From sequence record NC_028847.1: a stretch of DNA of 64,000 nt; one strand, 5' to 3'. Both the position numbers and the translations under genes were made by a program. Below the pieces are notes generated by a model, which saw only the letters and a program-made list of their open reading frames with translations, made no database searches and had not been told where the DNA came from. Positions 1 through 64,000 of this stretch are shown here, piece after piece. Every line of letters begins with the position of its first letter. Positions within the stretch are counted from its first letter, which is position 1. The stretch comes from Escherichia phage QL01.

Positions 1-571
1 GCATCATTTTCATATTAGTTTTGTTGATAATGAATTTGAATTCAGGGCCATCATGATCTGCAACCACTAAGGAATACAATGGACGGGCCAGGTCCTTATC
101 ATCAACTTGTTTGTAGCCATTGATTACAATTTTACCATTGTCTACAGTAATAGCAAATGTATCAATACTCAGTCCAGAGGACACACGCATCAACTGCTGG
201 TAATCTTCGGCTTTAAGGTCAAAAATAACTTCAGCCACCGGGAACGGAATAGCTTTGCTTGGGAATGCAATTGTGCTTGGGTCGGCAATAGGCCACTTAA
301 TAGTTGAACGTTGGTCTTTAATAATTAAAGTGGTTTGGTCTTCACTTACCGAAACTTCAGCACTTTCAGATACCAATGACAGAATACTTAAGAAGCCGTT
401 CAGGTCGTAGATTGCGGCTTCGATATCAAAGGTGTCATTTACAGTAGCTTCACCATAACTTGCACCCGTTACTGAACGAGTTAGAATAGTGTTACCAGGT
501 TTAAGCATGATACCTGGGTTAATACCGGAGAAGTTTTTCAGAATGTTCAGAGTTTCTTTAGAGAATTTCAT
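1..571 (-). CDS. 45: DNA polymerase sliding clamp gp45, N-terminal ~190 codons (3' end lies beyond window start)
   Basis: Minus-strand ATG at 571-569 preceded by AAGGAAA; translation begins MKFSKETLNILKNF, T4 gp45-like; frame open to position 1; synteny with 46/47. Confidence 0.85.
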   Translation of the reverse strand, partial: MKFSKETLNILKNFSGINPGIMLKPGNTILTRSVTGASYGEATVNDTFDIEAAIYDLNGFLSILSLVSESAEVSVSEDQTTLIIKDQRSTIKWPIADPSTIAFPSKAIPFPVAEVIFDLKAEDYQQLMRVSSGLSIDTFAITVDNGKIVINGYKQVDDKDLARPLYSLVVADHDGPEFKFIINKTNMKMM

Positions 572-599
572 AATGTTTCCTTATCAAGTCAAAAATTAA

Positions 600-1013
600 T
601 TAAGCAATAACGATCATTTGTTTACGAATGGATTCAGGCAGAGATTCAATATACTCTGGAATCTGGGAAGCAACAATAGCACCAGCTTCAAGCAGTTGTT
701 CGTCAAAATCTACACAATAATCATCTTCGAGACGTTCAGAACCATCACGGTCGATAACCAGTTTAGCACCTGCGGCCAGTGAATCATTATAGTGGCGACG
801 CATAATTTCTACCCACTTATCGGATACGTCGTTATCAATGATACCGTAGAGCATGAACTTAGTTTCTTGTGGAAGAGACTGCAGACGACGTGCAGAGTCG
901 GTATCAATATTCAGTACCCATGATTTACGGATACGGTTTTGATTATGTGGGTTGGAATCAGTACGAATGGTTTTAACTTGGATATCTTTAACAGTAATAG
1001 CGTTAGCAAACAT
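600..1013 (-). CDS. rpbA: RpbA-like RNA polymerase-binding protein (start set at MFANAITV; ORF track extends to 1055)
   Basis: Position between 45 and 46 as in T4; purine-rich SD before ATG at 1013; identity by synteny only. Confidence 0.5.
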   Translation of the reverse strand: MFANAITVKDIQVKTIRTDSNPHNQNRIRKSWVLNIDTDSARRLQSLPQETKFMLYGIIDNDVSDKWVEIMRRHYNDSLAAGAKLVIDRDGSERLEDDYCVDFDEQLLEAGAIVASQIPEYIESLPESIRKQMIVIA

Positions 1014-1073
1014 AATATTTTCTCTCATTTGGTTGGTAGATGTATTATAAATCAATATTTTAAAGCACTTAAT

Positions 1074-1265
1074 TTAATCAAAGTATTCATAAACGAACCA
1101 GGCAGGATTCCTGTTCGACATGATTCTATCATACTCTGACTTAAAAGCATTTCGGAGATAATCTTCAGTAACAAGATGTTCGTCTCCAGAGAAGTTATTA
1201 ACTAAAACATACCGCTTTAGTTCAGGAACGGCCAACAAATGCTGGCCTGTTATAAAATCACTCAT
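1074..1265 (-). CDS. small early protein at T4 45.2 position
   Basis: 63-aa ORF directly downstream of gene 46 with 4-nt stop/start overlap. Confidence 0.45.
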   Translation of the reverse strand: MSDFITGQHLLAVPELKRYVLVNNFSGDEHLVTEDYLRNAFKSEYDRIMSNRNPAWFVYEYFD

Positions 1266-2944
1266 TCCATCACCGTGAATCGTCCAACTTTCTTCATTTG
1301 AAGATGTTGGCCATAAGCTTGTGGGTCATGGTCTCGGTGAGAGATAATGAACACGTTCGTATCCTCAAGGCTATTCAAGATGGTTGCAATGGTCTTAACG
1401 CCTTCAGCGTCAGTAGCACTGTCAAATACCTCATCAAGAATTAACGTGCTGATATTAACACCTGATACCTTAGAAGCAATATCGCGCCATGTAAAAAGTA
1501 GTGCGATATCAATACGTGCTTTCTCACCCTGTGAAAATGAAGCATAACTAAAGTCTTCACGTCCACGTGATTTAATCGTCTCATTGAACTCTTCGTCTAG
1601 TGTAAAGACGTAGTCGGCTTCCATAATCTTCAAATAAGAATTTATCTGCTTATTAAAGATAGGAATGTATTTCTTAATAATGGAACCTTTAATACCAGTA
1701 TCCTTCAACATTTCTGTCAGAATTCCACGATGGTATTTTTCCATTACCAAGGACGATTTGGTAGAGACGATTTTATCAAGCTCTGCTTGAAGCGCGGCAA
1801 TCTCTTCGGCATTACTTACGAACTCAGCAGCTGCTTGGTCGATTAATACTTTAACTTTTTTAGCTTTCTCTACGGCAGTAATGGCTTGTTGCTTATGAGT
1901 AGCTATCTGAGATTTAATAGCCAGAGCTTTATTACGTTGTTCGGTTACTTGGTCCTTAATGAGCTTGAGTTCTTGGTACTGTTCGTTAATCTTATCCAAA
2001 GATTTTTGAAGCTCAAAGTTCTTATCCTTAATTTTAGTAAGGATATTTCCATGCTCTTCCAGTCCTTGCATACATGTAGGACAACTACCACCGGTTTCGT
2101 ATAATTTCACGACCTTAGTAAAGGTTGCCATATCATTCTTGATTGCAAATCCTTTATTGCTCAGGTCACTCATAGAGTTGCTAGGGTCATCATCGACGAT
2201 GACATTGAGTAATTCATCAGTCAGTTTTTCTATATTGCCCTTCGCAGTCCTGGCTTCTTTAACGAGCTCATCGTACATTGTTTGTAGACGTGCTGCGTTC
2301 TCACCTGATAATTTACGCTGACGTTCTTCGTTGTCATTATAAATTTTAATTTGCTGGATAATAGAATCCTGTTTAACGTCGATTACTTGGATTTGGCTAT
2401 TAGTCTCACGAATCAAAGATTTGTTCAACTTGTCCATATCCGCTAATACAGAAACCTCTAAGAGGTCTTCCACAAGCTTTCGGCGCGCAGGGGTCGACAA
2501 ACCCATGAAAGGGGTATACCCTGCTGTACCAAGTACGACAATCTGTTTGAAACTGGTATATGACATTCCGATAAGCTGTTCAAATTCTGCTTGGAAGTCT
2601 TTACTGCTGGCAGATTCATCAAGACGTTCACCGCCACAAGAGATTTCAAAAACGTTCGGTTTTTGCCCGCGCTTGATATAGTATTCTTTGCCATCATATT
2701 CCATCCACAGTTCGACCAAAAGGTCTTTCTTATTACTTGAGTTAATCAACTGCCCTTTCTTAACATCACGAAAAGGCTTACCGAACAGAGCAAATGTAAC
2801 GGCTTCAAGGAACGTAGATTTACCAGCGCCGTTTTTACCGGTGACTAAGGTCTTTTGGACCTTATCAAGTTGGATTGTAATAGGTTGCTGGCCTACCGAC
2901 ATAATATTTTTATACGTTACTTTCTTTAACTTAAACGTTTTCAT
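1262..2944 (-). CDS. 46: recombination endonuclease subunit gp46 (Rad50/SbcC-like ATPase)
   Basis: 560 aa; Walker A GKNGAGKST near N-terminus, long coiled-coil middle, ABC-type C-terminal region; same length as T4 gp46. Confidence 0.92.
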   Translation of the reverse strand: MKTFKLKKVTYKNIMSVGQQPITIQLDKVQKTLVTGKNGAGKSTFLEAVTFALFGKPFRDVKKGQLINSSNKKDLLVELWMEYDGKEYYIKRGQKPNVFEISCGGERLDESASSKDFQAEFEQLIGMSYTSFKQIVVLGTAGYTPFMGLSTPARRKLVEDLLEVSVLADMDKLNKSLIRETNSQIQVIDVKQDSIIQQIKIYNDNEERQRKLSGENAARLQTMYDELVKEARTAKGNIEKLTDELLNVIVDDDPSNSMSDLSNKGFAIKNDMATFTKVVKLYETGGSCPTCMQGLEEHGNILTKIKDKNFELQKSLDKINEQYQELKLIKDQVTEQRNKALAIKSQIATHKQQAITAVEKAKKVKVLIDQAAAEFVSNAEEIAALQAELDKIVSTKSSLVMEKYHRGILTEMLKDTGIKGSIIKKYIPIFNKQINSYLKIMEADYVFTLDEEFNETIKSRGREDFSYASFSQGEKARIDIALLFTWRDIASKVSGVNISTLILDEVFDSATDAEGVKTIATILNSLEDTNVFIISHRDHDPQAYGQHLQMKKVGRFTVME

Positions 2945-3165
2945 GTATTGTTCTCACGAATTGTTTGTTCAGCATATTCTAGCATTTCTTCGGAAGAAGC
3001 AAACACGTCGTCAAGTTCCATGGCCCATGAAACACCTTCAGAATATTCAGAAGTGACATACATAGTTCCGGTATACCAAGAACCATCCACGTCCCATTCT
3101 ACATTACCGAACCAGCCATCGCCAATATGAAAATCATGTTTATACATTTTCATCATTATAAGCAT
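2941..3165 (-). CDS. hypothetical protein (between 47 and 46)
   Basis: Minus-strand ORF in tight operon packing, 4-nt overlap with gene 46 start. Confidence 0.4.
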   Translation of the reverse strand: MLIMMKMYKHDFHIGDGWFGNVEWDVDGSWYTGTMYVTSEYSEGVSWAMELDDVFASSEEMLEYAEQTIRENNT

Positions 3166-3403
3166 CCTTGATGCATGATTCAGCCATATGAATTAATGTT
3201 TCTGGAGTATCATCTACCATTACATTAAAGCTAAATTCCACAGCCCAATCAGTAGCAACATAAACTTTAATAAGCTCGTTGGTATCGCGAGTGCTCACGG
3301 CTTCAAACCAGAACTTAATGATATTCGTTTGGTTATCGTCATCAATAACGATGCAGTCGTGTTCTAGTTCAAGGCCTGATTTTTTGAATTCATCTAAAGT
3401 CAT
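3140..3403 (-). CDS. hypothetical protein (between 47 and 46)
   Basis: Minus-strand ORF, 4-nt overlap with gene 47 stop. Confidence 0.4.
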   Translation of the reverse strand: MTLDEFKKSGLELEHDCIVIDDDNQTNIIKFWFEAVSTRDTNELIKVYVATDWAVEFSFNVMVDDTPETLIHMAESCIKDAYNDENV

Positions 3404-4422
3404 CGTGTAACCTCATTATAAAGTTGTGCGGTCATAGTCTTAAGGGCTTTAACATCGTCTTCAGTGTGGCCATCAGGAAGGGCATCGATATAATCATACA
3501 TCATATCCAAGAGGGACTTAACTTCATCTTCCTCTTCAGAATCATCGATATCAACACTGTTATCTACCTTAGACACAATACGTAAAGAGTGAACAACCTT
3601 TTCAAGTTCAGATTCGAACTTGGTAAGCCCGTCATCAATTTTATCGACTATAACACGAACCGCAATATTTGTAAAATCTTTGTAATCGATAGTCGCATTC
3701 GGATAATGAATCTTACGATGCCAACAAGTTTCATTGATGATGAAATCCATTTTATGGGTTTCTGTATCGAAAATCCAGAAGCCACGAGGGTCGTTCTCAT
3801 CACCTGCAGTCAGGGTCCATGGCGTACCAATATACTTGACGTTTGCTGCATCAGAAATGGTGTGGAAGTGACCAGACCATACTTGCTTATACTTCTTAAG
3901 GAAATCAGGTTCTAAACCATGTGATTTCATTCCTTTATAGAAATAGAAACCATTTAATTCCCAGTGGCCAATACAGAAATCGGCAGTAGTATTTTTGATA
4001 TGGTCCATGATATCAGTCGTGTTTTCTTCACACATCCATGGAATCAAATCAATTTCTGTACCATCAAAGTTAACCGTAGTAGGTTTCTCAATAACCTTGA
4101 TATGGTCGTATTTACCCAGAACTTCAGAAGCAGCGTTCGGTGTCAAGGTATTTTTGTAGTGTGCATCATGGTTACCAACAACAGTATACATGGTAATGCC
4201 ATTTTCTTTAAGCAAATCTGAAATATGTCTGGCAAATTCCATGCACTTATGAGTAATTGCTTTACGAACATCAAAAATATCACCATACTGAATCCAGACA
4301 GTGATACCATTTGCTTTAGAATAATTGATGGCGTCTTTAATGCCTGCCAATTGAATATTTTGCACCCAAGGGTCGTCGTTCTTCACTCCAAGGTGCCAGT
4401 CACCCGTATTAAGAATTTTCAT
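3400..4422 (-). CDS. 47: recombination endonuclease subunit gp47 (Mre11/SbcD-like phosphoesterase)
   Basis: Begins MKILNTGDWHLG (phosphoesterase motif I), GNHD motif downstream; ~340 aa; start taken at internal Met of ORF 3400..4494. Confidence 0.9.
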   Translation of the reverse strand: MKILNTGDWHLGVKNDDPWVQNIQLAGIKDAINYSKANGITVWIQYGDIFDVRKAITHKCMEFARHISDLLKENGITMYTVVGNHDAHYKNTLTPNAASEVLGKYDHIKVIEKPTTVNFDGTEIDLIPWMCEENTTDIMDHIKNTTADFCIGHWELNGFYFYKGMKSHGLEPDFLKKYKQVWSGHFHTISDAANVKYIGTPWTLTAGDENDPRGFWIFDTETHKMDFIINETCWHRKIHYPNATIDYKDFTNIAVRVIVDKIDDGLTKFESELEKVVHSLRIVSKVDNSVDIDDSEEEDEVKSLLDMMYDYIDALPDGHTEDDVKALKTMTAQLYNEVTR

Positions 4423-5026
4423 TACGTATCCGTTCCCACATTTTGGAGGCTGCTTTAGAAGCAGAGCCAGGAAGTTTACCTTTGACCCACCCATCAGGAA
4501 TATTAGATGGGTTAATCAGTTTATGTTCTATTCCGTTATTATACCACTTCCTGCCCTTATTATGACTAGATGCTTTATAATTAGGTGAACGACCTTCTAC
4601 ATATCCTTCGGGGACTGTAGGTGCAAAGGTTTGTTCTAATGTAATAGGATTATAGGAATGAATATACCCTTTAGCATTATGAGAGCCGTAAAGAGGGTGT
4701 TGCTCTTTAGGTAGCGAAAGCCCAAAGAATCCTTTAGGAGCTGCGACAGCCCTATTAAAGAATAGAGGATTTTGGGCCGCATTGGTTCTTAACTGGTACA
4801 TTCTTTCAGCTTCTAAAGCCTCTTCTCTTGTAGGGTGTTCACTTACAATACATGAGTCAAATAATTCTGGATGCTCTAAAAGCTCATTTTTATAGATTTC
4901 TTTATATGCTTTAGAAAGGACACTCCCGTGATATCCTTTTAAATGCTTCTCTAAAGTGGTAGACCCTATATAAAACGGTGGAAGCTTAGTCCCGGAATAT
5001 ATTGTCAGGTATGTGATGTATTTCAT
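4409..5026 (-). CDS. GIY-YIG family homing endonuclease (Seg-like), free-standing
   Basis: N-terminal YLTIYSG...PPFYIGST resembles GIY-YIG catalytic motif; C-terminal basic NNGIEHKLINPSNIPDGWVKG typical of homing-endonuclease DNA-binding modules; overlaps gene 47 start by 14 nt. Confidence 0.65.
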   Translation of the reverse strand: MKYITYLTIYSGTKLPPFYIGSTTLEKHLKGYHGSVLSKAYKEIYKNELLEHPELFDSCIVSEHPTREEALEAERMYQLRTNAAQNPLFFNRAVAAPKGFFGLSLPKEQHPLYGSHNAKGYIHSYNPITLEQTFAPTVPEGYVEGRSPNYKASSHNKGRKWYNNGIEHKLINPSNIPDGWVKGKLPGSASKAASKMWERIRNENS

Positions 5027-5050
5027 AGATTTATTTTATCATCCGAATAT

Positions 5051-5076
5051 AAAGCAAAAAAGGAGCCTAAGCTCCT
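5051..5076 (-). terminator. putative intrinsic terminator (short stem GGAGC-loop-GCTCC followed by T-run on minus strand)
   Basis: Inverted repeat aggagc/gctcct on plus strand; A-run 5055-5060 gives U-run on minus transcript; sits between small ORF and GIY-YIG gene. Confidence 0.35.
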
Positions 5077-5240
5077 TTACCAACTAATACACCGTACAGA
5101 GGTTCGTGATTAGACCTGAACTTGATAGGCTTATAGGTAATAGTACCTTCATTTTCTGCTTTAATACGAGCGGCTTCAAATTGAAGTATCATCTCATTTT
5201 TGTCAGATTTAATCTTATCAAAATCCATCGAATTCGTCAT
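5067..5240 (-). CDS. possible 57-aa ORF (below ORF-track size cutoff); may instead be a degenerate promoter-cassette remnant
   Basis: ATG at 5240-5238 preceded by AAGAGG; open frame MTNSMDFDKIKSDKNEMILQ... to TAG at 5069-5067; contains core-like ttgataggcttatag. Confidence 0.3.
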   Translation of the reverse strand: MTNSMDFDKIKSDKNEMILQFEAARIKAENEGTITYKPIKFRSNHEPLYGVLVGKGA

Positions 5241-5482
5241 TCATACAACCTCTTAAACTTTTTCGTATTCGTCTTTCATTAGCCGCCTGTCCACGTTATC
5301 ATCGTTGCCACCATTTCTTAAGTTGATGAGAATCTACCCAAACCTTGGCTACGGGCTCAATCCGAAAAATTCCATCGGAATACTGGCCGACCATTTTATA
5401 TTCGGTTTCGGACTGCTTAATACAGATATTACCGTATGAGCGAAGTCTAAAGGCGGCTCCAATAAGAAGCCGTTTAAAGGGT

Positions 5483-5794
5483 TTATTTACTAGGGCCATT
5501 GACGATTTCCCAAATTTGTTTGCGGGTAGATTCCCACATCAATTGAACAAGTTCATCAGTAACAGGTTGACGGTAAATACCACGTAATTTAATTAAAGCG
5601 TACTTATATGCTTCAAAGTTGTTTTCAAGTACAGCGCCTTGGGCATGGAGATTTAAACGACGGATTTCACGAGCATTCTTCTTAAGAATCTTAGCCGCTT
5701 GAGAATTAGCTTCTTTAATATTGTGCTCTTCTAAACGTTGCTGGGCTTCTTCAATTTGCTCATCAGTCAATTGAGAAATGTCATGGCTTTGCAT
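5483..5794 (-). CDS. hypothetical protein
   Basis: 103-aa minus-strand ORF downstream of gene 55 cluster. Confidence 0.45.
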   Translation of the reverse strand: MQSHDISQLTDEQIEEAQQRLEEHNIKEANSQAAKILKKNAREIRRLNLHAQGAVLENNFEAYKYALIKLRGIYRQPVTDELVQLMWESTRKQIWEIVNGPSK

Positions 5795-5795
5795 A

Positions 5796-6062
5796 TTAAT
5801 CCTTTGGAGTCAATTCAATAGTGAAGTAGAAATTAGCGTTCTCAACATGATAACGGTAATCTACGTTATTGTCAGGAGAAGTGAATTCAATATTCCTGAC
5901 GTTAAGTGGGTCAATATCAATAGGAAGACCTTTAACATCCCGTAATATCAATTTAATAAAATAAGGGAGTGCTTCGAAGTCTTCCATTCCATCTAAAAGT
6001 GGAGTGATATTAATCTGATGTTCCATATAAAAAATCCAGTTCACCAACTTTAGGTTCGGCAC
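5796..6062 (-). CDS. hypothetical protein (true start probably internal; overlaps 3' end of gene 55)
   Basis: 88-aa minus-strand ORF; start uncertain. Confidence 0.35.
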
Positions 6063-6567
6063 TCTTATCAGACCCTGGTGCTTTAGTTAAAGAGGTTTCA
6101 TACTGAGTCATTTTGTCGTAGATATCTTGGATAAAGGTTTCATCTGCAATACCTACCATGTCGTCATCATTACTGTCATAGACATTATGGACGAAGTAGC
6201 TATATTTCTTTGCCATTTCTTTACGTTCTTTTTTGATACGCTGAACGAAGGCATTAAAACAAGCCATAGTGATATATGCATGTGGGTTGTCGTATTTTGT
6301 TTCGTCGAAGTTGTGAAGACCTTTAATCGAAGCTTCGATTCCATCAGCAATCATTTCTTGCTTCCAAGATTGGGTATATCCTGAGAAGTTGAAACGTTTA
6401 CTTAGTCCTTCAGCAATGAGCATAATAGCCAAGCCGATAACGTCGTTCTGGCGAACTATTTTATTAGGATCGGTATTTTCTCTGAGTTCTGTTTTCCATT
6501 GGGTGATAGCTTTCAGAAGCTCCTTATTATTTACATAGTTATTTTTAGTCAGTTTAATTTCGGTCAT
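6010..6567 (-). CDS. 55: late-transcription sigma factor gp55
   Basis: 185 aa, same length as T4 gp55; N-terminal NYVNNKELL and [45 protein letters not shown] block are T4 gp55-like. Confidence 0.88.
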
Positions 6568-6633
6568 TGTTACCTCAGATAACTCAAATCATAGGTCTAT
6601 TATATCATAGTATTTGAAGACCCTTTTAAAGCA
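6568..6633 (-). promoter_or_regulatory. candidate middle/early promoter upstream of gene 55 (MotA-box-like TGCTTTA, TACTAT/TATAAT -10 candidates)
   Basis: Minus-strand reading ...GATGCTTTAAAAGGG...TACTATGATATAAT...GAGGTAACAATG; spacing not ideal. Confidence 0.3.
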
Positions 6634-6897
6634 TCAACGGAGTAAGCAATAAGCCTGAAATACGGTTTCAAGGATTTGTGTGAACTCGGAATAAGAAATT
6701 GTATCAGTACATCCATGTTCAGACATATATCCACAAAATTCTTTAAAAAGACCTGGATATTCGCGATGGTTGTATTTGGAAATATGAGACTTCCATACTA
6801 AAGAAGTCTCACCACAAACAAACTCAACATCCATACAGTTATCTATTAAGAAAAATCCGAGACCTTCGTAGGCGAGGGTAGTGGATACAGGGGTCAT
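6634..6897 (-). CDS. hypothetical protein
   Basis: 87-aa minus-strand ORF, 4-nt overlap with upstream ORF. Confidence 0.4.
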   Translation of the reverse strand: MTPVSTTLAYEGLGFFLIDNCMDVEFVCGETSLVWKSHISKYNHREYPGLFKEFCGYMSEHGCTDTISYSEFTQILETVFQAYCLLR

Positions 6898-7160
6898 TGT
6901 AGGAATCGAGCTCCTTCTAGTGCGTCATCAAGATTATCAAACTCGTCGACATAATCAACACCGCCAACTTCGTCCTTCGCATAAAGCCAGTACTGTTTAA
7001 ATTCGTATTCGATGATGAAGTGGTCACCCTCAATCTGGAGAGCCCCATCACCATTAAATTGAACTGCATAACCGGTAAAGCGGACATCATTCAAGAGTTC
7101 TTCTTTCATAGCAATCATTTCCAAGTTTTTATCGTAATTAGAGAGTTTTATTTTAATCAT
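6894..7160 (-). CDS. hypothetical protein
   Basis: 88-aa minus-strand ORF, overlapping stop/start with neighbours. Confidence 0.4.
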   Translation of the reverse strand: MIKIKLSNYDKNLEMIAMKEELLNDVRFTGYAVQFNGDGALQIEGDHFIIEYEFKQYWLYAKDEVGGVDYVDEFDNLDDALEGARFLQ

Positions 7161-7486
7161 TTCGCTGCCTTAACAATTTTCAGGTCAACGAATTTTTTCT
7201 TACGTTGGTTTTTCATACGACGGATAGTTTTATCCGTGATTTCGCCAGGGCACCAAGCTTTGGATTCAACACCAAAGGCAGCGACATCGAATTCATCAAG
7301 GATATATTGAACCAGGATTTCACGAATACCGTTCTTACCAATTTTCTGGTCTTTAGAGTGCATGATTGGTAACAGTTCAGCAACCCATTGGTCAAGAACC
7401 TGAGGAGTTACAAAACCTGTTTTCATCAGTTCGTTTACTTTATCGAAAGCGAAAGAGTTCAGTACGTTTTTAATAGCTTGTGACAT
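7157..7486 (-). CDS. hypothetical protein, basic C-terminus (start MSQAIKNV)
   Basis: Internal Met of ORF 7157..7648 preceded by GAGGAAA; shares its RBS and first 5 codons with the gene at 13854..14696. Confidence 0.5.
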   Translation of the reverse strand: MSQAIKNVLNSFAFDKVNELMKTGFVTPQVLDQWVAELLPIMHSKDQKIGKNGIREILVQYILDEFDVAAFGVESKAWCPGEITDKTIRRMKNQRKKKFVDLKIVKAAK

Positions 7487-7556
7487 AATAATTTCCTCAG
7501 TTTTAAAGTTATAATCCGTAGGACCATTATACTCTGGTCCCAAGAGTTTGTAAACT
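7487..7556 (-). promoter_or_regulatory. T4-type early promoter cassette (GTTTAC -35, TATAAT -10) with inverted repeat GGACCA/TGGTCC flanking -10
   Basis: Plus-strand gtaaac at 7550-7555 and attata at 7526-7531, i.e. GTTTAC-18 nt-TATAAT on the minus strand. Confidence 0.5.
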
Positions 7557-7755
7557 ATTTTTGACTCATTGCACCTTTCCAGCCTTCGTACATAGATGCA
7601 GCTGAAATTAATAAAGCGCCTGAACAACTTGAATATTTGTGGTTCCAAAACCAGTTCAGAAAAACTTCGTCATCAATACCTTGGGCTATCATATTTTCAA
7701 AGAACTGACGACGAGCTTCAGCAATTCGCTGTGATAATTTAGATTCAGGATTCAT
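7555..7755 (-). CDS. hypothetical protein
   Basis: 66-aa minus-strand ORF ending at the -35 of the downstream cassette. Confidence 0.35.
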   Translation of the reverse strand: MNPESKLSQRIAEARRQFFENMIAQGIDDEVFLNWFWNHKYSSCSGALLISAASMYEGWKGAMSQK

Positions 7756-7894
7756 TTAAATTTTCCAATTGCCATTTTCATCAATGAATTTAACCCAGTC
7801 ATTTACCGACCACTTGGTTGTATCGCCTTTTGGAGCAACATTTAAGGTATATAACCCCTGCTTAAAAAGCATTCGTTTGATATTCATATTTTCC

Positions 7895-8188
7895 TCAGCT
7901 ATAACGATAACATTCGTTTGATTTACGTTTTGCAACTCGATGAGAAGTATTGTAATCAGGTTCATCGTCATTGTAAACATCTTTTTTCAGCTTTCTCACT
8001 TCTTTACGAAGCTGGCGGTTCATTTCGTTCTTAACTTCAGAATCAACACCGCGCATACGTTTCCACTTGTCGGAACGGAAGATATTTTCTTCAACCAGTT
8101 CCTGACTTACGCCGTCCGGTGCTTTACGACGTCCGGAATAATAAAAATCTTTTACAGACAATTCTTTACGACGAATAGTTTTACCCAT
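7895..8188 (-). CDS. hypothetical protein, highly basic
   Basis: 97-aa minus-strand ORF rich in K/R. Confidence 0.4.
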   Translation of the reverse strand: MGKTIRRKELSVKDFYYSGRRKAPDGVSQELVEENIFRSDKWKRMRGVDSEVKNEMNRQLRKEVRKLKKDVYNDDEPDYNTSHRVAKRKSNECYRYS

Positions 8189-8190
8189 AG

Positions 8191-8445
8191 TTACCTCAGC
8201 AGTTTGTATCCAATAAGATTTTTAATGTATTGGACATCTTTGACATCCAAATCTAACTTAATATCTTTCAGGCGGTCGCACAGGGTCAAAAAGGTTACAT
8301 GTTTCCAATTCTTCACTGGGCAGCAATAAGTTTTCGGGCCGTTGGCGATTTCAATATTCTTATCAGTGACGGTGAGAAAAATCAGGCGCTCATCATCCAG
8401 ATTAAGGGTAATGATATTTTTCATTGAATGTAATTTCAGACTCAT
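8191..8445 (-). CDS. hypothetical protein
   Basis: 84-aa minus-strand ORF; 4-nt overlap with downstream ORF. Confidence 0.4.
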   Translation of the reverse strand: MSLKLHSMKNIITLNLDDERLIFLTVTDKNIEIANGPKTYCCPVKNWKHVTFLTLCDRLKDIKLDLDVKDVQYIKNLIGYKLLR

Positions 8446-8624
8446 GATTTGATTTCCTTAGCTATTGAACAAAACACGCTACGGTCACATACCATCATTG
8501 GAATATTTCTATGGTCCAGTACACGATACCATACGTCTGAATCGCTAGCAGCAATTACACGAACCGCACGCCCATTCACCAAATAATACTGGTCGGCTTT
8601 AATTTCTTTATCTTGGATAGTCAT
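8442..8624 (-). CDS. hypothetical protein
   Basis: 60-aa minus-strand ORF directly downstream of a promoter cassette. Confidence 0.4.
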   Translation of the reverse strand: MTIQDKEIKADQYYLVNGRAVRVIAASDSDVWYRVLDHRNIPMMVCDRSVFCSIAKEIKS

Positions 8625-8682
8625 AATGTTCTCCTCATGTGTTGATAGGATAGACTATAACACGTGAGGAGAGGAAGTAAAT
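8625..8682 (-). promoter_or_regulatory. early promoter cassette with SD-sequestering inverted repeat (CTCCTCACGTG / CACATGAGGAG)
   Basis: Minus strand: ATTTAC-17 nt-TATAGT, then IR arm containing GGAG SD 5 nt before ATG at 8624. Confidence 0.5.
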
Positions 8683-8683
8683 A

Positions 8684-9001
8684 CTAATCTTCAATTAAAT
8701 CTTGGTCATAACCAAGTTCAATCAAAAGCGATTTGAAGGCAGGAATATTTTCTATTTTCTTATTATCGACAAATATGACAGGATAGCGTATCGCTAAGCT
8801 CTTGAAGCCTGCACGTTTGGCCAATGATACTATAAGAGGCTTGTCGTATACTGCGCCTGACGGCGTCTGGTTAATCACAGGATAGAAAGTATGTGGGATA
8901 GAAAGGGAATTTAGGAGCGATAGAACAGCAATGCACCCTGGACAGCGCATGACTGTCTCAGGGATACCGTAAATCTCAATTTTAGTTAACTTTTGGTCCA
9001 C
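8684..9001 (-). CDS. glutaredoxin/NrdH-like thioredoxin-fold protein
   Basis: CPGC active-site motif near N-terminus, downstream cis-Pro-like YPVIFVD; 105 aa; location between 55 and 49 where T4 has nrdH. Confidence 0.5.
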   Translation of the reverse strand: MDQKLTKIEIYGIPETVMRCPGCIAVLSLLNSLSIPHTFYPVINQTPSGAVYDKPLIVSLAKRAGFKSLAIRYPVIFVDNKKIENIPAFKSLLIELGYDQDLIED

Positions 9002-9278
9002 AGGAAATAACTCCTTGGTAGTCCCAGGTTTTTAGAACTTCGTCCTCATTAGTTCCATACGGGACGTAAATCTGGATAAGGAACCCGGTGTCATCAAAAG
9101 AGAAGTAGACAGTCGGTTTAATACCATGAATCTCTGACAGAGCATAGATGTCCTTGAGGTCGTCTTCCTTACCTTTAAAGAATTCAGGGTTCAGGTCACA
9201 GTCATGGAAGTACCAATCATCACCAAACTTGTCCCAAGCGGTCCAATTCAAAGCTACATATTCTTCAAAACGTTTCAT
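8982..9278 (-). CDS. hypothetical protein
   Basis: 98-aa minus-strand ORF. Confidence 0.4.
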   Translation of the reverse strand: MKRFEEYVALNWTAWDKFGDDWYFHDCDLNPEFFKGKEDDLKDIYALSEIHGIKPTVYFSFDDTGFLIQIYVPYGTNEDEVLKTWDYQGVISCGPKVN

Positions 9279-9502
9279 TCTTTCACCTTCATCATTTTTG
9301 CAATAACACTATGAACAGCCTGGATTCGTTTGTCGAACTCGGACCCTTCAAGACCTTTTTCAGTACTCAGAGCACCAATAATCATGAACAGCAATCCAAA
9401 CGGAATAGCCAGGATTAAAAGGCATACGATAAACAGAACCAATGTTATATTAGCCAGGATATCAGAAACAGCATTACGAAATTTATTCATTAAAGAACCC
9501 AC
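9275..9502 (-). CDS. hypothetical small membrane protein
   Basis: 75 aa with one long hydrophobic segment (ITLVLFIVCLLILAIPFGLLFMIIGAL). Confidence 0.4.
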   Translation of the reverse strand: MGSLMNKFRNAVSDILANITLVLFIVCLLILAIPFGLLFMIIGALSTEKGLEGSEFDKRIQAVHSVIAKMMKVKE

Positions 9503-9611
9503 ATGTTAGTTACAACAAATAACCATTGAGCAGGATACTCAACACCCATAATACGCACCGCATCATTCAGAGATTCGGCTAAAGCATAAAATGTGTAGCC
9601 ATAAAAATTAA

Positions 9612-10085
9612 TCATTTAAGCGATTTCCTCAGTTGTTTTTTAAATGAATCGACCATTTGTTTCTTAGTGTCAGATTCATTATAAGTCATTCCATGTGAAA
9701 GCATTTCAGCAATCATTTCTTCCTTACCTAACCTGCTGAACTCTTTGGTTTTATCAGGAACGAAATTAGGATGGATATTGTTTTCAGTATAATCAGCTTT
9801 CAGATAGACCAGCAAATTCTCTAACCATTCGAGGTAGTCAACGTTTTGACCTTTAAGACCAGAACGGTTGAACTTATGCTTCATTTGTCCTTCTGCAGCA
9901 TTGCACAGATTACATAGTAAACCACGAACCTTACCGGCTTTTGGCCCGTTCAATTCATGGTCGTGGTCAAGGTGGTTACTTTGAACATCAGGGTTTAATT
10001 CACGTTTACAAATCAAACACTTACCACATTGTGCATCATAAAGTTTTTGTTTTTCTTCTTTGTATAATTTGCCGGTCAACAACAT
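9612..10085 (-). CDS. 49: endonuclease VII (Holliday junction resolvase) gp49
   Basis: 157 aa, same length as T4 endo VII; N-terminal MLLTGKLYKEEKQK and zinc-binding CxxC...HDHELNGPKAGKVRGLLCNLCN block. Confidence 0.92.
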   Translation of the reverse strand: MLLTGKLYKEEKQKLYDAQCGKCLICKRELNPDVQSNHLDHDHELNGPKAGKVRGLLCNLCNAAEGQMKHKFNRSGLKGQNVDYLEWLENLLVYLKADYTENNIHPNFVPDKTKEFSRLGKEEMIAEMLSHGMTYNESDTKKQMVDSFKKQLRKSLK

Positions 10086-10120
10086 AATAAACCCTTACCA
10101 TTATTAGATAAGGGTATTTA
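10086..10120 (-). promoter_or_regulatory. hairpin (ACCCTTA/TAAGGGT) immediately upstream of gene 49 start, preceded by TAATAAATA (late-promoter-like, one mismatch)
   Basis: Plus-strand aaacccttaccattattagataagggtatttatt; parallels known hairpin control of T4 gene 49. Confidence 0.3.
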
Positions 10121-10330
10121 TTATTTTTCAAATGTACTATAAAACGAGCGATGCAACCGTTTAAATTGACGAATCATCTTTTTAGTAGGACGGGTGTATA
10201 ACCCTACACAAGTGGCCATAAACTGATCAGTAGGACTTCCTTTAATAAGAAGTTTCCAGACTTTACCGCCATTTAACTTTTCAGTATAAATCAGTTCAGT
10301 TTTCATAGTAAAACCCATATTCCATATCAA
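10121..10330 (-). CDS. hypothetical protein
   Basis: 69-aa minus-strand ORF. Confidence 0.35.
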   Translation of the reverse strand: MIWNMGFTMKTELIYTEKLNGGKVWKLLIKGSPTDQFMATCVGLYTRPTKKMIRQFKRLHRSFYSTFEK

Positions 10331-10437
10331 TTAAATCATTGTTTGAAGGTTCATTATACTCTATTTCGGAATCGTTGTAAACGGGTTCCTCTGGCTCGGT
10401 AGGTTCTATCGTATCCCACCGAGCGACATACCATGGC

Positions 10438-10815
10438 TTAACGGTCACACCACCAACTACTTACTTCAAAATCAGGTTCACCGTGTTCCCAGTACCAAGG
10501 ACCGACTGGATGCCAATCACCGTGTTCATCTTCTTCAAATTCTTCAGATTCAAGGCCAACGTATTGCCATTGGACTTCATAAGCAGTGCCGCCGATTACA
10601 ACAGTGTTCTCGCCATATGGATGGGCTACAGCAAAGTCTATACCTTCTGCTTTAGCCAACCAAACCATATATTCGTATAGTTTATATTCCAGGTCATCTT
10701 CGGTACCATCACCTAGAAAAATGGTTTGTTCGTTTAATTCAATCATTTGAAGTTCCAGAATGAAGCACCAACCAGAAATAAAGGCCAACAAATCATAGAC
10801 GTCAACCACCAACAA
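10438..10815 (-). CDS. hypothetical acidic protein (start uncertain)
   Basis: 125-aa minus-strand ORF, Trp/Glu-rich. Confidence 0.35.
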   Translation of the reverse strand: MLVVDVYDLLAFISGWCFILELQMIELNEQTIFLGDGTEDDLEYKLYEYMVWLAKAEGIDFAVAHPYGENTVVIGGTAYEVQWQYVGLESEEFEEDEHGDWHPVGPWYWEHGEPDFEVSSWWCDR

Positions 10816-10900
10816 AAGTCACCTGAATCATCTAATTTAGCTAGGGTCTTAGCATAACCAATACCGATGATAAGATACAAAACAACCAACATTAATTCAA

Positions 10901-11164
10901 TCATTTGAAATACGCTCGCAGTTGGTCAAAGCCACCAATATGACTTCCATCAGGGGCAAATACTTGCGGCATGGTCAAACCGATTTGAGATTCGCGACCA
11001 AGCGCAGCCAGGAGTTGAGCAATCTTCTCATCATCAAATACGCCTTTTTCCGGCATCACGTTAATGAATTCGTAAGGTTGTTTCTTAACATCAAGCAGAC
11101 GTTTGGCATTATCACAGAAAACACAACGGTGAATATTTGAATCATAACCATAAACTTTAAACAT
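10901..11164 (-). CDS. nrdC: glutaredoxin NrdC
   Basis: 87 aa; MFKVYGYDSNIHRCVFCDNAKRLL with CVFC active site; near-colinear with T4 NrdC. Confidence 0.9.
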   Translation of the reverse strand: MFKVYGYDSNIHRCVFCDNAKRLLDVKKQPYEFINVMPEKGVFDDEKIAQLLAALGRESQIGLTMPQVFAPDGSHIGGFDQLRAYFK

Positions 11165-11165
11165 T

Positions 11166-11402
11166 TTAAATTCCTAATATTTGTTTGAATGCTTCAGAAC
11201 GGTCAAGTTCTGTTCCATATTTTTCCATGTGCTCATATTTTAAATTATACACATCAGATAGTATATTATTATACGAGCGAGTTAAAGCAGATTTCAATAC
11301 TGAATAACTGTCCGGAAATTTACCATGCTCTTTATAATAAGCTAAAGTAAGTTCGCGGACTGCCTTATCGGCAGCCTCTACATATTCTTTACGCTTTGCC
11401 AT
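11166..11402 (-). CDS. hypothetical protein (start at MAKRKEY)
   Basis: Internal start chosen to remove 128-nt overlap with upstream ORF. Confidence 0.35.
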
Positions 11403-11700
11403 TTTCTTCTCGCTCAAATTTATGTTTACAATGGCGGCATTTGTAACGAAGATTACTAGTCTGCCAATGGACCAATTGAACCTGTTCTGTGCCGCACTTA
11501 GGACAGTTAGGAACATTCTTAGAAGCTTGTTCTCGTCGTGCGACCATAGCCATTACAGCATCCCAATTAACGGCATCATCATAATCATCACAACCATGAA
11601 TTTTACCAACCAATTCAACTTCAACATCCGCGGCTTTAATAAATTTCAATAAACCAGTATTAGATGCTGAAGCAATATCTTCAGCTAAACGTTGTTTCAT
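11389..11700 (-). CDS. hypothetical protein with C-terminal zinc-ribbon-like CPKC...CRHC
   Basis: 103-aa ORF; paired CxxC motifs 20 residues apart. Confidence 0.4.
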
Positions 11701-12707
11701 TTCAGCAGCTCCAGAGCCTGTTCAAGACGGTCTAAACGATTGGTAGACTCTTCCCAAAGTTTCTTGGCAGCAGTATATTGGCCAGTCAGTTTTTTGTTGA
11801 TAGCAAGGGCGTCTTTATACGCTTTTTCCAAGGCAACGACTTCCGGTAACTTGGATTTAGTAATTGGTGTAGGGGCCATGATAGGGCTGTTCAAGTCGTT
11901 AATCAAATCTTCTAATGTAGCAGGCTCTTTATCAGTGTTCACAATTTCCTCACATTTTTCTTTGTAAATTTCAGCATCAGTTTTTGGAACGGTACATTTG
12001 ATTTCACGGACTGTTACTAAGACCTCATATCCTTTCCAGCCTAAGTGGTGTTTAACTTCTTGGGTCTCATATTTCTCTACGGTATCCATCAGAGCTAAAG
12101 CTTGTTCGATAGTATTCAAGGTATCGTAAGCAATATCTTGATACTTTACAACTTCCGCATCATCTTTAGGTTTCCTATTAGGTGACCAAATAACAGAAAT
12201 AATAGCTTTTCCTTTATAACTATTTGTTTTAATCATGCAATTAGCCATCGGGTGAATAGTACGACAATCACCGGAAACTATAGTTTTAGAGGCCGCTTTG
12301 AGAATTAATGCAGAGTTAGCCTTGAATTCGCTAACCCAACGTTGCGGAAATAAACTATTAGGGTCCATACCTTTAATTTTGATATAACCTTTTATGGTAT
12401 CACCAAACCATTTGTAGCTAACAACACGGTTGGAACCTGGATATTTCTCTTTACCGAACTCAGAAAGGATGTCCTTATTGACCAGGCGCGAAAGCAGTCG
12501 AGAACCTTTAAATGTTTTAATGATATCATGAATGCACAAACGGCCTGCAATCTTTTCGATTTCAGCTTTGAAACAGCGCGATAATGCATCATCAATTTGG
12601 TCGACCCATTTATTGATATTAGAAACTATTACCTCGTATGGGGTTAACGGAGGGGTGTTGGTAGTGATATACGTAGTAAAGGCATTGATGTATTCAGTAC
12701 GAGTCAT
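11697..12707 (-). CDS. hypothetical protein, C-terminal coiled coil
   Basis: 336-aa ORF with own upstream promoter cassette; C-terminal heptad-like K/E/L-rich segment. Confidence 0.5.
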   Translation of the reverse strand: MTRTEYINAFTTYITTNTPPLTPYEVIVSNINKWVDQIDDALSRCFKAEIEKIAGRLCIHDIIKTFKGSRLLSRLVNKDILSEFGKEKYPGSNRVVSYKWFGDTIKGYIKIKGMDPNSLFPQRWVSEFKANSALILKAASKTIVSGDCRTIHPMANCMIKTNSYKGKAIISVIWSPNRKPKDDAEVVKYQDIAYDTLNTIEQALALMDTVEKYETQEVKHHLGWKGYEVLVTVREIKCTVPKTDAEIYKEKCEEIVNTDKEPATLEDLINDLNSPIMAPTPITKSKLPEVVALEKAYKDALAINKKLTGQYTAAKKLWEESTNRLDRLEQALELLK

Positions 12708-12763
12708 GATATTCTCCTCAGTAGATTTAAAAGATTATACTCCATCCATCCTTGGATGTAAAC
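12708..12763 (-). promoter_or_regulatory. T4-type early promoter (GTTTAC -35, TATAAT -10)
   Basis: Plus-strand gtaaac at 12758-12763; minus strand GTTTAC-17 nt-(G)TATAAT then GAGGAG SD. Confidence 0.5.
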
Positions 12764-12764
12764 A

Positions 12765-13658
12765 TTATTTTAGAGCTAATACTGCCGCGCGGAGCTTGTC
12801 ACGCTGGAGTTCCATGTTCTTGATGCGAATCAATACGTCTTGAATACTCTTTTTCTCATCTTCGATCTGGCCGTTTAAACGGTGGATTGATTCCTGGAGG
12901 TGGTCCTCATGATACTTCTCGATAGGTTTCATCGTAGGGTTAGTAACCACCAAAGAATTCTCGGGTTTAATTTTCCAATGATACGGTTCAGAATTGAATG
13001 GACTCGGTACAGCCGTGGTTTTGAATCTGTCATAGGCTGCATACTGGCCTACGCTGTCACATGATACTGCAGAGATACGACGTTCCATTTGTGGTTCCTT
13101 TTGTTGGGATTGATAAGGGGCATAAGACAAAAGATATTCACGAGTTAGTTTAATATTAAAATAAACTGCATCAGCCCGCTCAAAACAATCAGCATATTCA
13201 TCGGTTGTAACTTTATATGATTCTACTGCCTTAATACGGGTCATTGCCTCTCTGAATAAGGTTTCGAATGCTTCACGAAGAGCCTTATTGCCTTTTGAGG
13301 TGGGACGGAAACGAACTTGAATACCGTCAGGCAGAATATTAATGACTAGGTTACGAGCCGTAAAATTAATATTCTTGATATTGACAGGAACCGTAGAAAT
13401 ACGTCCTGCGGTAGCCAAGAGGTCTTTGATATTAGCTCGCAGTGTTGCACCAAATAAATGAGCAGGGCAACGGCAATAATCGTTCAAAGAACTAATATAA
13501 GTCCCTTTACGACCTACACCATAAGTATAATTACCATTACAAATATGGCCAAAGTCTGCCAGCCGATCGATAGCGATACGACGAGTCGTGTCATGGTCAT
13601 AGATGGAATATTCTTTACGTGTTTTAATGTTCATATCAGAGTCCAAATAATTTTTCAT
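12765..13658 (-). CDS. hypothetical protein, C-terminal coiled coil
   Basis: 297-aa ORF; C-terminal 50 residues heptad-like. Confidence 0.45.
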   Translation of the reverse strand: MKNYLDSDMNIKTRKEYSIYDHDTTRRIAIDRLADFGHICNGNYTYGVGRKGTYISSLNDYCRCPAHLFGATLRANIKDLLATAGRISTVPVNIKNINFTARNLVINILPDGIQVRFRPTSKGNKALREAFETLFREAMTRIKAVESYKVTTDEYADCFERADAVYFNIKLTREYLLSYAPYQSQQKEPQMERRISAVSCDSVGQYAAYDRFKTTAVPSPFNSEPYHWKIKPENSLVVTNPTMKPIEKYHEDHLQESIHRLNGQIEDEKKSIQDVLIRIKNMELQRDKLRAAVLALK

Positions 13659-13851
13659 AGAGTTTAGCGATAGGCCACAGAATTAGCATACATAACCAGG
13701 CAAAGCAAAATACTGGCCATACAAATGTAATGAATACCGCATCATAGCTTGATTCAATTTTAACCGGGTTCCACGCGCCTGTTTTATGCGCAATCAAAGC
13801 AGTAATAAATCCTATCACAAGATAAGCAAGAATAAAACCAATAATTTCCAT
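13636..13851 (-). CDS. hypothetical membrane protein (2 predicted TM segments)
   Basis: 71 aa, two long hydrophobic stretches. Confidence 0.4.
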   Translation of the reverse strand: MEIIGFILAYLVIGFITALIAHKTGAWNPVKIESSYDAVFITFVWPVFCFAWLCMLILWPIAKLYEKLFGL

Positions 13852-13853
13852 AA

Positions 13854-14696
13854 TTAATCCTTAAGAAGATTTAGGATATCGATATATTTTTGACGTTCAG
13901 CCTTGGCTTTAGCATTCAGACCAGAGAGTCGGAAAATCTCATCATCTTGTTGTTGAATTGTAACATTCAAGCAAGTAAGCAAATTGCTAAAATACTCAAT
14001 CTGGGCTTGATGCTTCTCATTGCTGCGCACTGGCACAGGTTCCGGTTTAGGAGCTTGTTCTGAATGCTCTTCAGCCAGGTCTTTAATTTTATAAAGTTTA
14101 ATACGCTGACCCACCCCAGTTTCGGCATCACCAAAACTAAGAACACCGTGCTGTTCTAATTCGGACAAGGCTAATCGGAGATGGAACTTCCAGTTGTCAT
14201 ATTGACAACCACTAAAAGTTGAAATGGTATACTCATTTTCATTTCTGGGGTGGTTAACAATACTAAAGATAATCCAATCACCTGAACCATTAGTCTTAAA
14301 GGTCATTTGTTTATCTTGACCTTTTGCAAGGCGAGCACCTAGTGCTAGTAGACGTCGTTGGTTGGCATGAAGGTCTTGAACCACTTCGTCAAATGACATC
14401 GCCGGGATTAAACGACCATAGAGGTCGTAGCCTTTGTTATAATTTTTAAGAATAATTTTGGCATTAGCACGAGACAACATACCTGTTTTACGAAGAGTTT
14501 TCATGACCCGGTCTTCTAAGGTAAACGACCTGGTCTTGTCAAAGATTTTAGTGAAGTCATCTTTAACAGTACAAACGTTGAACTTGTCCCACATCATATA
14601 TAGAACCTTTTCAACCACTTCTTTAGAACTCGGAATACGACCAAATTTAACAACTTTTTTAACTTCAGAACGAATTTGATTAATTGCCTGTGACAT
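13854..14696 (-). CDS. hypothetical protein, C-terminal coiled coil (start MSQAINQI)
   Basis: 280-aa ORF; RBS and first 5 codons identical to gene at 7157..7486. Confidence 0.5.
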   Translation of the reverse strand: MSQAINQIRSEVKKVVKFGRIPSSKEVVEKVLYMMWDKFNVCTVKDDFTKIFDKTRSFTLEDRVMKTLRKTGMLSRANAKIILKNYNKGYDLYGRLIPAMSFDEVVQDLHANQRRLLALGARLAKGQDKQMTFKTNGSGDWIIFSIVNHPRNENEYTISTFSGCQYDNWKFHLRLALSELEQHGVLSFGDAETGVGQRIKLYKIKDLAEEHSEQAPKPEPVPVRSNEKHQAQIEYFSNLLTCLNVTIQQQDDEIFRLSGLNAKAKAERQKYIDILNLLKD

Positions 14697-14760
14697 AATA
14701 ATTTCCTCAGTAAGTAATTAAGAACCTAGAACCATTATACCATCCTTGGTATAAAGCGTT
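14697..14760 (-). promoter_or_regulatory. candidate T4 middle promoter (MotA-box-like CGCTTTA, 12 nt, TATAAT)
   Basis: Plus-strand taaagcg 14752-14758 and attata 14734-14739. Confidence 0.35.
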
Positions 14761-15284
14761 TATGCGAGAACCGTCTTTAAACGCTCTTCAAATTTCTGAA
14801 GCAGAGCTTGGCGTTCAGCTCGTTGTGATTTGTACTGCTCGATACGACCTGAAGTGAGGGCGTACTGTTCGTTTACTGATTCCCGCATGAATTCAGGAAT
14901 CTCTTTACAAGCTTTGATTTCGTCAAACTTATCAATAACAGCTTGTTGTTCAGCAATCAGATTATCGAAATAAGCGATATCAGATTTAACGTTTGCCAGG
15001 TCAGATTCGGTAGGCATTAAACGTTTGTTACGTTCAGCTTGATAAGCTTGATTGGTTTCACGACTCCAGTGAAGAGTACGTTTTTTGTTAGTGTTTTTAT
15101 AGAGCTCTACAATACCAACTGAATCGATGACAACAATCCAGTTCCAACGGCTTTTGTAAATCTCTCCTCCAGATACAGTAATCTCATTACCACAAGCAAC
15201 GTCGTTAAAGAACTTGCTTTGTTTTTCGGATTTGAAATTACCATTGTTATAATTGATGAGTGAAAAAATATCTTTAGCGTTCAT
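14760..15284 (-). CDS. hypothetical protein, C-terminal coiled coil
   Basis: 174-aa ORF downstream of a core-bearing promoter cassette. Confidence 0.45.
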   Translation of the reverse strand: MNAKDIFSLINYNNGNFKSEKQSKFFNDVACGNEITVSGGEIYKSRWNWIVVIDSVGIVELYKNTNKKRTLHWSRETNQAYQAERNKRLMPTESDLANVKSDIAYFDNLIAEQQAVIDKFDEIKACKEIPEFMRESVNEQYALTSGRIEQYKSQRAERQALLQKFEERLKTVLA

Positions 15285-15339
15285 GTTAACCTCCAGTAGT
15301 TGATAGGTCTATAGTATCATTTCTACTGGAGATGTAAAC
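15285..15339 (-). promoter_or_regulatory. PeSL-like early promoter cassette (core ttgataggtctatagtatca; IR CTCCAGTAG/CTACTGGAG sequestering SD)
   Basis: Core at 15300-15319; gtaaac at 15334-15339; arms at 15291-15299 and 15323-15331. Confidence 0.6.
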
Positions 15340-15341
15340 AA

Positions 15342-15683
15342 CTAATAGAAACTTTTTTCACCGGCTTGACCACTAAACCATGCGGATTGAGTGTTCTCTT
15401 TCCGTTGGTGTTCAATACGAATGCGATATTCATTCCTGATGGCGCAGAGTTCATCTCGGAAGTCGCCTGCCAACTTTACCTGCTTGCGGTCTAGATTTAT
15501 TAAGGCCTGGGTGTTAACGGCCAAGCGCAGTCTCCTGAAGTCTCCTCCACTACACGGATTTTTATAGAATTTCTCAGAAAACTTAGTACTACATTCATTA
15601 GTATAGTCTTCAACAGACTGTTTCATAGCTTTGGAAAAAGTCTGACCTGCGTTATAAAGATTGTAAATAAATTGTTCAAACAT
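15342..15683 (-). CDS. hypothetical protein
   Basis: 113-aa minus-strand ORF. Confidence 0.4.
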   Translation of the reverse strand: MFEQFIYNLYNAGQTFSKAMKQSVEDYTNECSTKFSEKFYKNPCSGGDFRRLRLAVNTQALINLDRKQVKLAGDFRDELCAIRNEYRIRIEHQRKENTQSAWFSGQAGEKSFY

Positions 15684-15692
15684 AATTCACCC

Positions 15693-16673
15693 TTATTTCA
15701 GAAGTGTAACTTCAGCGATTTCGCTCCAGTCATTTTTATCGGTGGCAATGAAGTCCGCCAGATAAAGAGCTGTACGTAATGATACGTTACGAAGACGAGA
15801 TACATTAGCCTTCATCCATGCTAAAGCTTGGTAAGTCTCGGCATCAGTCAGACCACGGTTTTGCATCATATCAGTGGACAGGATAACGTCTTCAACACGA
15901 ACCATAATCTCTTCGTTCGAGTGAACTCCGAGGTCTAAGTAAACTGAACGCGATACTAAAGCCTGGAGGTGTGGAGCAAGTTTAGTTCCACGCTCTAATT
16001 CACGGTCAATATCAACGTTGGTGATGAACACGATGGTGCCTTCATACTCAAATTCTTTATCGATATTTTTATCATCAAGATAAGAACTTGAAGTGCTCCA
16101 GCACACCTTACGTTTTTCACCAGTATCCAATGCTGCTTTTAACAGGTTCAGGATATCCATATCAGAGAATACATCAACATCATCAATAAGAAGAACACTA
16201 TTAGGGCCGCGGTTATTCCAAAGCTGCTCGTAAAGACCGATTCCACTAATCTTTCCGTTGATTGATTTATATTCGATAGTTTCATTTTCGTGGGCATTCT
16301 GTAATGCTTTATCCAAAGAATATGTTTTACCAATACCTGCGGCACCAGAGATGATAAGGGAACGAATTTTACCATCGATGATTCCATTAGTCATCATGTT
16401 CATTACTTTAAAACGTTTGTTAATGCGATGTTTCATTTCTTCAGCGGATTCAGTAACAACTGCAGGAGCTTCAGCACCTTCCATTTCAACGTCACATTTG
16501 AACACCCATACACCACGTTCAACACCATCAATCTGTACAAATACCTTACCATCACCGAGGTGAGCTTCGGATTCATGAATTTTATTAGGGAACCAGGTTT
16601 TACCTGAACTCATGAACGTACCGGAGATTACATTACCGCGATAGATACCTTTGTTGATTTTGATAGTTAACAT
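15693..16673 (-). CDS. P-loop NTPase (Walker A GAAGIGKT, Walker B LLIDDVD), function unknown
   Basis: Start set at MLTIKINKG (internal Met of ORF 15693..16817) preceded by GGAGAA SD and promoter cassette. Confidence 0.55.
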   Translation of the reverse strand: MLTIKINKGIYRGNVISGTFMSSGKTWFPNKIHESEAHLGDGKVFVQIDGVERGVWVFKCDVEMEGAEAPAVVTESAEEMKHRINKRFKVMNMMTNGIIDGKIRSLIISGAAGIGKTYSLDKALQNAHENETIEYKSINGKISGIGLYEQLWNNRGPNSVLLIDDVDVFSDMDILNLLKAALDTGEKRKVCWSTSSSYLDDKNIDKEFEYEGTIVFITNVDIDRELERGTKLAPHLQALVSRSVYLDLGVHSNEEIMVRVEDVILSTDMMQNRGLTDAETYQALAWMKANVSRLRNVSLRTALYLADFIATDKNDWSEIAEVTLLK

Positions 16674-16739
16674 TATATTCTCCATTTCACTCAGTAGATT
16701 TGATAGGTCCATAATAACATGCTCTACGAAGGTGTAAAC
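16674..16739 (-). promoter_or_regulatory. PeSL-like early promoter cassette (core variant ttgataggtccataataaca)
   Basis: gtaaac 16734-16739; minus strand GTTTAC-17 nt-TATTAT; SD GGAGAA. Confidence 0.5.
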
Positions 16740-16754
16740 TCTTTTTTGCACTAA

Positions 16755-16780
16755 ACCCAAAAAAGGAACCCGAAGGTTCC
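16755..16780 (-). terminator. intrinsic terminator, GGAACC-UUCG-GGUUCC hairpin plus U-run
   Basis: Plus-strand aaaaaaggaacccgaaggttcc; perfect 6-bp stem, tetraloop, 6 U on minus transcript. Confidence 0.6.
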
Positions 16781-16968
16781 TAAATTGCGCTCCAAAAATT
16801 ATGGAAGCGTATATCATTTATAGCCCAGTTAACAAATTGTCTTGTCTGTTTAGGCGTAGGTTTGCACACGTACTTGATATTGACTCGACGTCCGGTTTCT
16901 TTACAGACAGCTTCAAGATACCAACGTCGGGTTTTATGGGGTCTTCCATATGATAAAAAGACCTTCAT
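16780..16968 (-). CDS. small basic protein (start MKVFLSYGRPHK; ORF track extends to 17022)
   Basis: 62 aa, K/R-rich; begins 7 nt after the stop of the upstream nucleotidyltransferase-like gene. Confidence 0.4.
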   Translation of the reverse strand: MKVFLSYGRPHKTRRWYLEAVCKETGRRVNIKYVCKPTPKQTRQFVNWAINDIRFHNFWSAI

Positions 16969-16975
16969 TTCTTCG

Positions 16976-17986
16976 TTATCGATAATAAGAGTTGTGGTTG
17001 TCAAGGTATACCTCTTCAACAAACTTGTCCCAGAACTTCATATCTACCTTAGCAGGCATACCGTTCTTAGATGCCTGGATGGCCAGGACTTCAACCAGGT
17101 CAACAGTGTCTTCAAGAAGTTCTTGGACCTCTTTAAATGGAAGTTCACCGGCCTTAATCAGCTTAATGATAGAGGCTTCGCGCAATGGGAATACCAGGTC
17201 GCCTGTTTGGTAGATTTCCAACAATTGATATCCAGCCCGATAAGCATGGCTCAGAGCTTTCCAATCGATACCTTCATTAGCTTCAGCCTTACGAGCACGT
17301 TCGCCATATTCAGCATCAAGCTTATTCAGAGATTGCTTGAGCTCGATTAAAGACAAAGTAGTTTGGTACTTACGTCCTAGAACAGTATAGAACGTTTGAG
17401 GGCCTGTTTTCTCATGGTTATGGAATACCCATTCACAGAACTCATTTTCAGGGAGTCTGTGTTTGATATCTTCTACCTTAGTACGACGAAGTCTATCAGG
17501 GATTCCTTCTTGATAGTCAACCCACTGTTCAGGAATCTGGTTAACGATTGCCAGTACACCACGCAGAGCAGCCAGACGAGAACCTTTAACACCATATTTA
17601 GAAGCTTGCTTACGGACGTACCCTAAATAGGCTTTCATGTTGGTTGTATAGAACCGTGAACGATTGTCTTGGATAAATTTCCATACATCAGGTAAATCAG
17701 ATTTAACCACCATTTCAGGTGGAGTGTGGAGCATATCCAGAGCAACGGTTTCGCCTTCAGCAGCCAGTTTAAAGAAATATTTCAGACTGTAAAGCTCGTG
17801 GTCAACATCATCTTTAGTGTTTTTGGAAGCAGTGTTATTCGTATTCAGGTTGGTATGGTTCATAGCCGTACCTAACAGAATATCACGCGGATGTGGAACA
17901 AAGATTTCTTTAAAATCAACATCAGATTCTGGAGTACTTGTTCCATAAAGGTGGCTACCGAAGTAGCCTTTCATAACTGTTCTCAT
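16976..17986 (-). CDS. nucleotidyltransferase-fold protein (Pol-beta superfamily motif GS-x11-DVD at residues 10-25)
   Basis: N-terminal GSHLYGTSTPESDVDF, further acidic DDVDHE; 336 aa; ATGA overlap with upstream membrane-protein gene. Confidence 0.5.
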   Translation of the reverse strand: MRTVMKGYFGSHLYGTSTPESDVDFKEIFVPHPRDILLGTAMNHTNLNTNNTASKNTKDDVDHELYSLKYFFKLAAEGETVALDMLHTPPEMVVKSDLPDVWKFIQDNRSRFYTTNMKAYLGYVRKQASKYGVKGSRLAALRGVLAIVNQIPEQWVDYQEGIPDRLRRTKVEDIKHRLPENEFCEWVFHNHEKTGPQTFYTVLGRKYQTTLSLIELKQSLNKLDAEYGERARKAEANEGIDWKALSHAYRAGYQLLEIYQTGDLVFPLREASIIKLIKAGELPFKEVQELLEDTVDLVEVLAIQASKNGMPAKVDMKFWDKFVEEVYLDNHNSYYR

Positions 17987-18441
17987 TCTTTGTCCTCGAA
18001 GTGGATTACCGGACAGACCTTAGATTTACGAGCTTTAATGTATTGAATAACGATATTTTCTTTAGTTTCTCGGCCTTCACGCTCAGCTTGAATACGTTGC
18101 CATTCCTTTTCTTCTCTACGGGCATCATACCATGCGTGTAAATTCATCGCACCGAATGCCAAACCAATGGATAGCGCAATAATAAGAGCTATTGCAACCA
18201 ATCCTAAAACAAACCCTAGACTCAACAGAACAGGGGTACTTAATACAAAGAAATGCTCTAATACACCAACACCTGCAACAGTTAATCCAAAAAGCGTACT
18301 ACCTGCAACAACAGCACAAGCAAAACAAGCCCAAACCATTTTCCAGAAGTAAGCACATAAAGAGTGCGGTCGAGAATGACTGTCATAAAAACGGTCATGA
18401 AGTTTAGCGTGCCAAGAGTTTGCATTGATAATCATAATCAT
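17983..18441 (-). CDS. hypothetical integral membrane protein (3-4 predicted TM segments)
   Basis: 152 aa with long hydrophobic runs; SD AAGGAAA; stop overlaps start of the nucleotidyltransferase-like gene. Confidence 0.5.
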   Translation of the reverse strand: MIMIINANSWHAKLHDRFYDSHSRPHSLCAYFWKMVWACFACAVVAGSTLFGLTVAGVGVLEHFFVLSTPVLLSLGFVLGLVAIALIIALSIGLAFGAMNLHAWYDARREEKEWQRIQAEREGRETKENIVIQYIKARKSKVCPVIHFEDKE

Positions 18442-18451
18442 AATATTTTCC

Positions 18452-19012
18452 TTAAGAGTTCATAGTTGGGATAACAGAGTTCAGATAAGAGACTAAAACT
18501 TTTAGTTCGTCTTTAGTAAATACCACTTCACTTTCACCATCGTGTCTTTGGGTCAAGGATAACAAATCACGGCCCTGATGTTGATACACGGTTAATTCAG
18601 TATCATAATTCAGTTCTTCTTCATCACCTTCAAAGGTTTCACTAGAACGAATCACGGCATCTTGGCCAGGGACTTTCCATTCAACTTCCGGCTTGCATTC
18701 TTCCTGGAACAGTTTGAAAATACAATCAAAGAATTTATCAGAATCGCTGATGCTCAGACATTCAATACCATTTTCCAGATTAAACCCGGTTTCATTTTTA
18801 TAGATATAGGCAAACATATCATCATTGATATCGATAGGAGCACTAGCCCGACCGTTAAGATAATCGTGTCTATCTAAAACCATTAAATCATAAAGCGGTT
18901 TAATATCAGCGATAGTCAGTACGATTTTATCGTCTTCTTGTGAAAGCTCAATTGCGTTATTAACTACTTCAGCGGACAGTTCGCCAAACAATTCAGTTGT
19001 TTCAATAATCAT
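18452..19012 (-). CDS. hypothetical acidic protein
   Basis: 186-aa ORF rich in D/E; stop embedded in SD of next gene. Confidence 0.45.
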   Translation of the reverse strand: MIIETTELFGELSAEVVNNAIELSQEDDKIVLTIADIKPLYDLMVLDRHDYLNGRASAPIDINDDMFAYIYKNETGFNLENGIECLSISDSDKFFDCIFKLFQEECKPEVEWKVPGQDAVIRSSETFEGDEEELNYDTELTVYQHQGRDLLSLTQRHDGESEVVFTKDELKVLVSYLNSVIPTMNS

Positions 19013-19022
19013 TTTCTATTCC

Positions 19023-19220
19023 TCAACGGTTATGTTTTAAAATACTATAAAGCTCTTCGACTTGGTCTGCATTCAGACAAATCATATCATTTTCTTGTTG
19101 GAGCGTGATTCCACCTTTTTCTTCCCAATCTTTAACAAAGACGTCATCGTCAGATTCTTCAACATCTGCTAAAAGGGCAATCACACCATCTTCAGAACAA
19201 CCATTTGGATCGTATAACAT
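19023..19220 (-). CDS. hypothetical acidic protein
   Basis: 65-aa ORF. Confidence 0.4.
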   Translation of the reverse strand: MLYDPNGCSEDGVIALLADVEESDDDVFVKDWEEKGGITLQQENDMICLNADQVEELYSILKHNR

Positions 19221-19316
19221 TTACAATTTCCTCACTAACCATGAAAAGAATAAACCGATTAAAATAGGGCCTATAATCATTGTTGACCAAGCCCAAGGTT
19301 CAAGATAGTAAATCAT
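19221..19316 (-). CDS. possible 31-aa hydrophobic peptide (MIYYLEPWAWSTMIIGPILIGLFFSWLVRKL), below ORF-track cutoff
   Basis: ATG at 19316-19314 with GGAG 9 nt upstream; TAA directly abuts ATG of next gene. Confidence 0.3.
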   Translation of the reverse strand: MIYYLEPWAWSTMIIGPILIGLFFSWLVRKL

Positions 19317-19341
19317 CTTCAGGCTCCTGTGCCATCAGCCA

Positions 19342-19524
19342 TTATGCTTTCAACTCATTAAGATACTCAACCAAGGCCGCTTTAGAATTAGCCAAATCTC
19401 GTTTACACTGCTCTATTCCGGAATATGAATAGCCTTCGCAATGTTCTACTGCACTATCATAAGAATCACGTTCAATAGCAGTAGCTAGTTTAAGGATTTG
19501 TTCAATCTGTTCAGTAGTTAACAT
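19342..19524 (-). CDS. hypothetical protein
   Basis: 60-aa ORF. Confidence 0.35.
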   Translation of the reverse strand: MLTTEQIEQILKLATAIERDSYDSAVEHCEGYSYSGIEQCKRDLANSKAALVEYLNELKA

Positions 19525-19528
19525 AATA

Positions 19529-19765
19529 TCACCAGTATTTGTTGATAGTAGAAATTAATTCTTGGGCTTGGGTAGTCTTCAGTTTACATCCACAACCCTT
19601 TAATGTGTCTTTAAGGAGCCACGGTTCCTTGAGCTCGTCCTTTTCTAGACGAATTCTGTATCCTCGATAATCAGCGAAGATACTTCGGTCGTCGAATATC
19701 TTAATCTCAAGGATACGACCGTTGATTTCATATTCTAATGAAACCGTAGTACTTGTAAGTTTCAT
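19529..19765 (-). CDS. hypothetical protein
   Basis: 78-aa ORF directly downstream of a core-bearing promoter cassette. Confidence 0.4.
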   Translation of the reverse strand: MKLTSTTVSLEYEINGRILEIKIFDDRSIFADYRGYRIRLEKDELKEPWLLKDTLKGCGCKLKTTQAQELISTINKYW

Positions 19766-19822
19766 ACTGTTCTCCTCATTAGTTGATAGGTCTATAGTAT
19801 CATGTTCCTAGAGGATGTAAAC
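19766..19822 (-). promoter_or_regulatory. PeSL-like early promoter cassette (core ttgataggtctatagtatca)
   Basis: Core 19783-19802; gtaaac 19817-19822; minus strand GTTTAC-17 nt-TACTAT. Confidence 0.6.
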
Positions 19823-19830
19823 ACCTAAAC

Positions 19831-19857
19831 GAAAAAAGGTCCCACCGAAGTGAGACC
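19831..19857 (-). terminator. intrinsic terminator, GGUCUCAC-UUCG-GUGGGACC hairpin plus U6
   Basis: Plus-strand aaaaaaggtcccaccgaagtgagacc, directly after stop of gene 19863..20246. Confidence 0.6.
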
Positions 19858-19862
19858 TTTGA

Positions 19863-20246
19863 TTATTCTAACGTCAGCAAATACTTAGTCTGGTAAAAGA
19901 CGCCAGTGATATCGTCCAAAGTCGACTGGATGGCCTTAGGAAGTGTATCATAGATTTTATCAGATGCTTTAAGAAGCTCGTCAAGGAAATCTACAGGGTC
20001 CTTAGGCAAGTCTGAAGCAGACGGTAATGATGCTTTATATTCTTTGCCACTGAATCCAAGATATTGCTCACTAAATTGGTCCAGCGGTCCTTGAACTTCT
20101 ACATAATAGAAGTCATACGCTTTGTGTCTTGCATAGCTTTTGGTTTCTAAATGGGCTGACTTAAAATAGGCTAAAGAAACCAGTAGCCAACCAATATAAG
20201 AATCCACTTCAGACCCTCGACTGGGTACGAAATCATTGAACTTCAT
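19863..20246 (-). CDS. hypothetical protein
   Basis: 127-aa ORF followed by intrinsic terminator. Confidence 0.45.
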   Translation of the reverse strand: MKFNDFVPSRGSEVDSYIGWLLVSLAYFKSAHLETKSYARHKAYDFYYVEVQGPLDQFSEQYLGFSGKEYKASLPSASDLPKDPVDFLDELLKASDKIYDTLPKAIQSTLDDITGVFYQTKYLLTLE

Positions 20247-20526
20247 CTTCCACCTTCATTAGTTTTACATAACGCTCTCCGATGGCCCGACCTTCAATTG
20301 AGCACGCTTCTATAGTCCGACAACTTGAAATCTTCCAGGAAGCCGTAACATAGGCCCAATAGTCTTCGGAGGCCTTTACGCTGGGTCTACTCATTTGCGC
20401 ATAAACAGGCATCGCACTACTAGCAAATGCATCCATCAATTTATCATTGGCACCATTTGCTAGTGAAACTGTAGGGCTTAAACATCCCGCCATAAGGATA
20501 CAAGCCGCTGTACGGAAAATATCCAT
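20233..20526 (-). CDS. hypothetical lipoprotein (signal peptide with lipobox-like LMAGC)
   Basis: 97 aa; N-terminal hydrophobic segment ending AGC. Confidence 0.4.
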   Translation of the reverse strand: MDIFRTAACILMAGCLSPTVSLANGANDKLMDAFASSAMPVYAQMSRPSVKASEDYWAYVTASWKISSCRTIEACSIEGRAIGERYVKLMKVEDEVQ

Positions 20527-20615
20527 ACAAAAGTCCTTTGTTGTTTTATACTATTTGCCTTTCGGCCTTAACCGATAGCGATTACCAAAAGCTAAAGCTC
20601 TACGGTTAGTATTAT

Positions 20616-20623
20616 TATTTATA
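20616..20623 (-). promoter_or_regulatory. candidate late promoter TATAAATA overlapping stop of the rI-like ORF
   Basis: Plus-strand tatttata at 20616-20623; exact match to T4 late -10 consensus. Confidence 0.3.
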
Positions 20624-20897
20624 GCTTTTTAAGCTTACGACAATAAGAATAGAACACGTCGTTAAAATTATATTCAACCCAATTCCTCTGTATAGGCGAG
20701 GTAATGGAAAGCATATAATGCGCTTTAATTAAATCCATCCCGTTTTTATTAGGACACTCTTTATTATTAGCATTATACGTCGCTGCTACAACCTCTATCT
20801 CTCTTTTGTAAGCCACATCATCCATGATAGGCGAAAGAACAATATAAGAAATAGCCACAGCGAACGCTAGAATTAAAATCTTTGAATTTAGGTCCAT
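20619..20897 (-). CDS. RI-like small periplasmic/membrane-anchored protein (lysis-inhibition regulator candidate)
   Basis: 92 aa, N-terminal signal-anchor ending VLSP, Cys-containing C-terminal domain; lies directly downstream of tk where T4 encodes rI. Confidence 0.35.
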   Translation of the reverse strand: MDLNSKILILAFAVAISYIVLSPIMDDVAYKREIEVVAATYNANNKECPNKNGMDLIKAHYMLSITSPIQRNWVEYNFNDVFYSYCRKLKKL

Positions 20898-20904
20898 AAT
20901 ACCC

Positions 20905-21477
20905 TCAACTCGTTATTTCTATCCAGTGCTTCCTGCACAATGACACGTAAGAATCGTTGCCACCTATAGAAACTTGGGCGCCGTCCTTAATTGCGATACC
21001 ATCCTGGACCCTAGCAGTCATAGTAGCTTTACGGCCACAATGGCACACACCTTTGTACTCAACGAGTTTATCTGCCGTAGCGAGTAATTCAGCAGAGCCA
21101 GGAAACAGTTTACCCTGAAAATCAGTTCTTAGCCCATAGCACATAACCGGAACATTATAATTGTCTACTATCTTTGCCAGTTGTTTTATCTGTGCAGGTT
21201 CTAAGAACTGTGCTTCATCCACAAATACACAGTGGATATCTTTTTGAGATTCAGCCCAACGATAGAACTCGTATAGGTCCATATCCGGAGTCACGGCATT
21301 AGCCTCTTGACTAATCCCTATACGAGACGAAATGCTATGGCTTGATTCTCTATTGTCTATCGCAGGCTTTAAAAGGAGTACACCCATACCGCGTTCTTTG
21401 TAGTTATGAGCGGCCGTTAGCAATGAAGCAGTCTTCCCGGAATTCATCGCCGCATAATGAAAATAAAGTTGAGCCAT
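20905..21477 (-). CDS. tk: thymidine kinase
   Basis: 190 aa; P-loop AAMNSGKTASLL, conserved VDEAQF and zinc-ribbon CHCG...C; colinear with T4 Tk. Confidence 0.9.
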   Translation of the reverse strand: MAQLYFHYAAMNSGKTASLLTAAHNYKERGMGVLLLKPAIDNRESSHSISSRIGISQEANAVTPDMDLYEFYRWAESQKDIHCVFVDEAQFLEPAQIKQLAKIVDNYNVPVMCYGLRTDFQGKLFPGSAELLATADKLVEYKGVCHCGRKATMTARVQDGIAIKDGAQVSIGGNDSYVSLCRKHWIEITS

Positions 21478-21486
21478 ATTACCTTC

Positions 21487-21681
21487 TTAAAGACTATTTA
21501 CATAAGCAATTAATTCATTTTCCTTTTTAGAAAACTCATCCTCTTCACCACCTCTCCAATCCCAATCCAGAGAGTTATCAAATTCACATTCTATGTTGAG
21601 TTCCATAAGCTCATGGATAAGCTCAAACAATTTATCTTTCTGTTCTTTACTCAGACTCATAACCATTGCACCTTTAAGCAA
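21487..21681 (-). CDS. hypothetical acidic protein
   Basis: 64-aa ORF. Confidence 0.35.
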   Translation of the reverse strand: MLKGAMVMSLSKEQKDKLFELIHELMELNIECEFDNSLDWDWRGGEEDEFSKKENELIAYVNSL

Positions 21682-21869
21682 TATTCTTCTACATGCTGTT
21701 TACGTTTATTTTTATCTATAAAAGTATATTCAACATATTCACCAATATACCATTTATCGGTGTTGTGTTGACTTTTTATAGGGCATTTAGTTACTCGTGT
21801 TTCGGTCCAGCGTCGAATAATTTCCGCTTTGTTTTTAGGGTCAAACGGATGCGGGTAATGGGCTTTCAT
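21657..21869 (-). CDS. hypothetical protein
   Basis: 70-aa ORF. Confidence 0.35.
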   Translation of the reverse strand: MKAHYPHPFDPKNKAEIIRRWTETRVTKCPIKSQHNTDKWYIGEYVEYTFIDKNKRKQHVEEYCLKVQWL

Positions 21870-22308
21870 AATCTACCACCACTAAATTAATATCAGGAGT
21901 AAACAAATTAATCAATTGGTAAACCTTGTCCCAATCACCACCAGCAATACCACAACCAATGCGAGGGATATAAATTCTTGGTTTAAACAAAAGACCTTTT
22001 GCTTGTTGATTTAATTCTATCATACAGTTTACTAAAGCACCATAATCAAGATTAGGGCCTGGTTCGTATTGGGTATATAAATTATAGCAAATTTGGCCAT
22101 TATTACCTGTGGCTTGAGTAAACGTGCCAAGTTTTGCCAAATTACCTAAATAAGTAGTTTTATCGATAGCGAGAATAGGCGGATAAGCCTTAGCTAATTG
22201 TCCAGCTACACCTGAACCCATTGTGTGGAAACAGTTGCACCCGTGTGCAACATTATTACCTTGAAGAAACAGGGCGACGATATCGCCCTTAATATAATCA
22301 ATAATCAT
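21841..22308 (-). CDS. macro-domain (ADP-ribose binding/processing) protein
   Basis: N-terminal GDIVALFLQGNNVAHGCNCFHTMGSGVAGQLAKAY matches macro-domain GD-I-x...N-x...G-G-G-V pattern; 155 aa. Confidence 0.5.
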   Translation of the reverse strand: MIIDYIKGDIVALFLQGNNVAHGCNCFHTMGSGVAGQLAKAYPPILAIDKTTYLGNLAKLGTFTQATGNNGQICYNLYTQYEPGPNLDYGALVNCMIELNQQAKGLLFKPRIYIPRIGCGIAGGDWDKVYQLINLFTPDINLVVVDYESPLPASV

Positions 22309-22661
22309 TTAGAGTTTAATCCTCGATTGTATGAGTCAACGAGTCTGTCTACCATAGACGCGCACATTTCTTTGTACTTTTTATCAGATGGAATACATTC
22401 AGTAACGTTTAGACGTTGCTCGTATCTTTTAGAAAGAGTTTTCTCTTTCATTCGGCGATGCTCTACGTCATTCTGGCCATCTTTAAAAGCAGCTGTGATT
22501 TTTGAACTGAATTCGATAATGCATTCAGTATTGCTCGGATGACAATAATCTTTTGCTGTACGGGTAGCATACTCGACAATTGAATTATTACTATCATCAA
22601 CTTGTGACGCTAATACTCCCGGAGCAATCAACATAAGCGCTATAGTCATCTGCTTAATCAT
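22305..22661 (-). CDS. hypothetical secreted protein (signal peptide)
   Basis: 118 aa; N-terminal MIKQMTIALMLIAPGVLASQ. Confidence 0.4.
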   Translation of the reverse strand: MIKQMTIALMLIAPGVLASQVDDSNNSIVEYATRTAKDYCHPSNTECIIEFSSKITAAFKDGQNDVEHRRMKEKTLSKRYEQRLNVTECIPSDKKYKEMCASMVDRLVDSYNRGLNSK

Positions 22662-23201
22662 TTAATACACCGCCTCAAACATCTTTTTAGATTTTAGGTA
22701 ATTGGCCTTTTCTAGAACTTCAGAAGCATATTTACTGCCTGCTTTGGCGTTCCAGCCCGCATTATAAGAAGCAATCGCTTTTCTCAGGTCACCTTTGTGA
22801 ACATCAATCCAATAAGACAGTTCAATGTAGGCCCAAGAGGCACTGTTCTGTCGTTTTTGGACCATACGAATTATTTCTTTGTCAGACATCTTCCAACCTA
22901 CCTGTTGAACACGACTTCTTAACGTAGGCAAGTAATTTTGGAACATGCCATAAGCATGGTGCTTATCTTTATTTAAACCCTGATTAATTCCGGCAGATGA
23001 TTCCTGCCATAGTAATCCGGCCATAATATATCCTAATCCTTTTTGATTAGGGTTTTCTTTGAACTTTCCCGACTTTTGGTATTGTTCACCGAAAGCATAC
23101 GCATAATGTAAATTATCGAGTTGTTCATTACTGAAAGTAGGCTCTACGCTATGGGCAGACATACTAACTGTCAATAGTAAAGTGGCTAATACTTTTTTCA
23201 T
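22662..23201 (-). CDS. secreted lysozyme-like/lytic transglycosylase-like protein (T4 vs.1 position)
   Basis: Signal peptide MKKVLATLLLTVSMSAHS; catalytic-like LWQESS and YGMFQ motifs; 179 aa. Confidence 0.45.
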   Translation of the reverse strand: MKKVLATLLLTVSMSAHSVEPTFSNEQLDNLHYAYAFGEQYQKSGKFKENPNQKGLGYIMAGLLWQESSAGINQGLNKDKHHAYGMFQNYLPTLRSRVQQVGWKMSDKEIIRMVQKRQNSASWAYIELSYWIDVHKGDLRKAIASYNAGWNAKAGSKYASEVLEKANYLKSKKMFEAVY

Positions 23202-23213
23202 GAGACCTCATTA

Positions 23214-23672
23214 TTAAAGATAGATTACTTTCGTGCTGGTTTTACCTTCTAAACGTTTAGAGTTAACAAATGCCATACGACATTTAAGGGAATATCCTTT
23301 ATCAGGATGTTTACGGTCTACTGTCATACCTAGCCATAAGGTTTTATCGGTAATTTCGAGACGCAATGGACGATACACTTTACCAGGGACAATTTCGGAT
23401 TCTACATCAGGTAGAGGTTCCTGGATTAAAAATTCATGAATTTCTTTAACATGGTTATGGAGTTGCTTGAATAAAGCAAAAACGTATTTTTCGTCGATTT
23501 CACGTTGGATAGCACGGTCCAACAAGTGATTAGAGTACTTAATAAAGAAGGCTGGGACTCCGCTCTTGATGGCGGCTTTTTTGATGGACGTATTCAGTTC
23601 ACGGAATTCGGTTTCGAACTGACGACGTAATTTATTGCGGCGGATGAATACTTCTGAATTAATTTCTGACAT
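23214..23672 (-). CDS. regB: RegB endoribonuclease
   Basis: 152 aa; FIRRNKLRR...HLLDRAIQREIDE...RLEITD...LWLG resembles T4 RegB; location between tk and denV as in T4. Confidence 0.75.
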   Translation of the reverse strand: MSEINSEVFIRRNKLRRQFETEFRELNTSIKKAAIKSGVPAFFIKYSNHLLDRAIQREIDEKYVFALFKQLHNHVKEIHEFLIQEPLPDVESEIVPGKVYRPLRLEITDKTLWLGMTVDRKHPDKGYSLKCRMAFVNSKRLEGKTSTKVIYL

Positions 23673-23729
23673 TTTGTAATCTCCTGTAGTTGATAGGTCT
23701 ATAGTACCACGTCTACAGGAGATGTAAAC
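23673..23729 (-). promoter_or_regulatory. PeSL-like early promoter cassette upstream of regB (IR CTCCTGTAG/CTACAGGAG)
   Basis: Core variant 23690-23709; gtaaac 23724-23729; arms 23681-23689 and 23713-23721. Confidence 0.6.
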
Positions 23730-23733
23730 TGCT

Positions 23734-23985
23734 TTATTCTTGGAATGGGGTAAGTTTTCCAGCAGCTGAACAAATTTCTACCAGTACAGGGTAAAACTCT
23801 TTCACTTGTTCAAGGCGTTGGGCTGCATACTGTACTTCACCTTCTTCGAGACAAGCCATTTGGTCGTCAAGCAAGTATTTGTGGTAGCCAGTACAGGCTT
23901 CACCGATGATACGCTGGAAATCTTGTAAACTTTCAATTTTCATCAGTATTTTTCCTCGGGTTGGAAAACGGAACGACACGCCCAC
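23734..23985 (-). CDS. hypothetical protein
   Basis: 83-aa ORF. Confidence 0.35.
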   Translation of the reverse strand: MGVSFRFPTRGKILMKIESLQDFQRIIGEACTGYHKYLLDDQMACLEEGEVQYAAQRLEQVKEFYPVLVEICSAAGKLTPFQE

Positions 23986-24221
23986 ATGCTTGCTTCTTTC
24001 AGACGGTCAATTGCATTACGAATCTGGGTGATGCGTTCATGAGCCTGGTCTAGTTCTTGTTCAGAAACCTCTTCGGTATCTAAGTTCATATAATGAGTAA
24101 CATGTTCTTCTTCCAGAGCTTTAAACATTAACCCAAGACGAACTTCAGCATCTTTGATAGCGTTTACTTTACCGATTTTATCGTCGGTATGCGGCTTATA
24201 ACCCTTGATATCTTCAATCAT
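23943..24221 (-). CDS. hypothetical small helical protein (in T4 vs.1-vs.8 position)
   Basis: 92-aa ORF, predicted largely helical from E/K/L-rich composition. Confidence 0.4.
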   Translation of the reverse strand: MIEDIKGYKPHTDDKIGKVNAIKDAEVRLGLMFKALEEEHVTHYMNLDTEEVSEQELDQAHERITQIRNAIDRLKEASMWACRSVFQPEEKY

Positions 24222-24436
24222 TTCACTTCCTCGCCAGTTGCGATATCATATTCTACCAAACGAAGGCCTTCAGTCCAACCTTGCACGGAGATATAGGTAG
24301 TCGGGTAAATCATTTCTTTACCATTCCACCGACCGCCATCCCAGACTTCCAGAAAGTCTTGTTCACCTGGTCCATTAAGCCATTCAACAAATCTTTTCAG
24401 AGCTTCTTCAGAACCTTCAATTGTCAATTTAGACAT
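24218..24436 (-). CDS. hypothetical protein
   Basis: 72-aa ORF, 4-nt overlaps with neighbours. Confidence 0.4.
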   Translation of the reverse strand: MSKLTIEGSEEALKRFVEWLNGPGEQDFLEVWDGGRWNGKEMIYPTTYISVQGWTEGLRLVEYDIATGEEVK

Positions 24437-24773
24437 ATTTTTTCCAATCAGAAATCATATGAATCTCTTGGTCATAAGTCAAGAGACTACGAGCAATAAT
24501 ACCCTTACAAGGCCCTGAGATGAACTCGAGAGTGAAGTAAGGAACCTGTTTCATTAATCGGATACTAGGAGCATGACATCTAAAACGAGAGCCCTTAAAG
24601 GGCCCTGTCATGAATACATATTCCAATGGGTAGAAATAAGCATATTCGAAATTTGCAGTAAGGTCCTCTCTTCGAACCTTACGTGAGAAATAACAGAACT
24701 CAAAAAGTTCTTCATCAGTCATCATTGCATTCCTATCACAAAGAACAGAGGCAAAGGCTTGTCGCCTTGGCAC
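24429..24773 (-). CDS. hypothetical protein (start probably internal)
   Basis: 114-aa ORF overlapping upstream gene end. Confidence 0.35.
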   Translation of the reverse strand: MPRRQAFASVLCDRNAMMTDEELFEFCYFSRKVRREDLTANFEYAYFYPLEYVFMTGPFKGSRFRCHAPSIRLMKQVPYFTLEFISGPCKGIIARSLLTYDQEIHMISDWKKYV

Positions 24774-25249
24774 ATAAATTTATTAATCATTACCTGGTAA
24801 GCTTCATAGAACTTATCCATCGCTGGAAGGCGCATTGGCTCTTCGATAATAATCAATAATCGAGTAACAGATAGTCCACGATACTTATGGAAATTGTCTT
24901 CATCAAGGAAACTGCGCACAGTATCATAGACAACAAAACCAGGACCTTCGACTTGGAGATGTGGGTGTGCCTTAGAAACCTGTTTTATTACATTACAAAT
25001 TTCTCGCGAGCGATGCGAAGAACTCGACATAACAATCACATCATTACCCTTGGAAACCCAATCAGCGGCGAACTGAGCAAGGGCACTTGTTTTACCTGTT
25101 TGGCGTCCGCCATCAAGTCGAAGAGTACCAAACTCTTGCATTCTTGAAGTAGGTTCATACCATGTGTATTGGTCTGAGTCTAAACGTTCAATGGCGCGTT
25201 CAGCGAAGGCGTGCATTAAGGTTAGATAAATGGGAGTTAAAAATTTCAT
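24722..25249 (-). CDS. P-loop-containing protein (GGRQTGKTS)
   Basis: 175 aa; Walker A-like motif at residues ~47-55. Confidence 0.45.
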   Translation of the reverse strand: MKFLTPIYLTLMHAFAERAIERLDSDQYTWYEPTSRMQEFGTLRLDGGRQTGKTSALAQFAADWVSKGNDVIVMSSSSHRSREICNVIKQVSKAHPHLQVEGPGFVVYDTVRSFLDEDNFHKYRGLSVTRLLIIIEEPMRLPAMDKFYEAYQVMINKFMCQGDKPLPLFFVIGMQ

Positions 25250-25409
25250 AGTAGTCTCTTAGTGGTGGGGCCATTCCTTGGCACATAATTCGTCCATGTA
25301 TCCGTATGTAAACCCTTTACCGCACTTGGGCTCGACCTTATTACAGGTAGGGAAAGGTCCATCACTCAGAGGACGCGACGTTCATGAGGAGAGGGCCGGC
25401 TTGCCTTTA

Positions 25410-25709
25410 TTAGAAAGAACCAGAACCTCTAATTGTGTTCTGGCGACCTTTATTTTCTAATTCGGAGTGGTCGATTTCATATGCTTGTGCTACGCCAAAG
25501 GCCTTTTTAACTTTAGCTAAAGAACCTTTAGATGTAACAATATTAAAAGTATTACCTTTGGTAAAATCAACAAAATCGACTTGTACGCCCTGTTTACCGA
25601 GGCTTGCTACAATAGCATCAACATATTCTTGGTCTAAATTGCCTTGAACTCCAATTTGAAATGCTTTAGGAGCTTTGGCTTCTGTGATAAATTCTTGATA
25701 AGTTTTCAT
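25410..25709 (-). CDS. internal protein with capsid-targeting sequence (ipII-like size)
   Basis: Begins MKTYQEFITEAK, the T4 internal-protein capsid-targeting sequence; 99 aa. Confidence 0.7.
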   Translation of the reverse strand: MKTYQEFITEAKAPKAFQIGVQGNLDQEYVDAIVASLGKQGVQVDFVDFTKGNTFNIVTSKGSLAKVKKAFGVAQAYEIDHSELENKGRQNTIRGSGSF

Positions 25710-25752
25710 TGTTATTCCTTAAGTTGATAGAAGTATTCTATCACGGATTTAA
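25710..25752 (-). promoter_or_regulatory. perfect 8-bp inverted repeat TGATAGAA-gta-TTCTATCA between denV and internal-protein gene
   Basis: Plus-strand ttgatagaagtattctatca; resembles the promoter-cassette core; followed on minus strand by AAGGAA SD. Confidence 0.35.
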
Positions 25753-26169
25753 TTAAGCGTAAATAGCCTTGCCATAATGTTTGTACCAGGTAGGACGCTG
25801 TGCAATTTTTTCATCCAAACGGGTCTGAGATATAGCAATAGAAGCTTCGTGTGGAGTATAGTCACCACGGAATTCCTGAGGAATGTCACTAATGTCCTGG
25901 ACAGTAGTATCCTTGATATTAAAACCACGTTTTAAACATTCGGCTATAAGCTCAATTTGTCGCTTACGTAAAAATTCAAGCTTATCGTAAAAGAATGTAA
26001 CATGGCCTGTGCCAAGGATAAAAGTAGGACTGATTTTGAAATCACGGACACGTTTACCATTAGCAACATGCTTACGAACTGCACCGAAAACACGTGGTAA
26101 TTCACGATATTCAGCCATTAAGTGTTGGTCAGCCAATTCAGATACTAAGGTAAGGTTGATACGAGTCAT
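25753..26169 (-). CDS. denV: endonuclease V (pyrimidine-dimer DNA glycosylase) DenV
   Basis: 138 aa; [34 protein letters not shown], colinear with T4 endo V. Confidence 0.92.
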
Positions 26170-26225
26170 TTTTAATCTCCTGTAGTTGATAGGTCTATAG
26201 TATCATGACTACAGGAGATGTAAAC
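26170..26225 (-). promoter_or_regulatory. PeSL-like early promoter cassette upstream of denV (IR CTCCTGTAG/CTACAGGAG sequestering SD)
   Basis: Core 26186-26205; gtaaac 26220-26225; arms 26177-26185 and 26209-26217. Confidence 0.6.
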
Positions 26226-26249
26226 AACTTTTATCAAGTATAGGCTTTA

Positions 26250-26846
26250 TTAATTACCACGGGCTGCATTAGCAACGGCGTAAGCGTACTGAATATTAGC
26301 GTCTTTAAACGTACCTTTAGAGGTATCTATCTCTGCCTTAAAGCCGCCTTTAACCATAACATCAGCAAATTCTTTACGGAAAGTCATTGCATCAAGACCT
26401 TTCCATGCGGATTTATGCTTGGCAAATTCAAGACCGGCGAAGTTAACTGCTTTAGCCAATTTATTATCAATAGTCCATTTACCTGCTTTAGGTACAAACA
26501 CCGGGCCTTTCTGTTTAGAGAACAGTTTTAAATTCCAGCGACGAAGGTCACCGTCAGCTTTAACAAAAGCTGCGTCCAAGTTACTAGCAACAACATCTTG
26601 GATATGGGCAAATTTAAGTCCATCAGCTTCAATATTTAGGTCGTTACGCCAGCGAAGTCCTTCCCAGGCGAAAGCTTTAAAATCAGAAGCTTTTGTAGCC
26701 AAGTACCGTTCAATAGGAGCTGTTTTAGCGTCAAAACCGTTTCCTGGGTTGTCAACGCCGTTTCCTTTGTAAGTCCACTCATCTTTATTAATGCCTTGGA
26801 CCTTTCCTACAGAAGCTTCGGCGATAAATTCTTTATACGTTTTCAT
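26250..26846 (-). CDS. internal protein with capsid-targeting sequence (ipIII-like size)
   Basis: Begins MKTYKEFIAEAS; 198 aa, Lys/Ala-rich. Confidence 0.7.
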   Translation of the reverse strand: MKTYKEFIAEASVGKVQGINKDEWTYKGNGVDNPGNGFDAKTAPIERYLATKASDFKAFAWEGLRWRNDLNIEADGLKFAHIQDVVASNLDAAFVKADGDLRRWNLKLFSKQKGPVFVPKAGKWTIDNKLAKAVNFAGLEFAKHKSAWKGLDAMTFRKEFADVMVKGGFKAEIDTSKGTFKDANIQYAYAVANAARGN

Positions 26847-26928
26847 ACGGGTTCCTTAAAGGAAAATATTTTAATTGGTCTGTTCAAGTAACTGTAGATA
26901 TACTATCACAATTCTAGGAGATGTAAAC
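26847..26928 (-). promoter_or_regulatory. T4-type early promoter cassette (GTTTAC-17 nt-TAGTAT) upstream of internal-protein gene
   Basis: gtaaac 26923-26928; partial core ctgtagatatactatcaca. Confidence 0.5.
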
Positions 26929-27327
26929 TTATTTATAGGTCTTCATCCAATTCTTGAACAAAGCCGCGACGTCTTTCTCTTTAACGTTCAGTTTAATGTC
27001 CAACATTTTACCACCCGCTGCTCTGGTTTGGCGAATCTTAGCAGTACCGGTTTCGCCATTCCACTCAACATAATACTGTCCAGTGTTCATTGCAATACCA
27101 TCACCGTAGTCTTCATTTTTAGAAGTGGTGAATGCTAGCTTCATAGTCTTAGATACACGAGCCTGCATGCCTGTCTGAAGGGCATTACGAACGCGAATAA
27201 CCTGAGGAGTGGCCTGGGTCAAGTTCTCATTCAGTTCTTCAGTGAACTCTTCAGATTCAAACATCGCCAAAAGTTCTTTAGATGCAGGAATTACATTCTC
27301 TGCGATAAATTCATTATAAGTTTTCAT
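26929..27327 (-). CDS. internal protein with capsid-targeting sequence
   Basis: Begins [12 protein letters not shown]; 132 aa; start overlaps end of gene e. Confidence 0.65.
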
Positions 27328-27808
27328 ATGCTTTCCAAGTACCTGTTTTAAATGTTGAAATCACGCGCTTAGCACGATTAGGAGTTTGTTTATACCAACG
27401 GGATTGAGCCAGGTTAACTGCCGCATCGTTCCAACGTTTCTGTTGGAGCATACGTAAAGAGTTAGTGAACCCTGCTACGCCTGCTTCACCCATTTGGAAG
27501 ACCATGTTAATTAAAGCACAACGACGAACTTCGTCCAGTACATCATAAACAGGTTTCAATTTAGGATTACGCAGAATAGCTCTACGAGCATTTTCAACCG
27601 ATTGGTTAAAGAGTTGTTCAGCTTCAGCCATAGTAATACGACCATTACAAACTCGACCCATAAGCTTATCAAGTTCAGCACGAGCAACATCTTTAGAAGG
27701 GTTCTTAGTAATCAATTGGCCAATACCAATAGTCCAATAACCTTCAGTGTCTTTATAAAGATTTAAATCAAGACCTTCGTCTTGACGTAACATATCAAAA
27801 ATATCCAT
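27314..27808 (-). CDS. e: endolysin (T4 lysozyme e family)
   Basis: 164 aa, colinear with T4 lysozyme; catalytic E11/D20/T26 equivalents in [30 protein letters not shown]. Confidence 0.95.
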
Positions 27809-27810
27809 AA

Positions 27811-27832
27811 TACCTCCTGAGTATAGGAGGTA
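27811..27832 (-). promoter_or_regulatory. SD-sequestering hairpin in endolysin leader (CCUCCU-loop-AGGAGG)
   Basis: Plus-strand tacctcct gagtat aggaggta: perfect 8-bp IR; the minus-strand AGGAGG arm is the SD 3 nt before ATG 27808. Confidence 0.6.
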
Positions 27833-27838
27833 TTTATA
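27831..27838 (-). promoter_or_regulatory. late promoter TATAAATA positioned to start transcription inside the endolysin hairpin
   Basis: Plus-strand tatttata at 27831-27838; same arrangement as described for T4 gene e. Confidence 0.55.
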
Positions 27839-28288
27839 TCAAAAGAGCGAATCTAAAACCTTAAACATCGACGGGCCCATGACATATTCCCATTGCGGAC
27901 GTTTAATCAAAGCGAACGCATCGAATTCAGGAATAGTACGACCATCAGGGAACGTATGGTAAGCCGTACATTTGCAATCCTTGAACTGCTCGTGTTCCAC
28001 AGGCACTGTATATAAGAACAGATGTAGATTCTTATTGCTTGAATATTTGAACTCACCTAGGTCTTTCAGGAACGCAGGATCGTATGCTGTGAATCCAATC
28101 TCTTCTTCGGTTTCGCGCATTGCCGCTTGAATGGGCTCTTCGCCTGGTTCGACATGACCCTTAGGAATGTCCCATTTATGACGCATATTCTCTGGATTAC
28201 GAGAGCCTGTTACACGGCCCATGACCAGTTCTTTATCAACGGTCATGAATAAAATACCGGCAGATAGTTCTTTCACTTTCTTACTCAT
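27839..28288 (-). CDS. nudE: Nudix hydrolase NudE
   Basis: Nudix box GHVEPGEEPIQAAMRETEEEIGF; start set at MSKKVKEL (internal Met of ORF 27839..28393); ~150 aa as in T4. Confidence 0.85.
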   Translation of the reverse strand: MSKKVKELSAGILFMTVDKELVMGRVTGSRNPENMRHKWDIPKGHVEPGEEPIQAAMRETEEEIGFTAYDPAFLKDLGEFKYSSNKNLHLFLYTVPVEHEQFKDCKCTAYHTFPDGRTIPEFDAFALIKRPQWEYVMGPSMFKVLDSLF

Positions 28289-28517
28289 CGTCTCGTTCCC
28301 ATGATTGTTTAAAAATATCTTGCATAATAATTTGAAGTCTATTTTCTGATGATGGACTTTCACTATCAGACACTTGAAGCATATAGTCACCAATAGGACA
28401 GAACATATCCATATCGCTTTCTAAGTCTTCTTTAATTTTCTCTTCTGATGTTCCGGTATCATAGGAATACAGGTAAGAATCACATGACTCAGATTTAATA
28501 TAAATTGCAATACTCAT
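28281..28517 (-). CDS. hypothetical acidic protein
   Basis: 78-aa ORF. Confidence 0.35.
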   Translation of the reverse strand: MSIAIYIKSESCDSYLYSYDTGTSEEKIKEDLESDMDMFCPIGDYMLQVSDSESPSSENRLQIIMQDIFKQSWERDDE

Positions 28518-29107
28518 TTACGGCATTCCTCAATAAACTCATTTAAATTCTGTTTGATTTTACCTTCGTCGTAAAGACGTTGTTGACGACGTAAACGCCA
28601 TGGCATTTCAATAGCCAAGCACCAAATACTTAAAGCAGCGCCAGCGGCGGCAAGGTTCATTAATCCAGCGCCAATAATAGTTCGTTCTAGCGCATCATTC
28701 CAGTTGGCATCGATTAAAAATGAACTCAGCACTAACATTGGAAGTAAAGTAATAAAATACGCTACAACATATCGTCCGAACGTAAGCCATTCAGTATCAA
28801 TGAGCCTGGCCTTTCCATCTTGGAGACAAATATACTTATCGTCAGTGCGAGTGATTTTCTTTACTGGTTGCCAGCCGTTTACAATATAGCCCATTTTATA
28901 TTCCTCAATTAAAAGCTGTTTCATTTCGGCAGTACAACCTGACCAATCTATTGTACTGGCTGAAATTCCTTCATCACCATCATCAATATTTCGCCAGGAC
29001 TTTTTAATAATCATAGTCTCACCACTTGGGATAATAATTCCAGCATTTTCCGACCGACGGATGAAGTTTGTATCAATACCCATACAACCAGGTTCATAAA
29101 GGGCCAT
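28514..29107 (-). CDS. hypothetical membrane protein (C-terminal TM segments)
   Basis: 197 aa; hydrophobic segments in C-terminal half. Confidence 0.4.
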   Translation of the reverse strand: MALYEPGCMGIDTNFIRRSENAGIIIPSGETMIIKKSWRNIDDGDEGISASTIDWSGCTAEMKQLLIEEYKMGYIVNGWQPVKKITRTDDKYICLQDGKARLIDTEWLTFGRYVVAYFITLLPMLVLSSFLIDANWNDALERTIIGAGLMNLAAAGAALSIWCLAIEMPWRLRRQQRLYDEGKIKQNLNEFIEECRK

Positions 29108-29793
29108 TACCAGCCCTCCATAGGGAATTCCAGATATACTTGAGCATTAACGCGGATTTCATTTGTAATCTTTTTAACACGGTCTGTATTACGAGACACA
29201 CGACCAAACCAGCGCCACCCGTTACTTACTGCACGAGAACCTGTATGCCATGTTTGCCAATCAAACTGGAGTAACGTGCGGTCAGGAGCATCCCACTTGG
29301 TTAATTCATTGGACTCAATTTTTTCCAGAACTTCTTTATGCCACTGGCGATAGATAAGTTCGCCTTCAGGAATCTGACTGAACTGTGCAGTTCCGGTTGC
29401 AAAATGAGTAGGACACACATCAGCGTTAACAAGACCAAGAATATGTTCAGAATGGTATCGAGGATTATCATAATCAGGTTGCCCTGCGGTAATAAAGTGT
29501 TGACCCACCGGAATATCCGGACGTGGTACATCATCATGGTGATAACCTGGGATAGCAGGATACCAGCCAGGCATTAACATGTGTACACGGGAATCAAATA
29601 CTACATCCGAGTCTTTCCAATCGTCAGGAAGATTTTGGATAAAGCTACGAGTAATTGGGCCGCCATTATCAAAAGCAAAATTCAAATCACAGTTAAAGAA
29701 CATAGGCTCGTTTTTAATCTGGTCGTTTTTAATTGCATGAGCAAAACCGCCTACTGCACGAGCTTGACTATTAAACACTTTAGAACTATTCAT
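29107..29793 (-). CDS. hypothetical protein (His/Asp-rich, possible metal-dependent enzyme)
   Basis: 228-aa ORF with SD GAGGAAA; no confident motif. Confidence 0.4.
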   Translation of the reverse strand: MNSSKVFNSQARAVGGFAHAIKNDQIKNEPMFFNCDLNFAFDNGGPITRSFIQNLPDDWKDSDVVFDSRVHMLMPGWYPAIPGYHHDDVPRPDIPVGQHFITAGQPDYDNPRYHSEHILGLVNADVCPTHFATGTAQFSQIPEGELIYRQWHKEVLEKIESNELTKWDAPDRTLLQFDWQTWHTGSRAVSNGWRWFGRVSRNTDRVKKITNEIRVNAQVYLEFPMEGW

Positions 29794-29807
29794 AATATTT
29801 TCCTCAC

Positions 29808-30020
29808 TTACTTTTTGTTGAAAAAGTACATTTTACCTTTAGGGGATAAGGATACACGAAGTGCGTTACCAATACCAACTGAACATTTAACCAGGTCAGC
29901 AGATTTCAATTCACCAAATGCTTGACGAAGGTCACCGTCACGAGTGTTAACCATCAGGCATTTAGCACCAGCTGCACGAACTTCGTTTAACATGTTGATT
30001 GCTTGGTTAGAAAGTTTCAT
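29808..30020 (-). CDS. hypothetical small protein (start MKLSNQ)
   Basis: Internal start preceded by GGAGAA SD and promoter cassette. Confidence 0.4.
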   Translation of the reverse strand: MKLSNQAINMLNEVRAAGAKCLMVNTRDGDLRQAFGELKSADLVKCSVGIGNALRVSLSPKGKMYFFNKK

Positions 30021-30086
30021 TTTATTCTCCATTTCACTCTGTTGTTTTGATAGGTCTATAGTATCACACCTATAGACCTTGTACAC
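30021..30086 (-). promoter_or_regulatory. PeSL-like early promoter cassette (core; IR AGGTCTATAG/CTATAGACCT flanking -10)
   Basis: Core 30046-30065; -35 variant GTGTAC (plus gtacac 30081-30086). Confidence 0.55.
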
Positions 30087-30098
30087 TGTTTTGTGCAA

Positions 30099-31058
30099 TT
30101 ATTTTTCGAAAGGACGAATTAAATGTTGGTTACGCTTAAACCGTTCAATGTAGTCGTTTTCACCTAAAGTCTTATACATATTCACTACAGCTTGGTAGTT
30201 TTCCCATGCATAAGTGCGGAACCAACCTGAAGTGATTGAGGTGCACACTTTCTCAAGGGCCATATAGAAACTTAATGATGGTGAAATATTGAAGTCATTA
30301 GGAACCTGTGAACGTTCTAGTGCCAGGACACAAGTTTCTTCATACACACCAGCCAGTTTAATAGCTTCAGGCAAAGCCTCGAACTTCTCACGAGAGGTCA
30401 TGACTTCAGAACCTTCCTTCATATAAAAGGTATATGCAGGGCGCCCTGCCAATGCCACTGCTTCATGAATAGAGTCATGGTCCAGCGTATAAATGGTATC
30501 ATTAAAGAACGATGATTTGTTTACGTCCAATTTAGGGTGAGAATAGCTCAACGTTTCTTTTTGACGTTGCAGCATAATTTCCTGGAGTTCTTCGTTAAGG
30601 GTGATACCTTTATTACGAAGGTATTTGATGTGTGACATAGTTTTCAAGAAGAACGGATTATTCTTAAGGAAACGATGAGAGGTTTTGATAGCCAGACAGA
30701 TATCAGGGGTGGCCCAATAGAAACCAGTAAGACGGTCCTTTTTAATATGATTTTCAGCATATTTCAGGAGACGATAGCTTGAAGTGAAATCTTCGTCTTG
30801 AAGCTCACCGGTAATTTCTCGTACGTTAGTCAGAGCACGAACGATATAAGCTTCAAAATAGGTTTCTTTACCATTATGCATACATTTGAAAGCCTGGACA
30901 TCAGGATTGTCAACGTGTACATGGGCGCCGAACATACGTGCTTTAAAGTGATTCCATGAGCCTTGGTCGGCAATGAAATCCCAATCAGAATTTTCGATAT
31001 GCTTACTTTCAATCAGACCAGCGTGGTGCAGTGCACGAGAACCAATAACTAACATCAT
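30099..31058 (-). CDS. hypothetical protein (start MMLVIGSRALHHAG)
   Basis: ~319 aa; SD GAGGAAA; no recognised motif. Confidence 0.45.
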   Translation of the reverse strand: MMLVIGSRALHHAGLIESKHIENSDWDFIADQGSWNHFKARMFGAHVHVDNPDVQAFKCMHNGKETYFEAYIVRALTNVREITGELQDEDFTSSYRLLKYAENHIKKDRLTGFYWATPDICLAIKTSHRFLKNNPFFLKTMSHIKYLRNKGITLNEELQEIMLQRQKETLSYSHPKLDVNKSSFFNDTIYTLDHDSIHEAVALAGRPAYTFYMKEGSEVMTSREKFEALPEAIKLAGVYEETCVLALERSQVPNDFNISPSLSFYMALEKVCTSITSGWFRTYAWENYQAVVNMYKTLGENDYIERFKRNQHLIRPFEK

Positions 31059-31077
31059 AATATTTTCCTCAGTAAAC

Positions 31078-31317
31078 TTAAATTTCAGCGACGTAATCGT
31101 TATGCAATTCCCACATATCATCAGAATTATTCTTAATGATAGGAATTATCTCATTAGAGATTTCTTCAGCATAAGGGTCATTGATACAGTGGGCATCTTC
31201 AAAACGAACACCGTAATCAGACTTCTTATAAGAGAAGCCATAAATCTTTTTAAACTTGGCGCGAGTAATGCGTACCGGTTCATTAGACTTATCGGACATC
31301 GGAGCGTAATACCACAT
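31078..31317 (-). CDS. hypothetical protein
   Basis: 79-aa ORF with upstream early promoter. Confidence 0.4.
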   Translation of the reverse strand: MWYYAPMSDKSNEPVRITRAKFKKIYGFSYKKSDYGVRFEDAHCINDPYAEEISNEIIPIIKNNSDDMWELHNDYVAEI

Positions 31318-31370
31318 ATGTTCTCCTCATGTTTGTGTAGGGTAATAGTAACATGATTTTCTAGAGTTGT
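31318..31370 (-). promoter_or_regulatory. T4-type early promoter (TGTACA -35-like, TGtTACTAT extended -10)
   Basis: Minus strand ...ATGTACAACTCTAGAAAATCATGTTACTAT...GAGGAGAACATATG. Confidence 0.4.
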
Positions 31371-31690
31371 ACATCACTTCTGCAATATTCTAAAAATAAT
31401 TTATCATTGTCTACTGTATCCCAACGACGCCAAGACGGGTTCCAGACCAAAGCGTTGTCACCACAATCATTGAGCTTAAAATGGTCGTAGTACATAGCTA
31501 TGTGTCTAGTCTCGTCACCAGAGAACCCCAGTATAGGCTCACCGCGGGTGTGATACATATGATGGTGCATTGAGAGGTCGCATTTGTAAAACATCTCACG
31601 TTTACCACGAACGAACAAGAAGGCCTGTCCATTCATATAGAATTCTTTATTTGTTTTCAAAAGATATTTGAATACTGAATCTTTATGCAT
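31361..31690 (-). CDS. hypothetical His-rich protein (start MHKDSVF)
   Basis: Internal start with AGGAGG SD; HHHMYH cluster. Confidence 0.4.
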   Translation of the reverse strand: MHKDSVFKYLLKTNKEFYMNGQAFLFVRGKREMFYKCDLSMHHHMYHTRGEPILGFSGDETRHIAMYYDHFKLNDCGDNALVWNPSWRRWDTVDNDKLFLEYCRSDVQL

Positions 31691-31720
31691 AAGTCCTCCT
31701 ACCACATCCATGTGGTTAAA

Positions 31721-31948
31721 TTATTTTCCTAACGAAATACGAGTAGGTTTTTTACCGAAATAGTCTTCATAAGAACCATCTAAACGACCTGCTTTAGACC
31801 GACAATATGAATCGTACTTTTTGTAATAAGTCATCTCAGTATTATAACGCGGGTGTCTATCAGCCATAATAATACTTAACGGCCAACCTTTGGCATAATC
31901 GCGAAGACCATTTATTTTACGAATGTATCTTTTCTTTAATTTTAGCAT
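31721..31948 (-). CDS. hypothetical basic protein
   Basis: 75-aa ORF; start overlaps stop of upstream paralog. Confidence 0.4.
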   Translation of the reverse strand: MLKLKKRYIRKINGLRDYAKGWPLSIIMADRHPRYNTEMTYYKKYDSYCRSKAGRLDGSYEDYFGKKPTRISLGK

Positions 31949-32166
31949 GAGCTCGGATACCAGATTTTACCATCGGCCTGAGCAACGAAGGTGCGACCAG
32001 CTTCTTCGCCATAACACGAGCTATTCAGCCAATCTTCGAGACGAACTTCACCGTCATAATCGTCGAGCTCAACACCAAAACTTTGAGCAGAAGCCATATC
32101 TTTTACTTTCTTATACAGTGCAGCCAGTTCAAGTGCAGCTTTTTCTAATTCATTAATATCAGACAT
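31942..32166 (-). CDS. small acidic protein, paralog family member 1 (C-terminal W-Y-P-S-S-C)
   Basis: 74 aa; ends GKIWYPSSC. Confidence 0.5.
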   Translation of the reverse strand: MSDINELEKAALELAALYKKVKDMASAQSFGVELDDYDGEVRLEDWLNSSCYGEEAGRTFVAQADGKIWYPSSC

Positions 32167-32177
32167 TTTTTATCACC

Positions 32178-32390
32178 TTAGCAAGACATAGAGGATGTAA
32201 ACCAGAAACCTTCACCTTCCGGAATACCGTAGTCATCACGGACCCATTCGTAATCATCATATTCCGGGTTCTTTGGAGAAATGTATTCTCCACGACCAGA
32301 AACACGGAACTCTTCACCCGTTTCGTCAGCCACAGACTGGCCTTTACGTACTAATTCACGGATTTGGTTTTCAATTTCATCAATAGTCAT
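32178..32390 (-). CDS. small acidic protein, paralog family member 2 (C-terminal W-F-T-S-S-M-S-C)
   Basis: 70 aa; ends GFWFTSSMSC; stop embedded in TAAGG SD of next gene. Confidence 0.5.
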   Translation of the reverse strand: MTIDEIENQIRELVRKGQSVADETGEEFRVSGRGEYISPKNPEYDDYEWVRDDYGIPEGEGFWFTSSMSC

Positions 32391-32399
32391 TTTATTTCC

Positions 32400-32681
32400 T
32401 TAACATTCAGAAGAAGAGGACACCCAACCACCATTTTCTAGGCTGGTAGTGTAATCATGTTGGTTTACAATAGCGTACTGAGCTTCACCGTATTCTTCCC
32501 AGTGGGCAAGGTCGGCTTTCAAGGCGCCAGGAGAATAATAGTCACCGCCCATACCGCGAGCAGGGTATATATTAAAATGAGTCTCATATTTGTTTGCAAT
32601 TTCCTCGGCACGACGAATAGCTTTATGGATATCATTTACTGCTTCAGCCAATTCTTTATTTTTATGGTAATCATTCATCAT
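32400..32681 (-). CDS. small acidic protein, paralog family member 3 (C-terminal W-V-S-S-S-S-E-C)
   Basis: 93 aa; ends GGWVSSSSEC. Confidence 0.5.
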   Translation of the reverse strand: MMNDYHKNKELAEAVNDIHKAIRRAEEIANKYETHFNIYPARGMGGDYYSPGALKADLAHWEEYGEAQYAIVNQHDYTTSLENGGWVSSSSEC

Positions 32682-32690
32682 AGCGTTTCC

Positions 32691-32981
32691 TTAGCACATT
32701 GCCGAAGAGGAGATCCAAGCACCAACTGTAACGACGCCATTTTCAACTTCACCACCGTTGTTTTCAATTTCATCTTTAAACCACTGGGAGCATTCATAAC
32801 CGACAGGATAATATGTACGGCCTGAACCATAATCACCAGTACCGAATTGGATACCATACTTATCGGCAATAGCTTCACATTCATGTTCGATGGTATTCAC
32901 TTTATTCAGAAGAGCATAGATAGCCTTTTCTGCAGATTTCTCGTCATTGTGTTCCGGGATTTCAATTTCAATTTTATTCAT
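32691..32981 (-). CDS. small acidic protein, paralog family member 4 (C-terminal W-I-S-S-S-A-M-C)
   Basis: 96 aa; ends GAWISSSAMC. Confidence 0.5.
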   Translation of the reverse strand: MNKIEIEIPEHNDEKSAEKAIYALLNKVNTIEHECEAIADKYGIQFGTGDYGSGRTYYPVGYECSQWFKDEIENNGGEVENGVVTVGAWISSSAMC

Positions 32982-33331
32982 GATTTACATTCCTTAATAA
33001 AGGTTTCAAGGTCATTACGTTTAGTTTGTTTTACATACTCATTATAATTAGCCATAGCTAAAGCATATCTCTTTTTACGTGGCTTGTTTATTTTATTAGT
33101 TTGGGCAATATCAAAGACCCATGGGATAAAAAATCCTATTAAAGCCGGAACCCAAATCCATGCAAGGCTCATATCTTCAAACGGATGGCGAGGCATACCA
33201 TTAATAATCCCACCGACAAGAAATCCAATTATCCCTGCAGTCATACTAGTAGCAATGCCGAGGAATAAGGAAATAGCTATATCATAATCTGCTAATGCGT
33301 AACCAGGGTCGGTTTTACTAGGCTTATGCAT
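32978..33331 (-). CDS. hypothetical membrane protein (2 TM; start MHKPSK)
   Basis: Internal start with AAGAGG SD; two long hydrophobic segments. Confidence 0.45.
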   Translation of the reverse strand: MHKPSKTDPGYALADYDIAISLFLGIATSMTAGIIGFLVGGIINGMPRHPFEDMSLAWIWVPALIGFFIPWVFDIAQTNKINKPRKKRYALAMANYNEYVKQTKRNDLETFIKECKS

Positions 33332-33788
33332 TTTGAACCTCTTTAGCGTATTCGCGACATTCAGTAATAAAACGATTAAGTTTACGTTGTTGTTTACGAA
33401 TCTCTGATGTATACTCATTGGCTAAAATAATAAGCTCATCTTTATCGTAATTTTTAATATCCGAATAACTCGGGCGGCGGTCGACCATACCAAAGTGGTC
33501 ACCATTTTCTAACATCAAATAGCATACTAAATGGTAATCATCGTCGGCATCAACAAGCTGTTTATAATCGCTTGGTTCATTTAAAGAGTATACTGAATAG
33601 CGTAGCTCAGCTAAAGCAAAGATAAAGGGTAATTTGGTAGTATGCTCACGGCTAGATGTTCTGCTTAAGAAATCGTTTGAATAGCCTAGGTCTTGGCGAA
33701 TTCTATAAAGAACTGAATTGGTTTCATGGGAAAGACCACTATTTTTAAACCAATCAATATTTGATATCAGGTCGTCGTATAAACTCAT
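33324..33788 (-). CDS. hypothetical protein
   Basis: 154-aa ORF. Confidence 0.45.
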   Translation of the reverse strand: MSLYDDLISNIDWFKNSGLSHETNSVLYRIRQDLGYSNDFLSRTSSREHTTKLPFIFALAELRYSVYSLNEPSDYKQLVDADDDYHLVCYLMLENGDHFGMVDRRPSYSDIKNYDKDELIILANEYTSEIRKQQRKLNRFITECREYAKEVQNA

Positions 33789-33804
33789 AATATTCTCCTC
33801 TCCT

Positions 33805-33829
33805 CCAAATAGGGAGACCGAAGTCTCCC
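33805..33829 (-). terminator. UUCG-loop hairpin (GGGAGAC-UUCG-GUCUCCC) after gene 33837..34430; weak U-tract
   Basis: Plus-strand gggagaccgaagtctccc; may be partial terminator or RNA-stability element. Confidence 0.4.
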
Positions 33830-33836
33830 GGTAACA

Positions 33837-34430
33837 TTACTTAAGTGAATTAATGTAGTCTTCGATATCAGCAGAAGTCGTATCCATTCCAACTTGCGGG
33901 CCTTTAAACGTTTCTACGCGCAGTAGGGTGTCTTCAATATCAATCTTGGTCAGTGCAGCGATTTCAACAACATCGTCGGCAGTAGCAATACCAAGGGCAG
34001 CCATATTACGAGTTTCACGGATGTACTCGAGCTTAACAGCCAGTTCCTGACGAGAGTCATCAAGTTCCTTAACCTTCAGTTTAATTTCATTACGCATTTC
34101 GATATAATCATCGGCTTTCTTCCGAAGCTGAGTAGCTGTACGACGATAAAGGAGACCGAGTTTAGCATGTACCTGGACATCAGAGCCTTCGGCAATCAGT
34201 TTACGAATTTCACGTTCTTTAGAAGCAGCGAGCTGGTCCTTTTCATTAGCCAAAGCACGAATACGTTTTTCTTCATTCACAGACTTAACATGAGCAGTCT
34301 GGAGTTCAGTGATTTTATCAATCAGAGTAGAAGCAGCTTTGGTGTATTGGTCTTCGATTGACAGGTTCTGAGTCATTGCGGTGCCCAGTTTAGAACGAAT
34401 GAATTCAACGATTTTCTTTAAAGTGTTCAT
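33837..34430 (-). CDS. hypothetical coiled-coil protein
   Basis: 197 aa, almost entirely heptad-like. Confidence 0.45.
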
Positions 34431-34503
34431 AGTATTTCCTTCAGTTGGTTAACGTTTTGTAATCCATGAGGACATTATACCCTGTCCTCTGAGGTTTGTA
34501 AAC
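34431..34503 (-). promoter_or_regulatory. T4-type early promoter (GTTTAC-17 nt-TATAAT) with IR GAGGACA/TGTCCTC flanking -10
   Basis: gtaaac 34498-34503; arms 34468-34474 and 34483-34489. Confidence 0.5.
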
Positions 34504-34506
34504 ATT

Positions 34507-34905
34507 TTATTTCATTTTTGCGAGGCAGATTTCATTGGCTTCCCATTGAGCTTGCTTAATAATAGCTTTGGATACAGGAACCCTTTGGCCATAAGTTTTT
34601 GATGTTGAGAGAACAATATGTTTGTTTGCTTCATTATGCCAGCCCCATGATTTTTCGCCATGAGTACCTTTAACTACAGCTGACACCTCAACAGAGCAAC
34701 CACCATCAGAAATCTTGGTTTCGACAACCCATTCATTTCTCTCGACAGCTTCAATTTCCAATCTAGTTTTTTCTTCATACATCGCGGCCCAATCAGTTTT
34801 TGCCAAGTTGAAAGCAAGAGCTTTCTCTAATTCTTTGGCATATTTTTGTTGTTCGGGTGTTAATGAATTATACAACTCTTGCATTTCTTTATCTTCGATA
34901 TTCAT
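34507..34905 (-). CDS. hypothetical protein
   Basis: 132-aa ORF. Confidence 0.45.
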   Translation of the reverse strand: MNIEDKEMQELYNSLTPEQQKYAKELEKALAFNLAKTDWAAMYEEKTRLEIEAVERNEWVVETKISDGGCSVEVSAVVKGTHGEKSWGWHNEANKHIVLSTSKTYGQRVPVSKAIIKQAQWEANEICLAKMK

Positions 34906-34961
34906 TATGTTCTCCTCAAATTATGGGGCTCATAATATCTTAATAATGAGCCCATGTAAAC
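34906..34961 (-). promoter_or_regulatory. T4-type early promoter (GTTTAC, TATTAT) with IR flanking -10
   Basis: gtaaac 34956-34961; near-palindrome atggggctcat / atgagcccat. Confidence 0.45.
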
Positions 34962-34964
34962 GTT

Positions 34965-35228
34965 TTATTTCATATTATTGAAATAATTTTCTGCATCAAA
35001 ATCACTACCATGGTAAACTTTGGTAGACGATTTGGCGTAACCTTCAGCTGAGAACATATTAATCACAACTTTAATTGTATACCACTGTCCATCTTCATTA
35101 CCCATTACTGCATAGGTTTCATACACCGGGTGTTCAGGACCGATAACCTTAATATCGTTAACTGTGGCACCAAATTCTTCCGGAACACATTTCATAAAGA
35201 AATTAAACACTTCACCATAATTATCCAT
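34965..35228 (-). CDS. hypothetical protein (start MDNYGEV)
   Basis: ATG start with AAGGAG SD; ORF-track start is a GTG 5 codons upstream. Confidence 0.4.
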   Translation of the reverse strand: MDNYGEVFNFFMKCVPEEFGATVNDIKVIGPEHPVYETYAVMGNEDGQWYTIKVVINMFSAEGYAKSSTKVYHGSDFDAENYFNNMK

Positions 35229-35292
35229 TTTACTCTCCTTCACTCTGTTGTTTTGATAGGTCTATAGTATCATGTTCTACGAAAGAGTAAAC
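35229..35292 (-). promoter_or_regulatory. PeSL-like early promoter cassette (core ttgataggtctatagtatca)
   Basis: Core 35253-35272; gtaaac 35287-35292. Confidence 0.6.
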
Positions 35293-35315
35293 ATCTTTTT
35301 TAAACCTTTTAGAAA

Positions 35316-35345
35316 CAAAAAAGGCCCAACCTTTCGGAAGGGCCT
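35316..35345 (-). terminator. intrinsic terminator (GGCCC...GNRA-loop...GGGCC plus U6)
   Basis: Plus-strand aaaaaaggcccaacctttcggaagggcct after gene end 35350. Confidence 0.55.
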
Positions 35346-35349
35346 AGAA

Positions 35350-35904
35350 TCAGTTCTTGTAGAACCGGAATGGGTTTATGTGGAAGGCTAACATAGCCTT
35401 AGGGATTTTACGAGACAAAAGGCTCTTAAGCTTCCAACCACAGTACACGCGAAGGTAAAAGGTAATCCCACCAACCTTAAGATATGGAACTGAAGCAAAT
35501 ACACCCCAGGCGTCGTCATTCCACATCCATAACCACCCGTGATGAGCTTTATCAGGAGAACCGGATTCCACGTCGGGATTACCTCGATAATGGAATTCCG
35601 AGCTACAATCACGACCGAGTTTATGGTAAGCAAAGTTATAAGCTTTATTTCGCCATAGCCAAGCTACTCTCTGAAGATAAACACCACCCGGCATTTTCCT
35701 GATGTTAGCCCAACGTTTAATATGACCTTTATCACCGTCAATTGGATTATCGTATGTCATCATCCAATCAAAGCCGTACGGTAATTTACCTGTCTTTTTA
35801 TTGTGGAAAGGAACCACAAATGGTGCAAGGATAACAGCCAGAACCATAGAGATAAAATCCAGTGGAACCAACAGAACCCAACTCAAATATTTTAAAAGTT
35901 TCAT
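35350..35904 (-). CDS. hypothetical membrane protein (N-terminal TM; start MKLLKYL)
   Basis: Internal Met directly after upstream terminator; ORF track extends to 36009 through the hairpin. Confidence 0.4.
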   Translation of the reverse strand: MKLLKYLSWVLLVPLDFISMVLAVILAPFVVPFHNKKTGKLPYGFDWMMTYDNPIDGDKGHIKRWANIRKMPGGVYLQRVAWLWRNKAYNFAYHKLGRDCSSEFHYRGNPDVESGSPDKAHHGWLWMWNDDAWGVFASVPYLKVGGITFYLRVYCGWKLKSLLSRKIPKAMLAFHINPFRFYKN

Positions 35905-35917
35905 ATATTTCTCTAAG

Positions 35918-35945
35918 TTAACCAAAAAGCCCCAGACGGGGCTTT
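35918..35945 (-). terminator. intrinsic terminator (AAAGCCCC-GUCU-GGGGCUUU plus U-tract)
   Basis: Perfect 8-bp stem directly after internal-protein gene stop at 35948. Confidence 0.55.
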
Positions 35946-35947
35946 CG

Positions 35948-36412
35948 TTATTTGATTTGTTTAGCAGACCAGATACGGTCTTTGATGATTTTCTGAATAT
36001 CTTCAACATACTCTAAGTCGTGAGCATGTGGATTATCTTTGAAGCTATGTGCTCGTGCCAGTTTCTGGCCTTCTGTTTTGATTACTAAAAGCTCTTTAAG
36101 AATTGCTTCATACTTAGAAATAATTCCTTTGGCGATATTTTTTTCTTGAGCGGCTTTAGGGTCCGCTTTTGACGCAGGTGCTTTACCTGTAGCTTTCTGG
36201 AACAATTCACCTGAGGCAGCTAGGCTTTTAAAAACTCGGCTAACAGTATTGGCATTAGTAAAACCTTCGGCTTTAAAATCTTTAATAAAACGGAAACGTT
36301 CTTCATCAGAGGCGTCTTTGTAAGAATATTTACCTGCTTGAATTGCTGCAATCGCAGCGGCTTTTACATCTGAACTAGATTGTTCAGTCAAAAATTCATT
36401 GTAAGTTTTCAT
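35948..36412 (-). CDS. internal protein with capsid-targeting sequence
   Basis: Begins MKTYNEFLTEQS; 154 aa, Lys/Ala-rich. Confidence 0.65.
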   Translation of the reverse strand: MKTYNEFLTEQSSSDVKAAAIAAIQAGKYSYKDASDEERFRFIKDFKAEGFTNANTVSRVFKSLAASGELFQKATGKAPASKADPKAAQEKNIAKGIISKYEAILKELLVIKTEGQKLARAHSFKDNPHAHDLEYVEDIQKIIKDRIWSAKQIK

Positions 36413-36438
36413 ATTATTTCCTAAGTTAGTTTACTACA

Positions 36439-36446
36439 TATTTATA
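36439..36446 (-). promoter_or_regulatory. late promoter TATAAATA upstream of internal-protein gene
   Basis: Plus-strand tatttata 36439-36446, ~27 nt upstream of ATG 36412. Confidence 0.5.
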
Positions 36447-36447
36447 C

Positions 36448-36478
36448 AAAAAAAGCCCAACCTTTCGGAAGGGCCTTT
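36448..36478 (-). terminator. intrinsic terminator closing the tRNA/ncRNA transcription unit
   Basis: Plus-strand aaaaaaagcccaacctttcggaagggcct; near-duplicate of hairpin at 35316-35345; U7 on minus transcript. Confidence 0.55.
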
Positions 36479-36857
36479 AACCTAGGGTAACCTTGTCGGG
36501 GTTCCACCTGCTAGGCAAGTGTTTGTACGAAACGCCGGGATTCGAACCCGGTTATTAAGTAGTTGACGCCACTCAATATTTTTAAAAGGCCATATCTCGA
36601 CCATATCCGAACGTTCCGTCAAAAACGCTACTCGGCTTACGGCAAAGATATTTCCTCGAATCGATAATTCGGTGCGCCGTTTCTGCTGTGATGTAAGGGG
36701 ACGTTAACAGATCGTAAAGATTTGTTAATGCCAGTCCTTACTCAGGGAACATCAGTCCGACGACTTACCGGTAGCGACCCGGTTTCTTGTTTGTTGCGCC
36801 GGTGAATGCTGGTAATCAGTCTTCATACGACGGCTTGACTATATAATAGTCTTCATT
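36479..36857 (-). ncRNA. structured non-coding region downstream of tRNA-Arg; contains tRNA-like T-arm CCGGG-TTCGAAT-CCCGG (36535-36551); possible counterpart of T4 small stable RNAs
   Basis: No ORF on minus strand; multiple stem-loops (e.g. GACTAT-TAT-ATAGTC); T-arm consensus without a complete cloverleaf. Confidence 0.35.
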
Positions 36858-36932
36858 TGGTATCCCGCCCTGGGATCGAACCAGGACCGCAAACTTAGAA
36901 GGATCGTATGCTATCCATTACACCAGCGGGAC
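36858..36932 (-). tRNA. tRNA-Arg (anticodon TCT), CCA encoded
   Basis: Minus strand GTCCCGC...anticodon loop CTTCTAA...T-arm CCTGG-TTCGATC-CCAGG...GCGGGAT-A-CCA; 7-bp acceptor stem with one G-U. Confidence 0.8.
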
Positions 36933-36937
36933 GTAGT

Positions 36938-37014
36938 TGGTGACCCAGACCAGATTTGAACTGGTAACCTTTCCCTTATGAGGGGACTGCTGCTAACCAT
37001 TGAGCTACAGGGCC
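36938..37014 (-). tRNA. tRNA with CAT anticodon (Met or lysidine-type Ile), CCA encoded
   Basis: Minus strand GGCCCTG TAGCTCAATGG...anticodon loop CTCATAA...T-arm ACCAG-TTCAAAT-CTGGT...CTGGGTC-A-CCA; one U-U mismatch in acceptor stem. Confidence 0.7.
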
Positions 37015-37019
37015 TTAAA

Positions 37020-37292
37020 TCAAACTACAAATCCAGCAGGAGCATTATCATCTTTAGCCATGTGCTGAATTGTATGATAAGTCATTTCTTCAGGAGCAAC
37101 CAGATAAGCCGCAGCGTTAACTAGTGGAATTATTTTTGGTTTGGCGAATGTGCTATCGGCAATTGCCATAAAGGGCTCGCCATCAGTCTCAACTTCGCCA
37201 AATTGACATTCATATGAAATAGAACAACGTTTGGTAGTTGTTGTCTTGGTTTCTGGGTCGTAAAAAGCTAATTTTAATACTAACATAAACAC
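37020..37292 (-). CDS. hypothetical protein
   Basis: 90-aa ORF ending 5 nt before the tRNA cluster. Confidence 0.4.
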   Translation of the reverse strand: MFMLVLKLAFYDPETKTTTTKRCSISYECQFGEVETDGEPFMAIADSTFAKPKIIPLVNAAAYLVAPEEMTYHTIQHMAKDDNAPAGFVV

Positions 37293-37460
37293 CTCAAATA
37301 AAATTAAGTAAAGTAAGTTTGATTAATAGACCTTGTCTATTATGAAAGGTTCTTTGAGGGAAGAACCTTTGGTAATAGAGGGTATTAATGATAGAGTAAT
37401 AATAACACATTACTCTTAAAGCATATTACTATTTTTAGGAATAGTCTGGTCAAATTTGAT
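37293..37460 (-). promoter_or_regulatory. 168-nt non-coding spacer with three inverted repeats (10-bp AAAGGTTCTT/AAGAACCTTT; 8-bp AGAGTAAT/ATTACTCT; TAGAC/GTCTA)
   Basis: No ORF; perfect IRs at ~37355-37380 and ~37395-37420. Confidence 0.3.
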
Positions 37461-37751
37461 TCATTGTGGCCACATATTAATGTAATCAAGTTTAATAGAA
37501 GCAATCTTCAAAGGATTTTTAAAGATGTCGTATTCGACCAACCCGTTTTCAGTTGCGGTGTAGAAAGTAAAGTTAACAGAATTATAACGGCGACCATTAA
37601 CTTTTAGTTTAACGTCGCTTGAACTACGACCAATATTAACCTGTTGGACATCAAGCACAGCACCTTTGCCAAAGTTGCGAATCAGTAGCTCTGCTGCAAC
37701 CTGGTCTGAATTATAGCCATTCTCTGGATTAGTAACCTTAACGTATAGCAT
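37461..37751 (-). CDS. hypothetical protein
   Basis: 96-aa ORF. Confidence 0.4.
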   Translation of the reverse strand: MLYVKVTNPENGYNSDQVAAELLIRNFGKGAVLDVQQVNIGRSSSDVKLKVNGRRYNSVNFTFYTATENGLVEYDIFKNPLKIASIKLDYINMWPQ

Positions 37752-38159
37752 TTAACCCTCGTCTACAATAGTATGGGTATTAGCATTAACAATCTGCCAC
37801 CAGTCACAGTCAAAACGATTAGAACCGTAACGAGGCTTTTTCTCATTTTCGTTAATAATATCACGTAGTTCGTCTTCAGAAAATGCTTTAGCGATTAAAT
37901 CGGTATAGCCGCCACGTGGATAATAGTTATCACCTGCGAACAGAAGGAAATTTACTTTACCAGAAGGAACATATGCTTCCTTAGGATACTTGTTTCCTGC
38001 TTGGTCTACCACTTCAATATAACGGTAAGGAATATCGGTACTTTCAACCCATTGCCAAGCTGCAGCAGGGGATTCAAAAGCATCTACACCTAAACGGTTA
38101 TCTTCATCTTTAGACGGATTATTTTCATAATCCGCATATACATAATATTCAATGTTCAT
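37752..38159 (-). CDS. hypothetical protein
   Basis: 135-aa ORF, abuts upstream ORF. Confidence 0.4.
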   Translation of the reverse strand: MNIEYYVYADYENNPSKDEDNRLGVDAFESPAAAWQWVESTDIPYRYIEVVDQAGNKYPKEAYVPSGKVNFLLFAGDNYYPRGGYTDLIAKAFSEDELRDIINENEKKPRYGSNRFDCDWWQIVNANTHTIVDEG

Positions 38160-38356
38160 TATTCACCTTTAGAGATTTTATCCATAACGAAAGAAATTGA
38201 ACCAATTAAGAATGCCACTACTAAAGAGATTATATTCTCGGAAGTTGAAAGCATATCGAGCATGAATCCTGCAAACATACTAAAGCCAAAAGCAGTAACA
38301 GCGGCCAGTGCAGTAACATTTCTAATTAATTCACAACGTTTCATTTTATTCTCCAA
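38159..38356 (-). CDS. hypothetical small membrane protein
   Basis: 65 aa with two hydrophobic segments; preceded by promoter cassette. Confidence 0.4.
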   Translation of the reverse strand: MENKMKRCELIRNVTALAAVTAFGFSMFAGFMLDMLSTSENIISLVVAFLIGSISFVMDKISKGE

Positions 38357-38410
38357 TCACTCATTTGTTTTGATAGGGCTATAGTACCATCACTAAAGCC
38401 CGTTGTAAAC
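38357..38410 (-). promoter_or_regulatory. PeSL-like early promoter cassette (core variant ttgatagggctatagtacca with compensating partner arm)
   Basis: Core 38370-38389; gtaaac 38405-38410. Confidence 0.55.
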
Positions 38411-38412
38411 AA

Positions 38413-38685
38413 TTATTTTAAATAAATTGCATATTTTTTATAACCAGCCGTCTCGTGGCGCAGCCCTTTTTCATTAGCAAAACGTTCAATATTGTTAATT
38501 TGATTCTGGTCGAGTTCTGAAGTATCAAATACAAAAAAGTTTCGCTTATTGCCTAAAGTTACGTGATTAGTCAAATCGATGTTATAGAGATGATTTATAT
38601 TATCAATCATGGTCTTAACAGATTTGTTAATTTTTACTTCTTCATTAAGAATAGATTCAGCGATAAATTCTTGGTATGATTTCAT
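38413..38685 (-). CDS. internal protein with capsid-targeting sequence
   Basis: Begins MKSYQEFIAESI; 90 aa. Confidence 0.6.
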   Translation of the reverse strand: MKSYQEFIAESILNEEVKINKSVKTMIDNINHLYNIDLTNHVTLGNKRNFFVFDTSELDQNQINNIERFANEKGLRHETAGYKKYAIYLK

Positions 38686-38686
38686 T

Positions 38687-38911
38687 TTATTCAGCGCCAG
38701 CGGCTTTCAAAAGTTTTTTAAGATTGGCTATGCCGCCAGCAGAAAACGTGACCTTGCCACCTTTTTCATTGATAGAGCCAGTCAATTTAGCAAGCTTATC
38801 ACTAGGGACTTTTTTAAAATCAGCCAGTGTGCCATCAAAGGTTTTTGTAACAATTGGCAGTTCATCTTCATGTCTTTTAGCTTCGGTGATAAATTCTTGA
38901 TAAGTTTTCAT
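38687..38911 (-). CDS. internal protein with capsid-targeting sequence
   Basis: Begins MKTYQEFITEAK; 74 aa. Confidence 0.6.
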   Translation of the reverse strand: MKTYQEFITEAKRHEDELPIVTKTFDGTLADFKKVPSDKLAKLTGSINEKGGKVTFSAGGIANLKKLLKAAGAE

Positions 38912-38977
38912 TTTGATTTCCGTTTGGTTAGTTTGTTTTGATAGGTCTATAGTATCATGCCTATAGACCTTGTAAAC
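38912..38977 (-). promoter_or_regulatory. PeSL-like early promoter cassette (core; IR AGGTCTATAG/CTATAGACCT)
   Basis: Core 38938-38957; gtaaac 38972-38977. Confidence 0.6.
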
Positions 38978-38988
38978 AACTTTTTAAA

Positions 38989-39681
<693 letters not shown>

Positions 39682-39689
<8 letters not shown>

Positions 39690-40443
39690 TTTTATTTCCT
39701 AATAATTTATCAATAGTGGTGTATAGTTCAGAAAGAGTGCCGTTATTTTCAACAACAACGTCACCAGGTAAAATTGGTAGACCCGCTTCAGTGATGTGCG
39801 AGTCTTGTACTTGACCGGTTTCAGCGCGAACTACATGAATAATCGTAGCACCCATCGCTCTGAGCGAATCAATTTCGTGTGTTTGACGAACATCAGGTAC
39901 GACATAGTATTTCGCATCAGAGTATATTTTATCAAAATAGTCTAAAGCGAACAACTTAACCCAATACATCTTATCAAATTGGTTAACAATAATATCAGTC
40001 CCAAGGGTCTGCATGAGACGACGTACTGACCAATTGTTATTTTTATTTATTACTTCAAACAGTTGGTCTTTTGTTTCTTCAGACAGATACTGGACTGGGG
40101 TAAGACCATAATGATATGCGGTACGAACATCCATTCCTGGAATAGGAAGGATATTATTCAGTTTGACAATAGCATTTTCAAAGATATCAATCACATCATA
40201 TGGTTTTAAAGGAATGATTTCTTCACGGTCGTAACCGATACCTTCAAAACAGTTAAAATCTAGTTTAGGCATGTAACTACGGTCGAATACAGGGTCATCA
40301 GAGATGTATTCATAGGCTTCAGCCAGATACTTTTTAATAGGACCTGCGAGCTGAAATTTTACCGAATCCATATTTTCGATTACATAGTTAGCAACGGTAT
40401 CCTTACCGCTACGTTTGATTCCTACAATTGATATTAGTTTCAT
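39682..40443 (-). CDS. 1: deoxynucleoside monophosphate kinase gp1
   Basis: N-terminal P-loop GIKRSGKDT; ...WSVRRLMQTLGTDIIVNQFDKMYWVKLFALDY... colinear with T4 gp1. Confidence 0.92.
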
Positions 40444-41033
40444 TATTTTCTCATAGATGGATGCATAGACATACGAGCCACTCGTTGTTCGGCATACGAA
40501 TCAATTTGTGGACGACCTGTAACTATTGTACCATCTATTTCTACAGCAAACGATTTGAAGTTGAATGTTGCTGTGGCGATAATCGCCGGGTCAGAATCCT
40601 CTTTATAAGAGTACTGGATTTCCGAGAGGTCGGATGGCCAACCATCGTAGTAATGAATGCTCATTACGATTTTCTGTTTGTTATTATCAAGGATGTGGAG
40701 GGTGATAGCTTCCGGTTGACCTTTAGGATGCCAGGCTTCTGAATCATGGGTTACATAGTTGTTTAATGACAACATCCACTTATAAACGTCAAGCCACGAT
40801 TTCAATTCACGGTCCACAAGAAAGTTCACAATCAATGGGTCGAATTCTACAGTAGAACCTGGCAGCTTAGCACGATGTATGCCCTGGGTCGATCCTGGGA
40901 CGTCTGAGACCGGAATATGGATACCCGGTAGTGTTACATCTTGTACGTTCAATTTGAATGCCTGTGTCATTCCTGCGTCACTAACCTCTAAGATAAAGTT
41001 AGTAGTGTTAGTTTGGTTAAATAAACCGTTCAT
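40443..41033 (-). CDS. 3: tail tube terminator / sheath stabiliser gp3
   Basis: 196 aa; position between 1 and 2 as in T4. Confidence 0.75.
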   Translation of the reverse strand: MNGLFNQTNTTNFILEVSDAGMTQAFKLNVQDVTLPGIHIPVSDVPGSTQGIHRAKLPGSTVEFDPLIVNFLVDRELKSWLDVYKWMLSLNNYVTHDSEAWHPKGQPEAITLHILDNNKQKIVMSIHYYDGWPSDLSEIQYSYKEDSDPAIIATATFNFKSFAVEIDGTIVTGRPQIDSYAEQRVARMSMHPSMRK

Positions 41034-41115
41034 AGGGTTCCTATATTGCTTAAGTCCCAGACAGTGTATAATGGTCCTAGGTCTGTTCCATTCAATAACT
41101 GGCTGGGATAATAGA

Positions 41116-41766
41116 TTATTTTATAAATTCACGTAGTCTTACTGGTGTCATAAAAGGCCATTTGGCTATAGTTGGTTTTATCCAGTATCTTTCGTGGCAT
41201 GTAGCTTTAAATGCCCGAACCATATCCTTGGCCTCTTCTATAGTATCCACACCAAATTGTTCACAAGTTTCCTTTCTGGCTTTATCCCATCTCCGTTTAG
41301 AAAGCTCCGCTTGGAGTTCTTTATTGGCAAAACGGCCATTATTCCTATCATGAGTGGTTCCTTTTGTAGGACTCCATCCTCGTCCCTTTACAAATCCTTC
41401 AGGAATCGGTTCACCCGGAAACAGCTTAATACACTTCTTGCCATTATTATAATAAACCTTTCCTGTTTGGGTTGCTGTGATATTCTCAGAGTGCTTACGT
41501 TTAAGCCAGCCGTAAAGCTTATTAGAACGACGAGGGCCTTGAGTCATTGTCATAGCTGCAAAAGTTAGACCAGGATGTCCTGGATGCATTTTAACTAATA
41601 GTTGATGTGCTAAATAATGTTCTTCAGGAGTTAAATCAACTAAGTTTGTAGATTCATCACCTCCACCCATACATCTAGGTAAAATATGATGAGATTCGGT
41701 ATAACAGGATAGTGCTCGTCCTTGAGCACGTGTAATTAATGAAGAATATATTTTCTGGTAATTCAT
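41116..41766 (-). CDS. HNH family homing endonuclease, free-standing between genes 2 and 3
   Basis: HNH motif ESHHILPRCMGGGDESTNLVDLTPEEHYLAH; C-terminal basic NNGKKCIKLFPGEPIPEGFVKGRG module; ATG overlaps gene 2 stop (TAATG). Confidence 0.75.
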   Translation of the reverse strand: MNYQKIYSSLITRAQGRALSCYTESHHILPRCMGGGDESTNLVDLTPEEHYLAHQLLVKMHPGHPGLTFAAMTMTQGPRRSNKLYGWLKRKHSENITATQTGKVYYNNGKKCIKLFPGEPIPEGFVKGRGWSPTKGTTHDRNNGRFANKELQAELSKRRWDKARKETCEQFGVDTIEEAKDMVRAFKATCHERYWIKPTIAKWPFMTPVRLREFIK

Positions 41767-42602
41767 TATGCCTTCTTCCAAACTTTCTGAGCTGAATAAC
41801 GCTTACCTTTCGATACAAATTGCTGAAGTGGTAATCCTATTACATTAGCCCAATCAGATGGTTTTATCTCTACTAAAGGTCCCTTAATATTTCCAGGGAT
41901 ATAAGCCTTAATCATCACGTCGGCGCCAGCGAATCCTTTTACCTTACTCCAATCGATTTTTAATTTAGTCGAGTTCGTAATGGTAGGCGTACTCGCGTAT
42001 TGCTTCAGCAATTCTTCCAGAAATTGCTGACGTGCTTTAGGTGGAATATAGTGTAAGTTCAGTCCGTACATTAAATTATGCTTACCTAACCCAAGATAAA
42101 TTATTAAAGGATATTTGTCCCAGTATGGTAGGGTATCCTTATGTTTGGCATCATAGATATAAGCATAAAGCTTACCAGGAGACGGTTTAGATACCTGGTG
42201 TCCACGAATTCCTTTCTTTAATGTTTCTGTAAACCATTTAGCTGATTTATTGTTTACGGCAGCGCCTTCGTTAGCAATCTTATCGCGAATACTCTTTCTA
42301 AAACTATTCACCAAAATTAATTGACGTTCGGCTTTGGTTAATTTATTGCCAGGTTTCTTCTGAAGTTTTTCAACCTGTACAGCAGTTTTAATTCGACTCG
42401 AGTATCGAGACATCGCAGATGTAAAGCTAGAATACTTGATGCCTTTATCTTCAGCGAATTTCTTAGCCGAAACACCTTTAGCCTTAGCGTTGGCATATTC
42501 AACGCCTAAAGTTATCCATTGTTGTTCTGAACGAGTAGGCTTGGAACCTTTTGTAGTTTCAGTAGCCTCGTTGATGTAAGAAAATATACTCATCCTTTCC
42601 AT
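41766..42602 (-). CDS. 2: DNA end protector gp2
   Basis: 278 aa, T4 gp2-like length and position. Confidence 0.8.
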
Positions 42603-43039
42603 CCTAATTTTTTCAGTGAGTTTTCGGTAATCAATCTGAAATTAATTCCCATTTTATCTGCTGTAGCTTTAGCAGCTTTCCATTTATCTTTATTTACACT
42701 CCATGTATAATGTTCGTTGATATATCTCTTTTTAGCAGCTGTAGTCATTTTAGCAGGCGCCGCTGGAGGATGGGTCTCTTTAAAAGGTTTGACTTCGAAA
42801 AAGAATTGTTGACCATTGTCGAACTTCACCCAGAAGTCCATAAAATACCGACGTTTCTTTCCATCAGCGTTACTAAAATATGGAATCACAACCTCTTCCG
42901 AGTTCCACTGGACGACATTAGGATGGTTGTCAAGCCAACGCATAAGCCATGCTTCCCAAGAGGAACGATATTGGATTTTCTTCCAATCACCTTTATATTT
43001 TTGTAAGTTTGTAGGTTTAAATTTCCCTGAGTAGGCCAT
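42590..43039 (-). CDS. 4: head completion protein gp4
   Basis: 149 aa; divergent from gene 53 across a shared late-promoter region as in T4. Confidence 0.8.
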
Positions 43040-43049
43040 AGTGCCTCCT

Positions 43050-43057
43050 TATAAATA
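43050..43057 (+). promoter_or_regulatory. late promoter TATAAATA for gene 53
   Basis: Exact T4 late consensus; 27 nt upstream of ATG 43085. Confidence 0.6.
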
Positions 43058-43064
43058 TTAATAT

Positions 43065-43072
43065 TATTTATA
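43065..43072 (-). promoter_or_regulatory. late promoter TATAAATA for gene 4
   Basis: Plus-strand tatttata; exact consensus on minus strand. Confidence 0.6.
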
Positions 43073-43084
43073 CTCGGAGGCACT

Positions 43085-43687
43085 ATGCTCTTCTCATTTT
43101 TCGATCCTATAAATTACGAATCAAAAACAGTCAAGCCAGATTCCGGCTCATTAACTGATGCCGATGTACTGAGCGTACCGATGACTGATATATTTAGAAA
43201 CTATAAAGAATATTTTGATAAAGTGGCTAAAAATTATACACTTAAAACATATTATATCAGTGGGGCCCCTCGTCCAGAAGAATTAGCCCATCAACTTTAT
43301 GGTAACGTGCAATTATATTGGGTTTTATTGATGTGTAATAACGTATATGACCCTTATTACGGCTGGATTACAGGCCAAGAATCTGCGTATCAAGCAGCTA
43401 TTCAACGTTATGCTACTGCAGGCGGAAACCAAGTCCTTTATCATGTCAATGAAAAGGGTGAGAAATTCTGGAATCTAGTAAATACTCCGGAAAATCCTTA
43501 TACTTGGTACGATAAAGGTGATACAGAAAAACGTTATCCTCAATATGAAGGTCCTTTGGCTGCAGTAGATATTTACGAGGACGCCATTCGTAAAAATGAA
43601 TATAAGCGCGAAATAAAGATTATAGACCCTAATGACATCGAGTCCTTTGTTTCCGCTTTAATTAGAGAAATGGAGAAAGCCCTCTAA
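43085..43687 (+). CDS. 53: baseplate wedge protein gp53
   Basis: 200 aa; first gene of plus-strand late module. Confidence 0.85.
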   Translation: MLFSFFDPINYESKTVKPDSGSLTDADVLSVPMTDIFRNYKEYFDKVAKNYTLKTYYISGAPRPEELAHQLYGNVQLYWVLLMCNNVYDPYYGWITGQESAYQAAIQRYATAGGNQVLYHVNEKGEKFWNLVNTPENPYTWYDKGDTEKRYPQYEGPLAAVDIYEDAIRKNEYKREIKIIDPNDIESFVSALIREMEKAL

Positions 43688-45429
43688 TGATTAACATGTC
43701 TGATAATGTAAGTTGGTTCGTCGGTGTAGTTGAAGACCGAATGGACCCACTCCAACAAGGCCGAGTACGCGTGCGCGTATGGGGTATGCATCCATATGAA
43801 AAAGTACAAGGCCCTGTAAAAGGCCTTCGTACAGAAGATTTACCATGGATGTCGGTATTAATGCCTACATCTTCTGCCTCTGTTTCAGGTATCCAAACCG
43901 CTATGACTGGTATGGTCCCCGGTACACAAGTTTATGGTCACTTTCTTGATAAGTGGAAATTAAACGGACTTGTCCTTGGTACATACGGTTCCGCTTCAAG
44001 ACAGAAGGCTAATCCTAATGAAGGGTTTAGTGACCCTACAGGCCAATATCCGCTTTATTTAGGTAACGATGCTGCTGCTTTAAACCGAGGTGGTGAAGTT
44101 GGATACGATGCCACTTCTAACGTAATACAAGATGCAAACACTGATGTAGGTATTAATCCTGACGGGTTGGATTTAAGTCAAGTCAAACCAGACGATAATC
44201 CTAATTTCACAATAGAAAACATGCTTCATCGTGATGAAGGGCTTAGACTGAAGGTATATTGGGATACCGAAGGTTATCCTACTATAGGTATAGGCCACCT
44301 TATCACACCACAACCTATTAGAGATATGAATCGAATAAACAAAATATTATCTAATCAGGTAGGACGAGAAGTTAAAGGTAACCCTGGTGCAATATCAATG
44401 GATGAGGCTTCTAAATTATTCCAAGAAGACCTTAAAAAAGTCCAAAACGATATAGGTCGGCATAGTGTTGTAGGTCCTGTTTACAATAAAGAAAACCGTT
44501 CAAGACAAATGGCTCTTGAAAACATGGCTTTCCAAATGGGATTAGGTGGATTGGCTAAATTCCGTGGAATGCTTAGTGCAATGCTAATAGGCGATTATAA
44601 AAAGGCATTTGAGGAAGCTCGTAATTCAGTATGGTTTAACCAAACTAAAGGTCGCGCATCAAGGGTGTCAATGATTATCCTCACAGGTAACATGGAATCA
44701 TATGGTATTATGGCCCCTAAAGAAAGGTCATTTAATGGCCGTTCGTATAGAATGATTCAAACCTTTGTGGCCCCTACAAATTCAGACCCTGCCGACCCGT
44801 GGACTCCAGAAGACACAAGGATTCTTTTTAAAGAACCTGATTCTAGTTATAAAGGCGAATATCCATATGTCCAAACCATGCAAACTGAAGGCGGGCATAT
44901 CCAAGAATTCGATAATACCCCAGGGCAAGAACGATACCGTTTAATCCATCCTACCGGTAGTTATGAAGAAGTTGCTCCTGATGGACGTAAAACTTCTAAG
45001 ACGGTAGCCGATGGTTATTATATGACCCAAGGCGATTCAAATACTTATGTTGGTGGTAATAATAAAGTCAACGTTGGTGGCGATGAAACCTATTATAATA
45101 TGGCAAACGTGCGTCGTCAGACTGATGGAAACGAAACCATCCATATTCGCGGTAATGAAGAGAAAACTGTAGAAGGTAATGGCACCCTTCGTGTTAAAGG
45201 TAATGTTACTGTTATTGTTGAAGGAAATGCTGATGTTACTGTTAAGGGTGATGCAACTACCTTAGTTGAAGGTAATGAAACTCGTACGACCAATGGTAAT
45301 TTAAATTGGACAGTAAACGGTACCGTTTCTTGGACTTGTGCAGGTGCGTGGTCCGAGACTATGGCTTCAATGAGTTCTATTGCATCTGGTCAATATACTA
45401 TTGATGGTTCGAGGATTGACATTGGCTAA
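43687..45429 (+). CDS. 5: baseplate central spike with lysozyme domain gp5
   Basis: 580 aa; internal T4-lysozyme-like domain (HRDEGLRLKVYWDTEGYPTIGIGHL); C-terminal VxGNxxV beta-helix repeats. Confidence 0.93.
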   Translation: MINMSDNVSWFVGVVEDRMDPLQQGRVRVRVWGMHPYEKVQGPVKGLRTEDLPWMSVLMPTSSASVSGIQTAMTGMVPGTQVYGHFLDKWKLNGLVLGTYGSASRQKANPNEGFSDPTGQYPLYLGNDAAALNRGGEVGYDATSNVIQDANTDVGINPDGLDLSQVKPDDNPNFTIENMLHRDEGLRLKVYWDTEGYPTIGIGHLITPQPIRDMNRINKILSNQVGREVKGNPGAISMDEASKLFQEDLKKVQNDIGRHSVVGPVYNKENRSRQMALENMAFQMGLGGLAKFRGMLSAMLIGDYKKAFEEARNSVWFNQTKGRASRVSMIILTGNMESYGIMAPKERSFNGRSYRMIQTFVAPTNSDPADPWTPEDTRILFKEPDSSYKGEYPYVQTMQTEGGHIQEFDNTPGQERYRLIHPTGSYEEVAPDGRKTSKTVADGYYMTQGDSNTYVGGNNKVNVGGDETYYNMANVRRQTDGNETIHIRGNEEKTVEGNGTLRVKGNVTVIVEGNADVTVKGDATTLVEGNETRTTNGNLNWTVNGTVSWTCAGAWSETMASMSSIASGQYTIDGSRIDIG

Positions 45430-45439
45430 TATTTTACCT

Positions 45440-45961
45440 ATGAGCACAGATTTAGGAGACTCCATGGAAGGAGCCTCAATCGATGTTACGTTTACTGCTC
45501 AATTAGAAACAAACGAAACATTAGTTGAAATAAATATAACAGAATATGAGCCTACAGAAGGCATTATTGTCGATGGAGCTCATTTATATGGAACCTACGA
45601 ATCGGTATTTGGATTCTCTGAAGATGCCTTGAAATATCGATTAAACGATGAATTTAAAACAGCCGGTTCATGGAAAGACTTACCAGGCGATAGTAACACT
45701 CAATTATACCTCTGGAAAGCCCCTAGTAATCTCCAGAAGACGTTTTCTTACACAGTCACATTAATCTATGACTTTCAAGAAGAGTCATCAGGAGGTGATA
45801 CAGGGAACTCAGGCGGTAGTAATTCTAGGGCCGGTAGCGAAATAGACCCTCCTCCGGCTCCTGTAAGAAAAACCCTTACTAAGGTTTATACCAAGGTTAT
45901 TGTCGGTAATTGGTCCAAATGGGCAAATCAATTAAGAGAATACGTATATGCGAGGCCATAA
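45440..45961 (+). CDS. 5.1: gp5.1-like baseplate-associated protein (start MSTDL; alternative ATG at 45464)
   Basis: Position between 5 and 5.4; ~173 aa. Confidence 0.6.
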   Translation: MSTDLGDSMEGASIDVTFTAQLETNETLVEINITEYEPTEGIIVDGAHLYGTYESVFGFSEDALKYRLNDEFKTAGSWKDLPGDSNTQLYLWKAPSNLQKTFSYTVTLIYDFQEESSGGDTGNSGGSNSRAGSEIDPPPAPVRKTLTKVYTKVIVGNWSKWANQLREYVYARP

Positions 45962-46255
45962 ATGTCAGGCTTAAGTTATAACCAATGCGTAACAGCAGGT
46001 CATGAAGCGTGGCCTCCTACAGTAATAAATGCCACTCAAGGTAAAGTATTTACAGGTGGTATTCCTGTATTAGTTGCAGGAGACCCTATTACAGAACACA
46101 CAGAAATTAAAAAACCATATGAAACCCATGGTGGGGTAACCCAACCTAGAACATCAAAGGTGTATGTTACAGGCAAAAAGGCTGTCCAGATGGCAGACCC
46201 TATTTCGTGCGGAGATACAGTCGCACAAGCCTCATCTAAAGTATTCATAAAATAG
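45962..46255 (+). CDS. 5.4: PAAR-repeat spike tip protein gp5.4
   Basis: 97 aa, same length as T4 gp5.4; begins [10 protein letters not shown]. Confidence 0.8.
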
Positions 46256-46263
46256 GAATTAAA

Positions 46264-48222
46264 ATGGCTACTCCTACGAATTACCAATTAACAAGAACCG
46301 TTAACGCTATCCCAAAAGTATTTGTGGGAGCTACGTTTGAAGAGATTAAAAAGAATATTATCGATTGGCTTTCTAGCCAGGACGAATTTAAGGATTACGA
46401 TTTCGTTGGTTCGCGAATGAATATCCTGATTGACATGCTAGCTTACAACACCCTGTATATGCAGCAGTTTGCTAATACTGCAGTATATGAATCTTTCATC
46501 GGTACTGCTAACTTGCGTTCCTCCGTCGTCCAGGCTGCACAGGATAACGGCTATTTGCCAAGTTCTAAATCAGCAGCCAAAACAAGTATCATGTTGACCT
46601 GTACTCAAGCCCTGAATGAAAAGAATATTCGTATCCCACGTGGTACTAAATTCCTGGCCTATGCTCGTGATACTTCAGCGGACCCATACGCTTTTGTTAC
46701 CACGGAAAACGTTATTGCCGTACGTGATGTTAATAACCAATATCTTCCTATCGTATCTTTAGCACAAGGCCGTATTATTCGTACCGAACTTAAGTATGAC
46801 CCTAAAACTCCTATTCTTATTCGTGACCCGGATATTGATAGACAGGAAGTTAAACTTTATGTCGATGGCGCAGAATGGACTAACTGGACTAATAAATCCA
46901 TGGTTCATGCTGGTAGTACATCAACAATTTACTATATGCGTGAAACCGTAGATGGTAATACTGAATTCTTCTTTGGTGAAGGTGTTGCTGAAAAATCAGT
47001 TGCAGGTGGGGTATTAGAAGCTAATTATATTGGTGGTTTAAAACCTGTTAAAGATGCTACTATTGTTATAGAATATCTTCGTACTGATGGCGAAGTTGCT
47101 AACGGGGCGGTGGACTTTAGTTATGCGGATTCTTTGGCATATATTACGGTTGAAAAAATTACAGAAAACTACGATGAAAATCCGGATTATGTAGGTGCTG
47201 ATGGTGGTGGTGACCCTGAAGATATTGAACGTATTCGCGAATTGGCTGTAGTTAAACGTGAAGCCCAGATGCGTGCTGTAACTGGTACAGATTATGATAC
47301 ATTCGTTTCGGAGCGATTTGGGTCTATTGTACAAGCAGTACAAACCTTTACGGACCCAAATAAACCAGGTTACGCCTTTGTTACCATTAAACCTAAATCA
47401 GGATTGTATTTGACGGCAGTACAACGTGAAGATATCCAAAATTATCTTTCAGAATTTAACTTGGCACCTATTACCCCTTCGGTTATTTCTCCTGACTACT
47501 TGTTCTTGAAGCATAAAATTAAGGTTTCATATGCACTGAACAAATTACAGGAATCCGAACAATGGTTAACGGCTCAAATCCTTTCTCAAATAGACCGTTA
47601 TTATATTAACGAAGTTGAAATATTCAACCATGGATTTGCCAAGTCTAAAATGTTGACTTATATTGATAATGCAGACCACAGTATCCTTGGCTCTTCGGCT
47701 ACGGTAACAATGGTTCGCGAGGTATTAAACTTCTTCAAAACACCTGAAGCGGGTATTAAATACTATAATCAATACACCAACCGTTCTGTAACTTCTAGTG
47801 AATTTGAGTTCGTCCCAACAAACGTATCCGATGTTGTTAAATCTTACAACGTACGTATTGTTGCCACAGATAAAGACGAACGAGGCGATGGTAAAATGGT
47901 TATAGGTCCTTTCCGACCTGGCGATGTAATTGAAAACCAATACATCCAACCTTACACCGGAGATGACTTCGATAAAATGGCAGCGCCTGCAGACCAATCG
48001 GTCTACTATGTTATTGGCGAAATTGATTATTACTCGGACTTTATTTTCTGGGATATCGCCGCAATAGGCCTTACTTCCGACCGTTTTGAAGTCCAGTCTA
48101 TTGAACTTTATGCAGGGCCAGACCAAGACAACATCTTTACCAAAGACGGTTCTTTAATCGTATTTGAAGATGACCTTCGTCCTCAGTACACAACTATAGA
48201 GTTGGAACCAATTACAATATAA
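46264..48222 (+). CDS. 6: baseplate wedge protein gp6
   Basis: 652 aa; synteny 5-6-7. Confidence 0.9.
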   Translation: MATPTNYQLTRTVNAIPKVFVGATFEEIKKNIIDWLSSQDEFKDYDFVGSRMNILIDMLAYNTLYMQQFANTAVYESFIGTANLRSSVVQAAQDNGYLPSSKSAAKTSIMLTCTQALNEKNIRIPRGTKFLAYARDTSADPYAFVTTENVIAVRDVNNQYLPIVSLAQGRIIRTELKYDPKTPILIRDPDIDRQEVKLYVDGAEWTNWTNKSMVHAGSTSTIYYMRETVDGNTEFFFGEGVAEKSVAGGVLEANYIGGLKPVKDATIVIEYLRTDGEVANGAVDFSYADSLAYITVEKITENYDENPDYVGADGGGDPEDIERIRELAVVKREAQMRAVTGTDYDTFVSERFGSIVQAVQTFTDPNKPGYAFVTIKPKSGLYLTAVQREDIQNYLSEFNLAPITPSVISPDYLFLKHKIKVSYALNKLQESEQWLTAQILSQIDRYYINEVEIFNHGFAKSKMLTYIDNADHSILGSSATVTMVREVLNFFKTPEAGIKYYNQYTNRSVTSSEFEFVPTNVSDVVKSYNVRIVATDKDERGDGKMVIGPFRPGDVIENQYIQPYTGDDFDKMAAPADQSVYYVIGEIDYYSDFIFWDIAAIGLTSDRFEVQSIELYAGPDQDNIFTKDGSLIVFEDDLRPQYTTIELEPITI

Positions 48223-48249
48223 ACCTCTTCGGAGGTTTAAGGAGATTTA
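48223..48249 (+). promoter_or_regulatory. UUCG-tetraloop hairpin (AACCUC-UUCG-GAGGUU) between genes 6 and 7, followed by AAGGAG SD
   Basis: Plus-strand acctcttcggaggtt right after gene 6 stop; no U-tract, so probably not a terminator. Confidence 0.35.
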
Positions 48250-51200
48250 ATGTCTGTACAAGCGCCTTATGTTACTAGTCTGAGAATTGATAAACTCTCG
48301 GCTAACCATGTGAGCATTCTTTGGGATGACGTAGGCGCCAACTTCTATTATTTCGTAGAACTGGCCCAAACGAAGGATGCGGGTGTAGAAATTCCCGACG
48401 ATAGATTATTTTGGAGAAATTTAGGTTACACCCCTAATAACGAATGGTTTGAAGAGGCATTCATTTCTCCTAATTCATTTTATAAAATGCGAGTTGCGGT
48501 GGCCGCCCAGGGGTTTGAGCAGTCTGAATGGGTTTACACTGAAGAATTTGAAACTTTCTCTACCAACGCATATACATTTGAGCATATGCGTGAATTCACT
48601 TTGTCTAATAAATTTATTGAAGAAAAATTCACAAAAAATAATCAGAATTATGTGAACTTTAATACCGATGCCATTATGGCTTCCTTAATGACGGAAGATT
48701 TTAACTTTACGCCGGCGTATTCGCATTTGTCATCTATATCAAATTATGTTTTAAAAGCAGACCGATTCCATGAAATCCAAGGAAGCATCCAAGCGGTTTG
48801 TAAAGACCCTAAACGTTCTATTTTAATGGAACTTGGTGGTGTACTTTACCTTTTAGAAAGATTCCAAAGTACTGCTAAGGTTTCTAATGATAAAGGGCAG
48901 AACTGGCATTATATCCGTTTGTTTAATGACCGAGTAGGTAACCCTGTTTCGCGTACAGCACATTACCAAACTGAAACTACTACGTATGTTCTAGGTTATG
49001 ACCAAATATTTTACGGACGTAAATCAAGTGATATTCGTTGGTCTGCTGATGATGTCCGTTTTAGCTCCCAAGATATAACATTTGCTAAAATAGGTAGTGA
49101 TATCGACCTTCCATTTGAAATCGAGATATTTGGGTCATATGCAAAACTTCCTTTGCCTATTTCCACTATTGCTGAAGCTATATGCGCTTCTGATGATTTC
49201 ATTTATGTTGCAGGTAGAGACAGAGTTTATAAAGCAAAAACATCTGAGGCCCCTATAGACACCGACCCTAGTTCTCCGACTTATGGAGAGAAGATATTTG
49301 AAAGCAGATATTCGACTATCACAGGGAACCCTAAAGCTGTTTGTTATAAATTAGATTCTATCCAAGGCCATACATTTGCTTTAATTACAGGTGAAGTTAA
49401 AGAAGAAAAAATGGACCCTACGGTCGAATCCAATGTGGTTGATTCTGAATCCAAAGGTGTTTATTGGTTAGACACTTCAACTGATACATGGACCCGTGTA
49501 TTTGGAAACACTGAAGAAGAACGTCGTCGTATAGAGCATGGATATACCAGCATGTCTACTGATGGAGAGGAATTATTTTTCAGTTCAAGCAACTTTAGAT
49601 ATGAAGTAGAGGTTGATTCTGAGCTTCCTTTGGAATACCCTGAAATTGTCACCTCCGCCGTTAAATATGTTAAAGATGAACAATGGATTCACGATAAACA
49701 TTATTTGATGATGAGTTTTAGGTCTAACTCTAAATCCGATTTCAAAGAATTTAAACCTGGGCGTATGGCTTATTATGCCGAACCATTCTTTAGTTGGTCT
49801 CGACGCGATGGAACCCGTTCATGGATTACCACTGGTGACCATGCGATGGTTGTTTATAACGATGCTTTATACCAGAAAATTATCGACCTGAACAGTGGTT
49901 CTTCACCTGAACGTATTGTTCATGAGATTTGGAATAAAGGTTTTTGTAAAGTCACATCTCCTAATATAGAGTTCAACGGCTTTAAGAAATATTCTTCTGG
50001 AATGATGATTCACAAATCTACAGGTGAATTGGTTGGATATTTTGAATTCGACTATCGTGTACGCGATGAAGTCCGTGTTATTTGGAAGCCTAAAGAAATT
50101 ATGTTTACGGCTGAATTGCAAAACCAAGAACATGAAATCCCGTGGAAACCTAAAGAGGAAGTTGGTGAGCAAGACCCGGACCTCCAGCCTTTACTGGTTA
50201 AAATGATTCCAGATAGTTATTTGCTTCAAGATAGCAACTTTGAAAAATTCTGTGAATACTATCTCCAATTTATTAGTGATGGCTCAGGTACACACTATAA
50301 TAATTTGTTGAATCTTATTCGTAACCAATACCCACGTGAAGAAGATTCATGGGAATATTTGTGGTCGGAAATCTATAAGCGTAACATCTATTTGTCGAAA
50401 GAAAAACGCGACGAAGTAGTTCGTTTTTTCCAGGCGCGCCAAACCGATTTTTGGTCTACAAAAGGTACCGAGGCTTCATATAAATTCCTGTTTAAATTGC
50501 TTTACAATGAAGATGTAGAAATTGATATCGAGTCCAAGAACTCTATCGAATATGATATCATCGTAGAATCTGATAATATCAGTGAAGATATCGTAGGCCA
50601 AACGATTTATACTCCTACAGGTCGTAGTAATGTTACTTATATAGAACGAAATTACAAAGATGGTAAACTGCAATGGCGTTTAACCATTCATAATCTTTTA
50701 GGTCGTTTTATAGTCGGACAGGAAATTAAATCTGAACGTACTTCGTTCAAGGGTATGATTGTTCAGGGCGTACGTGGTAAAGAGCTTTTGAGTAACAATA
50801 TCGACTATATCAACCGTAACCGTTCTTATTATGTGATGACCATTAAGTCTAATCTCCCTACTTCTCGTTATCGCAACGATGTTTTGAGATTTGTTCATCC
50901 AGTAGGTTTCGGCTTTGTAGGTATAACTTTGCTTTCTATGTTCGTTAACGTAGGTTTAACGCTAAAACATACAGAAACTATTATTAATATCCTTAAGAAC
51001 TACAAATGGGACTCAGGTTTGCCATCTGAATGGTATGATAGAGTTGCTGTAATAGGTTTTGATGGTAATATAGAACGAGACCCTAGAACAGGACTTCCGG
51101 TTTATAACGTTGGACCTAAAGCAGGAGAACCGTTTGATATCCCTGCAGATTATGATGCGGAAAATGATTTCTCTGTATTCCAAGGTCAATTACCACACAA

Positions 51201-51345
51201 ACGTATTAAAAAGCATAGTCCATTGTTTGACCAAAGTGCTGTGACCTTTGCCAATTGGCGTGCACTGGTTGATAAGCGTCTTAAAGACGATATTGGAAAT
51301 CCTAGAGACCCTAAAGTTCCAACTCAGGTAAAAATTAATGATTAA
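48250..51345 (+). CDS. 7: baseplate wedge protein gp7
   Basis: 1031 aa (T4 gp7 is ~1032 aa). Confidence 0.9.
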   Translation: MSVQAPYVTSLRIDKLSANHVSILWDDVGANFYYFVELAQTKDAGVEIPDDRLFWRNLGYTPNNEWFEEAFISPNSFYKMRVAVAAQGFEQSEWVYTEEFETFSTNAYTFEHMREFTLSNKFIEEKFTKNNQNYVNFNTDAIMASLMTEDFNFTPAYSHLSSISNYVLKADRFHEIQGSIQAVCKDPKRSILMELGGVLYLLERFQSTAKVSNDKGQNWHYIRLFNDRVGNPVSRTAHYQTETTTYVLGYDQIFYGRKSSDIRWSADDVRFSSQDITFAKIGSDIDLPFEIEIFGSYAKLPLPISTIAEAICASDDFIYVAGRDRVYKAKTSEAPIDTDPSSPTYGEKIFESRYSTITGNPKAVCYKLDSIQGHTFALITGEVKEEKMDPTVESNVVDSESKGVYWLDTSTDTWTRVFGNTEEERRRIEHGYTSMSTDGEELFFSSSNFRYEVEVDSELPLEYPEIVTSAVKYVKDEQWIHDKHYLMMSFRSNSKSDFKEFKPGRMAYYAEPFFSWSRRDGTRSWITTGDHAMVVYNDALYQKIIDLNSGSSPERIVHEIWNKGFCKVTSPNIEFNGFKKYSSGMMIHKSTGELVGYFEFDYRVRDEVRVIWKPKEIMFTAELQNQEHEIPWKPKEEVGEQDPDLQPLLVKMIPDSYLLQDSNFEKFCEYYLQFISDGSGTHYNNLLNLIRNQYPREEDSWEYLWSEIYKRNIYLSKEKRDEVVRFFQARQTDFWSTKGTEASYKFLFKLLYNEDVEIDIESKNSIEYDIIVESDNISEDIVGQTIYTPTGRSNVTYIERNYKDGKLQWRLTIHNLLGRFIVGQEIKSERTSFKGMIVQGVRGKELLSNNIDYINRNRSYYVMTIKSNLPTSRYRNDVLRFVHPVGFGFVGITLLSMFVNVGLTLKHTETIINILKNYKWDSGLPSEWYDRVAVIGFDGNIERDPRTGLPVYNVGPKAGEPFDIPADYDAENDFSVFQGQLPHKRIKKHSPLFDQSAVTFANWRALVDKRLKDDIGNPRDPKVPTQVKIND

Positions 51346-52342
51346 TTCTACAGTAGTTTATCGTTCTATTGTTACTTCAAAATTTAGAACGGAAAAAATG
51401 TACAACTTTTACAGAACAATAGGTGATGGTGAAGACCAGAACACCATGTATGTATCTTTCGGAAGGGCCCGACCATGGGCCGATAACGAAAACGACCCTG
51501 GTTTTGCCCCGCCTTATCCTGTAGATGATTCTGAGGGCGTAGAAGACGTCTGGACAAACATGATGGGTTGTGTTAAGGTTTATAAGAGCATGTTGGATTG
51601 TGTTGTCCCGCGCAAAGACTGGGGCGATACCTCTTATCCTAATCCGTTTACTTTCCAGATTGGTGAAATTGTAGTGGCGAACAGCCAGCCGCAAAACCGT
51701 ACTGATGTCGGTGCCGGGTGGATGGTTTATCGTTGTGTAGATATCCCAGAATCAGGTACATGTTCTATTTTGTCCCTTGATAATAAAACCGAGTGTATTA
51801 AACTTGGTGGTAAATGGACCTCAAATGTACAGTCGGTTAAAGCCCCTGCAGGACAAGGCGATACGGAAGGTATGGTTGATACGGGTGATGGGTATCTCTG
51901 GGAATATTTGTATGAGATTCCACCTGATGTAAGTATTAACCGTTGCACTAATGAATATATTGTAGTACCATGGCCAGAAGAAATTGCCGAAGACCCTGAA
52001 CGTTGGGGATACGAGAATAATCTTACTTGGCAGCAAGACGATTATGGATTGATTTATCGTATTAAAGGCAATACCATTCGTTTTAAAGCATTCTTAGATT
52101 CAGTTTACTTCCCTGAATTTAGTCTTCCTGGTAACAAAGGATTTAGACAGCTTTCGATAATTTCTAATCCATTAGAAGCTAAAGCTCACCCATCCGATCC
52201 GATCATTAAAGCCGAAAAAGAGTACTATGATGTTATAGACCTCTCCCGCCATTCAGGTGAAATGATTTATATGGAAAACCGTCCTCCGGTTATTCGTTCC
52301 ATGGACCAAACAGAAGAAATTAACATTATCTTCGAATTCTAA
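51338..52342 (+). CDS. 8: baseplate wedge protein gp8
   Basis: 334 aa; ...IVTSKFRTEKM... and NEYIVVPWPEE blocks T4 gp8-like. Confidence 0.92.
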   Translation: MINSTVVYRSIVTSKFRTEKMYNFYRTIGDGEDQNTMYVSFGRARPWADNENDPGFAPPYPVDDSEGVEDVWTNMMGCVKVYKSMLDCVVPRKDWGDTSYPNPFTFQIGEIVVANSQPQNRTDVGAGWMVYRCVDIPESGTCSILSLDNKTECIKLGGKWTSNVQSVKAPAGQGDTEGMVDTGDGYLWEYLYEIPPDVSINRCTNEYIVVPWPEEIAEDPERWGYENNLTWQQDDYGLIYRIKGNTIRFKAFLDSVYFPEFSLPGNKGFRQLSIISNPLEAKAHPSDPIIKAEKEYYDVIDLSRHSGEMIYMENRPPVIRSMDQTEEINIIFEF

Positions 52343-52345
52343 TAA

Positions 52346-52369
52346 GGGCCGCAAGGCCCTTTCGGGTTT
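52346..52369 (+). terminator. hairpin GGGCC-GCAA-GGCCC with interrupted U-tract after gene 8
   Basis: Plus-strand gggccgcaaggccctttcgggttt. Confidence 0.45.
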
Positions 52370-52403
52370 AATAAATACAGTATATCAATAATGAGGCATA
52401 CCT

Positions 52404-53264
52404 ATGATTAAGCAAACTGGTAAAGAACTAATTGACGTCGGTGAAATTGGTAATGCCAGCACCGGCGACATTCTTTATGATGGCGGTGTTAAACTGAACA
52501 CTGACTTAAACAACATATATAATACTTTCGGCGACCAACGCAAAACTGCTTTAACTGGTGAATTAACCGGTCAGAAATTACACGCTACAGGTTATTATCA
52601 AAAATTTGGTGATATGGACCAAGCAAGCTCAGTAGATTTAGGCTCTTTGGTGGATATCGATGCTTCTACCGGTTCTATCGTATTAACCACTGTAAAAGGT
52701 GCAGTCGGTGAAGGAATCGAGATTATCAACTCTAACGGGAGTATTTCTTCCACTAATTATCTTGAAATCCGTATATTGGATACTTTTGCAAGCCATTCAA
52801 CTTCGACTTTGCGTATCGTAACACCCTATACACGGGTTCTTTTATGGTGTGTATCGGATACAAACGGCGTTGCAGTATGGGATTATTCAATTGAAAGTAT
52901 GTTTGGTGATAAACGAGTTCCATTAAATAAGACATATAATATATCTTCTGTCGCTCGTGATATTCCGGTGGTTTATTCCGGCCAGTATTCATTGGTCAAA
53001 CTTTTAGTTACGGCAGTGAATGCCAACGAAACCATTTACAAAGCTTCAGAATATCTTGTGTTTATCGACAACCAAGCTAAAAAGATTTATTCCACCGAAT
53101 ACGCTGTTATTAAACGTGGTCAAACTTCAGATGATGACGAAATTTATTCCCTAGATTTTAAATTCGATACATCAAACTATATTATCGCGACCGCTTCTTC
53201 TGTCAATCCTATGAGGCTTGCAATTAAGGTCGTAGAAACCCAAACTATTGGAGTTCCAGTATAA
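52404..53264 (+). CDS. 9: baseplate wedge / long-tail-fiber socket protein gp9
   Basis: 286 aa; ...DVGEIGNASTGDILYDGG... T4 gp9-like. Confidence 0.92.
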   Translation: MIKQTGKELIDVGEIGNASTGDILYDGGVKLNTDLNNIYNTFGDQRKTALTGELTGQKLHATGYYQKFGDMDQASSVDLGSLVDIDASTGSIVLTTVKGAVGEGIEIINSNGSISSTNYLEIRILDTFASHSTSTLRIVTPYTRVLLWCVSDTNGVAVWDYSIESMFGDKRVPLNKTYNISSVARDIPVVYSGQYSLVKLLVTAVNANETIYKASEYLVFIDNQAKKIYSTEYAVIKRGQTSDDDEIYSLDFKFDTSNYIIATASSVNPMRLAIKVVETQTIGVPV

Positions 53265-55075
53265 TGAAACAAGACTTAAAAGTAGGTTCCGCTGTTGATG
53301 ACGGGTCCGGTGATTACCTGCGTGCAGGTGGTCTTAAAATTAATAACAACTTCAATGAGCTTTATTACCAATTAGGTGATGGCAACAACCCTCATGCAGC
53401 AGGCGCTTGGAAACAGCATTCTACTGCAGATGGTGCTTTGTTGAACGCTGTAATGGGTCATAGCTATACCCTTAATACTCAAGGTGGGCGTATTAACGTT
53501 CAGCTTCCTAAAGGCTCTCCTGAAGAATATAACTTTGTTATCCGTGTACGTGATGTGTATTCCTCATGGCAAGCTAACCCTGTAACCCTAATCCCTGCCA
53601 CGGGTGATACCATTAAGGGTTCAGCTACTCAAGTAGAAATTGCTCGCAACTTCTCGGACCTTGAATTAGTTTATTGTGCCCCAGGACGATGGGAATACGT
53701 TGAAAATAAGCAAGTAAACCGTATTCCAAATAACGACCTCGCTACTGTAGCAACTAAGCAGTTTATTGCCACTGAAGGCCAAACAGATTTTCTAGACATT
53801 TTCCCAGGGCTTTCTTATAACGTAGCAAGTTTAAGCGTTTCGCAACGTGGTAACAATTTGTTCTACGGTGTTGATGATATTTTTGATGCGGCTACTGCAG
53901 AGTTCGGTTCTCCGGGTGCTCAACCAGGCGAATTGGTTGCCTTGAATGGTAAAGACATCCGTTTAAAATATCCTTGTGAAGCAGGTGATACTGTTATTAT
54001 CAAATCATATAATGACGGGCTTGCTCAATGGCGCAGTTCTTATAACCGCCGTGATATAACAATCCAAAGTTCAGAATTGACTAAAAACGTTTCTGTTCCT
54101 GGTTCTTCTTTCGTGGCTGATTTGAATACTTCGCATGTTATATCGGCCGCAGATTTGAATATTTCTGTTAACAGCCCTATCAACCCAAATGCTTGTCAAG
54201 TCATGCTTAATAGCACATTACTTCATCAAGCGGGTACAGCAGGACTTCCTTCGTTTTATTGTGAAGGTGCTGATGGTCGTACTGCTACCGAGTGTTTTAA
54301 TGCTGGTGGTCAATGGACCCAATCTAAATCAGATTATATTTTTAATTTGACTCCTGAAGACAAGATTGAATCTATTGAATTTGGACGTAACTTTGAACAC
54401 GGCGATATTCTTACAGTAATTTGGTACAATAATGATATCGGTACCACCATGGAAATTGATGAGATTTTGGATTATACCAACAACATCTATATTTCTAAAG
54501 GGCCTTCTATCGATATAACAGGTCAAGTTCGTATCACTGATGTAGACAATCCTTTTGCACCTAACGTTGAACCGGTCGCCGCGTCCAATATTACAATAGA
54601 TACAGCAGCAACGTTTTTTGATTTGGTTTATCCAATAGGAACCATCTATGAGAATACGGTGAACCCTAATAACCCTAAAACTTATATGGGCTTTGGTTCA
54701 TGGAAGCGTTTATCTGATGTGTTCTTGGTAGGTTGGTCTCCTGACGCTAGTTCTTTGTTTAATGCAAATAACAACGATCTGGATTCTGCCGGTATTCCAC
54801 AGTCAACTGCTGGCGGTACTGGTGGCGCTCATGTGGCTAATTTGAAATATGAGAATATCCCTGAACTTAATACCGATGATAAAGTCCTTATTGCTGATAA
54901 CGATGGCCCTATTTTTGTAGGTGGGTGTTTAGTTGACCCTGATTCACAAGGACCGGCTTATACAAAATATCGTGAAGATAAAGCCAGTATTAATAAGGCT
55001 CAAGGAACCACTCCTATCCCGGTTAATACTCTACCGCCATACTTAACTGTTCATCGCTGGATGAGGATTGCATAA
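53264..55075 (+). CDS. 10: baseplate wedge tail-pin protein gp10
   Basis: 603 aa; synteny 9-10-11. Confidence 0.9.
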   Translation: MKQDLKVGSAVDDGSGDYLRAGGLKINNNFNELYYQLGDGNNPHAAGAWKQHSTADGALLNAVMGHSYTLNTQGGRINVQLPKGSPEEYNFVIRVRDVYSSWQANPVTLIPATGDTIKGSATQVEIARNFSDLELVYCAPGRWEYVENKQVNRIPNNDLATVATKQFIATEGQTDFLDIFPGLSYNVASLSVSQRGNNLFYGVDDIFDAATAEFGSPGAQPGELVALNGKDIRLKYPCEAGDTVIIKSYNDGLAQWRSSYNRRDITIQSSELTKNVSVPGSSFVADLNTSHVISAADLNISVNSPINPNACQVMLNSTLLHQAGTAGLPSFYCEGADGRTATECFNAGGQWTQSKSDYIFNLTPEDKIESIEFGRNFEHGDILTVIWYNNDIGTTMEIDEILDYTNNIYISKGPSIDITGQVRITDVDNPFAPNVEPVAASNITIDTAATFFDLVYPIGTIYENTVNPNNPKTYMGFGSWKRLSDVFLVGWSPDASSLFNANNNDLDSAGIPQSTAGGTGGAHVANLKYENIPELNTDDKVLIADNDGPIFVGGCLVDPDSQGPAYTKYREDKASINKAQGTTPIPVNTLPPYLTVHRWMRIA

Positions 55076-55740
55076 TGACTTTAACTGAAATGAAAAGCGG
55101 GCTAAAATCCCGCTTAGCCGATTATTTGGAATTATCTTACACTAGTGACAAGCCTACTGCTGTCGCTGACCAACGTCCTATCGGTGGTCCTTCTGCAAAC
55201 CAAACTCAGAAGGGTGTTTATTTTCCTACGGTCCAAAGTGCAATAGATGATATTGCATTTAGAACAGAGCTTCCTGTGAACTCTGTTATTATTACCACAG
55301 AAAACAGAGCACCTGGATTTATCCAGCAATCTGATAAAATTACATTTACCGGTTCTATTTCTTCAGGCGGTGAACTTGGCGACCCGGTTATTATTAAAGT
55401 GTTCGGACTTCCTGTAGAGGTCTTAGTTGGCGATTCATCTGTATTGGTTGCATCTAAAGTAAATGATGTGTTTTTAGACGCTATTGCTAATAGCTATATT
55501 TTAGCCGAAACTGCTATTGATGCCTTAGACCAATCTACCTTGAATATTAAATACAATGACTATCAGAATCATATTTTTTCACCATATAAACAATCGGGTT
55601 GTACAATTTCCCATACTATAGTCCAACAGCCAAGGGCTGGATACGGTAAGTGGGAATACTTAGGTAACTCTACCCAATCGTTAGCAGGTGGTACAGTTAA
55701 CGGCACGATTCCTTTATATTACTATAAGAGATTATATTAA
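55075..55740 (+). CDS. 11: baseplate wedge protein gp11 (short-tail-fiber attachment)
   Basis: 221 aa; synteny. Confidence 0.88.
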   Translation: MTLTEMKSGLKSRLADYLELSYTSDKPTAVADQRPIGGPSANQTQKGVYFPTVQSAIDDIAFRTELPVNSVIITTENRAPGFIQQSDKITFTGSISSGGELGDPVIIKVFGLPVEVLVGDSSVLVASKVNDVFLDAIANSYILAETAIDALDQSTLNIKYNDYQNHIFSPYKQSGCTISHTIVQQPRAGYGKWEYLGNSTQSLAGGTVNGTIPLYYYKRLY

Positions 55741-57266
55741 TGTCAACAAACACACTAAAACACATTAGTGATAAATCGGAATTCAAATCATTCGACCCTA
55801 CTGGGTCGAATTTCCCGCCTGATATTACTAATGTTCAAGAAGCATTGGCAACTATTTCATTAATCGGCGTCACAGGTAATGTTCCTTCAGCTACAGAAAC
55901 GTCCCAAGGCATTATTCGTCTTGCCACAACACAAGAAGTAATGGATGGTCTGGATGCTTATAGTGCAGTGACACCGGCAACTTTAAAAGCCCGTTTAGAT
56001 ATTCCTACTCAGGCAACAGAAACTTATGTAGGTATCACCCGTTATGCTACTAACGCTGAAGCTATAGCAGGCACAGAGCCCCAGGCTGCAATCGTAGCAA
56101 CTTCTTTGAAAGCGGTAATGGATTATACATTTGAGAACCGTTTATCAACAGAGAACGCCACAGGCGTTATCAAGATTTCAACTACACCTGCCGCATTAGC
56201 TGGTACCGATGATACCACAGCAATGACCCCACTTAAAGTATCTCAGGCAATTGGTGCAGCGACGGCCGCGTTACCGGTTTATTCTACAGCAACGACTACA
56301 AATGAAGGTTTAGTTCGTTTAGCGACCAATGCAGAGGTTGGTAATGGAAGTCTTTCGGTAGGTATCGCTATTTCTCCGGCAGGATTAGCCACATTAACTT
56401 CCACCGAAGAACGAAGCGGTATTATTAAACTCGCAGGTTGGGATATGGTATCTAATGGTACCGACCATACCGCCGCAGTTACACCGGCTTCTTTGTTAGC
56501 TCGTACAGGTAATACTGGACGTATTGGGTTGGTTCGTTTATCTACTACTGTAGGCCAAGGCGATGGTAATACGGCGCTGGCTTATAATGCTAACGTTATT
56601 TCTACTTCAGGCGGCGAAATATGGGGTACTTTAAACGTTAATGGAGCATTACGTCGTAATGGTGTTGATGTTGTTACCCATGACCAATTATCAGATAGCG
56701 TTCCGGTGGGTACTATTTGCATGTGGGGTGGCAATGAAGGTAATATACCTGGTAAATGGCGTGCTTGTGTAGGTGGGACTTACACTGGTGGTGCATATTT
56801 AAATGCTGTTGGTGGGCGTTGGGGATGGTGGGGTGCTATTCCAGATTTCCGTGGATTATATCCTCGTGGCGCTAACATGGTCGGTGGATATTCTGAAGGC
56901 GAAGTTAACCCGCATATTGCCGGTAACCGAGGAGAAGACGGTAAAGGTAAAGCCCGTTTAGGTAATGGTGTTGGTTCTTTCCCGCAATCTTCCGTTCAAG
57001 CCCAAGCATTACGTTATCATAAACATGCTGGTGGTTTTGGTGAACATGATAACTATGGCGCTTTTGGTAACACCGCTAACTCCGGATATGTTGGTACTCG
57101 TAAAGGCCTTGACTGGGATAACCGTAGTTATTATACCAACGAAGGTTTTGAGACCACCGATCCTTGGAACCGTGATGGACATACCACATTGAATAGTGAA
57201 GGTCTTATTGCCAACGAAACACGTCCATGGACAATGTCCGTTCTTTTTATTATTAAAGTAGAATAA
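55740..57266 (+). CDS. 12: short tail fiber protein gp12
   Basis: 508 aa; N-terminal ...FDPTGSNFPPDIT... and C-terminal ...HKHAGGFGEHDNYGAFGNT...GLDWDNRSY...NETRPW... blocks T4 gp12-like. Confidence 0.93.
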   Translation: MSTNTLKHISDKSEFKSFDPTGSNFPPDITNVQEALATISLIGVTGNVPSATETSQGIIRLATTQEVMDGLDAYSAVTPATLKARLDIPTQATETYVGITRYATNAEAIAGTEPQAAIVATSLKAVMDYTFENRLSTENATGVIKISTTPAALAGTDDTTAMTPLKVSQAIGAATAALPVYSTATTTNEGLVRLATNAEVGNGSLSVGIAISPAGLATLTSTEERSGIIKLAGWDMVSNGTDHTAAVTPASLLARTGNTGRIGLVRLSTTVGQGDGNTALAYNANVISTSGGEIWGTLNVNGALRRNGVDVVTHDQLSDSVPVGTICMWGGNEGNIPGKWRACVGGTYTGGAYLNAVGGRWGWWGAIPDFRGLYPRGANMVGGYSEGEVNPHIAGNRGEDGKGKARLGNGVGSFPQSSVQAQALRYHKHAGGFGEHDNYGAFGNTANSGYVGTRKGLDWDNRSYYTNEGFETTDPWNRDGHTTLNSEGLIANETRPWTMSVLFIIKVE

Positions 57267-57275
57267 GGGTAAAAA

Positions 57276-58865
57276 ATGATTAACAAATTGGAACTTAGTG
57301 AGTTACCATTTGTTGACGGCGTACCTGATGCTCCTCAAAAGCGTATCCAATGGATACGCGAGGGTGATTGTATGTCTGCAGCAAAAACAAAATACGGCAA
57401 TGAAGGTAATTTGAACGCTGCTGCTTTAGGAGTTCAGAAAAACGTTGAAGCTCTTGATGCGAATGATTTGAAAACCGCAGATAAAGTTAACGAACTGGTA
57501 GAAAACGTTAATAATATCAATGATGCCTTAGAAATGGCTACGGATATTTCCGTCATCCAACAAATTGAGAAAAACCGTGTTGATATCGTAGAGCTTAAGA
57601 GAGTAGAAGGCGAAACCACTACTGGGCTAAACAATTTAACCATAAATTTAGACCACCTAAAAGAAGACGTTGGTTACCATGACCCTTTACAAGATGGCCC
57701 ATATTTAACTGTACGTGAAAATATTGTTCTTCTTAAAACCGAAATAGGTCATTATGAAAACCAGGATATAAATGGTAATCCGTTGCCTCCTGGTGAAACC
57801 AGCGAAGCCACCGGTATGAAACGTCGCATCATTGATAATACCACTCAATTGGTCGACCATCGTCTTCGCATTGATACCCTTGAAAGGAATTATGAAGATT
57901 CTGACGTCGGGCAACTAGGTATTAAATTAAATGAAATTCGTGCTGAACTCGGGCCCCATTCCGATACGGTAGGTAAACAACAGGCTTATACCCGAATTTC
58001 TGTATTAGAAACGGCTGCAATTAATTTCAATACATCTATCGACGAAATTAAGACTAATATTGATTTCTCCGGTATGCCTATAAAGGACCGAGTAACTACT
58101 TTAGAAAGCAAAACTCTTACCCTAGAAAATTCAGTCAACGTTGATTTAAAACCTCGTGTAACATCAATTGAAACCCAAATAGGTTCTGAATCAACTCCTA
58201 CTTCTATTAATGGACGTTTAAGCGGTCTTCGTACTGATGTAAATGACCTTAAAACCATAGTGGGTGTTAGTTCAAGTGATGGCTTACGTTTCCAAGTTAC
58301 TGATATCAACCGCCGTTTAGGTAGTGAAGTATCTCCGGCAGCTGGGACCATTAATAAGCGTTTAAATGACGTTATTATCCAAGCAAACCAATCTACTTCA
58401 TCTATCCAGGATATTCAAGTAGAAATTGGAAATAACCAATCCGGTATTAAGGGTACTTTACTTAAACTCACCAATAAGGTTGACGGGACAAACCCTAACG
58501 GTACTACTGTAGAAGAACGTGGTCTTATTAACGCGGTTACTTCTTTAGAAACCCAGATGTTAGGTAAGTTGAATGATGCCCCTTCCGATGGTAAGCTTTA
58601 TGCTCGTCGTAATGCTACGTGGACCGAAGTTCCTAACGTTTCTACTGAAATAGGGACCGTTAAAGCTGATTTAGTTGTTACCGATGGTAATGTGGCAGCT
58701 TTAACTTCTAGAGTTACTACAGCAGAAGATAAAATCACTGCATTAGAAACTGAACTTGCTAAACGTCCACCAGTGGCTCCAGTTGCTGATGGACTTCCAT
58801 ATGTTCTTGTTGATAATGCGTGGGTGCTATTGTCAGATTTTGTGACTTTAAACCCAGCACCATAA
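57276..58865 (+). CDS. wac: fibritin (whisker) Wac
   Basis: 529 aa; N-terminal ...LPFVDG...; long segmented coiled coil; C-terminal foldon-like ...DGLPYVLVDNAWVLLSDFV. Confidence 0.9.
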   Translation: MINKLELSELPFVDGVPDAPQKRIQWIREGDCMSAAKTKYGNEGNLNAAALGVQKNVEALDANDLKTADKVNELVENVNNINDALEMATDISVIQQIEKNRVDIVELKRVEGETTTGLNNLTINLDHLKEDVGYHDPLQDGPYLTVRENIVLLKTEIGHYENQDINGNPLPPGETSEATGMKRRIIDNTTQLVDHRLRIDTLERNYEDSDVGQLGIKLNEIRAELGPHSDTVGKQQAYTRISVLETAAINFNTSIDEIKTNIDFSGMPIKDRVTTLESKTLTLENSVNVDLKPRVTSIETQIGSESTPTSINGRLSGLRTDVNDLKTIVGVSSSDGLRFQVTDINRRLGSEVSPAAGTINKRLNDVIIQANQSTSSIQDIQVEIGNNQSGIKGTLLKLTNKVDGTNPNGTTVEERGLINAVTSLETQMLGKLNDAPSDGKLYARRNATWTEVPNVSTEIGTVKADLVVTDGNVAALTSRVTTAEDKITALETELAKRPPVAPVADGLPYVLVDNAWVLLSDFVTLNPAP

Positions 58866-58866
58866 T

Positions 58867-58889
58867 AAAAGGGCTTCGGCCCTTTTTTG
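58867..58889 (+). terminator. intrinsic terminator after wac (AAAAGGGC-UUCG-GCCCUUUU plus U-run)
   Basis: Plus-strand aaaagggcttcggcccttttttg. Confidence 0.7.
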
Positions 58890-58890
58890 C

Positions 58891-58898
58891 TATAAATA
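58891..58898 (+). promoter_or_regulatory. late promoter TATAAATA for gene 13
   Basis: Exact consensus 22 nt upstream of ATG 58920. Confidence 0.6.
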
Positions 58899-58919
58899 CG
58901 GTTATTAGAGGAATAAACC

Positions 58920-59855
58920 ATGGCAAGTGAATCATATAACCCTAAGCAACTCAAGGACGCAATCCTGCGCCGCCTGGGTGCACCGATTACGAATATTGAA
59001 GTAACTACAGACCAAGTGTACGATTGCATCCAGCGCGCCCTGGAGCTCTACGGTGAGTATCATTATAACGGCTATAACAAAGGTTATCAGGCTTTTTATA
59101 TAGGCCATGATGACGAAGAAAAATTCCGTAACGGCGTATTTGACCTTAAAGGCCGTAATATATTTGCAGTAACACAAATTTTAAGAACTAATGTAGGTTC
59201 TTTAACATCTATGGATGGCCAAGCGACTTATCCATGGTTTACTGATTTTGTATTAGGCCTAGCTGGTATTAACGGCGGTCTTGGAACTTCTTGTAACAGC
59301 TTTGGGCCTAATGCCTTTGGTGCTGACCTCGGGTATTTTACACAATTAATGCAATATCGTTCTATGATGCAGGACCTTTTGGTTCCATTGCCTGATTATT
59401 GGTATAACGATGCCACTGAACAGTTGAAGGTAATGGGTAACTTTGTTAAAGGCGATTTTATTGTAATTGAAGTTTATACTCGCTCTTTTAATGGGGTCGA
59501 TTCTATGGTAGGAAATACCGCAGGATATGGATATGCCTCTGGTGGGTGCGACGAAAATGAATGGAGCCCCGGAGCTATTTGGGATAACCCGGCTCGTCGT
59601 ATTTCAGGTATGAGGGCAGGTGAAGACCTTGGTTTGCAAGATGGTTCATATAATAACCGTTGGGTCAAAGATTATGCGACGGCATTGGTTAAAGAAGTCA
59701 ATGGTAATATTTTGGCCAAACACCAAGGCATGCAACTTGCGGGTGGAACCACTGTAGATGGTATTCGATTGATTGAAGAAGCTCGTTTAGAAAAAGAACG
59801 CCTTCGCGAAGAATTAGATTTACTCGACCCACCAACACCTATTTTAATTGGATAA
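58920..59855 (+). CDS. 13: neck protein gp13
   Basis: 311 aa; synteny wac-13-14-15. Confidence 0.88.
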
Positions 59856-59857
59856 TT

Positions 59858-60631
59858 ATGGCTACTTTCGATTCGAGTTTATTTGCCAAGCTGGAAAATA
59901 ATACCGGCTATGCTAACACGAACGAAACTGAAATAATGAATCCGTTCGTCAACTTCTACAAGCATGAGAATACCCAAACATTGGCTGATGCTTTAGTTGC
60001 TGAGTCTATTCAAATGCGTGGTATTGAGCTTTATTATATACCACGTGAATACGTTAATCCAGACCAGCTATTTGGCGAAGACCTTCAGAACAAATTTACT
60101 AAAGCCTGGAAATTTGCAGGTTATTTGGATTCCTTTGAAGGTTATTCCGGTGACAATACTTATTTCAGTAAGTTCGGTATGATGGTTAATGATGAAGTAA
60201 CAATCACAATTAACCCTAACCTTTTTAAACATCAATGCAATGGCACTGAACCTGTTTCAGGTGATTTGATTTATTTCCCAATGGACAACAGCCTATTCGA
60301 AATTAACTGGGTACAACCTTACGACCCATTCTATCAAGTAGGAGCTAACGTCCAGCGGCGCATCACCGCTACCAAGTTCATTTACAATGGTGAAGAACTT
60401 CGCCCTGAATTACAGAGAAATGAAGGTATTAATATCCCTGAGTTTAGTGAGCTTGATTTAATGCCTGTTAAGAATATCGACGGATTGGCTGATATCTCTG
60501 ACATTCAATACGAAGAGGTCAATGAGATTAATGCTGAAGCGGCTGAATTCGTACATCCTTATGTTGTAATTAATGGACGAGGAGAGGATGCTCCTCCTAC
60601 AGCATTTGATGATGCTTTTTTAGATGATTAA
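59858..60631 (+). CDS. 14: neck protein gp14
   Basis: 257 aa; synteny. Confidence 0.88.
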
Positions 60632-60635
60632 ATAA

Positions 60636-60660
60636 TACATGGCGCATGGTGCGCCATTTA
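60636..60660 (+). promoter_or_regulatory. hairpin ATGGCGCA-tgg-TGCGCCAT between genes 14 and 15, immediately 5' of AGGAGG SD
   Basis: Perfect 8-bp IR. Confidence 0.3.
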
Positions 60661-60669
60661 GGAGGTTTG

Positions 60670-61532
60670 ATGTTTGGACATTGGTATAATAGTTCGCTAC
60701 GTCGCTATATTGTTTTGATGGGTGATTTATTTTCCCATGTTCAAGTAGCACGTCAAAGAGAAGATACGGGACTTAAATTTATTAAGGTCCCTATTACGTA
60801 TGCTTCTAAAGAAAGATTTATGGCAAATTTGGGTAAATGGACGGCAGTACAGAATATTCCAAATCCTAATATGACAGCTAAAGAACGGGCCGAACAAAAA
60901 GCTAAAGTGGAAACAGTTCTTCCGCGTATGAACCTCCAAATGGTTGATATGCTTTACAACTCACAATATAAAACAGCCCTTCAAAACAGAACACAAATTC
61001 AATTTGAGAATGGCGACCCACGTAAGCGTGTCAGCCAATATTCTCCTACTCCGGTTAAAATGATTTTCGAACTGGGTATTTACACTAGAACCCAAGATGA
61101 TATGTTCCAAATTGTAGAACAGATTATGCCTTATTTCCAACCTCACTTCAATACAACTATCACTGAACTCTATACAAACGAAATTAAATTTGACCGTGAT
61201 ATCCGTATTGTGTTCCAATCTATAGCAATGGATGAACAATTAGAAGGTGATACCACTTCTAGACGTCGCTTAGAGTGGTCTATGATGTTTGAGGTTAATG
61301 GTTGGTTATATCCTCCTGTGAAGGAAATGGAAGGCGAAATTAAAACCATTTATCTTGATTTCTTTGCCAACTCAAAGGAACTCGCTCCTGAAGGTAATTT
61401 CGAATCGGTTGATAGCGAAGTGGTTCCTAGAGGTGTAGAAGAAAAAGAATGGGACGGTAAGTCCATTCAAACATATTCACAAGATATTCCAGTGCCTGTC
61501 GAGCCAGCGCCTCCAGCACCAAGGAGAAACCC

Positions 61533-61536
<4 letters not shown>
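60670..61536 (+). CDS. 15: tail sheath stabiliser / tail completion protein gp15
   Basis: Start MFGHWYNSS with AGGAGG 4 nt upstream (ORF track starts 8 codons earlier); ~288 aa. Confidence 0.88.
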
Positions 61537-63843
<2,307 letters not shown>

Positions 63844-63875
63844 ATAACAATAAAGCATAACCAAGAGGATTCAAA

Positions 63876-64000
63876 ATGGCTTTATTATCACCGGGCATTG
63901 AGCTCAAAGAAACGTCCGTACAGAGTACTGTCGTTCGTAACGCAACGGGTCGTGCAGCGCTGGTTGGTAAATTCCAGTGGGGCCCTGCTTTCCAGGTAAC
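63876..64000 (+). CDS. 18: tail sheath protein gp18, first 41 codons (continues beyond window end)
   Basis: MALLSPGIELKETSVQSTVV... matches T4 gp18 N-terminus; SD AGAGGA. Confidence 0.88.
   Translation, partial: MALLSPGIELKETSVQSTVVRNATGRAALVGKFQWGPAFQV

Follow-up and report, generated by a model that had tools for sequence, protein, structure and literature searches.

A Dhakavirus orthologue of T4 nrdC.11 as a predicted long-form RlaP nucleotidyltransferase with a likely role in RNA-end repair

The window, a 64,000-nucleotide stretch of Escherichia phage QL01 (NC_028847.1), comes from a Dhakavirus and shares 99.3% identity with phage LQ5. On its minus strand lies an open reading frame (16976–17986) encoding a 336-aa protein with the N-terminus MRTVMKGYFGSHLYGTSTPESDVDF, embedded in the following features, given in the direction of transcription:

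19023–19220, minus strand: 65-aa DUF7189 protein, first gene of a tightly packed run with 10-nt gaps
18452–19012, minus strand: mobD.1 orthologue encoding an acidic 186-aa protein, Pfam T4_y05I_N and T4_y05I_C ('putative transcription factor')
17983–18441, minus strand: open reading frame of a 152-aa membrane protein (phrog_944), its stop overlapping the nrdC.11 start (ATGA)
16976–17986, minus strand: nrdC.11 orthologue, whose 336-aa product is a nucleotidyltransferase of the RlaP family (PF10127) in its long, NrdC.11-type form
16780–16968, minus strand: 62-aa basic protein (Pfam DUF7279, phrog_8921), whose gene closes the run 7 nt after nrdC.11, ahead of the terminator
16754–16781, minus strand: intrinsic-terminator-like hairpin AGGAACC-TTCG-GGTTCCT (7-bp stem, TTCG loop) with a T-run, closing the nrdC.11 transcription unit
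16711–16738, minus strand: sigma-70-like promoter TTTACA-16-TGnTATTAT (10/12 matches, by consensus only), placed to drive nrdC.10
15693–16673, minus strand: nrdC.10 orthologue, 326-aa P-loop/AAA-type ATPase (phrog_1250), 76% identical to T4 NrdC.10

Read from the sequence, these features would form a compact operon in the order DUF7189, mobD.1, membrane protein, nrdC.11, DUF7279 and terminator. The open reading frames, the ATGA overlap, the acidic 186-aa protein (pI 4.1), the basic 62-aa protein (pI 10.5, 13 K+R) and the terminator described in an earlier note on this DNA are all present on the minus strand. The hairpin directly follows the stop of the 62-aa reading frame and is the sole terminator-like site in 15500–19500. 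The DUF7279 gene, which is unannotated in the RefSeq record of phage IME281, follows nrdC.11 by 4–8 nt in all 12 viral loci in which it was found, and its product is 61% identical to that of a Klebsiella-phage gene at the same position. Beyond the terminator, the real start of nrdC.10 is probably M49 of a 374-aa maximal reading frame, preceded by a GGAG Shine-Dalgarno sequence; the gene is annotated as 981 nt in RefSeq IME281, and its AAA_14 and AAA_22 Pfam matches are sub-threshold. We considered NrdC.10 and NrdC.11 as a module and left the pair as conserved synteny, because a terminator and a promoter lie between the genes, their distance varies (21–2268 nt in the 32 of 78 viral loci with nrdC.10 downstream), and no NrdC.10-like family recurs in the neighbour clusters of bacterial NrdC.11 homologues, viewed at cluster level rather than by a specific search.

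The product of the central gene, already labelled 'nucleotidyltransferase' in RefSeq, is 81% identical, with no gaps, to the equally long T4 NrdC.11 (NP_049709; T4 55435–56445), and this high full-length identity, together with the position of the gene between nrdC.10 and mobD.1, places it in the T4 NrdC.11 orthologous group. The Pfam RlaP profile (PF10127) matches with 45.5 bits against a gathering threshold of 23 (E 1e-11), aligning residues 8–135 to positions 25–143 of 249, and phrog_388 ('nucleotidyltransferase') scores 442 bits. PF10127 was likewise found in 120 of 120 close homologues among the matches listed, a homologue of NrdC.11 occurs in 1548 phage records, and T4 NrdC.11 itself has been placed in cluster 5 of a PF10127 sequence similarity network (SSN; PMC12776372). 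An hhalign comparison of the long form with canonical short RlaP gave a probability of 92% (E 6e-7) over residues 4–137. By sequence, the gene is thus assigned as the Dhakavirus orthologue of T4 nrdC.11 and as a long-form member of the RlaP branch of Pol-beta nucleotidyltransferases. The cassette, which the earlier note did not recognise from T4, does have its counterpart there: NrdC.10, NrdC.11 and MobD.1 are all T4 genes in the same order. T4 lacks only the membrane-protein gene and the 62-aa gene, of which the former occurs in other T-even phages, for example RB27 and HX01.

The catalytic motif of the protein reads GS-x10-DxD (G10 S11 ... D22 V D24), within the canonical range of x9–13; the Pol-beta signature noticed earlier was therefore correct, and its spacing, given as x11, was one residue too long. 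In an alignment of 41 sequences reaching down to 34% identity, G10, S21, D22, D24 and D60 are invariant, and 90% or more of the sequences keep S11, D62 and D84. D62 lies on a predicted strand (61–67) with D60 just before it, and the invariant Asp region of short RlaPs falls at the matching place in the alignment. All parts of the Pol-beta catalytic signature are conserved: hG[GS], DxD and, on the following core strand, a third acidic residue. Given the RlaP and phrog_388 scores and these invariant residues, the GS/DxD motif is not a chance match. An AlphaFold2 (AF2) model with a pLDDT of 90 shows an N-terminal nucleotidyltransferase (NTase) domain followed by a C-terminal helical bundle, and every one of its top PDB matches has the NTase fold; together with the RlaP match, the model supports the earlier placement of the protein in the Pol-beta nucleotidyltransferase superfamily. 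Only the N-terminal ~135 residues (4–137) can be aligned to canonical RlaP, whose characterised members, of ~250 aa, consist of an NTase domain, a helical domain and a terminal helix. The long form has a C-terminal half of its own, with an extra beta-rich insert at ~150–210 and a helical bundle in which the R230/K243/H247/R250 motif is invariant, and the substrate or product of NrdC.11 could therefore differ from that of canonical RlaP. The closest solved structure to the model is HalB (PDB 9dbh), a DNA-synthesising NTase; as the PDB set compared holds no PF10127 structure, HalB may be merely the nearest available proxy. PDB sequence searches with the protein, the long-form profile and the short-RlaP profile returned noise only.

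Profile and fold comparison, as the earlier note had proposed, thus led to RlaP and the NTase fold, and away from the other families it had named. A scan of five proteins with PADLOC and NCBIfam yielded no meaningful match, and on this ground CD-NTase, MNT and AbiEii were rejected. NrdC.11 matches no CD-NTase/SMODS profile of the CBASS, cGAS/DncV-like cyclases, and neither Pfam nor PADLOC returned an AbiEii/DUF1814 match for it. For MNT, scores were 14.9 bits against 21 for NTP_transf_2 and 15.2 against 60 for MntA, both over 17–18 residues only, and profile scans of five other genes of the run found no HEPN protein. The combination of a sequence-family match with a close fold match, C-terminal domain included, that would mark a KNTase/ANT aminoglycoside NTase was not found.

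The membrane-protein gene does overlap nrdC.11 within a tight operon, as described earlier: the TGA of the 152-aa reading frame and the NTase ATG share the sequence ATGA, with a GAGGA Shine-Dalgarno sequence 6 nt upstream of the ATG. The product is a membrane protein, for which the 3–4 hydrophobic helices first described should be corrected to a predicted 2–3: its hydrophobic block is unbroken over ~residues 28–104, and a low-confidence AF2 model (pLDDT 60), built from close homologues only, has two long helices (28–64 and 69–121). No Pfam family scored over threshold for this protein, and a word-indexed protein search returned only a set of 67 near-identical sequences of the Dhakavirus type, none with a Pfam domain. 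Wider relatives came from tblastn and a home-made HMM. Where homologues lie upstream of nrdC.11, as in HX01, RB27 and phages of Klebsiella and Acinetobacter, they keep an N-terminal MxINxNSWH..P..LC.YFW and a C-terminal YLKARKxKVCP motif.

The linkage of the two genes is loose. They overlap in only ~10 of 78 viral loci, are separated by 300–2600 nt in ~31 of 41, and lie 70–150 kb apart in two Aeromonas-phage contigs, while T4 has no such membrane gene in the 14.5-kb region checked around nrdC.11, where mobD takes its place. Bacterial NrdC.11 homologues are not enriched for membrane-protein neighbours either (3/37 upstream and 3/46 downstream, against a background of 0.17). Because it is often separated, lost or unlinked from nrdC.11 and is not enriched beside the bacterial homologues, the membrane protein is not an obligate partner of NrdC.11. 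The ATGA overlap reflects tight T-even gene packing with possible translational coupling, and shows no sign of an obligate two-component module. The signalling or toxin module to which the NTase–membrane pair had been likened is thus not borne out, the subfamily being RlaP; the gene is real but known, and with the membrane-protein gene so loosely linked, the cassette is ordinary, already catalogued, and standard T4-like early-region content.

A survey of the gene context, covering 80 bacterial and archaeal loci of the long form and 78 viral loci with 6 kb on each side, pointed to RNA repair. Beside the bacterial and archaeal long form we observed RtcB in 9, RtcA in 2 and TROVE/Ro60 in 4 of the 80 loci; a canonical short RlaP is present in 25, in most cases as a tandem copy directly downstream, and in Nitrosospira L040 the order is Ro60-x-RtcB-RtcA-long RlaP-short RlaP. 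The presence of full-length bacterial homologues beside RtcB, RtcA, Ro60 and short RlaP supports an RNA-repair role of the long form, and the occurrence of long and short RlaP together suggests that the two are not redundant; the comparison shows the NrdC.11 type to be a distinct subfamily. The association with RNA-repair genes, seen in the bacterial homologues, does not recur as adjacency in phages: short RlaP was found in none of the 78 viral loci, RtcB lies within 6 kb of nrdC.11 in one, and the phage gene is not adjacent to RNA-ligase genes. Phage IME281, 98% identical to the window, encodes RnlA and PseT ~85 kb from nrdC.11.

RNA-end repair is the likely function of NrdC.11, and we propose a mechanism for it from characterised RlaP family members and from gene context. 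The biochemistry of the family, published in December 2025, concerns PfRlaP and PaRlaP only: both add 1–2 NMP to RNA 3'-OH ends, prefer Mn2+, favour a cleaved-tRNA mimic, do not act on DNA or protein, and, with any NTP, label numerous E. coli RNAs, among them full-length tRNA and species of rRNA size (PMC12776372). RlaP has been predicted to put back nucleotides removed by RloC ahead of ligation (PMC7824862). By analogy, NrdC.11 would be a metal-dependent, template-independent enzyme, with D22/D24 and D60/D62 as catalytic residues, that extends damaged RNA at its 3'-OH by one or two NMPs. Its probable substrate would be tRNA halves produced by host anticodon nucleases of the RloC type, which remove a nucleotide in addition to cutting. 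Pnk (pseT) and RNA ligase 1 (rnlA), which the phage encodes at another place in its genome, could afterwards seal the halves into a full-length tRNA. The nrdC.11–mobD.3 region of T4 can be deleted in the laboratory without loss of viability (PMC9825161), which fits a conditional counter-defence gene and, equally, any accessory role. To the explanation as a whole, namely an nrdC.11 orthologue with RlaP-type RNA 3'-end addition aiding tRNA repair, in a compact operon with a non-obligate membrane neighbour, we assign a probability of roughly 0.55.

As a rival reading, NrdC.11 might be a general tailing or mending enzyme for RNA 3' ends that is not tied to anticodon nucleases and mends trimmed tRNA 3' ends (CCA region), primes ligation substrates, or tags host or phage transcripts so that their stability changes. 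The broad labelling of E. coli RNAs by PfRlaP and PaRlaP would suit such an enzyme, as would the tRNA genes that the phage itself carries, and the extra long-form domain could give another RNA specificity; however, the characterised RlaPs prefer a cleaved-tRNA mimic, and the bacterial long form keeps company with RtcB/RtcA/Ro60 repair operons, not with CCA or poly(A) machinery. A link of NrdC.11 to phage tRNA CCA ends was set aside, as both tRNA genes in the window already encode CCA. We regard general tailing as possible but unlikely. A non-RNA acceptor, either a small molecule that would be nucleotidylylated (KNTase/ANT/Lnu-like) or a protein that would be AMPylated (MNT-like antitoxin), for instance to neutralise a host toxin or an antibiotic-like compound, seems quite improbable: the relevant profile scores stay below their family thresholds and come from just 17 residues around the motif, the operon has no HEPN or toxin partner, and E. 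coli proteins were not labelled by RlaP enzymes (PMC12776372).

NrdC.11 could make an oligonucleotide, such as the oligo-dA of the defence NTase HalB, that either gates the adjacent membrane protein in a Hailong-like module or, in an anti-Hailong one, serves as a decoy holding a host HalA channel closed. The structural match to HalB speaks for this, but it may reflect a PDB set devoid of PF10127 structures; PDB profile searches gave no sequence-level tie to HalB, and PADLOC matched neither NrdC.11 nor the membrane protein. In Hailong, HalB and a HalA-type membrane effector are obligate partners in a two-gene operon. Here the membrane gene is separated from nrdC.11 in most phages, unlinked in Aeromonas phages, and absent both from the T4 region checked and from beside the bacterial homologues, which have RtcB, RtcA and Ro60 as neighbours instead. 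Characterised RlaPs, moreover, use no DNA acceptors and stop after 1–2 nt, and we give this reading very little credence. Because HalB is the nearest solved structure, the C-terminal half is family-specific and the small partners are tightly linked, one could also imagine NrdC.11, the membrane protein and DUF7279 as a counter-defence device that makes or restores a nucleotide or oligonucleotide, either as a Hailong-guard decoy or in templated restoration of an RloC-excised wobble base; this we hold to be highly improbable.

The discovery value is small, nrdC.11 being a catalogued T-even gene of the named family RlaP. It is nonetheless one of many conserved T4 genes whose role is at most putative, and the recent RlaP biochemistry provides a concrete hypothesis that can be tested in the best phage genetic system, namely that nucleotides excised by RloC-type anticodon nucleases are restored before Pnk/Rnl1 repair. 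In bacteria the long form lies in RtcB/RtcA/Ro60 operons, usually in tandem with short RlaP, which suggests that the two forms divide the work between them in a way for which the present RlaP model makes no provision.

Compared with known systems, the locus is closest to that of T4, where nrdC.11 likewise has nrdC.10 downstream and mobD.1 upstream, on the same strand and in the same nrdC–tk early region. T4 differs in that the HNH homing endonuclease gene mobD abuts and overlaps the 5' end of nrdC.11, where QL01 has the membrane-protein gene, and in lacking the DUF7279 gene. RlaP of P. fluorescens and P. aeruginosa (PMC12776372) belongs to the same Pfam family and shares the NTase core of GS...DxD and a third Asp strand, and both types occur in bacterial RtcB/RtcA operons. 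Canonical RlaP, however, has ~250–270 aa and fits the whole 249-position Pfam model, whereas the NrdC.11 type has ~310–350 aa and fits only the first ~140 positions; going by their shared occurrence in 25 of 80 bacterial loci, usually in tandem, the long and short forms are probably not interchangeable. HalB of Hailong, a 217-aa enzyme that makes protein-primed poly-dA, is 15% identical to NrdC.11 with no profile-level relationship, and its partnership with HalA is obligate, in contrast to the facultative pairing at nrdC.11. KNTase/ANT(4'), LinB and PDB 3c18 resemble NrdC.11 in overall architecture, with an N-terminal NTase and a C-terminal helical domain. The T4 Pnk–Rnl1 pathway against PrrC offers the proposed shared setting, the healing and sealing by the phage of tRNA cut by host anticodon nucleases, and the near-identical IME281 has both enzymes; unlike Pnk and Rnl1, NrdC.11 would be a putative component of this setting, supplying a restoration step needed only against base-excising nucleases of the RloC type.

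All four ORFs described in the earlier note (186, 152, 336 and 62 aa) were found, each on the minus strand, and the neighbourhood is organised as follows, together with a tRNA pair elsewhere in the window:

18452-19012, minus strand: ORF, mobD.1 orthologue, acidic 186-aa protein (pI 4.1; Pfam T4_y05I_N and T4_y05I_C)
17983-18441, minus strand: ORF, hydrophobic 152-aa membrane protein, phrog_944
16976-17986, minus strand: ORF, nrdC.11 orthologue, 336 aa, N-terminus MRTVMKGYFGSHLYGTSTPESDVDF
16780-16968, minus strand: ORF, basic 62-aa protein, DUF7279 / phrog_8921 (pI 10.5)
16781-16754, minus strand: terminator-like GC-rich hairpin and T-run directly 3' of the 62-aa gene (sequence scan)
16738-16711, minus strand: sigma-70-like promoter, good match, upstream of the next gene, nrdC.10 (sequence match)
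15693-16817, minus strand: nrdC.10, maximal ORF of 374 aa
36858-37014, minus strand: adjacent tRNA-Arg(TCT) and tRNA-Met(CAT), each with its CCA end encoded in the genome

The proposed overlap between the 152-aa stop and the 336-aa start is present as ATGA, with a GAGGA Shine-Dalgarno sequence 6 nt upstream, and the terminator predicted after the 62-aa gene was located as the hairpin and T-run at 16781-16754, the only terminator-like site between 15500 and 19500. The GS...DxD signature is also present, although its spacing is x10 rather than x11, and the 152-aa protein is indeed hydrophobic (residues ~28–104), with two to three membrane helices likelier than the three to four originally suggested.

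The 336-aa protein is a member of PF10127, and its earlier assignment as a nucleotidyltransferase was correct: Pfam RlaP (PF10127, ‘RNA repair pathway DNA polymerase beta family’) scores 45.5 bits (gathering score 23), and PHROGs returns phrog_388, ‘nucleotidyltransferase’ (E 2e-132). NTP_transf_2 and MntA gave sub-threshold scores over only ~17 residues around the motif; CD-NTase/SMODS, AbiEii and KNTase_C profiles and PADLOC gave no match. Homologues occur in 1548 phage records and in 3315 clusters (50% identity, E <= 1e-3; 840 of them with E <= 1e-30), the best-scoring clusters listed being mostly full-length (~310–350 aa). An alignment of 41 sequences, with identity down to 34%, shows a conserved catalytic signature, with G10, G15, S21, D22, D24, P31, D60, Y123, Y131, R230, K243, H247, R250 and P267 invariant. 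In the AF2 model, residues ~150–210 form a five-strand, beta-rich insert, with the nucleotidyltransferase core on one side and a C-terminal helical bundle on the other. The insert differs in length between family members and shows little sequence conservation; it could be a module that the long, NrdC.11-type form alone uses for substrate recognition.

Comparison with related phages shows that this is a standard T-even gene, which had been mistaken for a cassette foreign to T4. The 3.7-kb region shares 99.3% identity with Escherichia phage LQ5, 98.3% with RefSeq Dhakavirus IME281 and 90–95% with Bp7, IME08, WG01 and other JS98-like T-even phages; Bp7 and IME281 are annotated with nrdC.10, nrdC.11 (‘nucleotidyltransferase’), ‘membrane protein’ and mobD.1. 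Additional insertions lie within this region in the Dhakavirus relatives E33, IME341 and C6. The T4 order is nrdC.10 - nrdC.11 - mobD - mobD.1, and the 336-aa gene is the nrdC.11 orthologue (81% identity across all 336 residues, gap-free), the downstream ATPase being 76% identical to T4 NrdC.10. Since T4 thus has nrdC.10, nrdC.11 and mobD.1, it was wrong to regard the cassette as alien to T4; only the membrane and 62-aa genes were not found in the T4 region by HMM search (best E-values 0.25 and 0.47, respectively). The T4 slot of the membrane gene is filled by the homing-endonuclease gene mobD (PMC2988022), and in mobD-less T-even phages such as RB27 (Tequatrovirus) and HX01 (Mosigvirus) a homologous 153–157-aa membrane gene abuts nrdC.11. 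The HNH homing-endonuclease genes T4 mobD (L002:10430-10446, T4 56429-56445) and RB16 RB16p123 (L005:3001-3017) are different genes, and the overlap with the nrdC.11 5' end is exactly 17 nt in each case; this junction appears to be a recurrent target of homing. Many GenBank and UniRef homologues are labelled ‘thioredoxin’, a label evidently inherited from the gene name nrdC, and one ‘HNH homing endonuclease’; the proteins so labelled are PF10127 nucleotidyltransferases, not thioredoxins.

The pairing with a membrane protein had been called reminiscent of signalling or toxin modules, a reading that our distribution data do not support. The 152-aa protein matches no Pfam or PADLOC family; the phrog_944 family carries an N-terminal MxINxNSWH...P..LC.YFW and a C-terminal YLKARKxKVCP motif that bracket a long hydrophobic hairpin, with W10-H11, P25, C29, Y31 and the C-terminal K-A-x3-K-x-C motif invariant. 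It lies upstream of the nucleotidyltransferase gene on the same strand in 41 of 78 viral loci, overlapping or abutting it in only ~10 (Dhakavirus, Mosigvirus, some Tequatrovirus), while 300–2600 nt of other genes intervene in the rest; in the remaining 37, from more distant phages, it was not found within 6 kb. The reverse search from the membrane family gave 5 of 20 loci with no nucleotidyltransferase within 4 kb, and on two Aeromonas-phage contigs (L144/L190, L148/L191) the genes are ~70–150 kb apart. Loci with phrog_944 away from any nucleotidyltransferase gene (L190, L191, L196, L200, L201) include 230-kb Aeromonas phages. Co-directional TM-like neighbours of bacterial homologues are not enriched (3/37 upstream and 3/46 downstream, background 0.17), and T4, in the region checked, retains nrdC.11 without the membrane gene. 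The membrane neighbour is therefore not obligate, and the two genes do not form a conserved two-component module; their overlap is a matter of gene packing in particular lineages, possibly with translational coupling. A Hailong-like or anti-Hailong nucleotidyltransferase–membrane device, to which the structural match to HalB and the gene overlap, and nothing else, point, is contradicted by this distribution and is very improbable.

The DUF7279 gene is a more faithful neighbour, starting 4–8 nt past the nrdC.11 stop in 12 of the 12 viral loci where it was found; all are related Tevenvirinae, so the constant spacing may reflect shared ancestry. Its product is 61% identical to a Klebsiella-phage homologue, and its omission from the RefSeq IME281 annotation leaves a 303-nt nrdC.11-nrdC.10 gap. 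The maximal nrdC.10 ORF extends upstream across the promoter-like site and the terminator into the 3' end of the 62-aa gene; T4 alignment, PHROG match and RefSeq annotation agree in indicating M49 (ATG at 16673, GGAG Shine-Dalgarno) as the probable true start, giving 326 aa. NrdC.10 is a P-loop/AAA-type ATPase with sub-threshold Pfam matches only; its gene lies 3' of nrdC.11 at 32 of the 78 viral loci, some of them in Acinetobacter phages.

Scanning one genome per prokaryotic species gave 131 loci with full-length relatives. The best 80 were retained (30–52% identity; Desulfobacterales, Nitrospirota, Alphaproteobacteria and others), their neighbours clustered and cluster representatives checked against Pfam. 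The long form (~310–350 aa) has RtcB RNA ligase nearby in 9 loci, RtcA cyclase in 2, TROVE/Ro60 in 4 and the canonical short RlaP (~255–270 aa, matching the whole Pfam model at 175–272 bits) in 25, or about a quarter, usually in tandem directly downstream. These 25 loci are Nitrosospira L040 and 24 others within L009-L088; L040 (3709-7743) reads Ro60 - x - RtcB - RtcA - long RlaP - short RlaP. RNA-repair operons thus house the NrdC.11-type subfamily too, not the Pseudomonas type alone. Around the gene in phages (6 kb), RtcB occurs in 1 of 78 loci and short RlaP in none; Pnk and Rnl1 are present in this phage type, IME281 encoding RnlA and PseT ~85 kb from nrdC.11 and T4 likewise encoding both.

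According to a summary in PMC7824862, Burroughs and Aravind named RlaP after its RNA-ligase association and predicted that it replaces nucleotides lost from damaged RNA ends ahead of ligation, RloC wobble-base excision being an example. A December 2025 preprint reports that P. fluorescens and P. aeruginosa RlaP add 1 or 2 NMPs (or dNMPs) to RNA 3'-OH ends, prefer Mn2+ or Co2+ and have the 5' half of a cleaved-tRNA mimic as a favoured substrate, whereas neither DNA nor protein is one; through them, a tRNA that is one anticodon-loop nucleotide short can regain part of its aminoacylation (PMC12776372). By analogy, NrdC.11 would add 1–2 nucleotides to RNA 3'-OH ends, after which phage Pnk/Rnl1 would reseal tRNAs that a nuclease has cut and also stripped of a base, a role to which we give slightly better than even odds (roughly 0.55). 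Caution is warranted because the C-terminal half of the long form is unique and T4 lacking nrdC.11-mobD.3 is viable (PMC9825161). General tailing or mending of RNA 3' ends is a less likely alternative, and a non-RNA acceptor, in the manner of ANT or MNT enzymes, appears improbable.

Databases and the literature already cover the gene as well as its family and annotation, with T4 NrdC.11 assigned to RlaP family SSN cluster 5 (PMC12776372); the remaining interest concerns what NrdC.11 does biologically and the bacterial tandem. The frequent co-occurrence of the long and short forms argues that they would perform different jobs. Homology between them is limited to NrdC.11 residues 4–137 (profile-profile probability 92%, E 6e-7), and this sharing of only the N-terminal ~135 residues suggests that the tandem combines complementary roles, a point not raised in the RlaP literature examined.

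Follow-up and report, generated by a model that had tools for sequence, protein, structure and literature searches.

Six genes with the T4 capsid-targeting leader in Escherichia phage QL01 and their probable role as injected internal proteins

Six genes of Escherichia phage QL01 (NC_028847.1), a Dhakavirus and, like JS98, JS10 and WG01, a relative of T4, encode with a probability of about 85% T4-type internal proteins (Ips), which would be packaged, cleaved, injected and active against host nucleases. The N-terminal motif, the residues of it that have been mapped in T4, the homology of four of the genes, the synteny with the ip loci and, in a close relative, the presence of protease and scaffold are direct observations; that the proteins are packaged, cleaved and injected by this phage is what we infer. 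An anti-restriction role is suggested for one gene, B, by its orthology to T4 Ip3, and for A, C, D, E and F by extrapolation from the class to which they would belong. The window, i.e. the whole stretch of 64,000 nucleotides analysed, and the features found in it are summarised in Table 1.

Table 1. The six leader-bearing genes (A to F) and neighbouring promoter motifs in the window
Feature	Position	Strand	Remarks
A, Ip7-family	25410..25709	-	99 aa; CTS MKTYQEFITE; between vs.8 and denV
B, IpIII orthologue	26250..26846	-	198 aa; between e and denV
C, CTS protein, unnamed family	26929..27327	-	132 aa; 14-nt overlap with stop of lysozyme gene e
D, CTS protein, unnamed family	35948..36412	-	154 aa; CTS MKTYNEFLTE; directly downstream of tRNA genes and rnaD/rnaC homologues
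E, Ip9-family	38413..38685	-	90 aa; CTS MKSYQEFIAE; second gene of F-E pair, ipI locus
F, Ip8-family	38687..38911	-	74 aa; CTS MKTYQEFITE; first gene at ipI locus
CTS-coding 30 nt (pattern search)	A 25680-25709, B 26817-26846, C 27298-27327, D 36383-36412, E 38656-38685, F 38882-38911	-	
TATAAATA late-promoter motif	26930..26937	-	91 nt upstream of B; made of C's last codons and stop (...MKTYK*)
TATAAATA late-promoter motif	27831..27838	-	upstream of gene e
TATAAATA late-promoter motif	36439..36446	-	34 nt upstream of D
T4-early-type promoter upstream of A	25735..25763	-	TTTACG-17-TAGAAT, TG extension
T4-early-type promoter upstream of B	26900..26927	-	TTTACA-16-TAGTAT, TG
T4-early-type promoter upstream of F-E pair	38949..38976	-	TTTACA-16-TACTAT, TG

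These genes have a common start. All six ORFs listed in the original prediction are present on the minus strand, and each opens with MK[TS]Y[QKN]EF[IL][AT]E; a degenerate DNA pattern of this leader gives 6 matches in the window, against 0.00 expected from 100 shuffles. With a position-weight matrix built on 137 such leaders from IMG/VR, the six starts score 34-38 bits and the next-best ORF start of the window 4.2 bits, so that there are exactly six tagged ORFs in the window. The leader had been taken for the T4 capsid-targeting sequence (CTS), and this identification holds: IpII and IpIII of T4 start with MKTYQEFIAE, and the positions mapped by mutagenesis, residues 4 and 7 for targeting and 8 and 10 for processing (Mullaney & Black 1996, summarised in PMC9026906), are invariant as Tyr4, Phe7, Ile/Leu8 and Glu10 in 6/6 leaders, while positions 3, 5 and 9 vary. 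The gp21 processing signature, (I/L)-x-E followed by the cut, is likewise kept in 6/6. In T4, these ten residues have been shown to suffice for the packaging of foreign proteins (PMC9026906). The mature forms predicted after cleavage measure 6.7-20.7 kDa with a pI of 8.0-9.6, like T4 Ip1-3.

It might be argued that the start owes its conservation to a role of the DNA or RNA, either as a translation-initiation or regulatory element or as a homology patch for cassette exchange. A and F do indeed share 34/36 nt of their leaders, and recombination through the leader would fit both the swapped order of C and the IpIII gene between this window and JS10 and the occurrence of the Ip7 cargo family at different loci in different phages. 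However, synonymous differences between copies occur at codons 3, 4, 9 and 10, whereas the residues at positions 1, 2, 4, 6, 7 and 10 are the same in all six, which points to a constraint acting on the protein, and the invariant residues are those mapped as functional in the peptide. A leader serving as a recombination patch would, moreover, be a side effect of targeting and not an alternative to it, and the DNA-level explanation is considered highly improbable.

Behind the leader, the bodies had been described as mutually unrelated and of 74 to 198 aa, which is confirmed, since the leaderless sequences form separate cargo clusters in 6/6 cases. The sole longer alignment between two of the ORFs is that of A with D (30% over 93 residues, E-value 7e-4), leader included. 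Each cargo, though unrelated to the other five, is a recurrent family.

By sequence, A is Ip7, B the T4 IpIII orthologue, E Ip9 and F Ip8. PHROG families annotated as internal head or virion proteins match these four at E-values of 7e-43 to 8e-27; for B against phrog_5341 ('internal virion protein') the E-value is 7e-115. A (predicted mature form 89 aa, pI 9.0) matches phrog_2667 'internal head protein' at 7e-43, shares 94-97% identity with 'ip7' of VR20/VR26 and 50% with the 'internal head protein 7' of T2, and its family comprises 282 phage records. B (predicted mature form 188 aa, pI 9.5) aligns with T4 IpIII along all of its 198 aa at 87% identity (E-value 2e-129). F falls in phrog_8765 'internal virion protein', shares 89.5% identity over residues 1-57 with 'ip8' of vB_EcoM-VR5, and belongs to a family of 106 records, many of them from Klebsiella T4-likes; a 1-nt gap separates it from the following E. 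The latter matches phrog_7673 and is 77% identical to UniProt Q38376 'Ip9' of RB15 and 81% identical to 'ip9' in VR7/VR25/VR26. Its cargo (residues 19-90) is homologous to untagged siphophage proteins of 66-77 aa, and the Ip9 cargo also occurs as part of a phage protein of 861 aa.

Neither C nor D has a homologue annotated as an Ip. C lies in phrog_15461 and D in phrog_2280, both of 'unknown function', and they match 48 and 510 phage records, respectively, the latter including many Tequatrovirus; all matches listed are 'hypothetical' for either protein. The CTS is nevertheless kept in 17/17 database homologues of C, down to 56% identity, and D homologues from different genera also keep it, targeting and cleavage positions included, D itself (predicted mature form 144 aa, pI 9.5) being 74% identical to Bas37_0244. 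Structure prediction of the cargo domains, which had been recommended as a check, gave a helical fold for D but no pointer to function from C or D, either in their sequences or in their AF2 models. In the D model (pLDDT 72) a disordered leader precedes a helical domain (13-67), to which a Lys/Pro/Ala linker joins a helical hairpin, and a fold search with it returned no match beyond D's own family; the C model is poor (pLDDT 54, residues 1-38 disordered). In both models the leader is a low-confidence extension preceding the folded part.

As regards the loci, the interval from denV to e holds B and C, A lies just past denV, adjoining vs.8, and E and F are flanked by trna.4 and 57B, sites which correspond by synteny to the ipII/ipIII and ipI positions of T4. 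B, C, E and F are thus inside the two hypervariable ip loci, A is on the other side of denV, and D, downstream of rnaC, occupies a third site outside both, which also carries CTS genes in Bas37. The presence of individual Ip genes varies among close relatives, which implies that they can be dispensed with. The window ends in gene 17, and the genes for gp21, gp22, gp67 and gp68 lie just beyond; JS10, a Dhakavirus 92% identical to the window across this locus, encodes gp67, gp68, gp21, gp22 and gp23, its gp21 protease and gp22 scaffold being 89% and 77% identical to those of T4.

Expression had been predicted to be dual, early and late, with a late promoter before one gene. The TATAAATA promoter proposed for D is present, preceded by a GC-rich hairpin and T-run (about 36447-36478), but it is not the only one: B has a TATAAATA of its own, and C, which overlaps gene e, is probably served by the motif in front of e as well. 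T4-early-type promoters of their own were found for A, B and F only. Dual expression thus holds in part, with late motifs before B, e-C and D and early promoters for A, B and F, but no canonical TATAAATA is found within 160 nt of A or the F-E pair, and D, which has the cleanest late promoter of the six, has no early one. To judge from the promoter motifs, the late supply of A, F and E would depend on read-through or on the persistence of early-made protein.

In the mechanism proposed, each protein would be synthesised with its ten-residue N-terminal CTS, which would bind the gp22/gp21 scaffolding core and so bring the protein into the prohead. The gp21 prohead protease would then cleave after Glu10 ((I/L)-x-E), leaving a small, mostly basic mature protein in the head together with the DNA. 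At the next infection this protein would enter with the DNA, hence ahead of phage gene expression, and each mature Ip would most likely block one host nuclease directed against modified phage DNA (GmrSD or McrBC-type type IV). The set of cargoes would be shuffled and specific to the phage, taken from a large stock of unrelated families. The T4 proteins Ip1, Ip2 and Ip3 inhibit three different type IV restriction enzymes of the GmrSD kind, one each (PMC12373910), Ip3 acting on that of E. coli ECOR17 (PMC12373910; PMC9391042), and the CTS protein Bas37_0260 blocks McrBC (bioRxiv 10.1101/2025.11.20.689424). Since no homology of the six to T4 Ip1, T4 Ip2 or Bas37_0260 was found, any targets for five of the six would be pure extrapolation. 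Furthermore, Dhakavirus DNA probably carries an arabinosylated, not a glucosylated, cytosine derivative (PMC13326640), so that the host nucleases of importance here may not be the ones known from work on T4.

The six proteins could also be packaged as proposed and yet be mainly structural, as lysine-rich counter-ions that neutralise the head DNA and assist its condensation, with inhibition of specific host defences as the exception. Rich in lysine and basic, the predicted mature forms carry net charges of +1 to +8, and the T4 head holds some 1000 internal-protein molecules whose lysines touch DNA phosphates (PMC3012670); E, however, is near neutral (pI 8.0, net +1), and the untagged, early-type siphophage version of its cargo cannot work inside a head. 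A counter-ion role would also leave unexplained about 47 unrelated cargo families and the differing cargo sets of phages ~95% identical in DNA, and all three T4 Ips as well as Bas37_0260 proved to be specific restriction-enzyme inhibitors. This explanation is consequently regarded as unlikely. The structural and inhibitor roles are compatible with each other.

To much the same degree it is doubtful that only part of the six are true internal proteins, with C, D or the early-promoter-only A, F and E acting in the cytoplasm once expressed, packaged at no useful level and retaining a CTS-like start by descent or recombination. The 'hypothetical' status of C and D among the matches listed and the distance of A and F-E from any TATAAATA would agree with it, as would the finding that T4 IpIII provided in the cytoplasm is active even when the CTS is missing (PMC9391042). 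On the other hand, the retention of the CTS throughout the C family and in D homologues from different genera would hardly be expected unless the tag were under selection, D has a clean late promoter and no early one, and in T4 the ten residues suffice to package even foreign proteins.

Beyond the main reading of the six as injected internal proteins, a more tentative extension may be drawn, to which we give clearly less than an even chance. C and D might be unrecognised injected counter-defence proteins, D marking, between rnaC and the e.8-like genes, a third hot spot of Ip genes; with the D family in more than 500 T-even-type genomes, the picture of two Ip loci would be incomplete. The occurrence of the Ip9 cargo untagged in siphophages and within the 861-aa protein suggests that the CTS may be a portable delivery tag, which would turn early counter-defence genes into injected ones, and in a Dhakavirus, with its probably arabinosylated DNA, some cargoes might hit nucleases other than the glucosyl-hmC-specific GmrSDs studied to date.

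Injected internal proteins are a first-line counter-defence, being in the cell ahead of phage transcription, and since 2022 every internal protein tested has turned out to be a specific type IV restriction enzyme inhibitor. The six, of which two represent unannotated families and five lack a known target, provide a ready set of candidate anti-restriction proteins, of interest for predicting the host range of T4-like phages used in therapy. The concept itself is unchanged: principle, tag, loci and diversity are all published, unrelated cargoes behind one CTS in the T-even hypervariable loci having been described since 1994. New, and minor, are the position of D at a third site and the occurrence of the Ip9 cargo as an untagged small siphophage gene. 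The original prediction of a larger, diversified injected set must be read in this light: sampled genomes carry 1-6 tagged genes, and six is the top of that range, but it is also reached by other Dhakaviruses and is no outlier, and the diversity is established biology, T-even internal proteins numbering 'at least 10 reported so far' (PMC12373910).

Among the closest known systems, T4 IpIII shares with B the 87% full-length identity, the same CTS and the position beside gene e. As an IpIII, B would be expected to be packaged, cut after Glu10 and injected; it differs by 13% divergence and an insertion of 5-6 residues near the mature N-terminus, and the variant it targets could differ, Dhakavirus having a different probable DNA modification. 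T4 IpI and IpII, which inhibit GmrSD-CT596 and GmrSD-ECOR21, respectively, share with the six the delivery logic, for most of them the loci, and the small basic mature proteins, and the leader of IpII is identical to the CTS type found here; their cargoes, in contrast, have no homology to any of the six, and the longer IpI leader (19 residues, MKTFKEF...ITE) is absent from the window. An IpII orthologue, 95% identical, exists in the sister Dhakavirus ABTNLS3 but not in the window. A, F and E belong by sequence and public-record names to Ip7, Ip8 and Ip9 of T-even phages, for which no published target was found in the literature. This nomenclature reportedly stems from Repoila et al. 1994 (EMBO J 13:4181). 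The Ip7-like gene lies in the ipI locus in T2 and RB33-type Tequatroviruses, and here between vs.8 and denV.

Bas37_0260 of phage KarlGJung has the CTS MKTYQEFIAE and lies in an ipI locus with two genes, like the F-E pair here, but its cargo is unrelated to E, F or the other four. The Dar system of phage P1 (DarA/DarB/Hdf) is an analogy and not a case of membership: it also loads anti-restriction proteins into the assembling head and injects them with the DNA (PMC12810830), but with unrelated proteins in an unrelated phage, under other rules of incorporation and without the MKTYQEFIAE tag. Finally, the ejection proteins of the giant phages phiKZ and SPN3US, although large, differently tagged and mostly provided with propeptides of >100 residues and an A/S-x-E motif, resemble the six in having N-terminal propeptides, which a prohead protease related to that of T4 cleaves after Glu (PMC5694885).

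Six ORFs of the window, all on the minus strand and referred to as A to F, start with MK[TS]Y[QKN]EF[IL][AT]E (6/6), the ten-residue capsid-targeting sequence (CTS) of T4-type internal proteins (Ip), ahead of the remainder of the protein (the cargo). Judged by their sequences, they appear to be genuine T4-type internal-protein genes, four of named families and two of unannotated ones, in a Dhakavirus. As regards the six ORFs, their coordinates and their common start, the original prediction is borne out exactly, both by the ORF listing and by motif scanning in six frames. A degenerate DNA pattern of the leader gave six matches in the window, which were A to F only (0.00 expected, 100 shuffles), and a weight matrix trained on leaders from other phages scored them at 34-38 bits, the best other ORF start in the window reaching 4.2 bits; therefore, there are exactly six CTS genes in the window and no borderline cases. 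The weight-matrix scan of ORF starts revealed no further or more divergent CTS gene in the window, the IpI-type leader MKTFKEF included. The cargoes are mutually dissimilar, as had been proposed, and form six separate clusters once the leaders are removed, the sole longer alignment (A with D, E 7e-4) taking in the leader.

CTS genes of the window and late-promoter motifs ahead of units containing them
Feature	Position	Strand	Length	Basis
A	25410-25709	-	99 aa	ORF listing and six-frame motif scan
B	26250-26846	-	198 aa	ORF listing and six-frame motif scan
C	26929-27327	-	132 aa	ORF listing and six-frame motif scan
D	35948-36412	-	154 aa	ORF listing and six-frame motif scan
E	38413-38685	-	90 aa	ORF listing and six-frame motif scan
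F	38687-38911	-	74 aa	ORF listing and six-frame motif scan
TATAAATA for B	26930-26937	-		formed by last codons and stop of C (...MKTYK, stop)
TATAAATA for e and overlapping C	27831-27838	-		motif match
TATAAATA for D	36439-36446	-		motif match

The PHROGs families that take in A, B, E and F are labelled 'internal head/virion protein'. A is Ip7 (94-97% identical to 'ip7' of VR20/VR26 and 50% to T2 'internal head protein 7'; 282 phage records), B is IpIII (87% identical to T4 IpIII over the full length), E is Ip9 (matching 'Ip9' of RB15, UniProt Q38376, and 'ip9' of VR7/VR25/VR26; 191 phage records) and F is Ip8 (matching 'ip8' of VR5; 106 phage records). C and D belong to families without a name (phrog_15461 and phrog_2280, both of 'unknown function'), 'hypothetical' in all matches listed, and the CTS is kept throughout both. 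The C family was found in 48 phage records and the D family, the most widespread of the six, in 510, among them RB27, RB51 and PP01; D is 74% identical to Bas37_0244. None of the six gave an above-threshold Pfam match, and the PDB sequence search produced only marginal matches. Among the candidates rejected, a likeness of C to the small domain of M.HhaI (PDB sequence match, E 0.01, 17.7 bits) had no fold-search support, the C model being poor (pLDDT 54), and is treated as chance, while a weak likeness of D to IpII over ~43 residues (phrog_7857, E 7e-4) was unconfirmed by structure. Searched against the PDB and BFVD, the D model (pLDDT 72) hit members of its own uncharacterised family and, beyond these, only ferritin-like helical matches that were not significant. 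Cargo structure prediction, a check suggested in the original prediction and run for C and D, gave no functional lead for either when combined with fold search.

MKTYQEFIAE is the start of both T4 IpII and T4 IpIII. For the latter, a review of Black's work (PMC9026906) states that the first ten residues suffice for incorporation, residues 4 and 7 acting mainly in targeting and residues 8 and 10 in processing. In A to F, Tyr4, Phe7, Ile/Leu8 and Glu10 do not vary, whereas positions 3, 5 and 9 do, and several leader codons differ synonymously between copies. Nucleotide-level conservation as the cause of the shared start is ruled out by this synonymous variation, which, together with the invariant functional residues, indicates that the leader has been kept by selection on the peptide rather than on the DNA. 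Just beyond the window, whose end falls in gene 17, are the prohead genes; the Dhakavirus JS10 (EU863409) encodes gp67, gp68, gp21, gp22 and gp23, its prohead protease gp21 and scaffold gp22 being 89% and 77% identical to those of T4. The predicted mature proteins (6.7-20.7 kDa, pI 8.0-9.6) are similar to T4 Ip1-3, and the AF2 model of D shows the leader as a low-confidence extension ahead of the folded part, as does that of C, which is of poor quality throughout. From all this we infer packaging, cleavage and injection of A to F: the tag would direct their loading into the prohead core, gp21 would cut after Glu10, and the mature proteins would enter the host together with the DNA. The probability of such tag-directed delivery is put at about 0.85.

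The 14.5 kb around A to F match 961 phage records, the best being the Dhakaviruses WG01 (97%), vB_EcoM-E33 (98%) and JS10 (92%). The minus-strand order is e, C, B, denV and A, followed ~9 kb on by tRNA-Met, tRNA-Arg, homologues of rnaD and rnaC, and D, and then by the F-E pair, which is flanked by 57B and trna.4. B and C occupy the position of T4 ipII/ipIII, and F and E that of T4 ipI, whereas A lies on the far side of denV relative to the ipII/ipIII position. D, lying downstream of rnaC, marks a third CTS-gene site; T4 has only non-coding DNA there, between rnaC and e.8, and the rnaC-proximal site of Bas37 holds two CTS genes. Between tRNA-Arg and D are the homologues of rnaC (36526-36664, minus strand; 98.6% to T4 over 139 nt) and rnaD (36671-36787, minus strand; 88% over 118 nt); neither has an Rfam family, and Rfam yields the two tRNAs only. 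A 219-aa ORF (35350-36009, minus strand) shares 62 nt with the 3' end of D; since its JS10 counterpart by position is annotated as 184 aa, its true start is probably an internal Met (MKLLKYLSWVLL...), resembling a membrane segment.

The window has five minus-strand copies of the late-promoter motif TATAAATA, and three of these lie ahead of units with CTS genes. T4-early-type promoters (TTTAC[A/G], 16-17 nt, TA[G/C][T/A]AT, TG extension) are present upstream of A, B and F, E starting 1 nt after F. Therefore, the dual early/late expression previously proposed holds for B, which has both signals, but not for the set: D looks late-only, and the signals near A and F-E are of the early type only, so that late supply of these proteins would need read-through. 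The end of C (26929-26946, minus strand) reads ...NWMKTYK before the stop, echoing the first CTS residues, in the codons that make up the late promoter of B. MK(T/S/I/V)(Y/H)K ends most C-family members and is absent from the two most divergent; this repeat may be due to the overlapping-promoter constraint or have been left behind by recombination through the leader.

When IMG/VR was scanned for the leader pattern, 94 DNA stretches came up, with 137 CTS ORFs (65-406 aa). Without their leaders these ORFs form 44 clusters, or 47 when A to F and T4 Ip1-3 are included; each window cargo (6/6) falls into a recurrent cluster. In the 31 contigs of more than 140 kb, the numbers of CTS ORFs, all of them lower bounds, were at least one in nine contigs, at least two in ten, at least three in four, at least four in five, at least five in one and at least six in two. 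The last two (170,531 and 172,379 bases) agree in length with the Dhakaviruses IME281 and IME341. The idea that six is exceptional is ruled out by these phages, with six each, and by Salmonella phage ABTNLS3, whose homologous 15 kb contain six. D is missing from JS10, which does have Ip7, C and IpIII; ABTNLS3 has two other families in place of Ip7, an IpII orthologue, IpIII, C and Ip9; and the Tequatrovirus Bas37 (KarlGJung, MZ501089) has four CTS genes, a pair each at the ipI locus and the D site. As far as gene content goes, these differences match the hypervariable complement of the literature.

Several details of these loci are also worth recording. The order e, C, IpIII, denV (26250-27327) is e, IpIII, C, denV in JS10 (L001:2848-3884), both proteins being 94-97% identical between the two phages outside the leader, and the inversion looks like cassette shuffling inside one locus. 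JS10 also has an unannotated 97-aa ORF (L001:14981-15274, minus strand; CTS MKTYQEFIKE) in the ~650-nt 'empty' trna.4-57B gap (ipI locus), with a cargo family absent from the window. At its vs.8-denV site, that of Ip7 in the window, ABTNLS3 carries two 'hypothetical' CTS ORFs of 85 and 119 aa (L002:900-1157 and 1166-1525, minus strand), and its IpII orthologue, which has no counterpart in the window, is 95% identical to T4 IpII. Bas37 lacks ipII and ipIII, denV abutting e. Its D-site genes (L100:7029-7592 and 7718-8191, minus strand), both annotated 'hypothetical', are bas37_0244, of the D family, with the leader MKSYTQFLNE and then a second LNE motif, and bas37_0243, of 187 aa and a new family.

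The Ip9 cargo of E is also found outside T-even phages. Residues 19-90 (38416-38631, minus strand) share ~51% identity with a 72-aa ORF in Escherichia phage M01, a Guernseyvirinae siphophage (OR061069; L098:2504-2722). This ORF has a separate start codon, lacks the CTS and heads a small-gene cluster beside a helicase gene. When 1.84 billion representative proteins were scanned in full with HMMER, there were 11 clusters, including six untagged (66-77 aa), three with CTS-like starts and one embedded in an 861-aa phrog_3867 protein (P0048, residues 669-734). The untagged cargo occurs in Guernseyvirinae/Kagunavirus siphophages and, more weakly, in ~157-kb Salmonella myophages. The untagged and embedded homologues therefore support a picture of the CTS as a portable tag joined to captured accessory modules, and suggest that in E it was added to a module that existed beforehand.

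The interpretation of these genes as coding for internal proteins was right: the CTS is that of T4 IpII/IpIII, the mapped residues are invariant, and A, B, E and F belong to named families. In Rao and Black (2010, citing Repoila et al. 1994; PMC3012670), T-even internal proteins are described as highly diverse defence proteins sharing only the CTS. Silas et al., who refer to two Ip loci, show T4 Ip1, Ip2 and Ip3 to be inhibitors of three different GmrSD type IV restriction enzymes, one each (PMC12373910); IpIII is needed on ECOR17 and is active in the cytoplasm without the CTS (Srikant et al. 2022, PMC9391042); and McrBC is inhibited by Bas37_0260, which has the CTS and is encoded at the ipI locus (HIDEN-SEQ preprint, bioRxiv 10.1101/2025.11.20.689424). 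This last protein is homologous to none of A to F, and E and F, at the same locus, were rejected as homologues, the match being limited to the CTS. The mature proteins would probably block specific modification-dependent nucleases, an anti-restriction role that is quite likely for B, by orthology, and has even odds for A, C, D, E and F. Given the published work on the CTS, Ip diversity and restriction inhibitors, the interpretation is therefore right yet not new: T4-type internal proteins with diverse cargoes were already known, to which the D site and the untagged E cargo are small additions.

Follow-up and report, generated by a model that had tools for sequence, protein, structure and literature searches.

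A late promoter in the 5' arm of an SD-masking hairpin at the endolysin gene of Escherichia phage QL01, a very probable counterpart of the T4 gene e control element

Gene e of Escherichia phage QL01 (NC_028847.1) encodes a T4-type endolysin and lies on the minus strand of the 64,000-nucleotide stretch analysed here (the window), immediately downstream of the co-directional gene nudE. Read along the minus strand from 27840 to 27806, the leader separating the two genes is ga-TATAAATA-CCTCCT-ATACTC-AGGAGG-TATT-ATG, in which a late promoter motif, the two arms of a hairpin and the SD of gene e overlap or adjoin one another. The features at the locus, together with the gene for the late sigma factor elsewhere in the window, are the following.

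27839-28288, minus strand: nudE (Nudix hydrolase), upstream of e and co-directional with it, part of the early cluster (Pfam NUDIX; JS98 annotation)
27831-27838, minus strand: gp55-type late promoter motif TATAAATA, at promoter positions -13 to -6 by the published T4 rule
27825-27834, minus strand: hairpin 5' arm AAUACCUCCU, containing the anti-SD CCUCCU (27830-27825, promoter positions -5 to +1)
27824-27826, minus strand: predicted late transcription start, +1 = 27825 (+/-1 nt), placed from motif spacing
27819-27824, minus strand: hexaloop AUACUC
27809-27818, minus strand: hairpin 3' arm AGGAGGUAUU, made up of the SD AGGAGG (27818-27813) and the 4-nt spacer UAUU
27314-27808, minus strand: gene e, T4-type endolysin, 164 aa, start codon 27808-27806
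6010-6567, minus strand: gene 55, late sigma factor (E = 6e-94 to gp55, PDB 7D7C chain F)

TATAAATA is immediately preceded by the stop codon of nudE (TGA, 27841-27839), which is 4 nt from the 5' side of the stem, and the final four bases of the promoter motif, AAUA (27834-27831), double as the outer 5' arm in read-through RNA. An earlier reading made from the sequence only had placed TATAAATA at 27831-27838, 8-bp arms within 27811-27832 and the ATG at 27808, and all of these coordinates are right. The perfect hairpin that it described is present, but the stem is 10 bp long rather than 8 bp (AAUACCUCCU/AGGAGGUAUU, 27834-27809), and AGGAGG and AUG are separated by 4 nt (UAUU), not by 3 nt. That reading had also expected a late transcript to start inside the 5' arm and leave the SD unpaired; in the predicted late RNA the SD is indeed much freer, but the start, 27825, falls on the final arm nucleotide, next to the loop.

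To place the locus among known phages, we compared a 1.1-kb region, which proved to share 99.1% identity with Escherichia phage WG01 and 91-98% with other Dhakavirus/JS98-like phages; judged by this similarity, the window is that of a Dhakavirus. The product of gene e shares 123 of 164 residues (75%) with T4 e (NC_000866), matches T4 lysozyme chains with E = 3e-82 and has a Pfam Phage_lysozyme match, and the protein is accordingly divergent from T4 lysozyme, as had been suggested, but by 25% and not by about 30 percent. The gene order e.8...e.2-nudE-e-ipIII-denV, taken from the ORFs of the window and the annotated JS98 genome, is co-directional throughout, as in T4, and strong sigma-70-like promoters lie upstream at ~34.5-35.0 kb. 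A terminator scan of 26800-36000 found no terminator-like site on the minus strand between nudE and e. In an Rfam scan of the whole window, only two tRNAs reached the gathering score and no family matched at the e leader, a result that says nothing against a T4-type assignment, since the T4 e leader is no Rfam family; the T4 GenBank records, likewise, carry no promoter or stem-loop features annotated at e. On the opposite (plus) strand, a 10/12 sigma-70-like match, TTGACG-18-CATAAT (27782-27811), runs antisense to the first e codons and ends in the hairpin 3' arm; this match is probably due to chance, because such sites are as numerous in shuffles.

The late motif of T4, TATAAATA, occupies promoter positions -13 to -6, and this 8-bp motif alone defines a T4 late promoter (Nolan et al. 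2006, PMC1524935). Applying the same -13 to -6 spacing rule (PMC1524935), which gives a predicted and not a mapped start for QL01, we found that TATAAATA at 27838-27831 places +1 at 27825, with CCUCC at -5 to -1 untranscribed and 0 anti-SD nucleotides left in the RNA. The late sigma factor gp55 is encoded within the window, indicating that the trans-acting factor for TATAAATA is present. Gene 45 probably lies outside the window, because in T4 it is upstream of gene 46. The motif is not enriched in the 64-kb window (9 observed vs 7.15 expected), and with a count this near expectation we rejected over-representation of TATAAATA as evidence.

Folding of the 26-mer 27834-27809 gave a hairpin of -13.1 kcal/mol (z = -4.2 vs shuffles), and RNA starting at 27825 retained a weak alternative fold of -3.7 kcal/mol that is no better than shuffles (z = -0.17). 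By partition-function prediction, AGGAGG has a mean probability of 0.013 of being unpaired in read-through RNAs of 100 and 160 nt, with core G residues below 0.001; the value for RNAs that start at 27827, 27825 or 27824 is 0.26-0.32, and their AUG is 0.65-0.90 unpaired. The SD of the predicted late RNA is still partly engaged in weak alternative pairing, its probability of being unpaired being ~0.3 and not 1. The 64 kb contain 4 perfect hairpins with a stem of at least 10 bp and a loop of 3-8 nt, as against 0.81 per dinucleotide shuffle, and perfect hairpins of at least 8 bp yield 24 stem/loop solutions (about 21 distinct sites), as against 8.5 in shuffles. A chance hairpin falling exactly on the SD of a given gene is unlikely, though not astronomically so, and the feature is clearly non-random because motif and hairpin keep their relative position in every related lineage examined.

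Some 1,900 phage records hold an e homologue. To follow the design across phages, we gathered e loci from IMG/VR and GenBank phages, obtaining 17 distinct leaders from about ten T4-like lineages (Dhaka-, Gapriver-, Mosig-, Tequatro-, Kanagawa-, Winkler-, Jiaoda-, Marfa- and Gelderlandvirus, together with PM2-like and S13/Ci1-like phages). All 17 carry a late motif, which is TCTAAATA in S13 and Ci1 and otherwise (N)ATAAATA; among Tevenvirinae e leaders the position of (N)ATAAATA is always the same. An SD-masking stem of -10 to -18 kcal/mol, pairing 4-5 of the 5 core SD bases, was likewise found in every one of the 17 leaders, and the predicted +1 leaves 0 anti-SD nucleotides in 15 representative ones, a count for which COW86c was read by its AATAAATA motif and not by an overlapping CTAAATA. 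When the promoter-to-SD spacer was shuffled, masking was recreated in only 0-14 of 1000 trials per leader. The way in which the helix is built around this core differs between lineages: leaders of the Dhaka, T4, RB69 and Gelderland types lengthen it at its outer end, on the promoter side and the AUG side (AAUAC/GUAUU), and those of the Kanagawa, Winkler and Jiaoda types at its inner end (AUC/GAU, AUA/UAU or AU/AU). In the e homologues of Vequintavirus, Stephanstirmvirinae, Aeh1 and Tulanevirus, motif and hairpin were both absent.

A MAFFT alignment of the leaders was off by one base in the 5' arm, where ATAC-CTCCT and ATA-CTCCT classes meet, and an N-padded hand alignment was used instead; the pair counts were made on this hand-made, structure-guided alignment and are biased towards structure. 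With that bias, standard pairs fill 89.7% of the cells of the hand alignment, compared with 37-58% when the partners are slid by 1-3 columns. Among its 13 pairs, 6 are invariant, 2 change on both sides (in one sequence each) and 2 more vary through G-U pairs (in two sequences each); the covariation observed was matched in 8 of 500 shuffles. Classical covariation is weak because each arm also serves another purpose, as promoter or as SD, and sequence conservation alone could retain much of the arm complementarity. The argument from conservation rests on the rebuilt helices, the spacer shuffles and the experiments in T4.

A variant arrangement among the 17 leaders is that of Cronobacter phage S13-like (L018:1440-1495) and Citrobacter phage Ci1 (L096:1360-1410), which share with QL01 an e orthologue (65% identity), an AGGAGG masked by a stem, here a wholly different one of 14 bp (CCUCUUCUAAA/UUUAGAGGAGG), and a late-type motif within the hairpin. 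They differ in that the anti-SD lies upstream of the motif TCTAAATA, the predicted +1 falls in the 3' arm, and the surroundings are a tRNA cluster with grcA nearby and not nudE. The outer pairs of the S13 and Ci1 stems differ from each other by compensatory AA/UU to UU/AA swaps. Their motif TCTAAATA is the CTAAATA variant that has been reported for the late promoters of Aeh1 (PMC1524935).

Paired SDs were also seen at more distant lysozyme genes. Four IMG/VR contigs of ~18-33 kb (L030-L033, about 1440-1500) carry T4-lysozyme homologues, 45-50% identical, whose SDs pair with upstream CCUCUUAU or CCUCAUAAAUA segments that contain ATAAATA-like strings. Divergent unnamed ORFs lie upstream of these genes, and downstream in L032 is a 436-aa ORF with a putative serine-recombinase-like N-terminal motif, a gene context that suggests prophages. 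We rejected these four contigs as an extension of the design beyond T4-like phages: they have no co-directional upstream gene, and the T4 logic is for that reason not obviously applicable. A further contig (L034:1053-1500) has an e homologue that is 40% identical and a bulged 14-bp SD-masking stem (CCUCAUAAAUAUUU/AGAUAUUUAAUGAGG) containing CATAAATA. Upstream of it, on the opposite strand, is a putative GIY-YIG (seg-like) endonuclease ORF recognised by motif, and the downstream DNA resembles tail-fibre genes of T4-like Aeromonas phages, so that the contig is probably a fragment of an unclassified T4-like phage.

The sequence-only reading had proposed that this leader reproduces the temporal translational control described for T4 lysozyme, a proposal supported by orthology, synteny, folding, promoter placement, gp55 and the conservation of the leader. 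From the anatomy, fold energetics, orthology, synteny, gp55 presence and design conservation documented here, we infer how the element would function in QL01 itself, and we conclude that the QL01 e leader is very probably the functional orthologue of the phage T4 gene e translational control element. RNAs made from the co-directional e.8...nudE cluster early and midway through infection would extend into e. In this read-through RNA, AAUACCUCCU, just past the nudE stop, is predicted to pair with AGGAGGUAUU, and the resulting 10-bp hairpin would sequester the SD and block 30S initiation. Late in infection, RNA polymerase bearing gp55 would bind TATAAATA, which overlaps the start of the 5' arm, and transcription would begin ~6 nt past the motif, at a predicted position of ~27825. 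Late mRNA would thus start beyond the anti-SD, would form no hairpin and would be translated. Lysozyme in the cytoplasm is not lytic without holin, and the selective reason for the control is therefore less obvious than usually stated.

The one rival with some life holds that the hairpin enforces coupling, such that ribosomes terminating on nudE would melt the 5' arm, e would be translated early in proportion to nudE, and the late promoter would only add mRNA. The geometry favours it: the nudE stop (27841-27839) abuts promoter and stem, the distance from stop to stem is just 2-7 nt in RB69-type, Dhakavirus and T4 leaders, and when the 12 nt past the stop are held single-stranded, the probability that the SD is unpaired becomes 0.25, as in late RNA. 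A 9-nt footprint, however, leaves the CUCCU/AGGAG helix in place and the SD masked (probability unpaired 0.044), and a terminating 70S would be expected to clash sterically with a 30S ~20 nt downstream. T4 moreover has the same layout, with a 7-nt gap, and according to the passage on e in a review makes ~100-fold less lysozyme from long transcripts (PMC3014915). We consider coupling of this kind quite improbable as the role of the hairpin; the 4-nt distance from nudE stop to stem, taken with the footprint folding, makes some early leak by coupling possible. Alternatively, the stem-loop might serve chiefly to form or protect the 3' end of the early nudE operon, as an intrinsic terminator or an exonuclease block, in which case its overlap with the SD would be incidental. 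Its position directly past the nudE stop, its stable stem of -13 kcal/mol and a U-rich stretch from ~12 nt downstream (UAUUAUGGAUAUUUUU) fit such a role, but the scan of 26800-36000 did not call it, no T-run lies within 2 nt of the stem, and what follows the stem directly in QL01 is AUGGAUAUUUUU. In addition, the stems of Kanagawa-, Jiaoda- and Winkler-type phages are followed by GUCCUAUGG, with no U-tract, the SD itself is always the 3' arm, and T4 early transcripts do reach into e, by the account in the same review passage (PMC3014915). We rejected an intrinsic terminator on the lack of a U-tract immediately after the stem, and a 3'-end role of either sort is very unlikely indeed.

The remaining explanations dispense with a role for the RNA fold. 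If the inverted repeat acted as DNA, as a protein-binding palindrome or a need of this particular late promoter, RNA folding would be irrelevant, and the repeat is in fact a perfect DNA palindrome that overlaps the promoter. Other TATAAATA sites before late genes (36445, 58892, 63840 and others), however, have unrelated sequence at -5 to -1, the 8-bp motif is sufficient to define a T4 late promoter (PMC1524935), and lineages alter the sequence, length and register of the palindrome yet keep its complementarity to the SD, which makes a DNA-level role exceedingly improbable. The palindrome could, finally, have arisen by chance from an A/T-rich promoter beside a strong SD; TATAAATA is not enriched in the window, and ~8.5 perfect hairpins of at least 8 bp are expected per 64 kb. 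To this we give next to no credence: hairpins of at least 10 bp are expected only 0.81 times per 64 kb, masking occurs in 17 of 17 leaders and is almost never recreated by spacer shuffles, and the structure in T4 has been demonstrated experimentally, as reported in the review's treatment of e (PMC3014915).

Besides orthology with the T4 element, we considered a joint reading in which the hairpin would be a ribosome-operated gate and not only an off switch, and an anti-SD at -5 to -1 of a late promoter would be a reusable module; we think this reading unlikely. As a gate, the hairpin may be opened transiently by terminating nudE ribosomes, giving low early lysozyme coupled to nudE translation; in the leaders of Dhakavirus and Mosigvirus 2-4 nt separate the nudE stop from the stem, as against 7 nt in T4. 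As a module, the design may recur in this phage, with e and gene 49 as instances and genes 4/53 carrying a symmetric, crossed version.

At gene 49 (endonuclease VII; ORF 9612-10085, with Pfam PF02945 and PF09124), the leader AATAAATACCCUUAUCUAAUAAUGGUAAGGGUUUAUUAUG (10086-10128, minus strand) shares with that of e a late motif in the 5' arm of an SD-masking stem, and it differs in its stem sequence and its SD (AAGGG) and belongs to a different gene, the two leaders not being homologous. Its layout is AATAAATA-CCCUUAUC...GGUAAGGGUUUAUUAUG, the stem abuts the AUG, and RNA from the predicted late start loses the stem. The window thus holds two instances of the design with the promoter in the 5' arm, at e and at gene 49.

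Genes 4 (minus strand, ATG 43039) and 53 (plus strand, ATG 43085) are divergent, and in the region 43036-43087 two TATAAATA promoters (43050-43057, plus strand, and 43072-43065, minus strand) cross, with predicted transcripts that overlap by ~5 nt at their 5' ends. The intergenic region is wholly palindromic (CATAGTGCCTCC...GGAGGCACTATG), and the SD-to-AUG segments of the two genes are mutually reverse complementary. Read-through or antisense RNA is predicted to mask SD and AUG (-33.6 and -32.9 kcal/mol, z -9.2 and -7.4), and in the predicted late RNAs both would be unmasked (-5.4 and -5.9 kcal/mol). This crossed-promoter, SD-symmetric layout is kept in Mosig-, Kanagawa-, Moon- and Gelderland-type phages, the spacers being lineage-specific and still complementary, and at T4 genes 4/53 the complementarity ends at the SD (-17.6 kcal/mol, z -1.8). 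We know of no published description of the crossed 4/53 layout.

Several other structured elements were observed in the window. Two near-identical 28-nt perfect hairpins, AGGTCTATAG-N8-CTATAGACCT, lie at 30052-30079 and 38943-38970 and differ from each other at 2 loop positions only; a minus-strand ATG follows each at a distance of ~40 nt, and no such hairpin would be expected by chance. One of the ORFs that follow begins MKTYQEFI... and resembles an internal head protein, and the flanks are conserved (AAAATAATT...T(T/G)TACA before, ATCAAAACAA after), so that from their sequence the pair look like a repeated promoter/operator module with a palindromic spacer. At 48217-48252 (plus strand), a UUCG-tetraloop hairpin, AAACCUC-UUCG-GAGGUUU, preceded by ATATAAAC, stands directly 5' of the SD AAGGAG and ATG 48250 and leaves the SD unmasked; such a stem may serve a late gene by stabilising the 5' end or by positioning the TIR. 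The sequence AAAGGAGC-UUAG-GCUCCUUUUUUG at 5059-5078 (minus strand) is a clean intrinsic terminator, 32 nt upstream of a 205-aa ORF (4409-5026) that overlaps the start of gene 47 and is a putative GIY-YIG homing endonuclease by its motif YIGST. The window contains only two tRNA genes (Arg-tct and Met-cat, 36858-37014 and 37324-37416, minus strand), and 3 perfect 8-10-bp hairpins within 95 nt lie directly upstream of the two; this cluster could represent small stable RNAs or processing signals of the tRNA region.

Taken as an orthologue of the T4 element, the e leader of QL01 would exemplify textbook temporal control by promoter choice, the gene being shut off on the long RNAs of early infection and expressed from the short late ones. 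The comparison of leaders points to an element under selection across about ten T4-like lineages, and to one invariant part of the design: the late -10-like motif and the start site stand on either side of the anti-SD. For annotation, a late promoter and a regulated TIR can be assigned to e in JS98- and WG01-like therapeutic phages, and poor expression of e is to be expected from cloned fragments that carry the upstream 30 nt.

The QL01 e leader is already known in kind, being a plain orthologue of a system that has been described and comparatively surveyed, and an intact element in a Dhakavirus is nothing new in principle. In T4, long early transcripts enter e and form an inhibitory structure (McPheeters et al. 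1986, NAR 14:5813, as cited in PMC3014915), and lysozyme synthesis from these long transcripts is reduced ~100-fold (Uzan & Miller 2010, PMC3014915, in its passage on e). For related T4-type phages, similar leaders have been predicted, and in each a late promoter is located where the 5' strand is encoded (PMC3014915, section 29 and the legend of its Fig. 5); JS98 is not named in that review's text on leader conservation. Our literature search returned nothing specific on the e leader in papers on JS98, and no usable transcription-start-site transcriptomics for T4.

Set side by side, the leaders of QL01 and T4 both precede an orthologous gene that follows nudE, and they are identical in the outer stem AAUAC/GUAUU, the SD AGGAGG and the spacer UAUU. 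Both have TATAAATA directly before the anti-SD and a predicted late start beyond it; the T4 sequence, read from NC_000866, is ...TATAAATACCTTCTATAAATACTTAGGAGGTATTATG, also given as ...TTTTATAAATACCTTCTATAAATACTTAGGAGGTATTATG. The differences are ones of detail: T4 has two TATAAATA promoters, the second in the loop, and QL01 one; the anti-SD is CCUUCU with a G-U pair in T4 and a perfect CCUCCU in QL01; the T4 hairpin has an 8-nt loop and an 11-bp stem, that of QL01 a 6-nt loop and a 10-bp stem; and the gap from nudE stop to stem is 7 nt in T4 and 4 nt in QL01. The review's account of inhibitory TIR structures in T4 includes gene 49, e, soc and I-TevI (PMC3014915). It further describes hairpin-sequestered ribosome-binding sites that are relieved on late-promoter transcripts for I-TevI (T4 td intron) and for mobE of Aeh1 (PMC3014915, citing PMC2988022 and PMC2655525). 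As likened here from the text of the review, these two systems share with e a timing set by the promoter that makes the 5' end and a hairpin whose 5' strand is promoter-proximal, and they differ in that their genes and sequences are unrelated and that what they limit is a nuclease, not a lysis enzyme.

Follow-up and report, generated by a model that had tools for sequence, protein, structure and literature searches.

Small cysteine-tailed phage proteins encoded upstream of a predicted MenT/AbiEii-like nucleotidyltransferase

In T4-like and other phages, genes for small proteins with a conserved Ser-rich, Cys-terminated tail are linked to a gene for a nucleotidyltransferase (NTase) that, by its predicted fold, comes nearest to the MenT/AbiEii toxins, which act as nucleotidyltransferases on tRNA 3′ ends. 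The linkage is strict, polar and reciprocal across unrelated phage lineages and points to an undescribed enzyme-plus-partner module. MenT/AbiEii enzymes are known in bacteria as toxins and as effectors against phages, and they prevent the charging of tRNA. According to our best reading, to which we assign a probability of roughly 45%, the four small proteins analyzed here are dedicated protein partners of the NTase encoded downstream in the same operon. They would be phage-restricted acidic α/β proteins of about 70–100 aa, translated from early/middle genes as four non-redundant paralog types, and would act through their Ser/Cys tail either as regulators or as acceptor substrates.

Gene array and transcription signals

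The window, i.e. the whole 64-kb stretch of DNA analyzed, derives from a Dhakavirus-type T4-like coliphage with 99.4% identity to WG01. A preliminary description had reported four minus-strand open reading frames (ORFs) of 96, 93, 70 and 74 aa at 31942–32981, each terminated by Cys, and these coordinates were confirmed. The locus comprises the following features:

34474–34502, minus strand: candidate early sigma-70-type promoter heading the transcription unit (TTTACA-17-TATAAT, 11/12 matches)
33041–33067, minus strand: candidate MotA-dependent middle promoter (TATGCTTTA - 12 nt - TATAAT; pattern scan, consensus match only)
32691–32981, minus strand: A-type Cys-tail gene, 96 aa, motif GDYGSGRTYYP, tail GAWISSSAMC
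32400–32681, minus strand: B-type Cys-tail gene, 93 aa, motif RGMGGDYYSP, tail GGWVSSSSEC
32178–32390, minus strand: C-type Cys-tail gene, 70 aa, tail GFWFTSSMSC
31942–32166, minus strand: D-type Cys-tail gene, 74 aa, end GKIWYPSSC
31078–31948, minus strand: three co-oriented small ORFs between array and NTase gene (ORF list), given singly in the next three lines
31721–31948, minus strand: intervening ORF, 75 aa
31361–31711, minus strand: intervening ORF, 116 aa
31078–31317, minus strand: intervening ORF, 79 aa
30099–31058, minus strand: partner gene, 319-aa DUF7277-DUF7275 protein, predicted MenT/AbiEii-like pol-beta-type NTase

The array forms a tight operon, as had been proposed: its stop codons abut the next Shine-Dalgarno sequence (TAAGGA, TAAGGA, TAAGGT), the ATG of the A-type gene overlaps the stop codon of the upstream ORF (ATGA), and the D-type gene, the last of the array, runs 7 nt into the ORF that follows. 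In the D-type protein, the tail motif occurs twice, as internal WLNSSCYGE and as terminal IWYPSSC. The candidate middle promoter is located about 60–85 nt upstream of the first small gene (96 aa), and a pattern scan of the minus strand from 29000 to 36400 revealed no late TATAAATA promoter. The three intervening ORFs match phrog_7065, phrog_9796 and phrog_3723, all of them families without assigned function. They were rejected as parts of the module; they share its operon but are not kept with it in other lineages, and in Aes012, phiPsa374 and UP17 the array directly adjoins the NTase gene.

The four proteins were also compared with the T4-type internal head proteins (IPs): the N-termini differ among the four copies, no IP family was matched, and the scanned minus-strand interval is devoid of late promoters. 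T4-type IP genes occupy the same genome region as the array.

A conserved paralog family

The preliminary description could not place the family and had called for profile and structure searches. By family HMM, all four proteins match phrog_899, a family without assigned function of which they are bona fide members (E-values of 2.8e-23, 2.4e-20, 6.2e-14 and 1.4e-9 for the proteins of 96, 93, 70 and 74 aa, respectively). Because they all match this one PHROG family, the four proteins are paralogous far beyond chance, as had been suspected. Pairwise identity of the other copies to the 96-aa copy is 22–32%, and the residues F, Y, W, G, W, S, S and the terminal C are invariant across the four. Sequence searches of Pfam, NCBIfam, PADLOC and PDB gave nothing significant for the four proteins, which also lack sequence similarity to MenA1, AbiEi or COG5340 and match no known defence or anti-defence family.

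The ORFs are coding and under purifying selection, with pN/pS values of 0.05–0.36 against the orthologues of KIT01 and Bp7 (A 0.05–0.08; B 0.13–0.33; C 0.16–0.36; D 0.07–0.27). Judging from bit scores, the paralog types A, B, C and D are ancient and predate the phage lineages compared. The A-type protein scores 57–65 bits with UP17_3 (rV5-like), Merlin_1 and Aes012_1 and at most 25 bits with its own paralogs, the D-type protein 45–63 bits with UP17_2, Merlin_3 and Aes012_2 and at most 16 bits with its own paralogs, and the B-type orthologue Merlin_2 reaches 103 bits. Since the types are older than the lineages, the copies are non-redundant, and their conservation across lineages speaks for a separate role of each copy.

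As members of the Cys-tail family, we considered proteins with W-x-[SAP]-S-S-x-x-C or W-x-x-S-S-C at the C-terminus or one residue before it, the gene of which precedes a DUF7277-DUF7275 gene in the same orientation. All four window proteins carry such a tail, and the array (31942–32981) lies upstream of the NTase gene (30099–31058) on the same minus strand. The family comprises at least 332 clusters at 50% identity. An exact C-terminal Cys is present in 172 of 183 members, while some members have an extra residue after the Cys or an internal motif. Members are acidic, with a median pI of 4.43 and values of 4.2–5.0 for the window copies.

The tail is the most conserved part of the family, and the shared ending noted earlier, with invariant W, S, S and terminal C, is real. 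The Ser codons of the tail differ between copies (TCC TCT / AGC TCA / TCC TCT TCT / TCC TCT TCG), and therefore the tail is conserved as amino acids and is not an artefact of a nucleotide repeat. For the A-type protein, AF2 predicts a confident small α/β fold (pLDDT 92) that has no relative in the PDB. The helical N-terminus and the Gly/Tyr-rich centre that had been described were both recovered, the former as a predicted helix at residues 14–42 and the latter as a Y-G-x-G-G-x-Y-like motif in 136 of 183 members. The tail is predicted to lie within the folded domain, as a strand (88–91) followed by a helical turn (92–95), with a pLDDT of about 77.

Linkage to the nucleotidyltransferase gene

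The NTase gene is located about 0.9 kb downstream of the array and outside the coordinates covered by the preliminary description. Related loci were sought with the NTase alignment and with a degenerate DNA pattern. In a set of 80 NTase loci that includes close relatives, Cys-tail ORFs were found upstream on the same strand in 70 loci at E ≤ 1e-3 and in about 75 with relaxed criteria; they were on the opposite strand in none and downstream in one. Reciprocally, an NTase gene follows all 20 of the 20 Cys-tail arrays with enough downstream sequence. The pair occupies the e-tRNA region in Tevenvirinae and the nrdD-nrdC region in Aeromonas phage Aes012, and also occurs in Otagovirus phiPsa374, Stephanstirmvirinae UP17, the jumbo phage 7t3, contigs of about 360 kb and MAG contigs. 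T4-like, rV5-like, Pseudomonas, Acinetobacter and jumbo phages are among the carriers, and the enzyme was present in 732 phage records. The number of Cys-tail copies is 1–5 per enzyme and varies even among close relatives (four versus five); in ST0, one copy is frameshifted.

In T4, neither HMM matches within 1–76 kb at E ≤ 10. For the same reason, T4 nrdC.3 (308 aa), a candidate homolog by size, was rejected. Literature searches for phrog_899, DUF7275/DUF7277, phage proteins with a C-terminal cysteine and phage DUF1814 gave nothing relevant, and no published statement linking phrog_899 with DUF7277/DUF7275 was found.

The enzyme belongs to Pfam DUF7277 and DUF7275 (phrog_2141), database families without assigned function of which it is a bona fide member. 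Its predicted fold is that of a MenT-like NTase built on a pol-beta catalytic core, and its catalytic triad is intact. Searches of Pfam, NCBIfam and PADLOC returned only DUF7275/DUF7277 and no sequence match to DUF1814/AbiEii even at E ≤ 10; hence it is not a member of DUF1814, and the likeness to MenT/AbiEii is one of fold. A large extra helical region is extremely conserved (DHD..H, EE, ER, Cys), and a Cys (C272; C243 in most) is invariant, as are several His residues; these are possible metal ligands. Residues R165, Y172, H174, P175, C272, S277 and R281 are kept only in homologs with Cys-tail partners, in a comparison of three versus three sequences that is confounded by phylogeny. NTases paired with strictly conserved tails are only about 41% identical to one another. 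Control by auto-phosphorylation as in MenT1/MenT3 was not supported by the alignment, which has no conserved Ser/Thr just before D-x-D. Both tRNA genes of the window already encode CCA and are thus uninformative on tRNA CCA addition.

Comparison with known systems

The closest parallel is MenA1-MenT1 of Mycobacterium tuberculosis, in which a small helical partner is likewise encoded upstream: MenA1 is a 68-aa antitoxin that blocks the active site of MenT1 (PMC10435456, PMC11375011). However, neither phage component is related to MenAT1 at the sequence level, and the 319-aa phage enzyme has the large extra helical region. The phage module comprises one to five non-redundant partners, whereas MenAT1 has one; the partners are α/β domains with an invariant Ser/Cys tail, whereas the C-terminus of MenA1 is dispensable; and the module is phage-borne, whereas MenAT1 is a chromosomal toxin-antitoxin (TA) locus. 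With the abortive infection system AbiEi-AbiEii (DUF1814), the module shares the NTase fold class and the gene order of partner followed by NTase. In contrast, the antitoxin AbiEi, a COG5340 winged-helix/transcriptional protein of about 200 aa, bears no relation to the Cys-tail proteins, neither Pfam nor PADLOC matches the phage NTase to AbiEii, and AbiE is a bacterial anti-phage system whereas the present module is carried by phages. No cognate antitoxin homologous to MenA1, MenA3/COG5340 or AbiEi was found.

A pol-beta-type NTase together with one or more small protein partners is also characteristic of MntA-HepT (MNT-HEPN type VII TA). There, the minimal NTase MntA poly-AMPylates its small partner HepT, which sets a precedent for an NTase that transfers to a hydroxyl of a protein. 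Tandem RiPP precursor arrays, e.g. of lanthipeptides, resemble the locus in having several small genes next to one enzyme gene and Ser residues N-terminal to an end Cys. They differ in that the Cys-tail proteins are compactly folded, the tail is conserved rather than hypervariable, and no known RiPP enzyme is nearby.

Interpretation

With respect to physical binding, tail role, RNA substrate and direction of regulation, we infer the following. Each small protein would dock on the NTase via its conserved N-terminal helix and Gly-rich core and would then bring its invariant W-x-S-S-S-x-x-Cys tail into the catalytic cleft or close to it; there, the tail may gate or direct nucleotidyl transfer to RNA 3′ ends, probably of tRNA. 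This partner reading is favoured by a pair that remains linked despite relocation of the locus, early and middle candidate promoters combined with no late one, a tail inside a folded domain (AF2 pLDDT 92) and paralog types kept across lineages, as well as by the MenA1 precedent and by the NTase residues kept only in homologs with Cys-tail partners. Several points count against it. Descent can preserve synteny in phages, and the 80 loci include close relatives; no known antitoxin arrangement resembles one with as many as five non-redundant partners per enzyme; and such strict conservation of the tail is more suggestive of a site of reaction or modification than of a simple plug. Neither do the small proteins resemble MenA1, AbiEi or COG5340, nor does the NTase match DUF1814/AbiEii in sequence.

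The alternative that survives best, although we regard it as rather unlikely, is that the small proteins are acceptor substrates and not regulators, the NTase O-nucleotidylylating Ser residues of the tail with one or several NMPs; this would yield modified effectors or carriers that differ in their bodies. Besides MntA acting on HepT, CitX provides an analogy: the acceptor there is a Ser of a small acidic carrier, to which CitX attaches a group derived from a nucleotide. However, the AF2 model places the tail in a folded domain and not in a free peptide, and Ser modification alone leaves the role of the terminal Cys unexplained. An extended version, which we consider unlikely, is that the MenT-like NTase nucleotidylylates the Ser-rich tail of the folded small proteins, possibly followed by elimination and attack of the terminal Cys, or by protein-primed oligonucleotide synthesis. 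Types A–D would each bring the modification to a host target of their own, or would join the enzyme in an assembly around a common Cys-ligated metal site.

We see a still smaller chance that the small proteins are host-directed early proteins independent of the NTase, with the linkage reflecting nothing but shared operon history. They could then mimic nucleic acids as acidic proteins, inhibit proteins of host defence or housekeeping, or act as nucleotide-signal sponges using the Gly-rich loop. Their acidity (pI 4.2–5.0 in the window, family median 4.43), the early- and middle-type candidate promoters and the position of the array in the hyperplastic e-tRNA accessory region are consistent with this, as are the variation between four and five copies in close relatives and the frameshift in ST0, which are typical of arms-race genes. 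The module is moreover accessory, because the first 76 kb of T4 lack it. But the linkage is polar and reciprocal and has outlasted both relocation and transfer between unrelated families of phages, the ancient paralog types have been conserved instead of turning over rapidly, and matches to known defence or anti-defence families were not obtained.

It is very improbable that the proteins are RiPP-like precursors, whose S-S-S-x-x-C end would become a C-terminal ring of the thioether (lanthionine) or AviCys type, perhaps followed by release of a short peptide. Ser residues 3–5 positions N-terminal to Cys do fit the classical lanthionine ring geometry, several tandem precursor-like genes adjoin one enzyme gene, and the invariant Cys (C272; C243 in most) and His residues of the enzyme could bind metal. 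Yet the whole protein including the tail is predicted as one compact domain, body and tail are conserved without a leader and a flexible, hypervariable core, and in some members one more residue follows the Cys or the motif is internal. Furthermore, the neighbours match only families without assigned function and include no LanB/LanC/LanM/LanKC/LanL/LanD, radical-SAM, YcaO or HFCD-type enzyme, protease or exporter.

The proposal that promoter-cassette sequence gave rise to the gene ends, with the shared tail as a by-product of a nucleotide repeat, is refuted. The exact 14-nt match GTTTACATCCTCTA at 32189–32202 and 19809–19822 stands, and its latter copy simply provides the -35 part (GTTTAC) for an early promoter of T4 type that follows a terminator. 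But the match occurs in only one of the four genes (C-type), where it is a chance coincidence, does not extend beyond 14 nt and is one of 167 14-mers recurring in the window, while other paralogs and orthologues encode the same tail by different codons and hundreds of distant phages keep it at the protein level.

Significance

The partner reading supplies a function-level hypothesis for three families without assigned function, phrog_899, DUF7275 and DUF7277. A phage-borne MenT/AbiEii relative with Cys-tailed partners would imply one of three options: tRNA 3′ ends may be manipulated by the phages themselves, be it for host shut-off, tRNA repair or counter-defence; the fold may have been taken over for the modification of proteins; or the pair may resemble a toxin and its antitoxin. 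Nucleotidylylation of the tail, if true, would establish nucleotide- or thioether-modified phage effectors as a class of proteins not known before. The module is missing from the early/middle region of T4 (first 76 kb), which would help explain its escape from classical genetics. If the linkage reflects function, the module would be widespread and unstudied, and many of its carriers are phages used or considered for therapy.

Gene array and genomic context

At 99.4% identity, the region matches Escherichia phages WG01 and vB_EcoM-E33 (Straboviridae, Tevenvirinae, Dhakavirus), whose records list the counterparts of the four Cys-tail ORFs as hypothetical proteins ORF129-132. The array lies within the hyperplastic 'e.x' accessory part of T4-like genomes, flanked by lysozyme/Nudix genes and e.6/e.8/tRNA genes. 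The four minus-strand ORFs of the preliminary description were recovered with exactly the same coordinates and lengths.

Features of the Cys-tail array and its surroundings
32691-32981, minus: A-type Cys-tail ORF, 96 aa
32400-32681, minus: B-type Cys-tail ORF, 93 aa
32178-32390, minus: C-type Cys-tail ORF, 70 aa
31942-32166, minus: D-type Cys-tail ORF, 74 aa
30099-31058, minus: enzyme gene, 319 aa, Shine-Dalgarno sequence GAGGA, downstream of the array in the same operon
33041-33067: candidate MotA-type middle promoter, TATGCTTTA-12 nt-TATAAT, just upstream of the array (consensus pattern match)
~34502 and ~34960: early-type promoters (pattern match)

The stop codons of the Cys-tail genes run straight into the Shine-Dalgarno sequence of the following gene (TAAGGA or TAAGGT), the ATG of the first gene overlaps the stop of the ORF before it (ATGA), and the last gene shares 7 nt with the next ORF. 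The array thus is a tightly coupled operon, as had been proposed. A pattern scan of the array strand from 29000 to 36400 detected no late promoter; together with the early and middle promoter matches, this points to probable early- or middle-period expression of the Cys-tail genes.

The ORF directly upstream of the array (32978-33418, minus; phrog_2330) comprises 146 aa from its first ATG and 117 aa in the WG01 annotation. It resembles a small membrane protein, and the candidate MotA promoter is located within its 3′ end. A perfect 6-bp palindromic hairpin (ACCACATCCATGTGGT, 31701-31716) spans the start codon of a 116-aa ORF (31361-31711); no T-run is present at this hairpin, which may be a translational control element and not a terminator. 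The only two tRNA genes found in the 64-kb window, Arg(tct) and Met(cat) at 36858-37014 (minus), both have gene-encoded CCA ends.

Paralogy and conservation of the Cys-tail proteins

The other copies share 22-32% identity with the first one; F, Y, W, G, W, S, S and the terminal C are invariant. Profile searching, as suggested in the preliminary description, placed all four in phrog_899 (PHROG, unknown function; E 1.4e-9 to 2.8e-23), and an HMM of the wider family detected these four copies only in the window. For each gene, pN/pS was between 0.05 and 0.36 relative to orthologues from phages KIT01 and Bp7, showing that all four are protein-coding and under purifying selection. Since the Ser codons differ among the four tails, the shared tail is conserved as protein and does not reflect a nucleotide repeat.

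The proposal that the gene ends were built from the promoter cassette near 19810-19822 had to be abandoned. GTTTACATCCTCTA occurs exactly at both 32189-32202 and 19809-19822, but it is found in only one of the four tails, the sequences flanking its two copies are unrelated, and 167 canonical 14-mers recur within the window, so that the match is regarded as coincidental. The cassette itself (19809-19850, minus) consists of a terminator-like hairpin (GGTCTCACTTCGGTGGGACC with a T-run behind it), a promoter (GTTTAC ... TACTAT/TATAGA) and an SD-ATG; its GTTTACATCCTCTA copy is the −35 region (GTTTAC) of this early-type promoter right behind the hairpin.

An exhaustive profile search (E ≤ 1e-3) for the family yielded at least 332 clusters at 50% identity; among the 150 matches listed, lengths were 64-155 aa and nearly all aligned through to the C-terminus. 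Within a set of 183 family sequences (median pI 4.43, median length 87 aa), 172 end exactly with Cys, which is the sole Cys in 90 of these. Of the Cys-ending members, 94% have W at −7 and 95% have Ser at −4 and −3; position −5 is S, A or P. Seven others (P0054, P0083, P0098, P0102, P0135, P0140, P0175) carry one extra residue behind the Cys (CS, CN or CR), mostly in an S-S-T variant. The copy of Acinetobacter phage Henu6 (locus L013, 3354-3557) ends with SASSENS and lacks the Cys, while a related contig has SASSENC.

In the family consensus, an N-terminal helix with AExIADExGxxFxF at its end is followed by a Gly-rich loop (Y-G-M-G-G-T-Y-Y-P), a variable acidic loop and the tail G-x-W-x-S-S-S-x-x-C. 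In the confident AF2 model of the 96-aa copy (pLDDT 92.1, pTM 0.78), a long helix (residues 14-42) lies against a small sheet, with the tail included in the domain as a strand (88-91) and a helical turn (92-95). The protein is thus predicted to be folded and no floppy peptide.

Paralog types across phage lineages

The A-type protein of the window scores 57-65 bits against its counterparts in UP17, Merlin and Aes012 and at most 25 bits against its own neighbours; for the D-type, the values are 45-63 bits and at most 16 bits, and the B-type reaches 103 bits against its Merlin counterpart. By these scores, the paralog types are ancient. As counterparts outscore neighbours, the copies are non-redundant, pointing to distinct roles or to a hetero-oligomer. 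Aeromonas and Karamvirus phages have a reduced set of A, D and enzyme. D-type proteins (window 31942-32166; L012 of UP17, 4368-4628; loci L010, 7528-7755, and L009, 7261-7473) contain the motif twice, as internal W-[LQ]-[NS]-S-S-C-Y-G-E and terminal W-x-x-S-S-C; therefore, the terminal position is not strictly required.

At short range, the array is dynamic. In some very close relatives, the B- and C-type genes are separated by an additional, fifth member (...SGTSWVSSSYEC; locus L017, 3457-3660), visible as a ~206-bp insertion in megablast matches H9, H10, H13, H17 and H18, and copy number is thus polymorphic within the genus. In Mosigvirus ST0 (L007, 7295-7575), the second (B-type) copy is frameshifted into two overlapping ORFs not annotated in the record and is apparently a pseudogene.

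Linkage to the enzyme gene

The 319-aa protein is made up of Pfam DUF7277 (E 2e-27) and DUF7275 (E 4e-77) and is equivalent to phrog_2141. Its gene also follows Cys-tail genes in ST0, Karamvirus EnC07, Moonvirus Merlin and a distant metagenomic contig; in Aeromonas phage Aes012, the pair is located in the nrdD-nrdC region and not in the e-tRNA region. Beyond T4-like phages, Pseudomonas phage phiPsa374 (Otagovirus) and coliphage UP17 (Stephanstirmvirinae) have three to five Cys-tail ORFs directly 5′ of the DUF7275 gene, and Henu6 and Salmonella jumbo phage 7t3 have a single copy each. The T4 early/middle region (1-76 kb) has neither gene.

Of 80 viral contigs of 8-371 kb retrieved via the enzyme (97% to 41% identity), 70 have one or more Cys-tail ORFs (E ≤ 1e-3) no more than 5 kb upstream on the strand of the enzyme gene, and ~75 are positive under relaxed criteria. 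None had a Cys-tail ORF on the opposite strand and one had it downstream. Copies per locus ranged from 1 to 5 (mode 2), with a median gap of ~600 bp to the enzyme gene. Reciprocally, a degenerate tail-coding DNA pattern retrieved 32 loci; the enzyme gene followed on the same strand in all 20 arrays with enough downstream sequence, and in the seven arrays without it, the stored downstream sequence was shorter than 700 bp. A search of 185,579 prokaryotic species genomes gave only five loci, each on a MAG contig, and in four of them Cys-tail ORFs lay directly upstream; the module is therefore essentially phage-restricted.

Properties of the enzyme

The enzyme has 1920 homologs, is present in 732 phage records and shows extraordinarily high conservation. 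Invariant G6, S7, D25, D27 and E69 constitute a pol-beta-type nucleotidyltransferase signature; K125, H128, R129, K139, D193-H194-D195, H198, E240-E241, C243, E248-R249 and C272 are also invariant. MenT toxins, members of the AbiEii/DUF1814 family, add nucleotides to tRNA 3′ ends. DUF1814 and other nucleotidyltransferase models gave no sequence-level match to the phage enzyme even at E ≤ 10; its relationship to MenT is one of predicted fold and catalytic core, not of family membership, and the fold-level comparison also includes other minimal nucleotidyltransferases. R165, Y172, H174, P175, C272, S277 and R281 are kept in homologs with partners and missing in distant, partner-less ones (Vibrio nt-1, Gordonia and Streptomyces phages), which keep the K/H/DHD/H/EE/ER core; this contrast of three versus three sequences is confounded by phylogeny and suggestive only.

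Genes recurrently located near the enzyme gene include Rnl1 and Pnkp in 7t3, an RNA ligase in Streptomyces phage Blueeyedbeauty, and tRNA clusters in a Gordonia phage and T4-like phages (RNA-repair or tRNA genes: L133 of 7t3, 1-2804; L014 of Blueeyedbeauty, 2872-3531; L132, 5847-8287). These are hints of an RNA/tRNA-related role or substrate, compatible with it and not proof. UP17 and 7t3, which are unrelated phages, both have a Ser/Thr protein phosphatase gene ~1-3 kb from the module, and in UP17 and nt-1 a Sir2-like gene lies ~2.3-2.4 kb downstream of the nucleotidyltransferase gene (phosphatase or Sir2-like genes: L012, 1534-2277 and 8221-9021; L133, 6706-7449; L131, 8156-8917).

Interpretation

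In the best-supported interpretation, the MenT-like nucleotidyltransferase encoded downstream has the four Cys-tail proteins as its dedicated partners. That the two are functionally coupled in some way is likely; that the Cys-tail proteins would regulate or gate the enzyme is the favoured but more tentative model, with a probability of about 0.45 for the full statement. The conserved helix and Gly-rich core would dock on the enzyme, and the Ser/Cys tail would enter the catalytic cleft and thereby gate it. This would be analogous to MenA1-MenT1, where the 68-aa blocker MenA1 places a long central helix across the active sites (PMC10435456) and also induces auto-phosphorylation of MenT1 (PMC11375011). 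Such gating is consistent with the acidity of the Cys-tail proteins, a hint of RNA 3′-end mimicry.

A model in which the tails are acceptor substrates, O-nucleotidylylated on Ser, better accounts for their near-invariance and for there being several non-redundant 'substrates' per enzyme; this main alternative is rated rather unlikely. We consider an independent action of the Cys-tail proteins on the host, set beside the linkage in 70 of 80 contigs, less probable still, and RiPP-like processing highly improbable. The obligatory Cys as last residue is, on present evidence, explained by none of these models; an intermolecular metal site or a disulfide might account for it, as might a thioether, with the conserved Cys272 (and Cys243) of the enzyme taking part.

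Databases contain the component families solely as 'unknown function'. In the literature searched, the phrog_899/DUF7277-DUF7275 families are not mentioned, and neither the linkage of Cys-tail proteins and enzyme, nor the MenT-like nature of DUF7277-DUF7275, nor the ancient A-D paralogs are described. The sequence criteria tested for MenAT/AbiE gave negative results, so that membership in this family is not established; the module is classed as a nucleotidyltransferase with small cognate protein partners.
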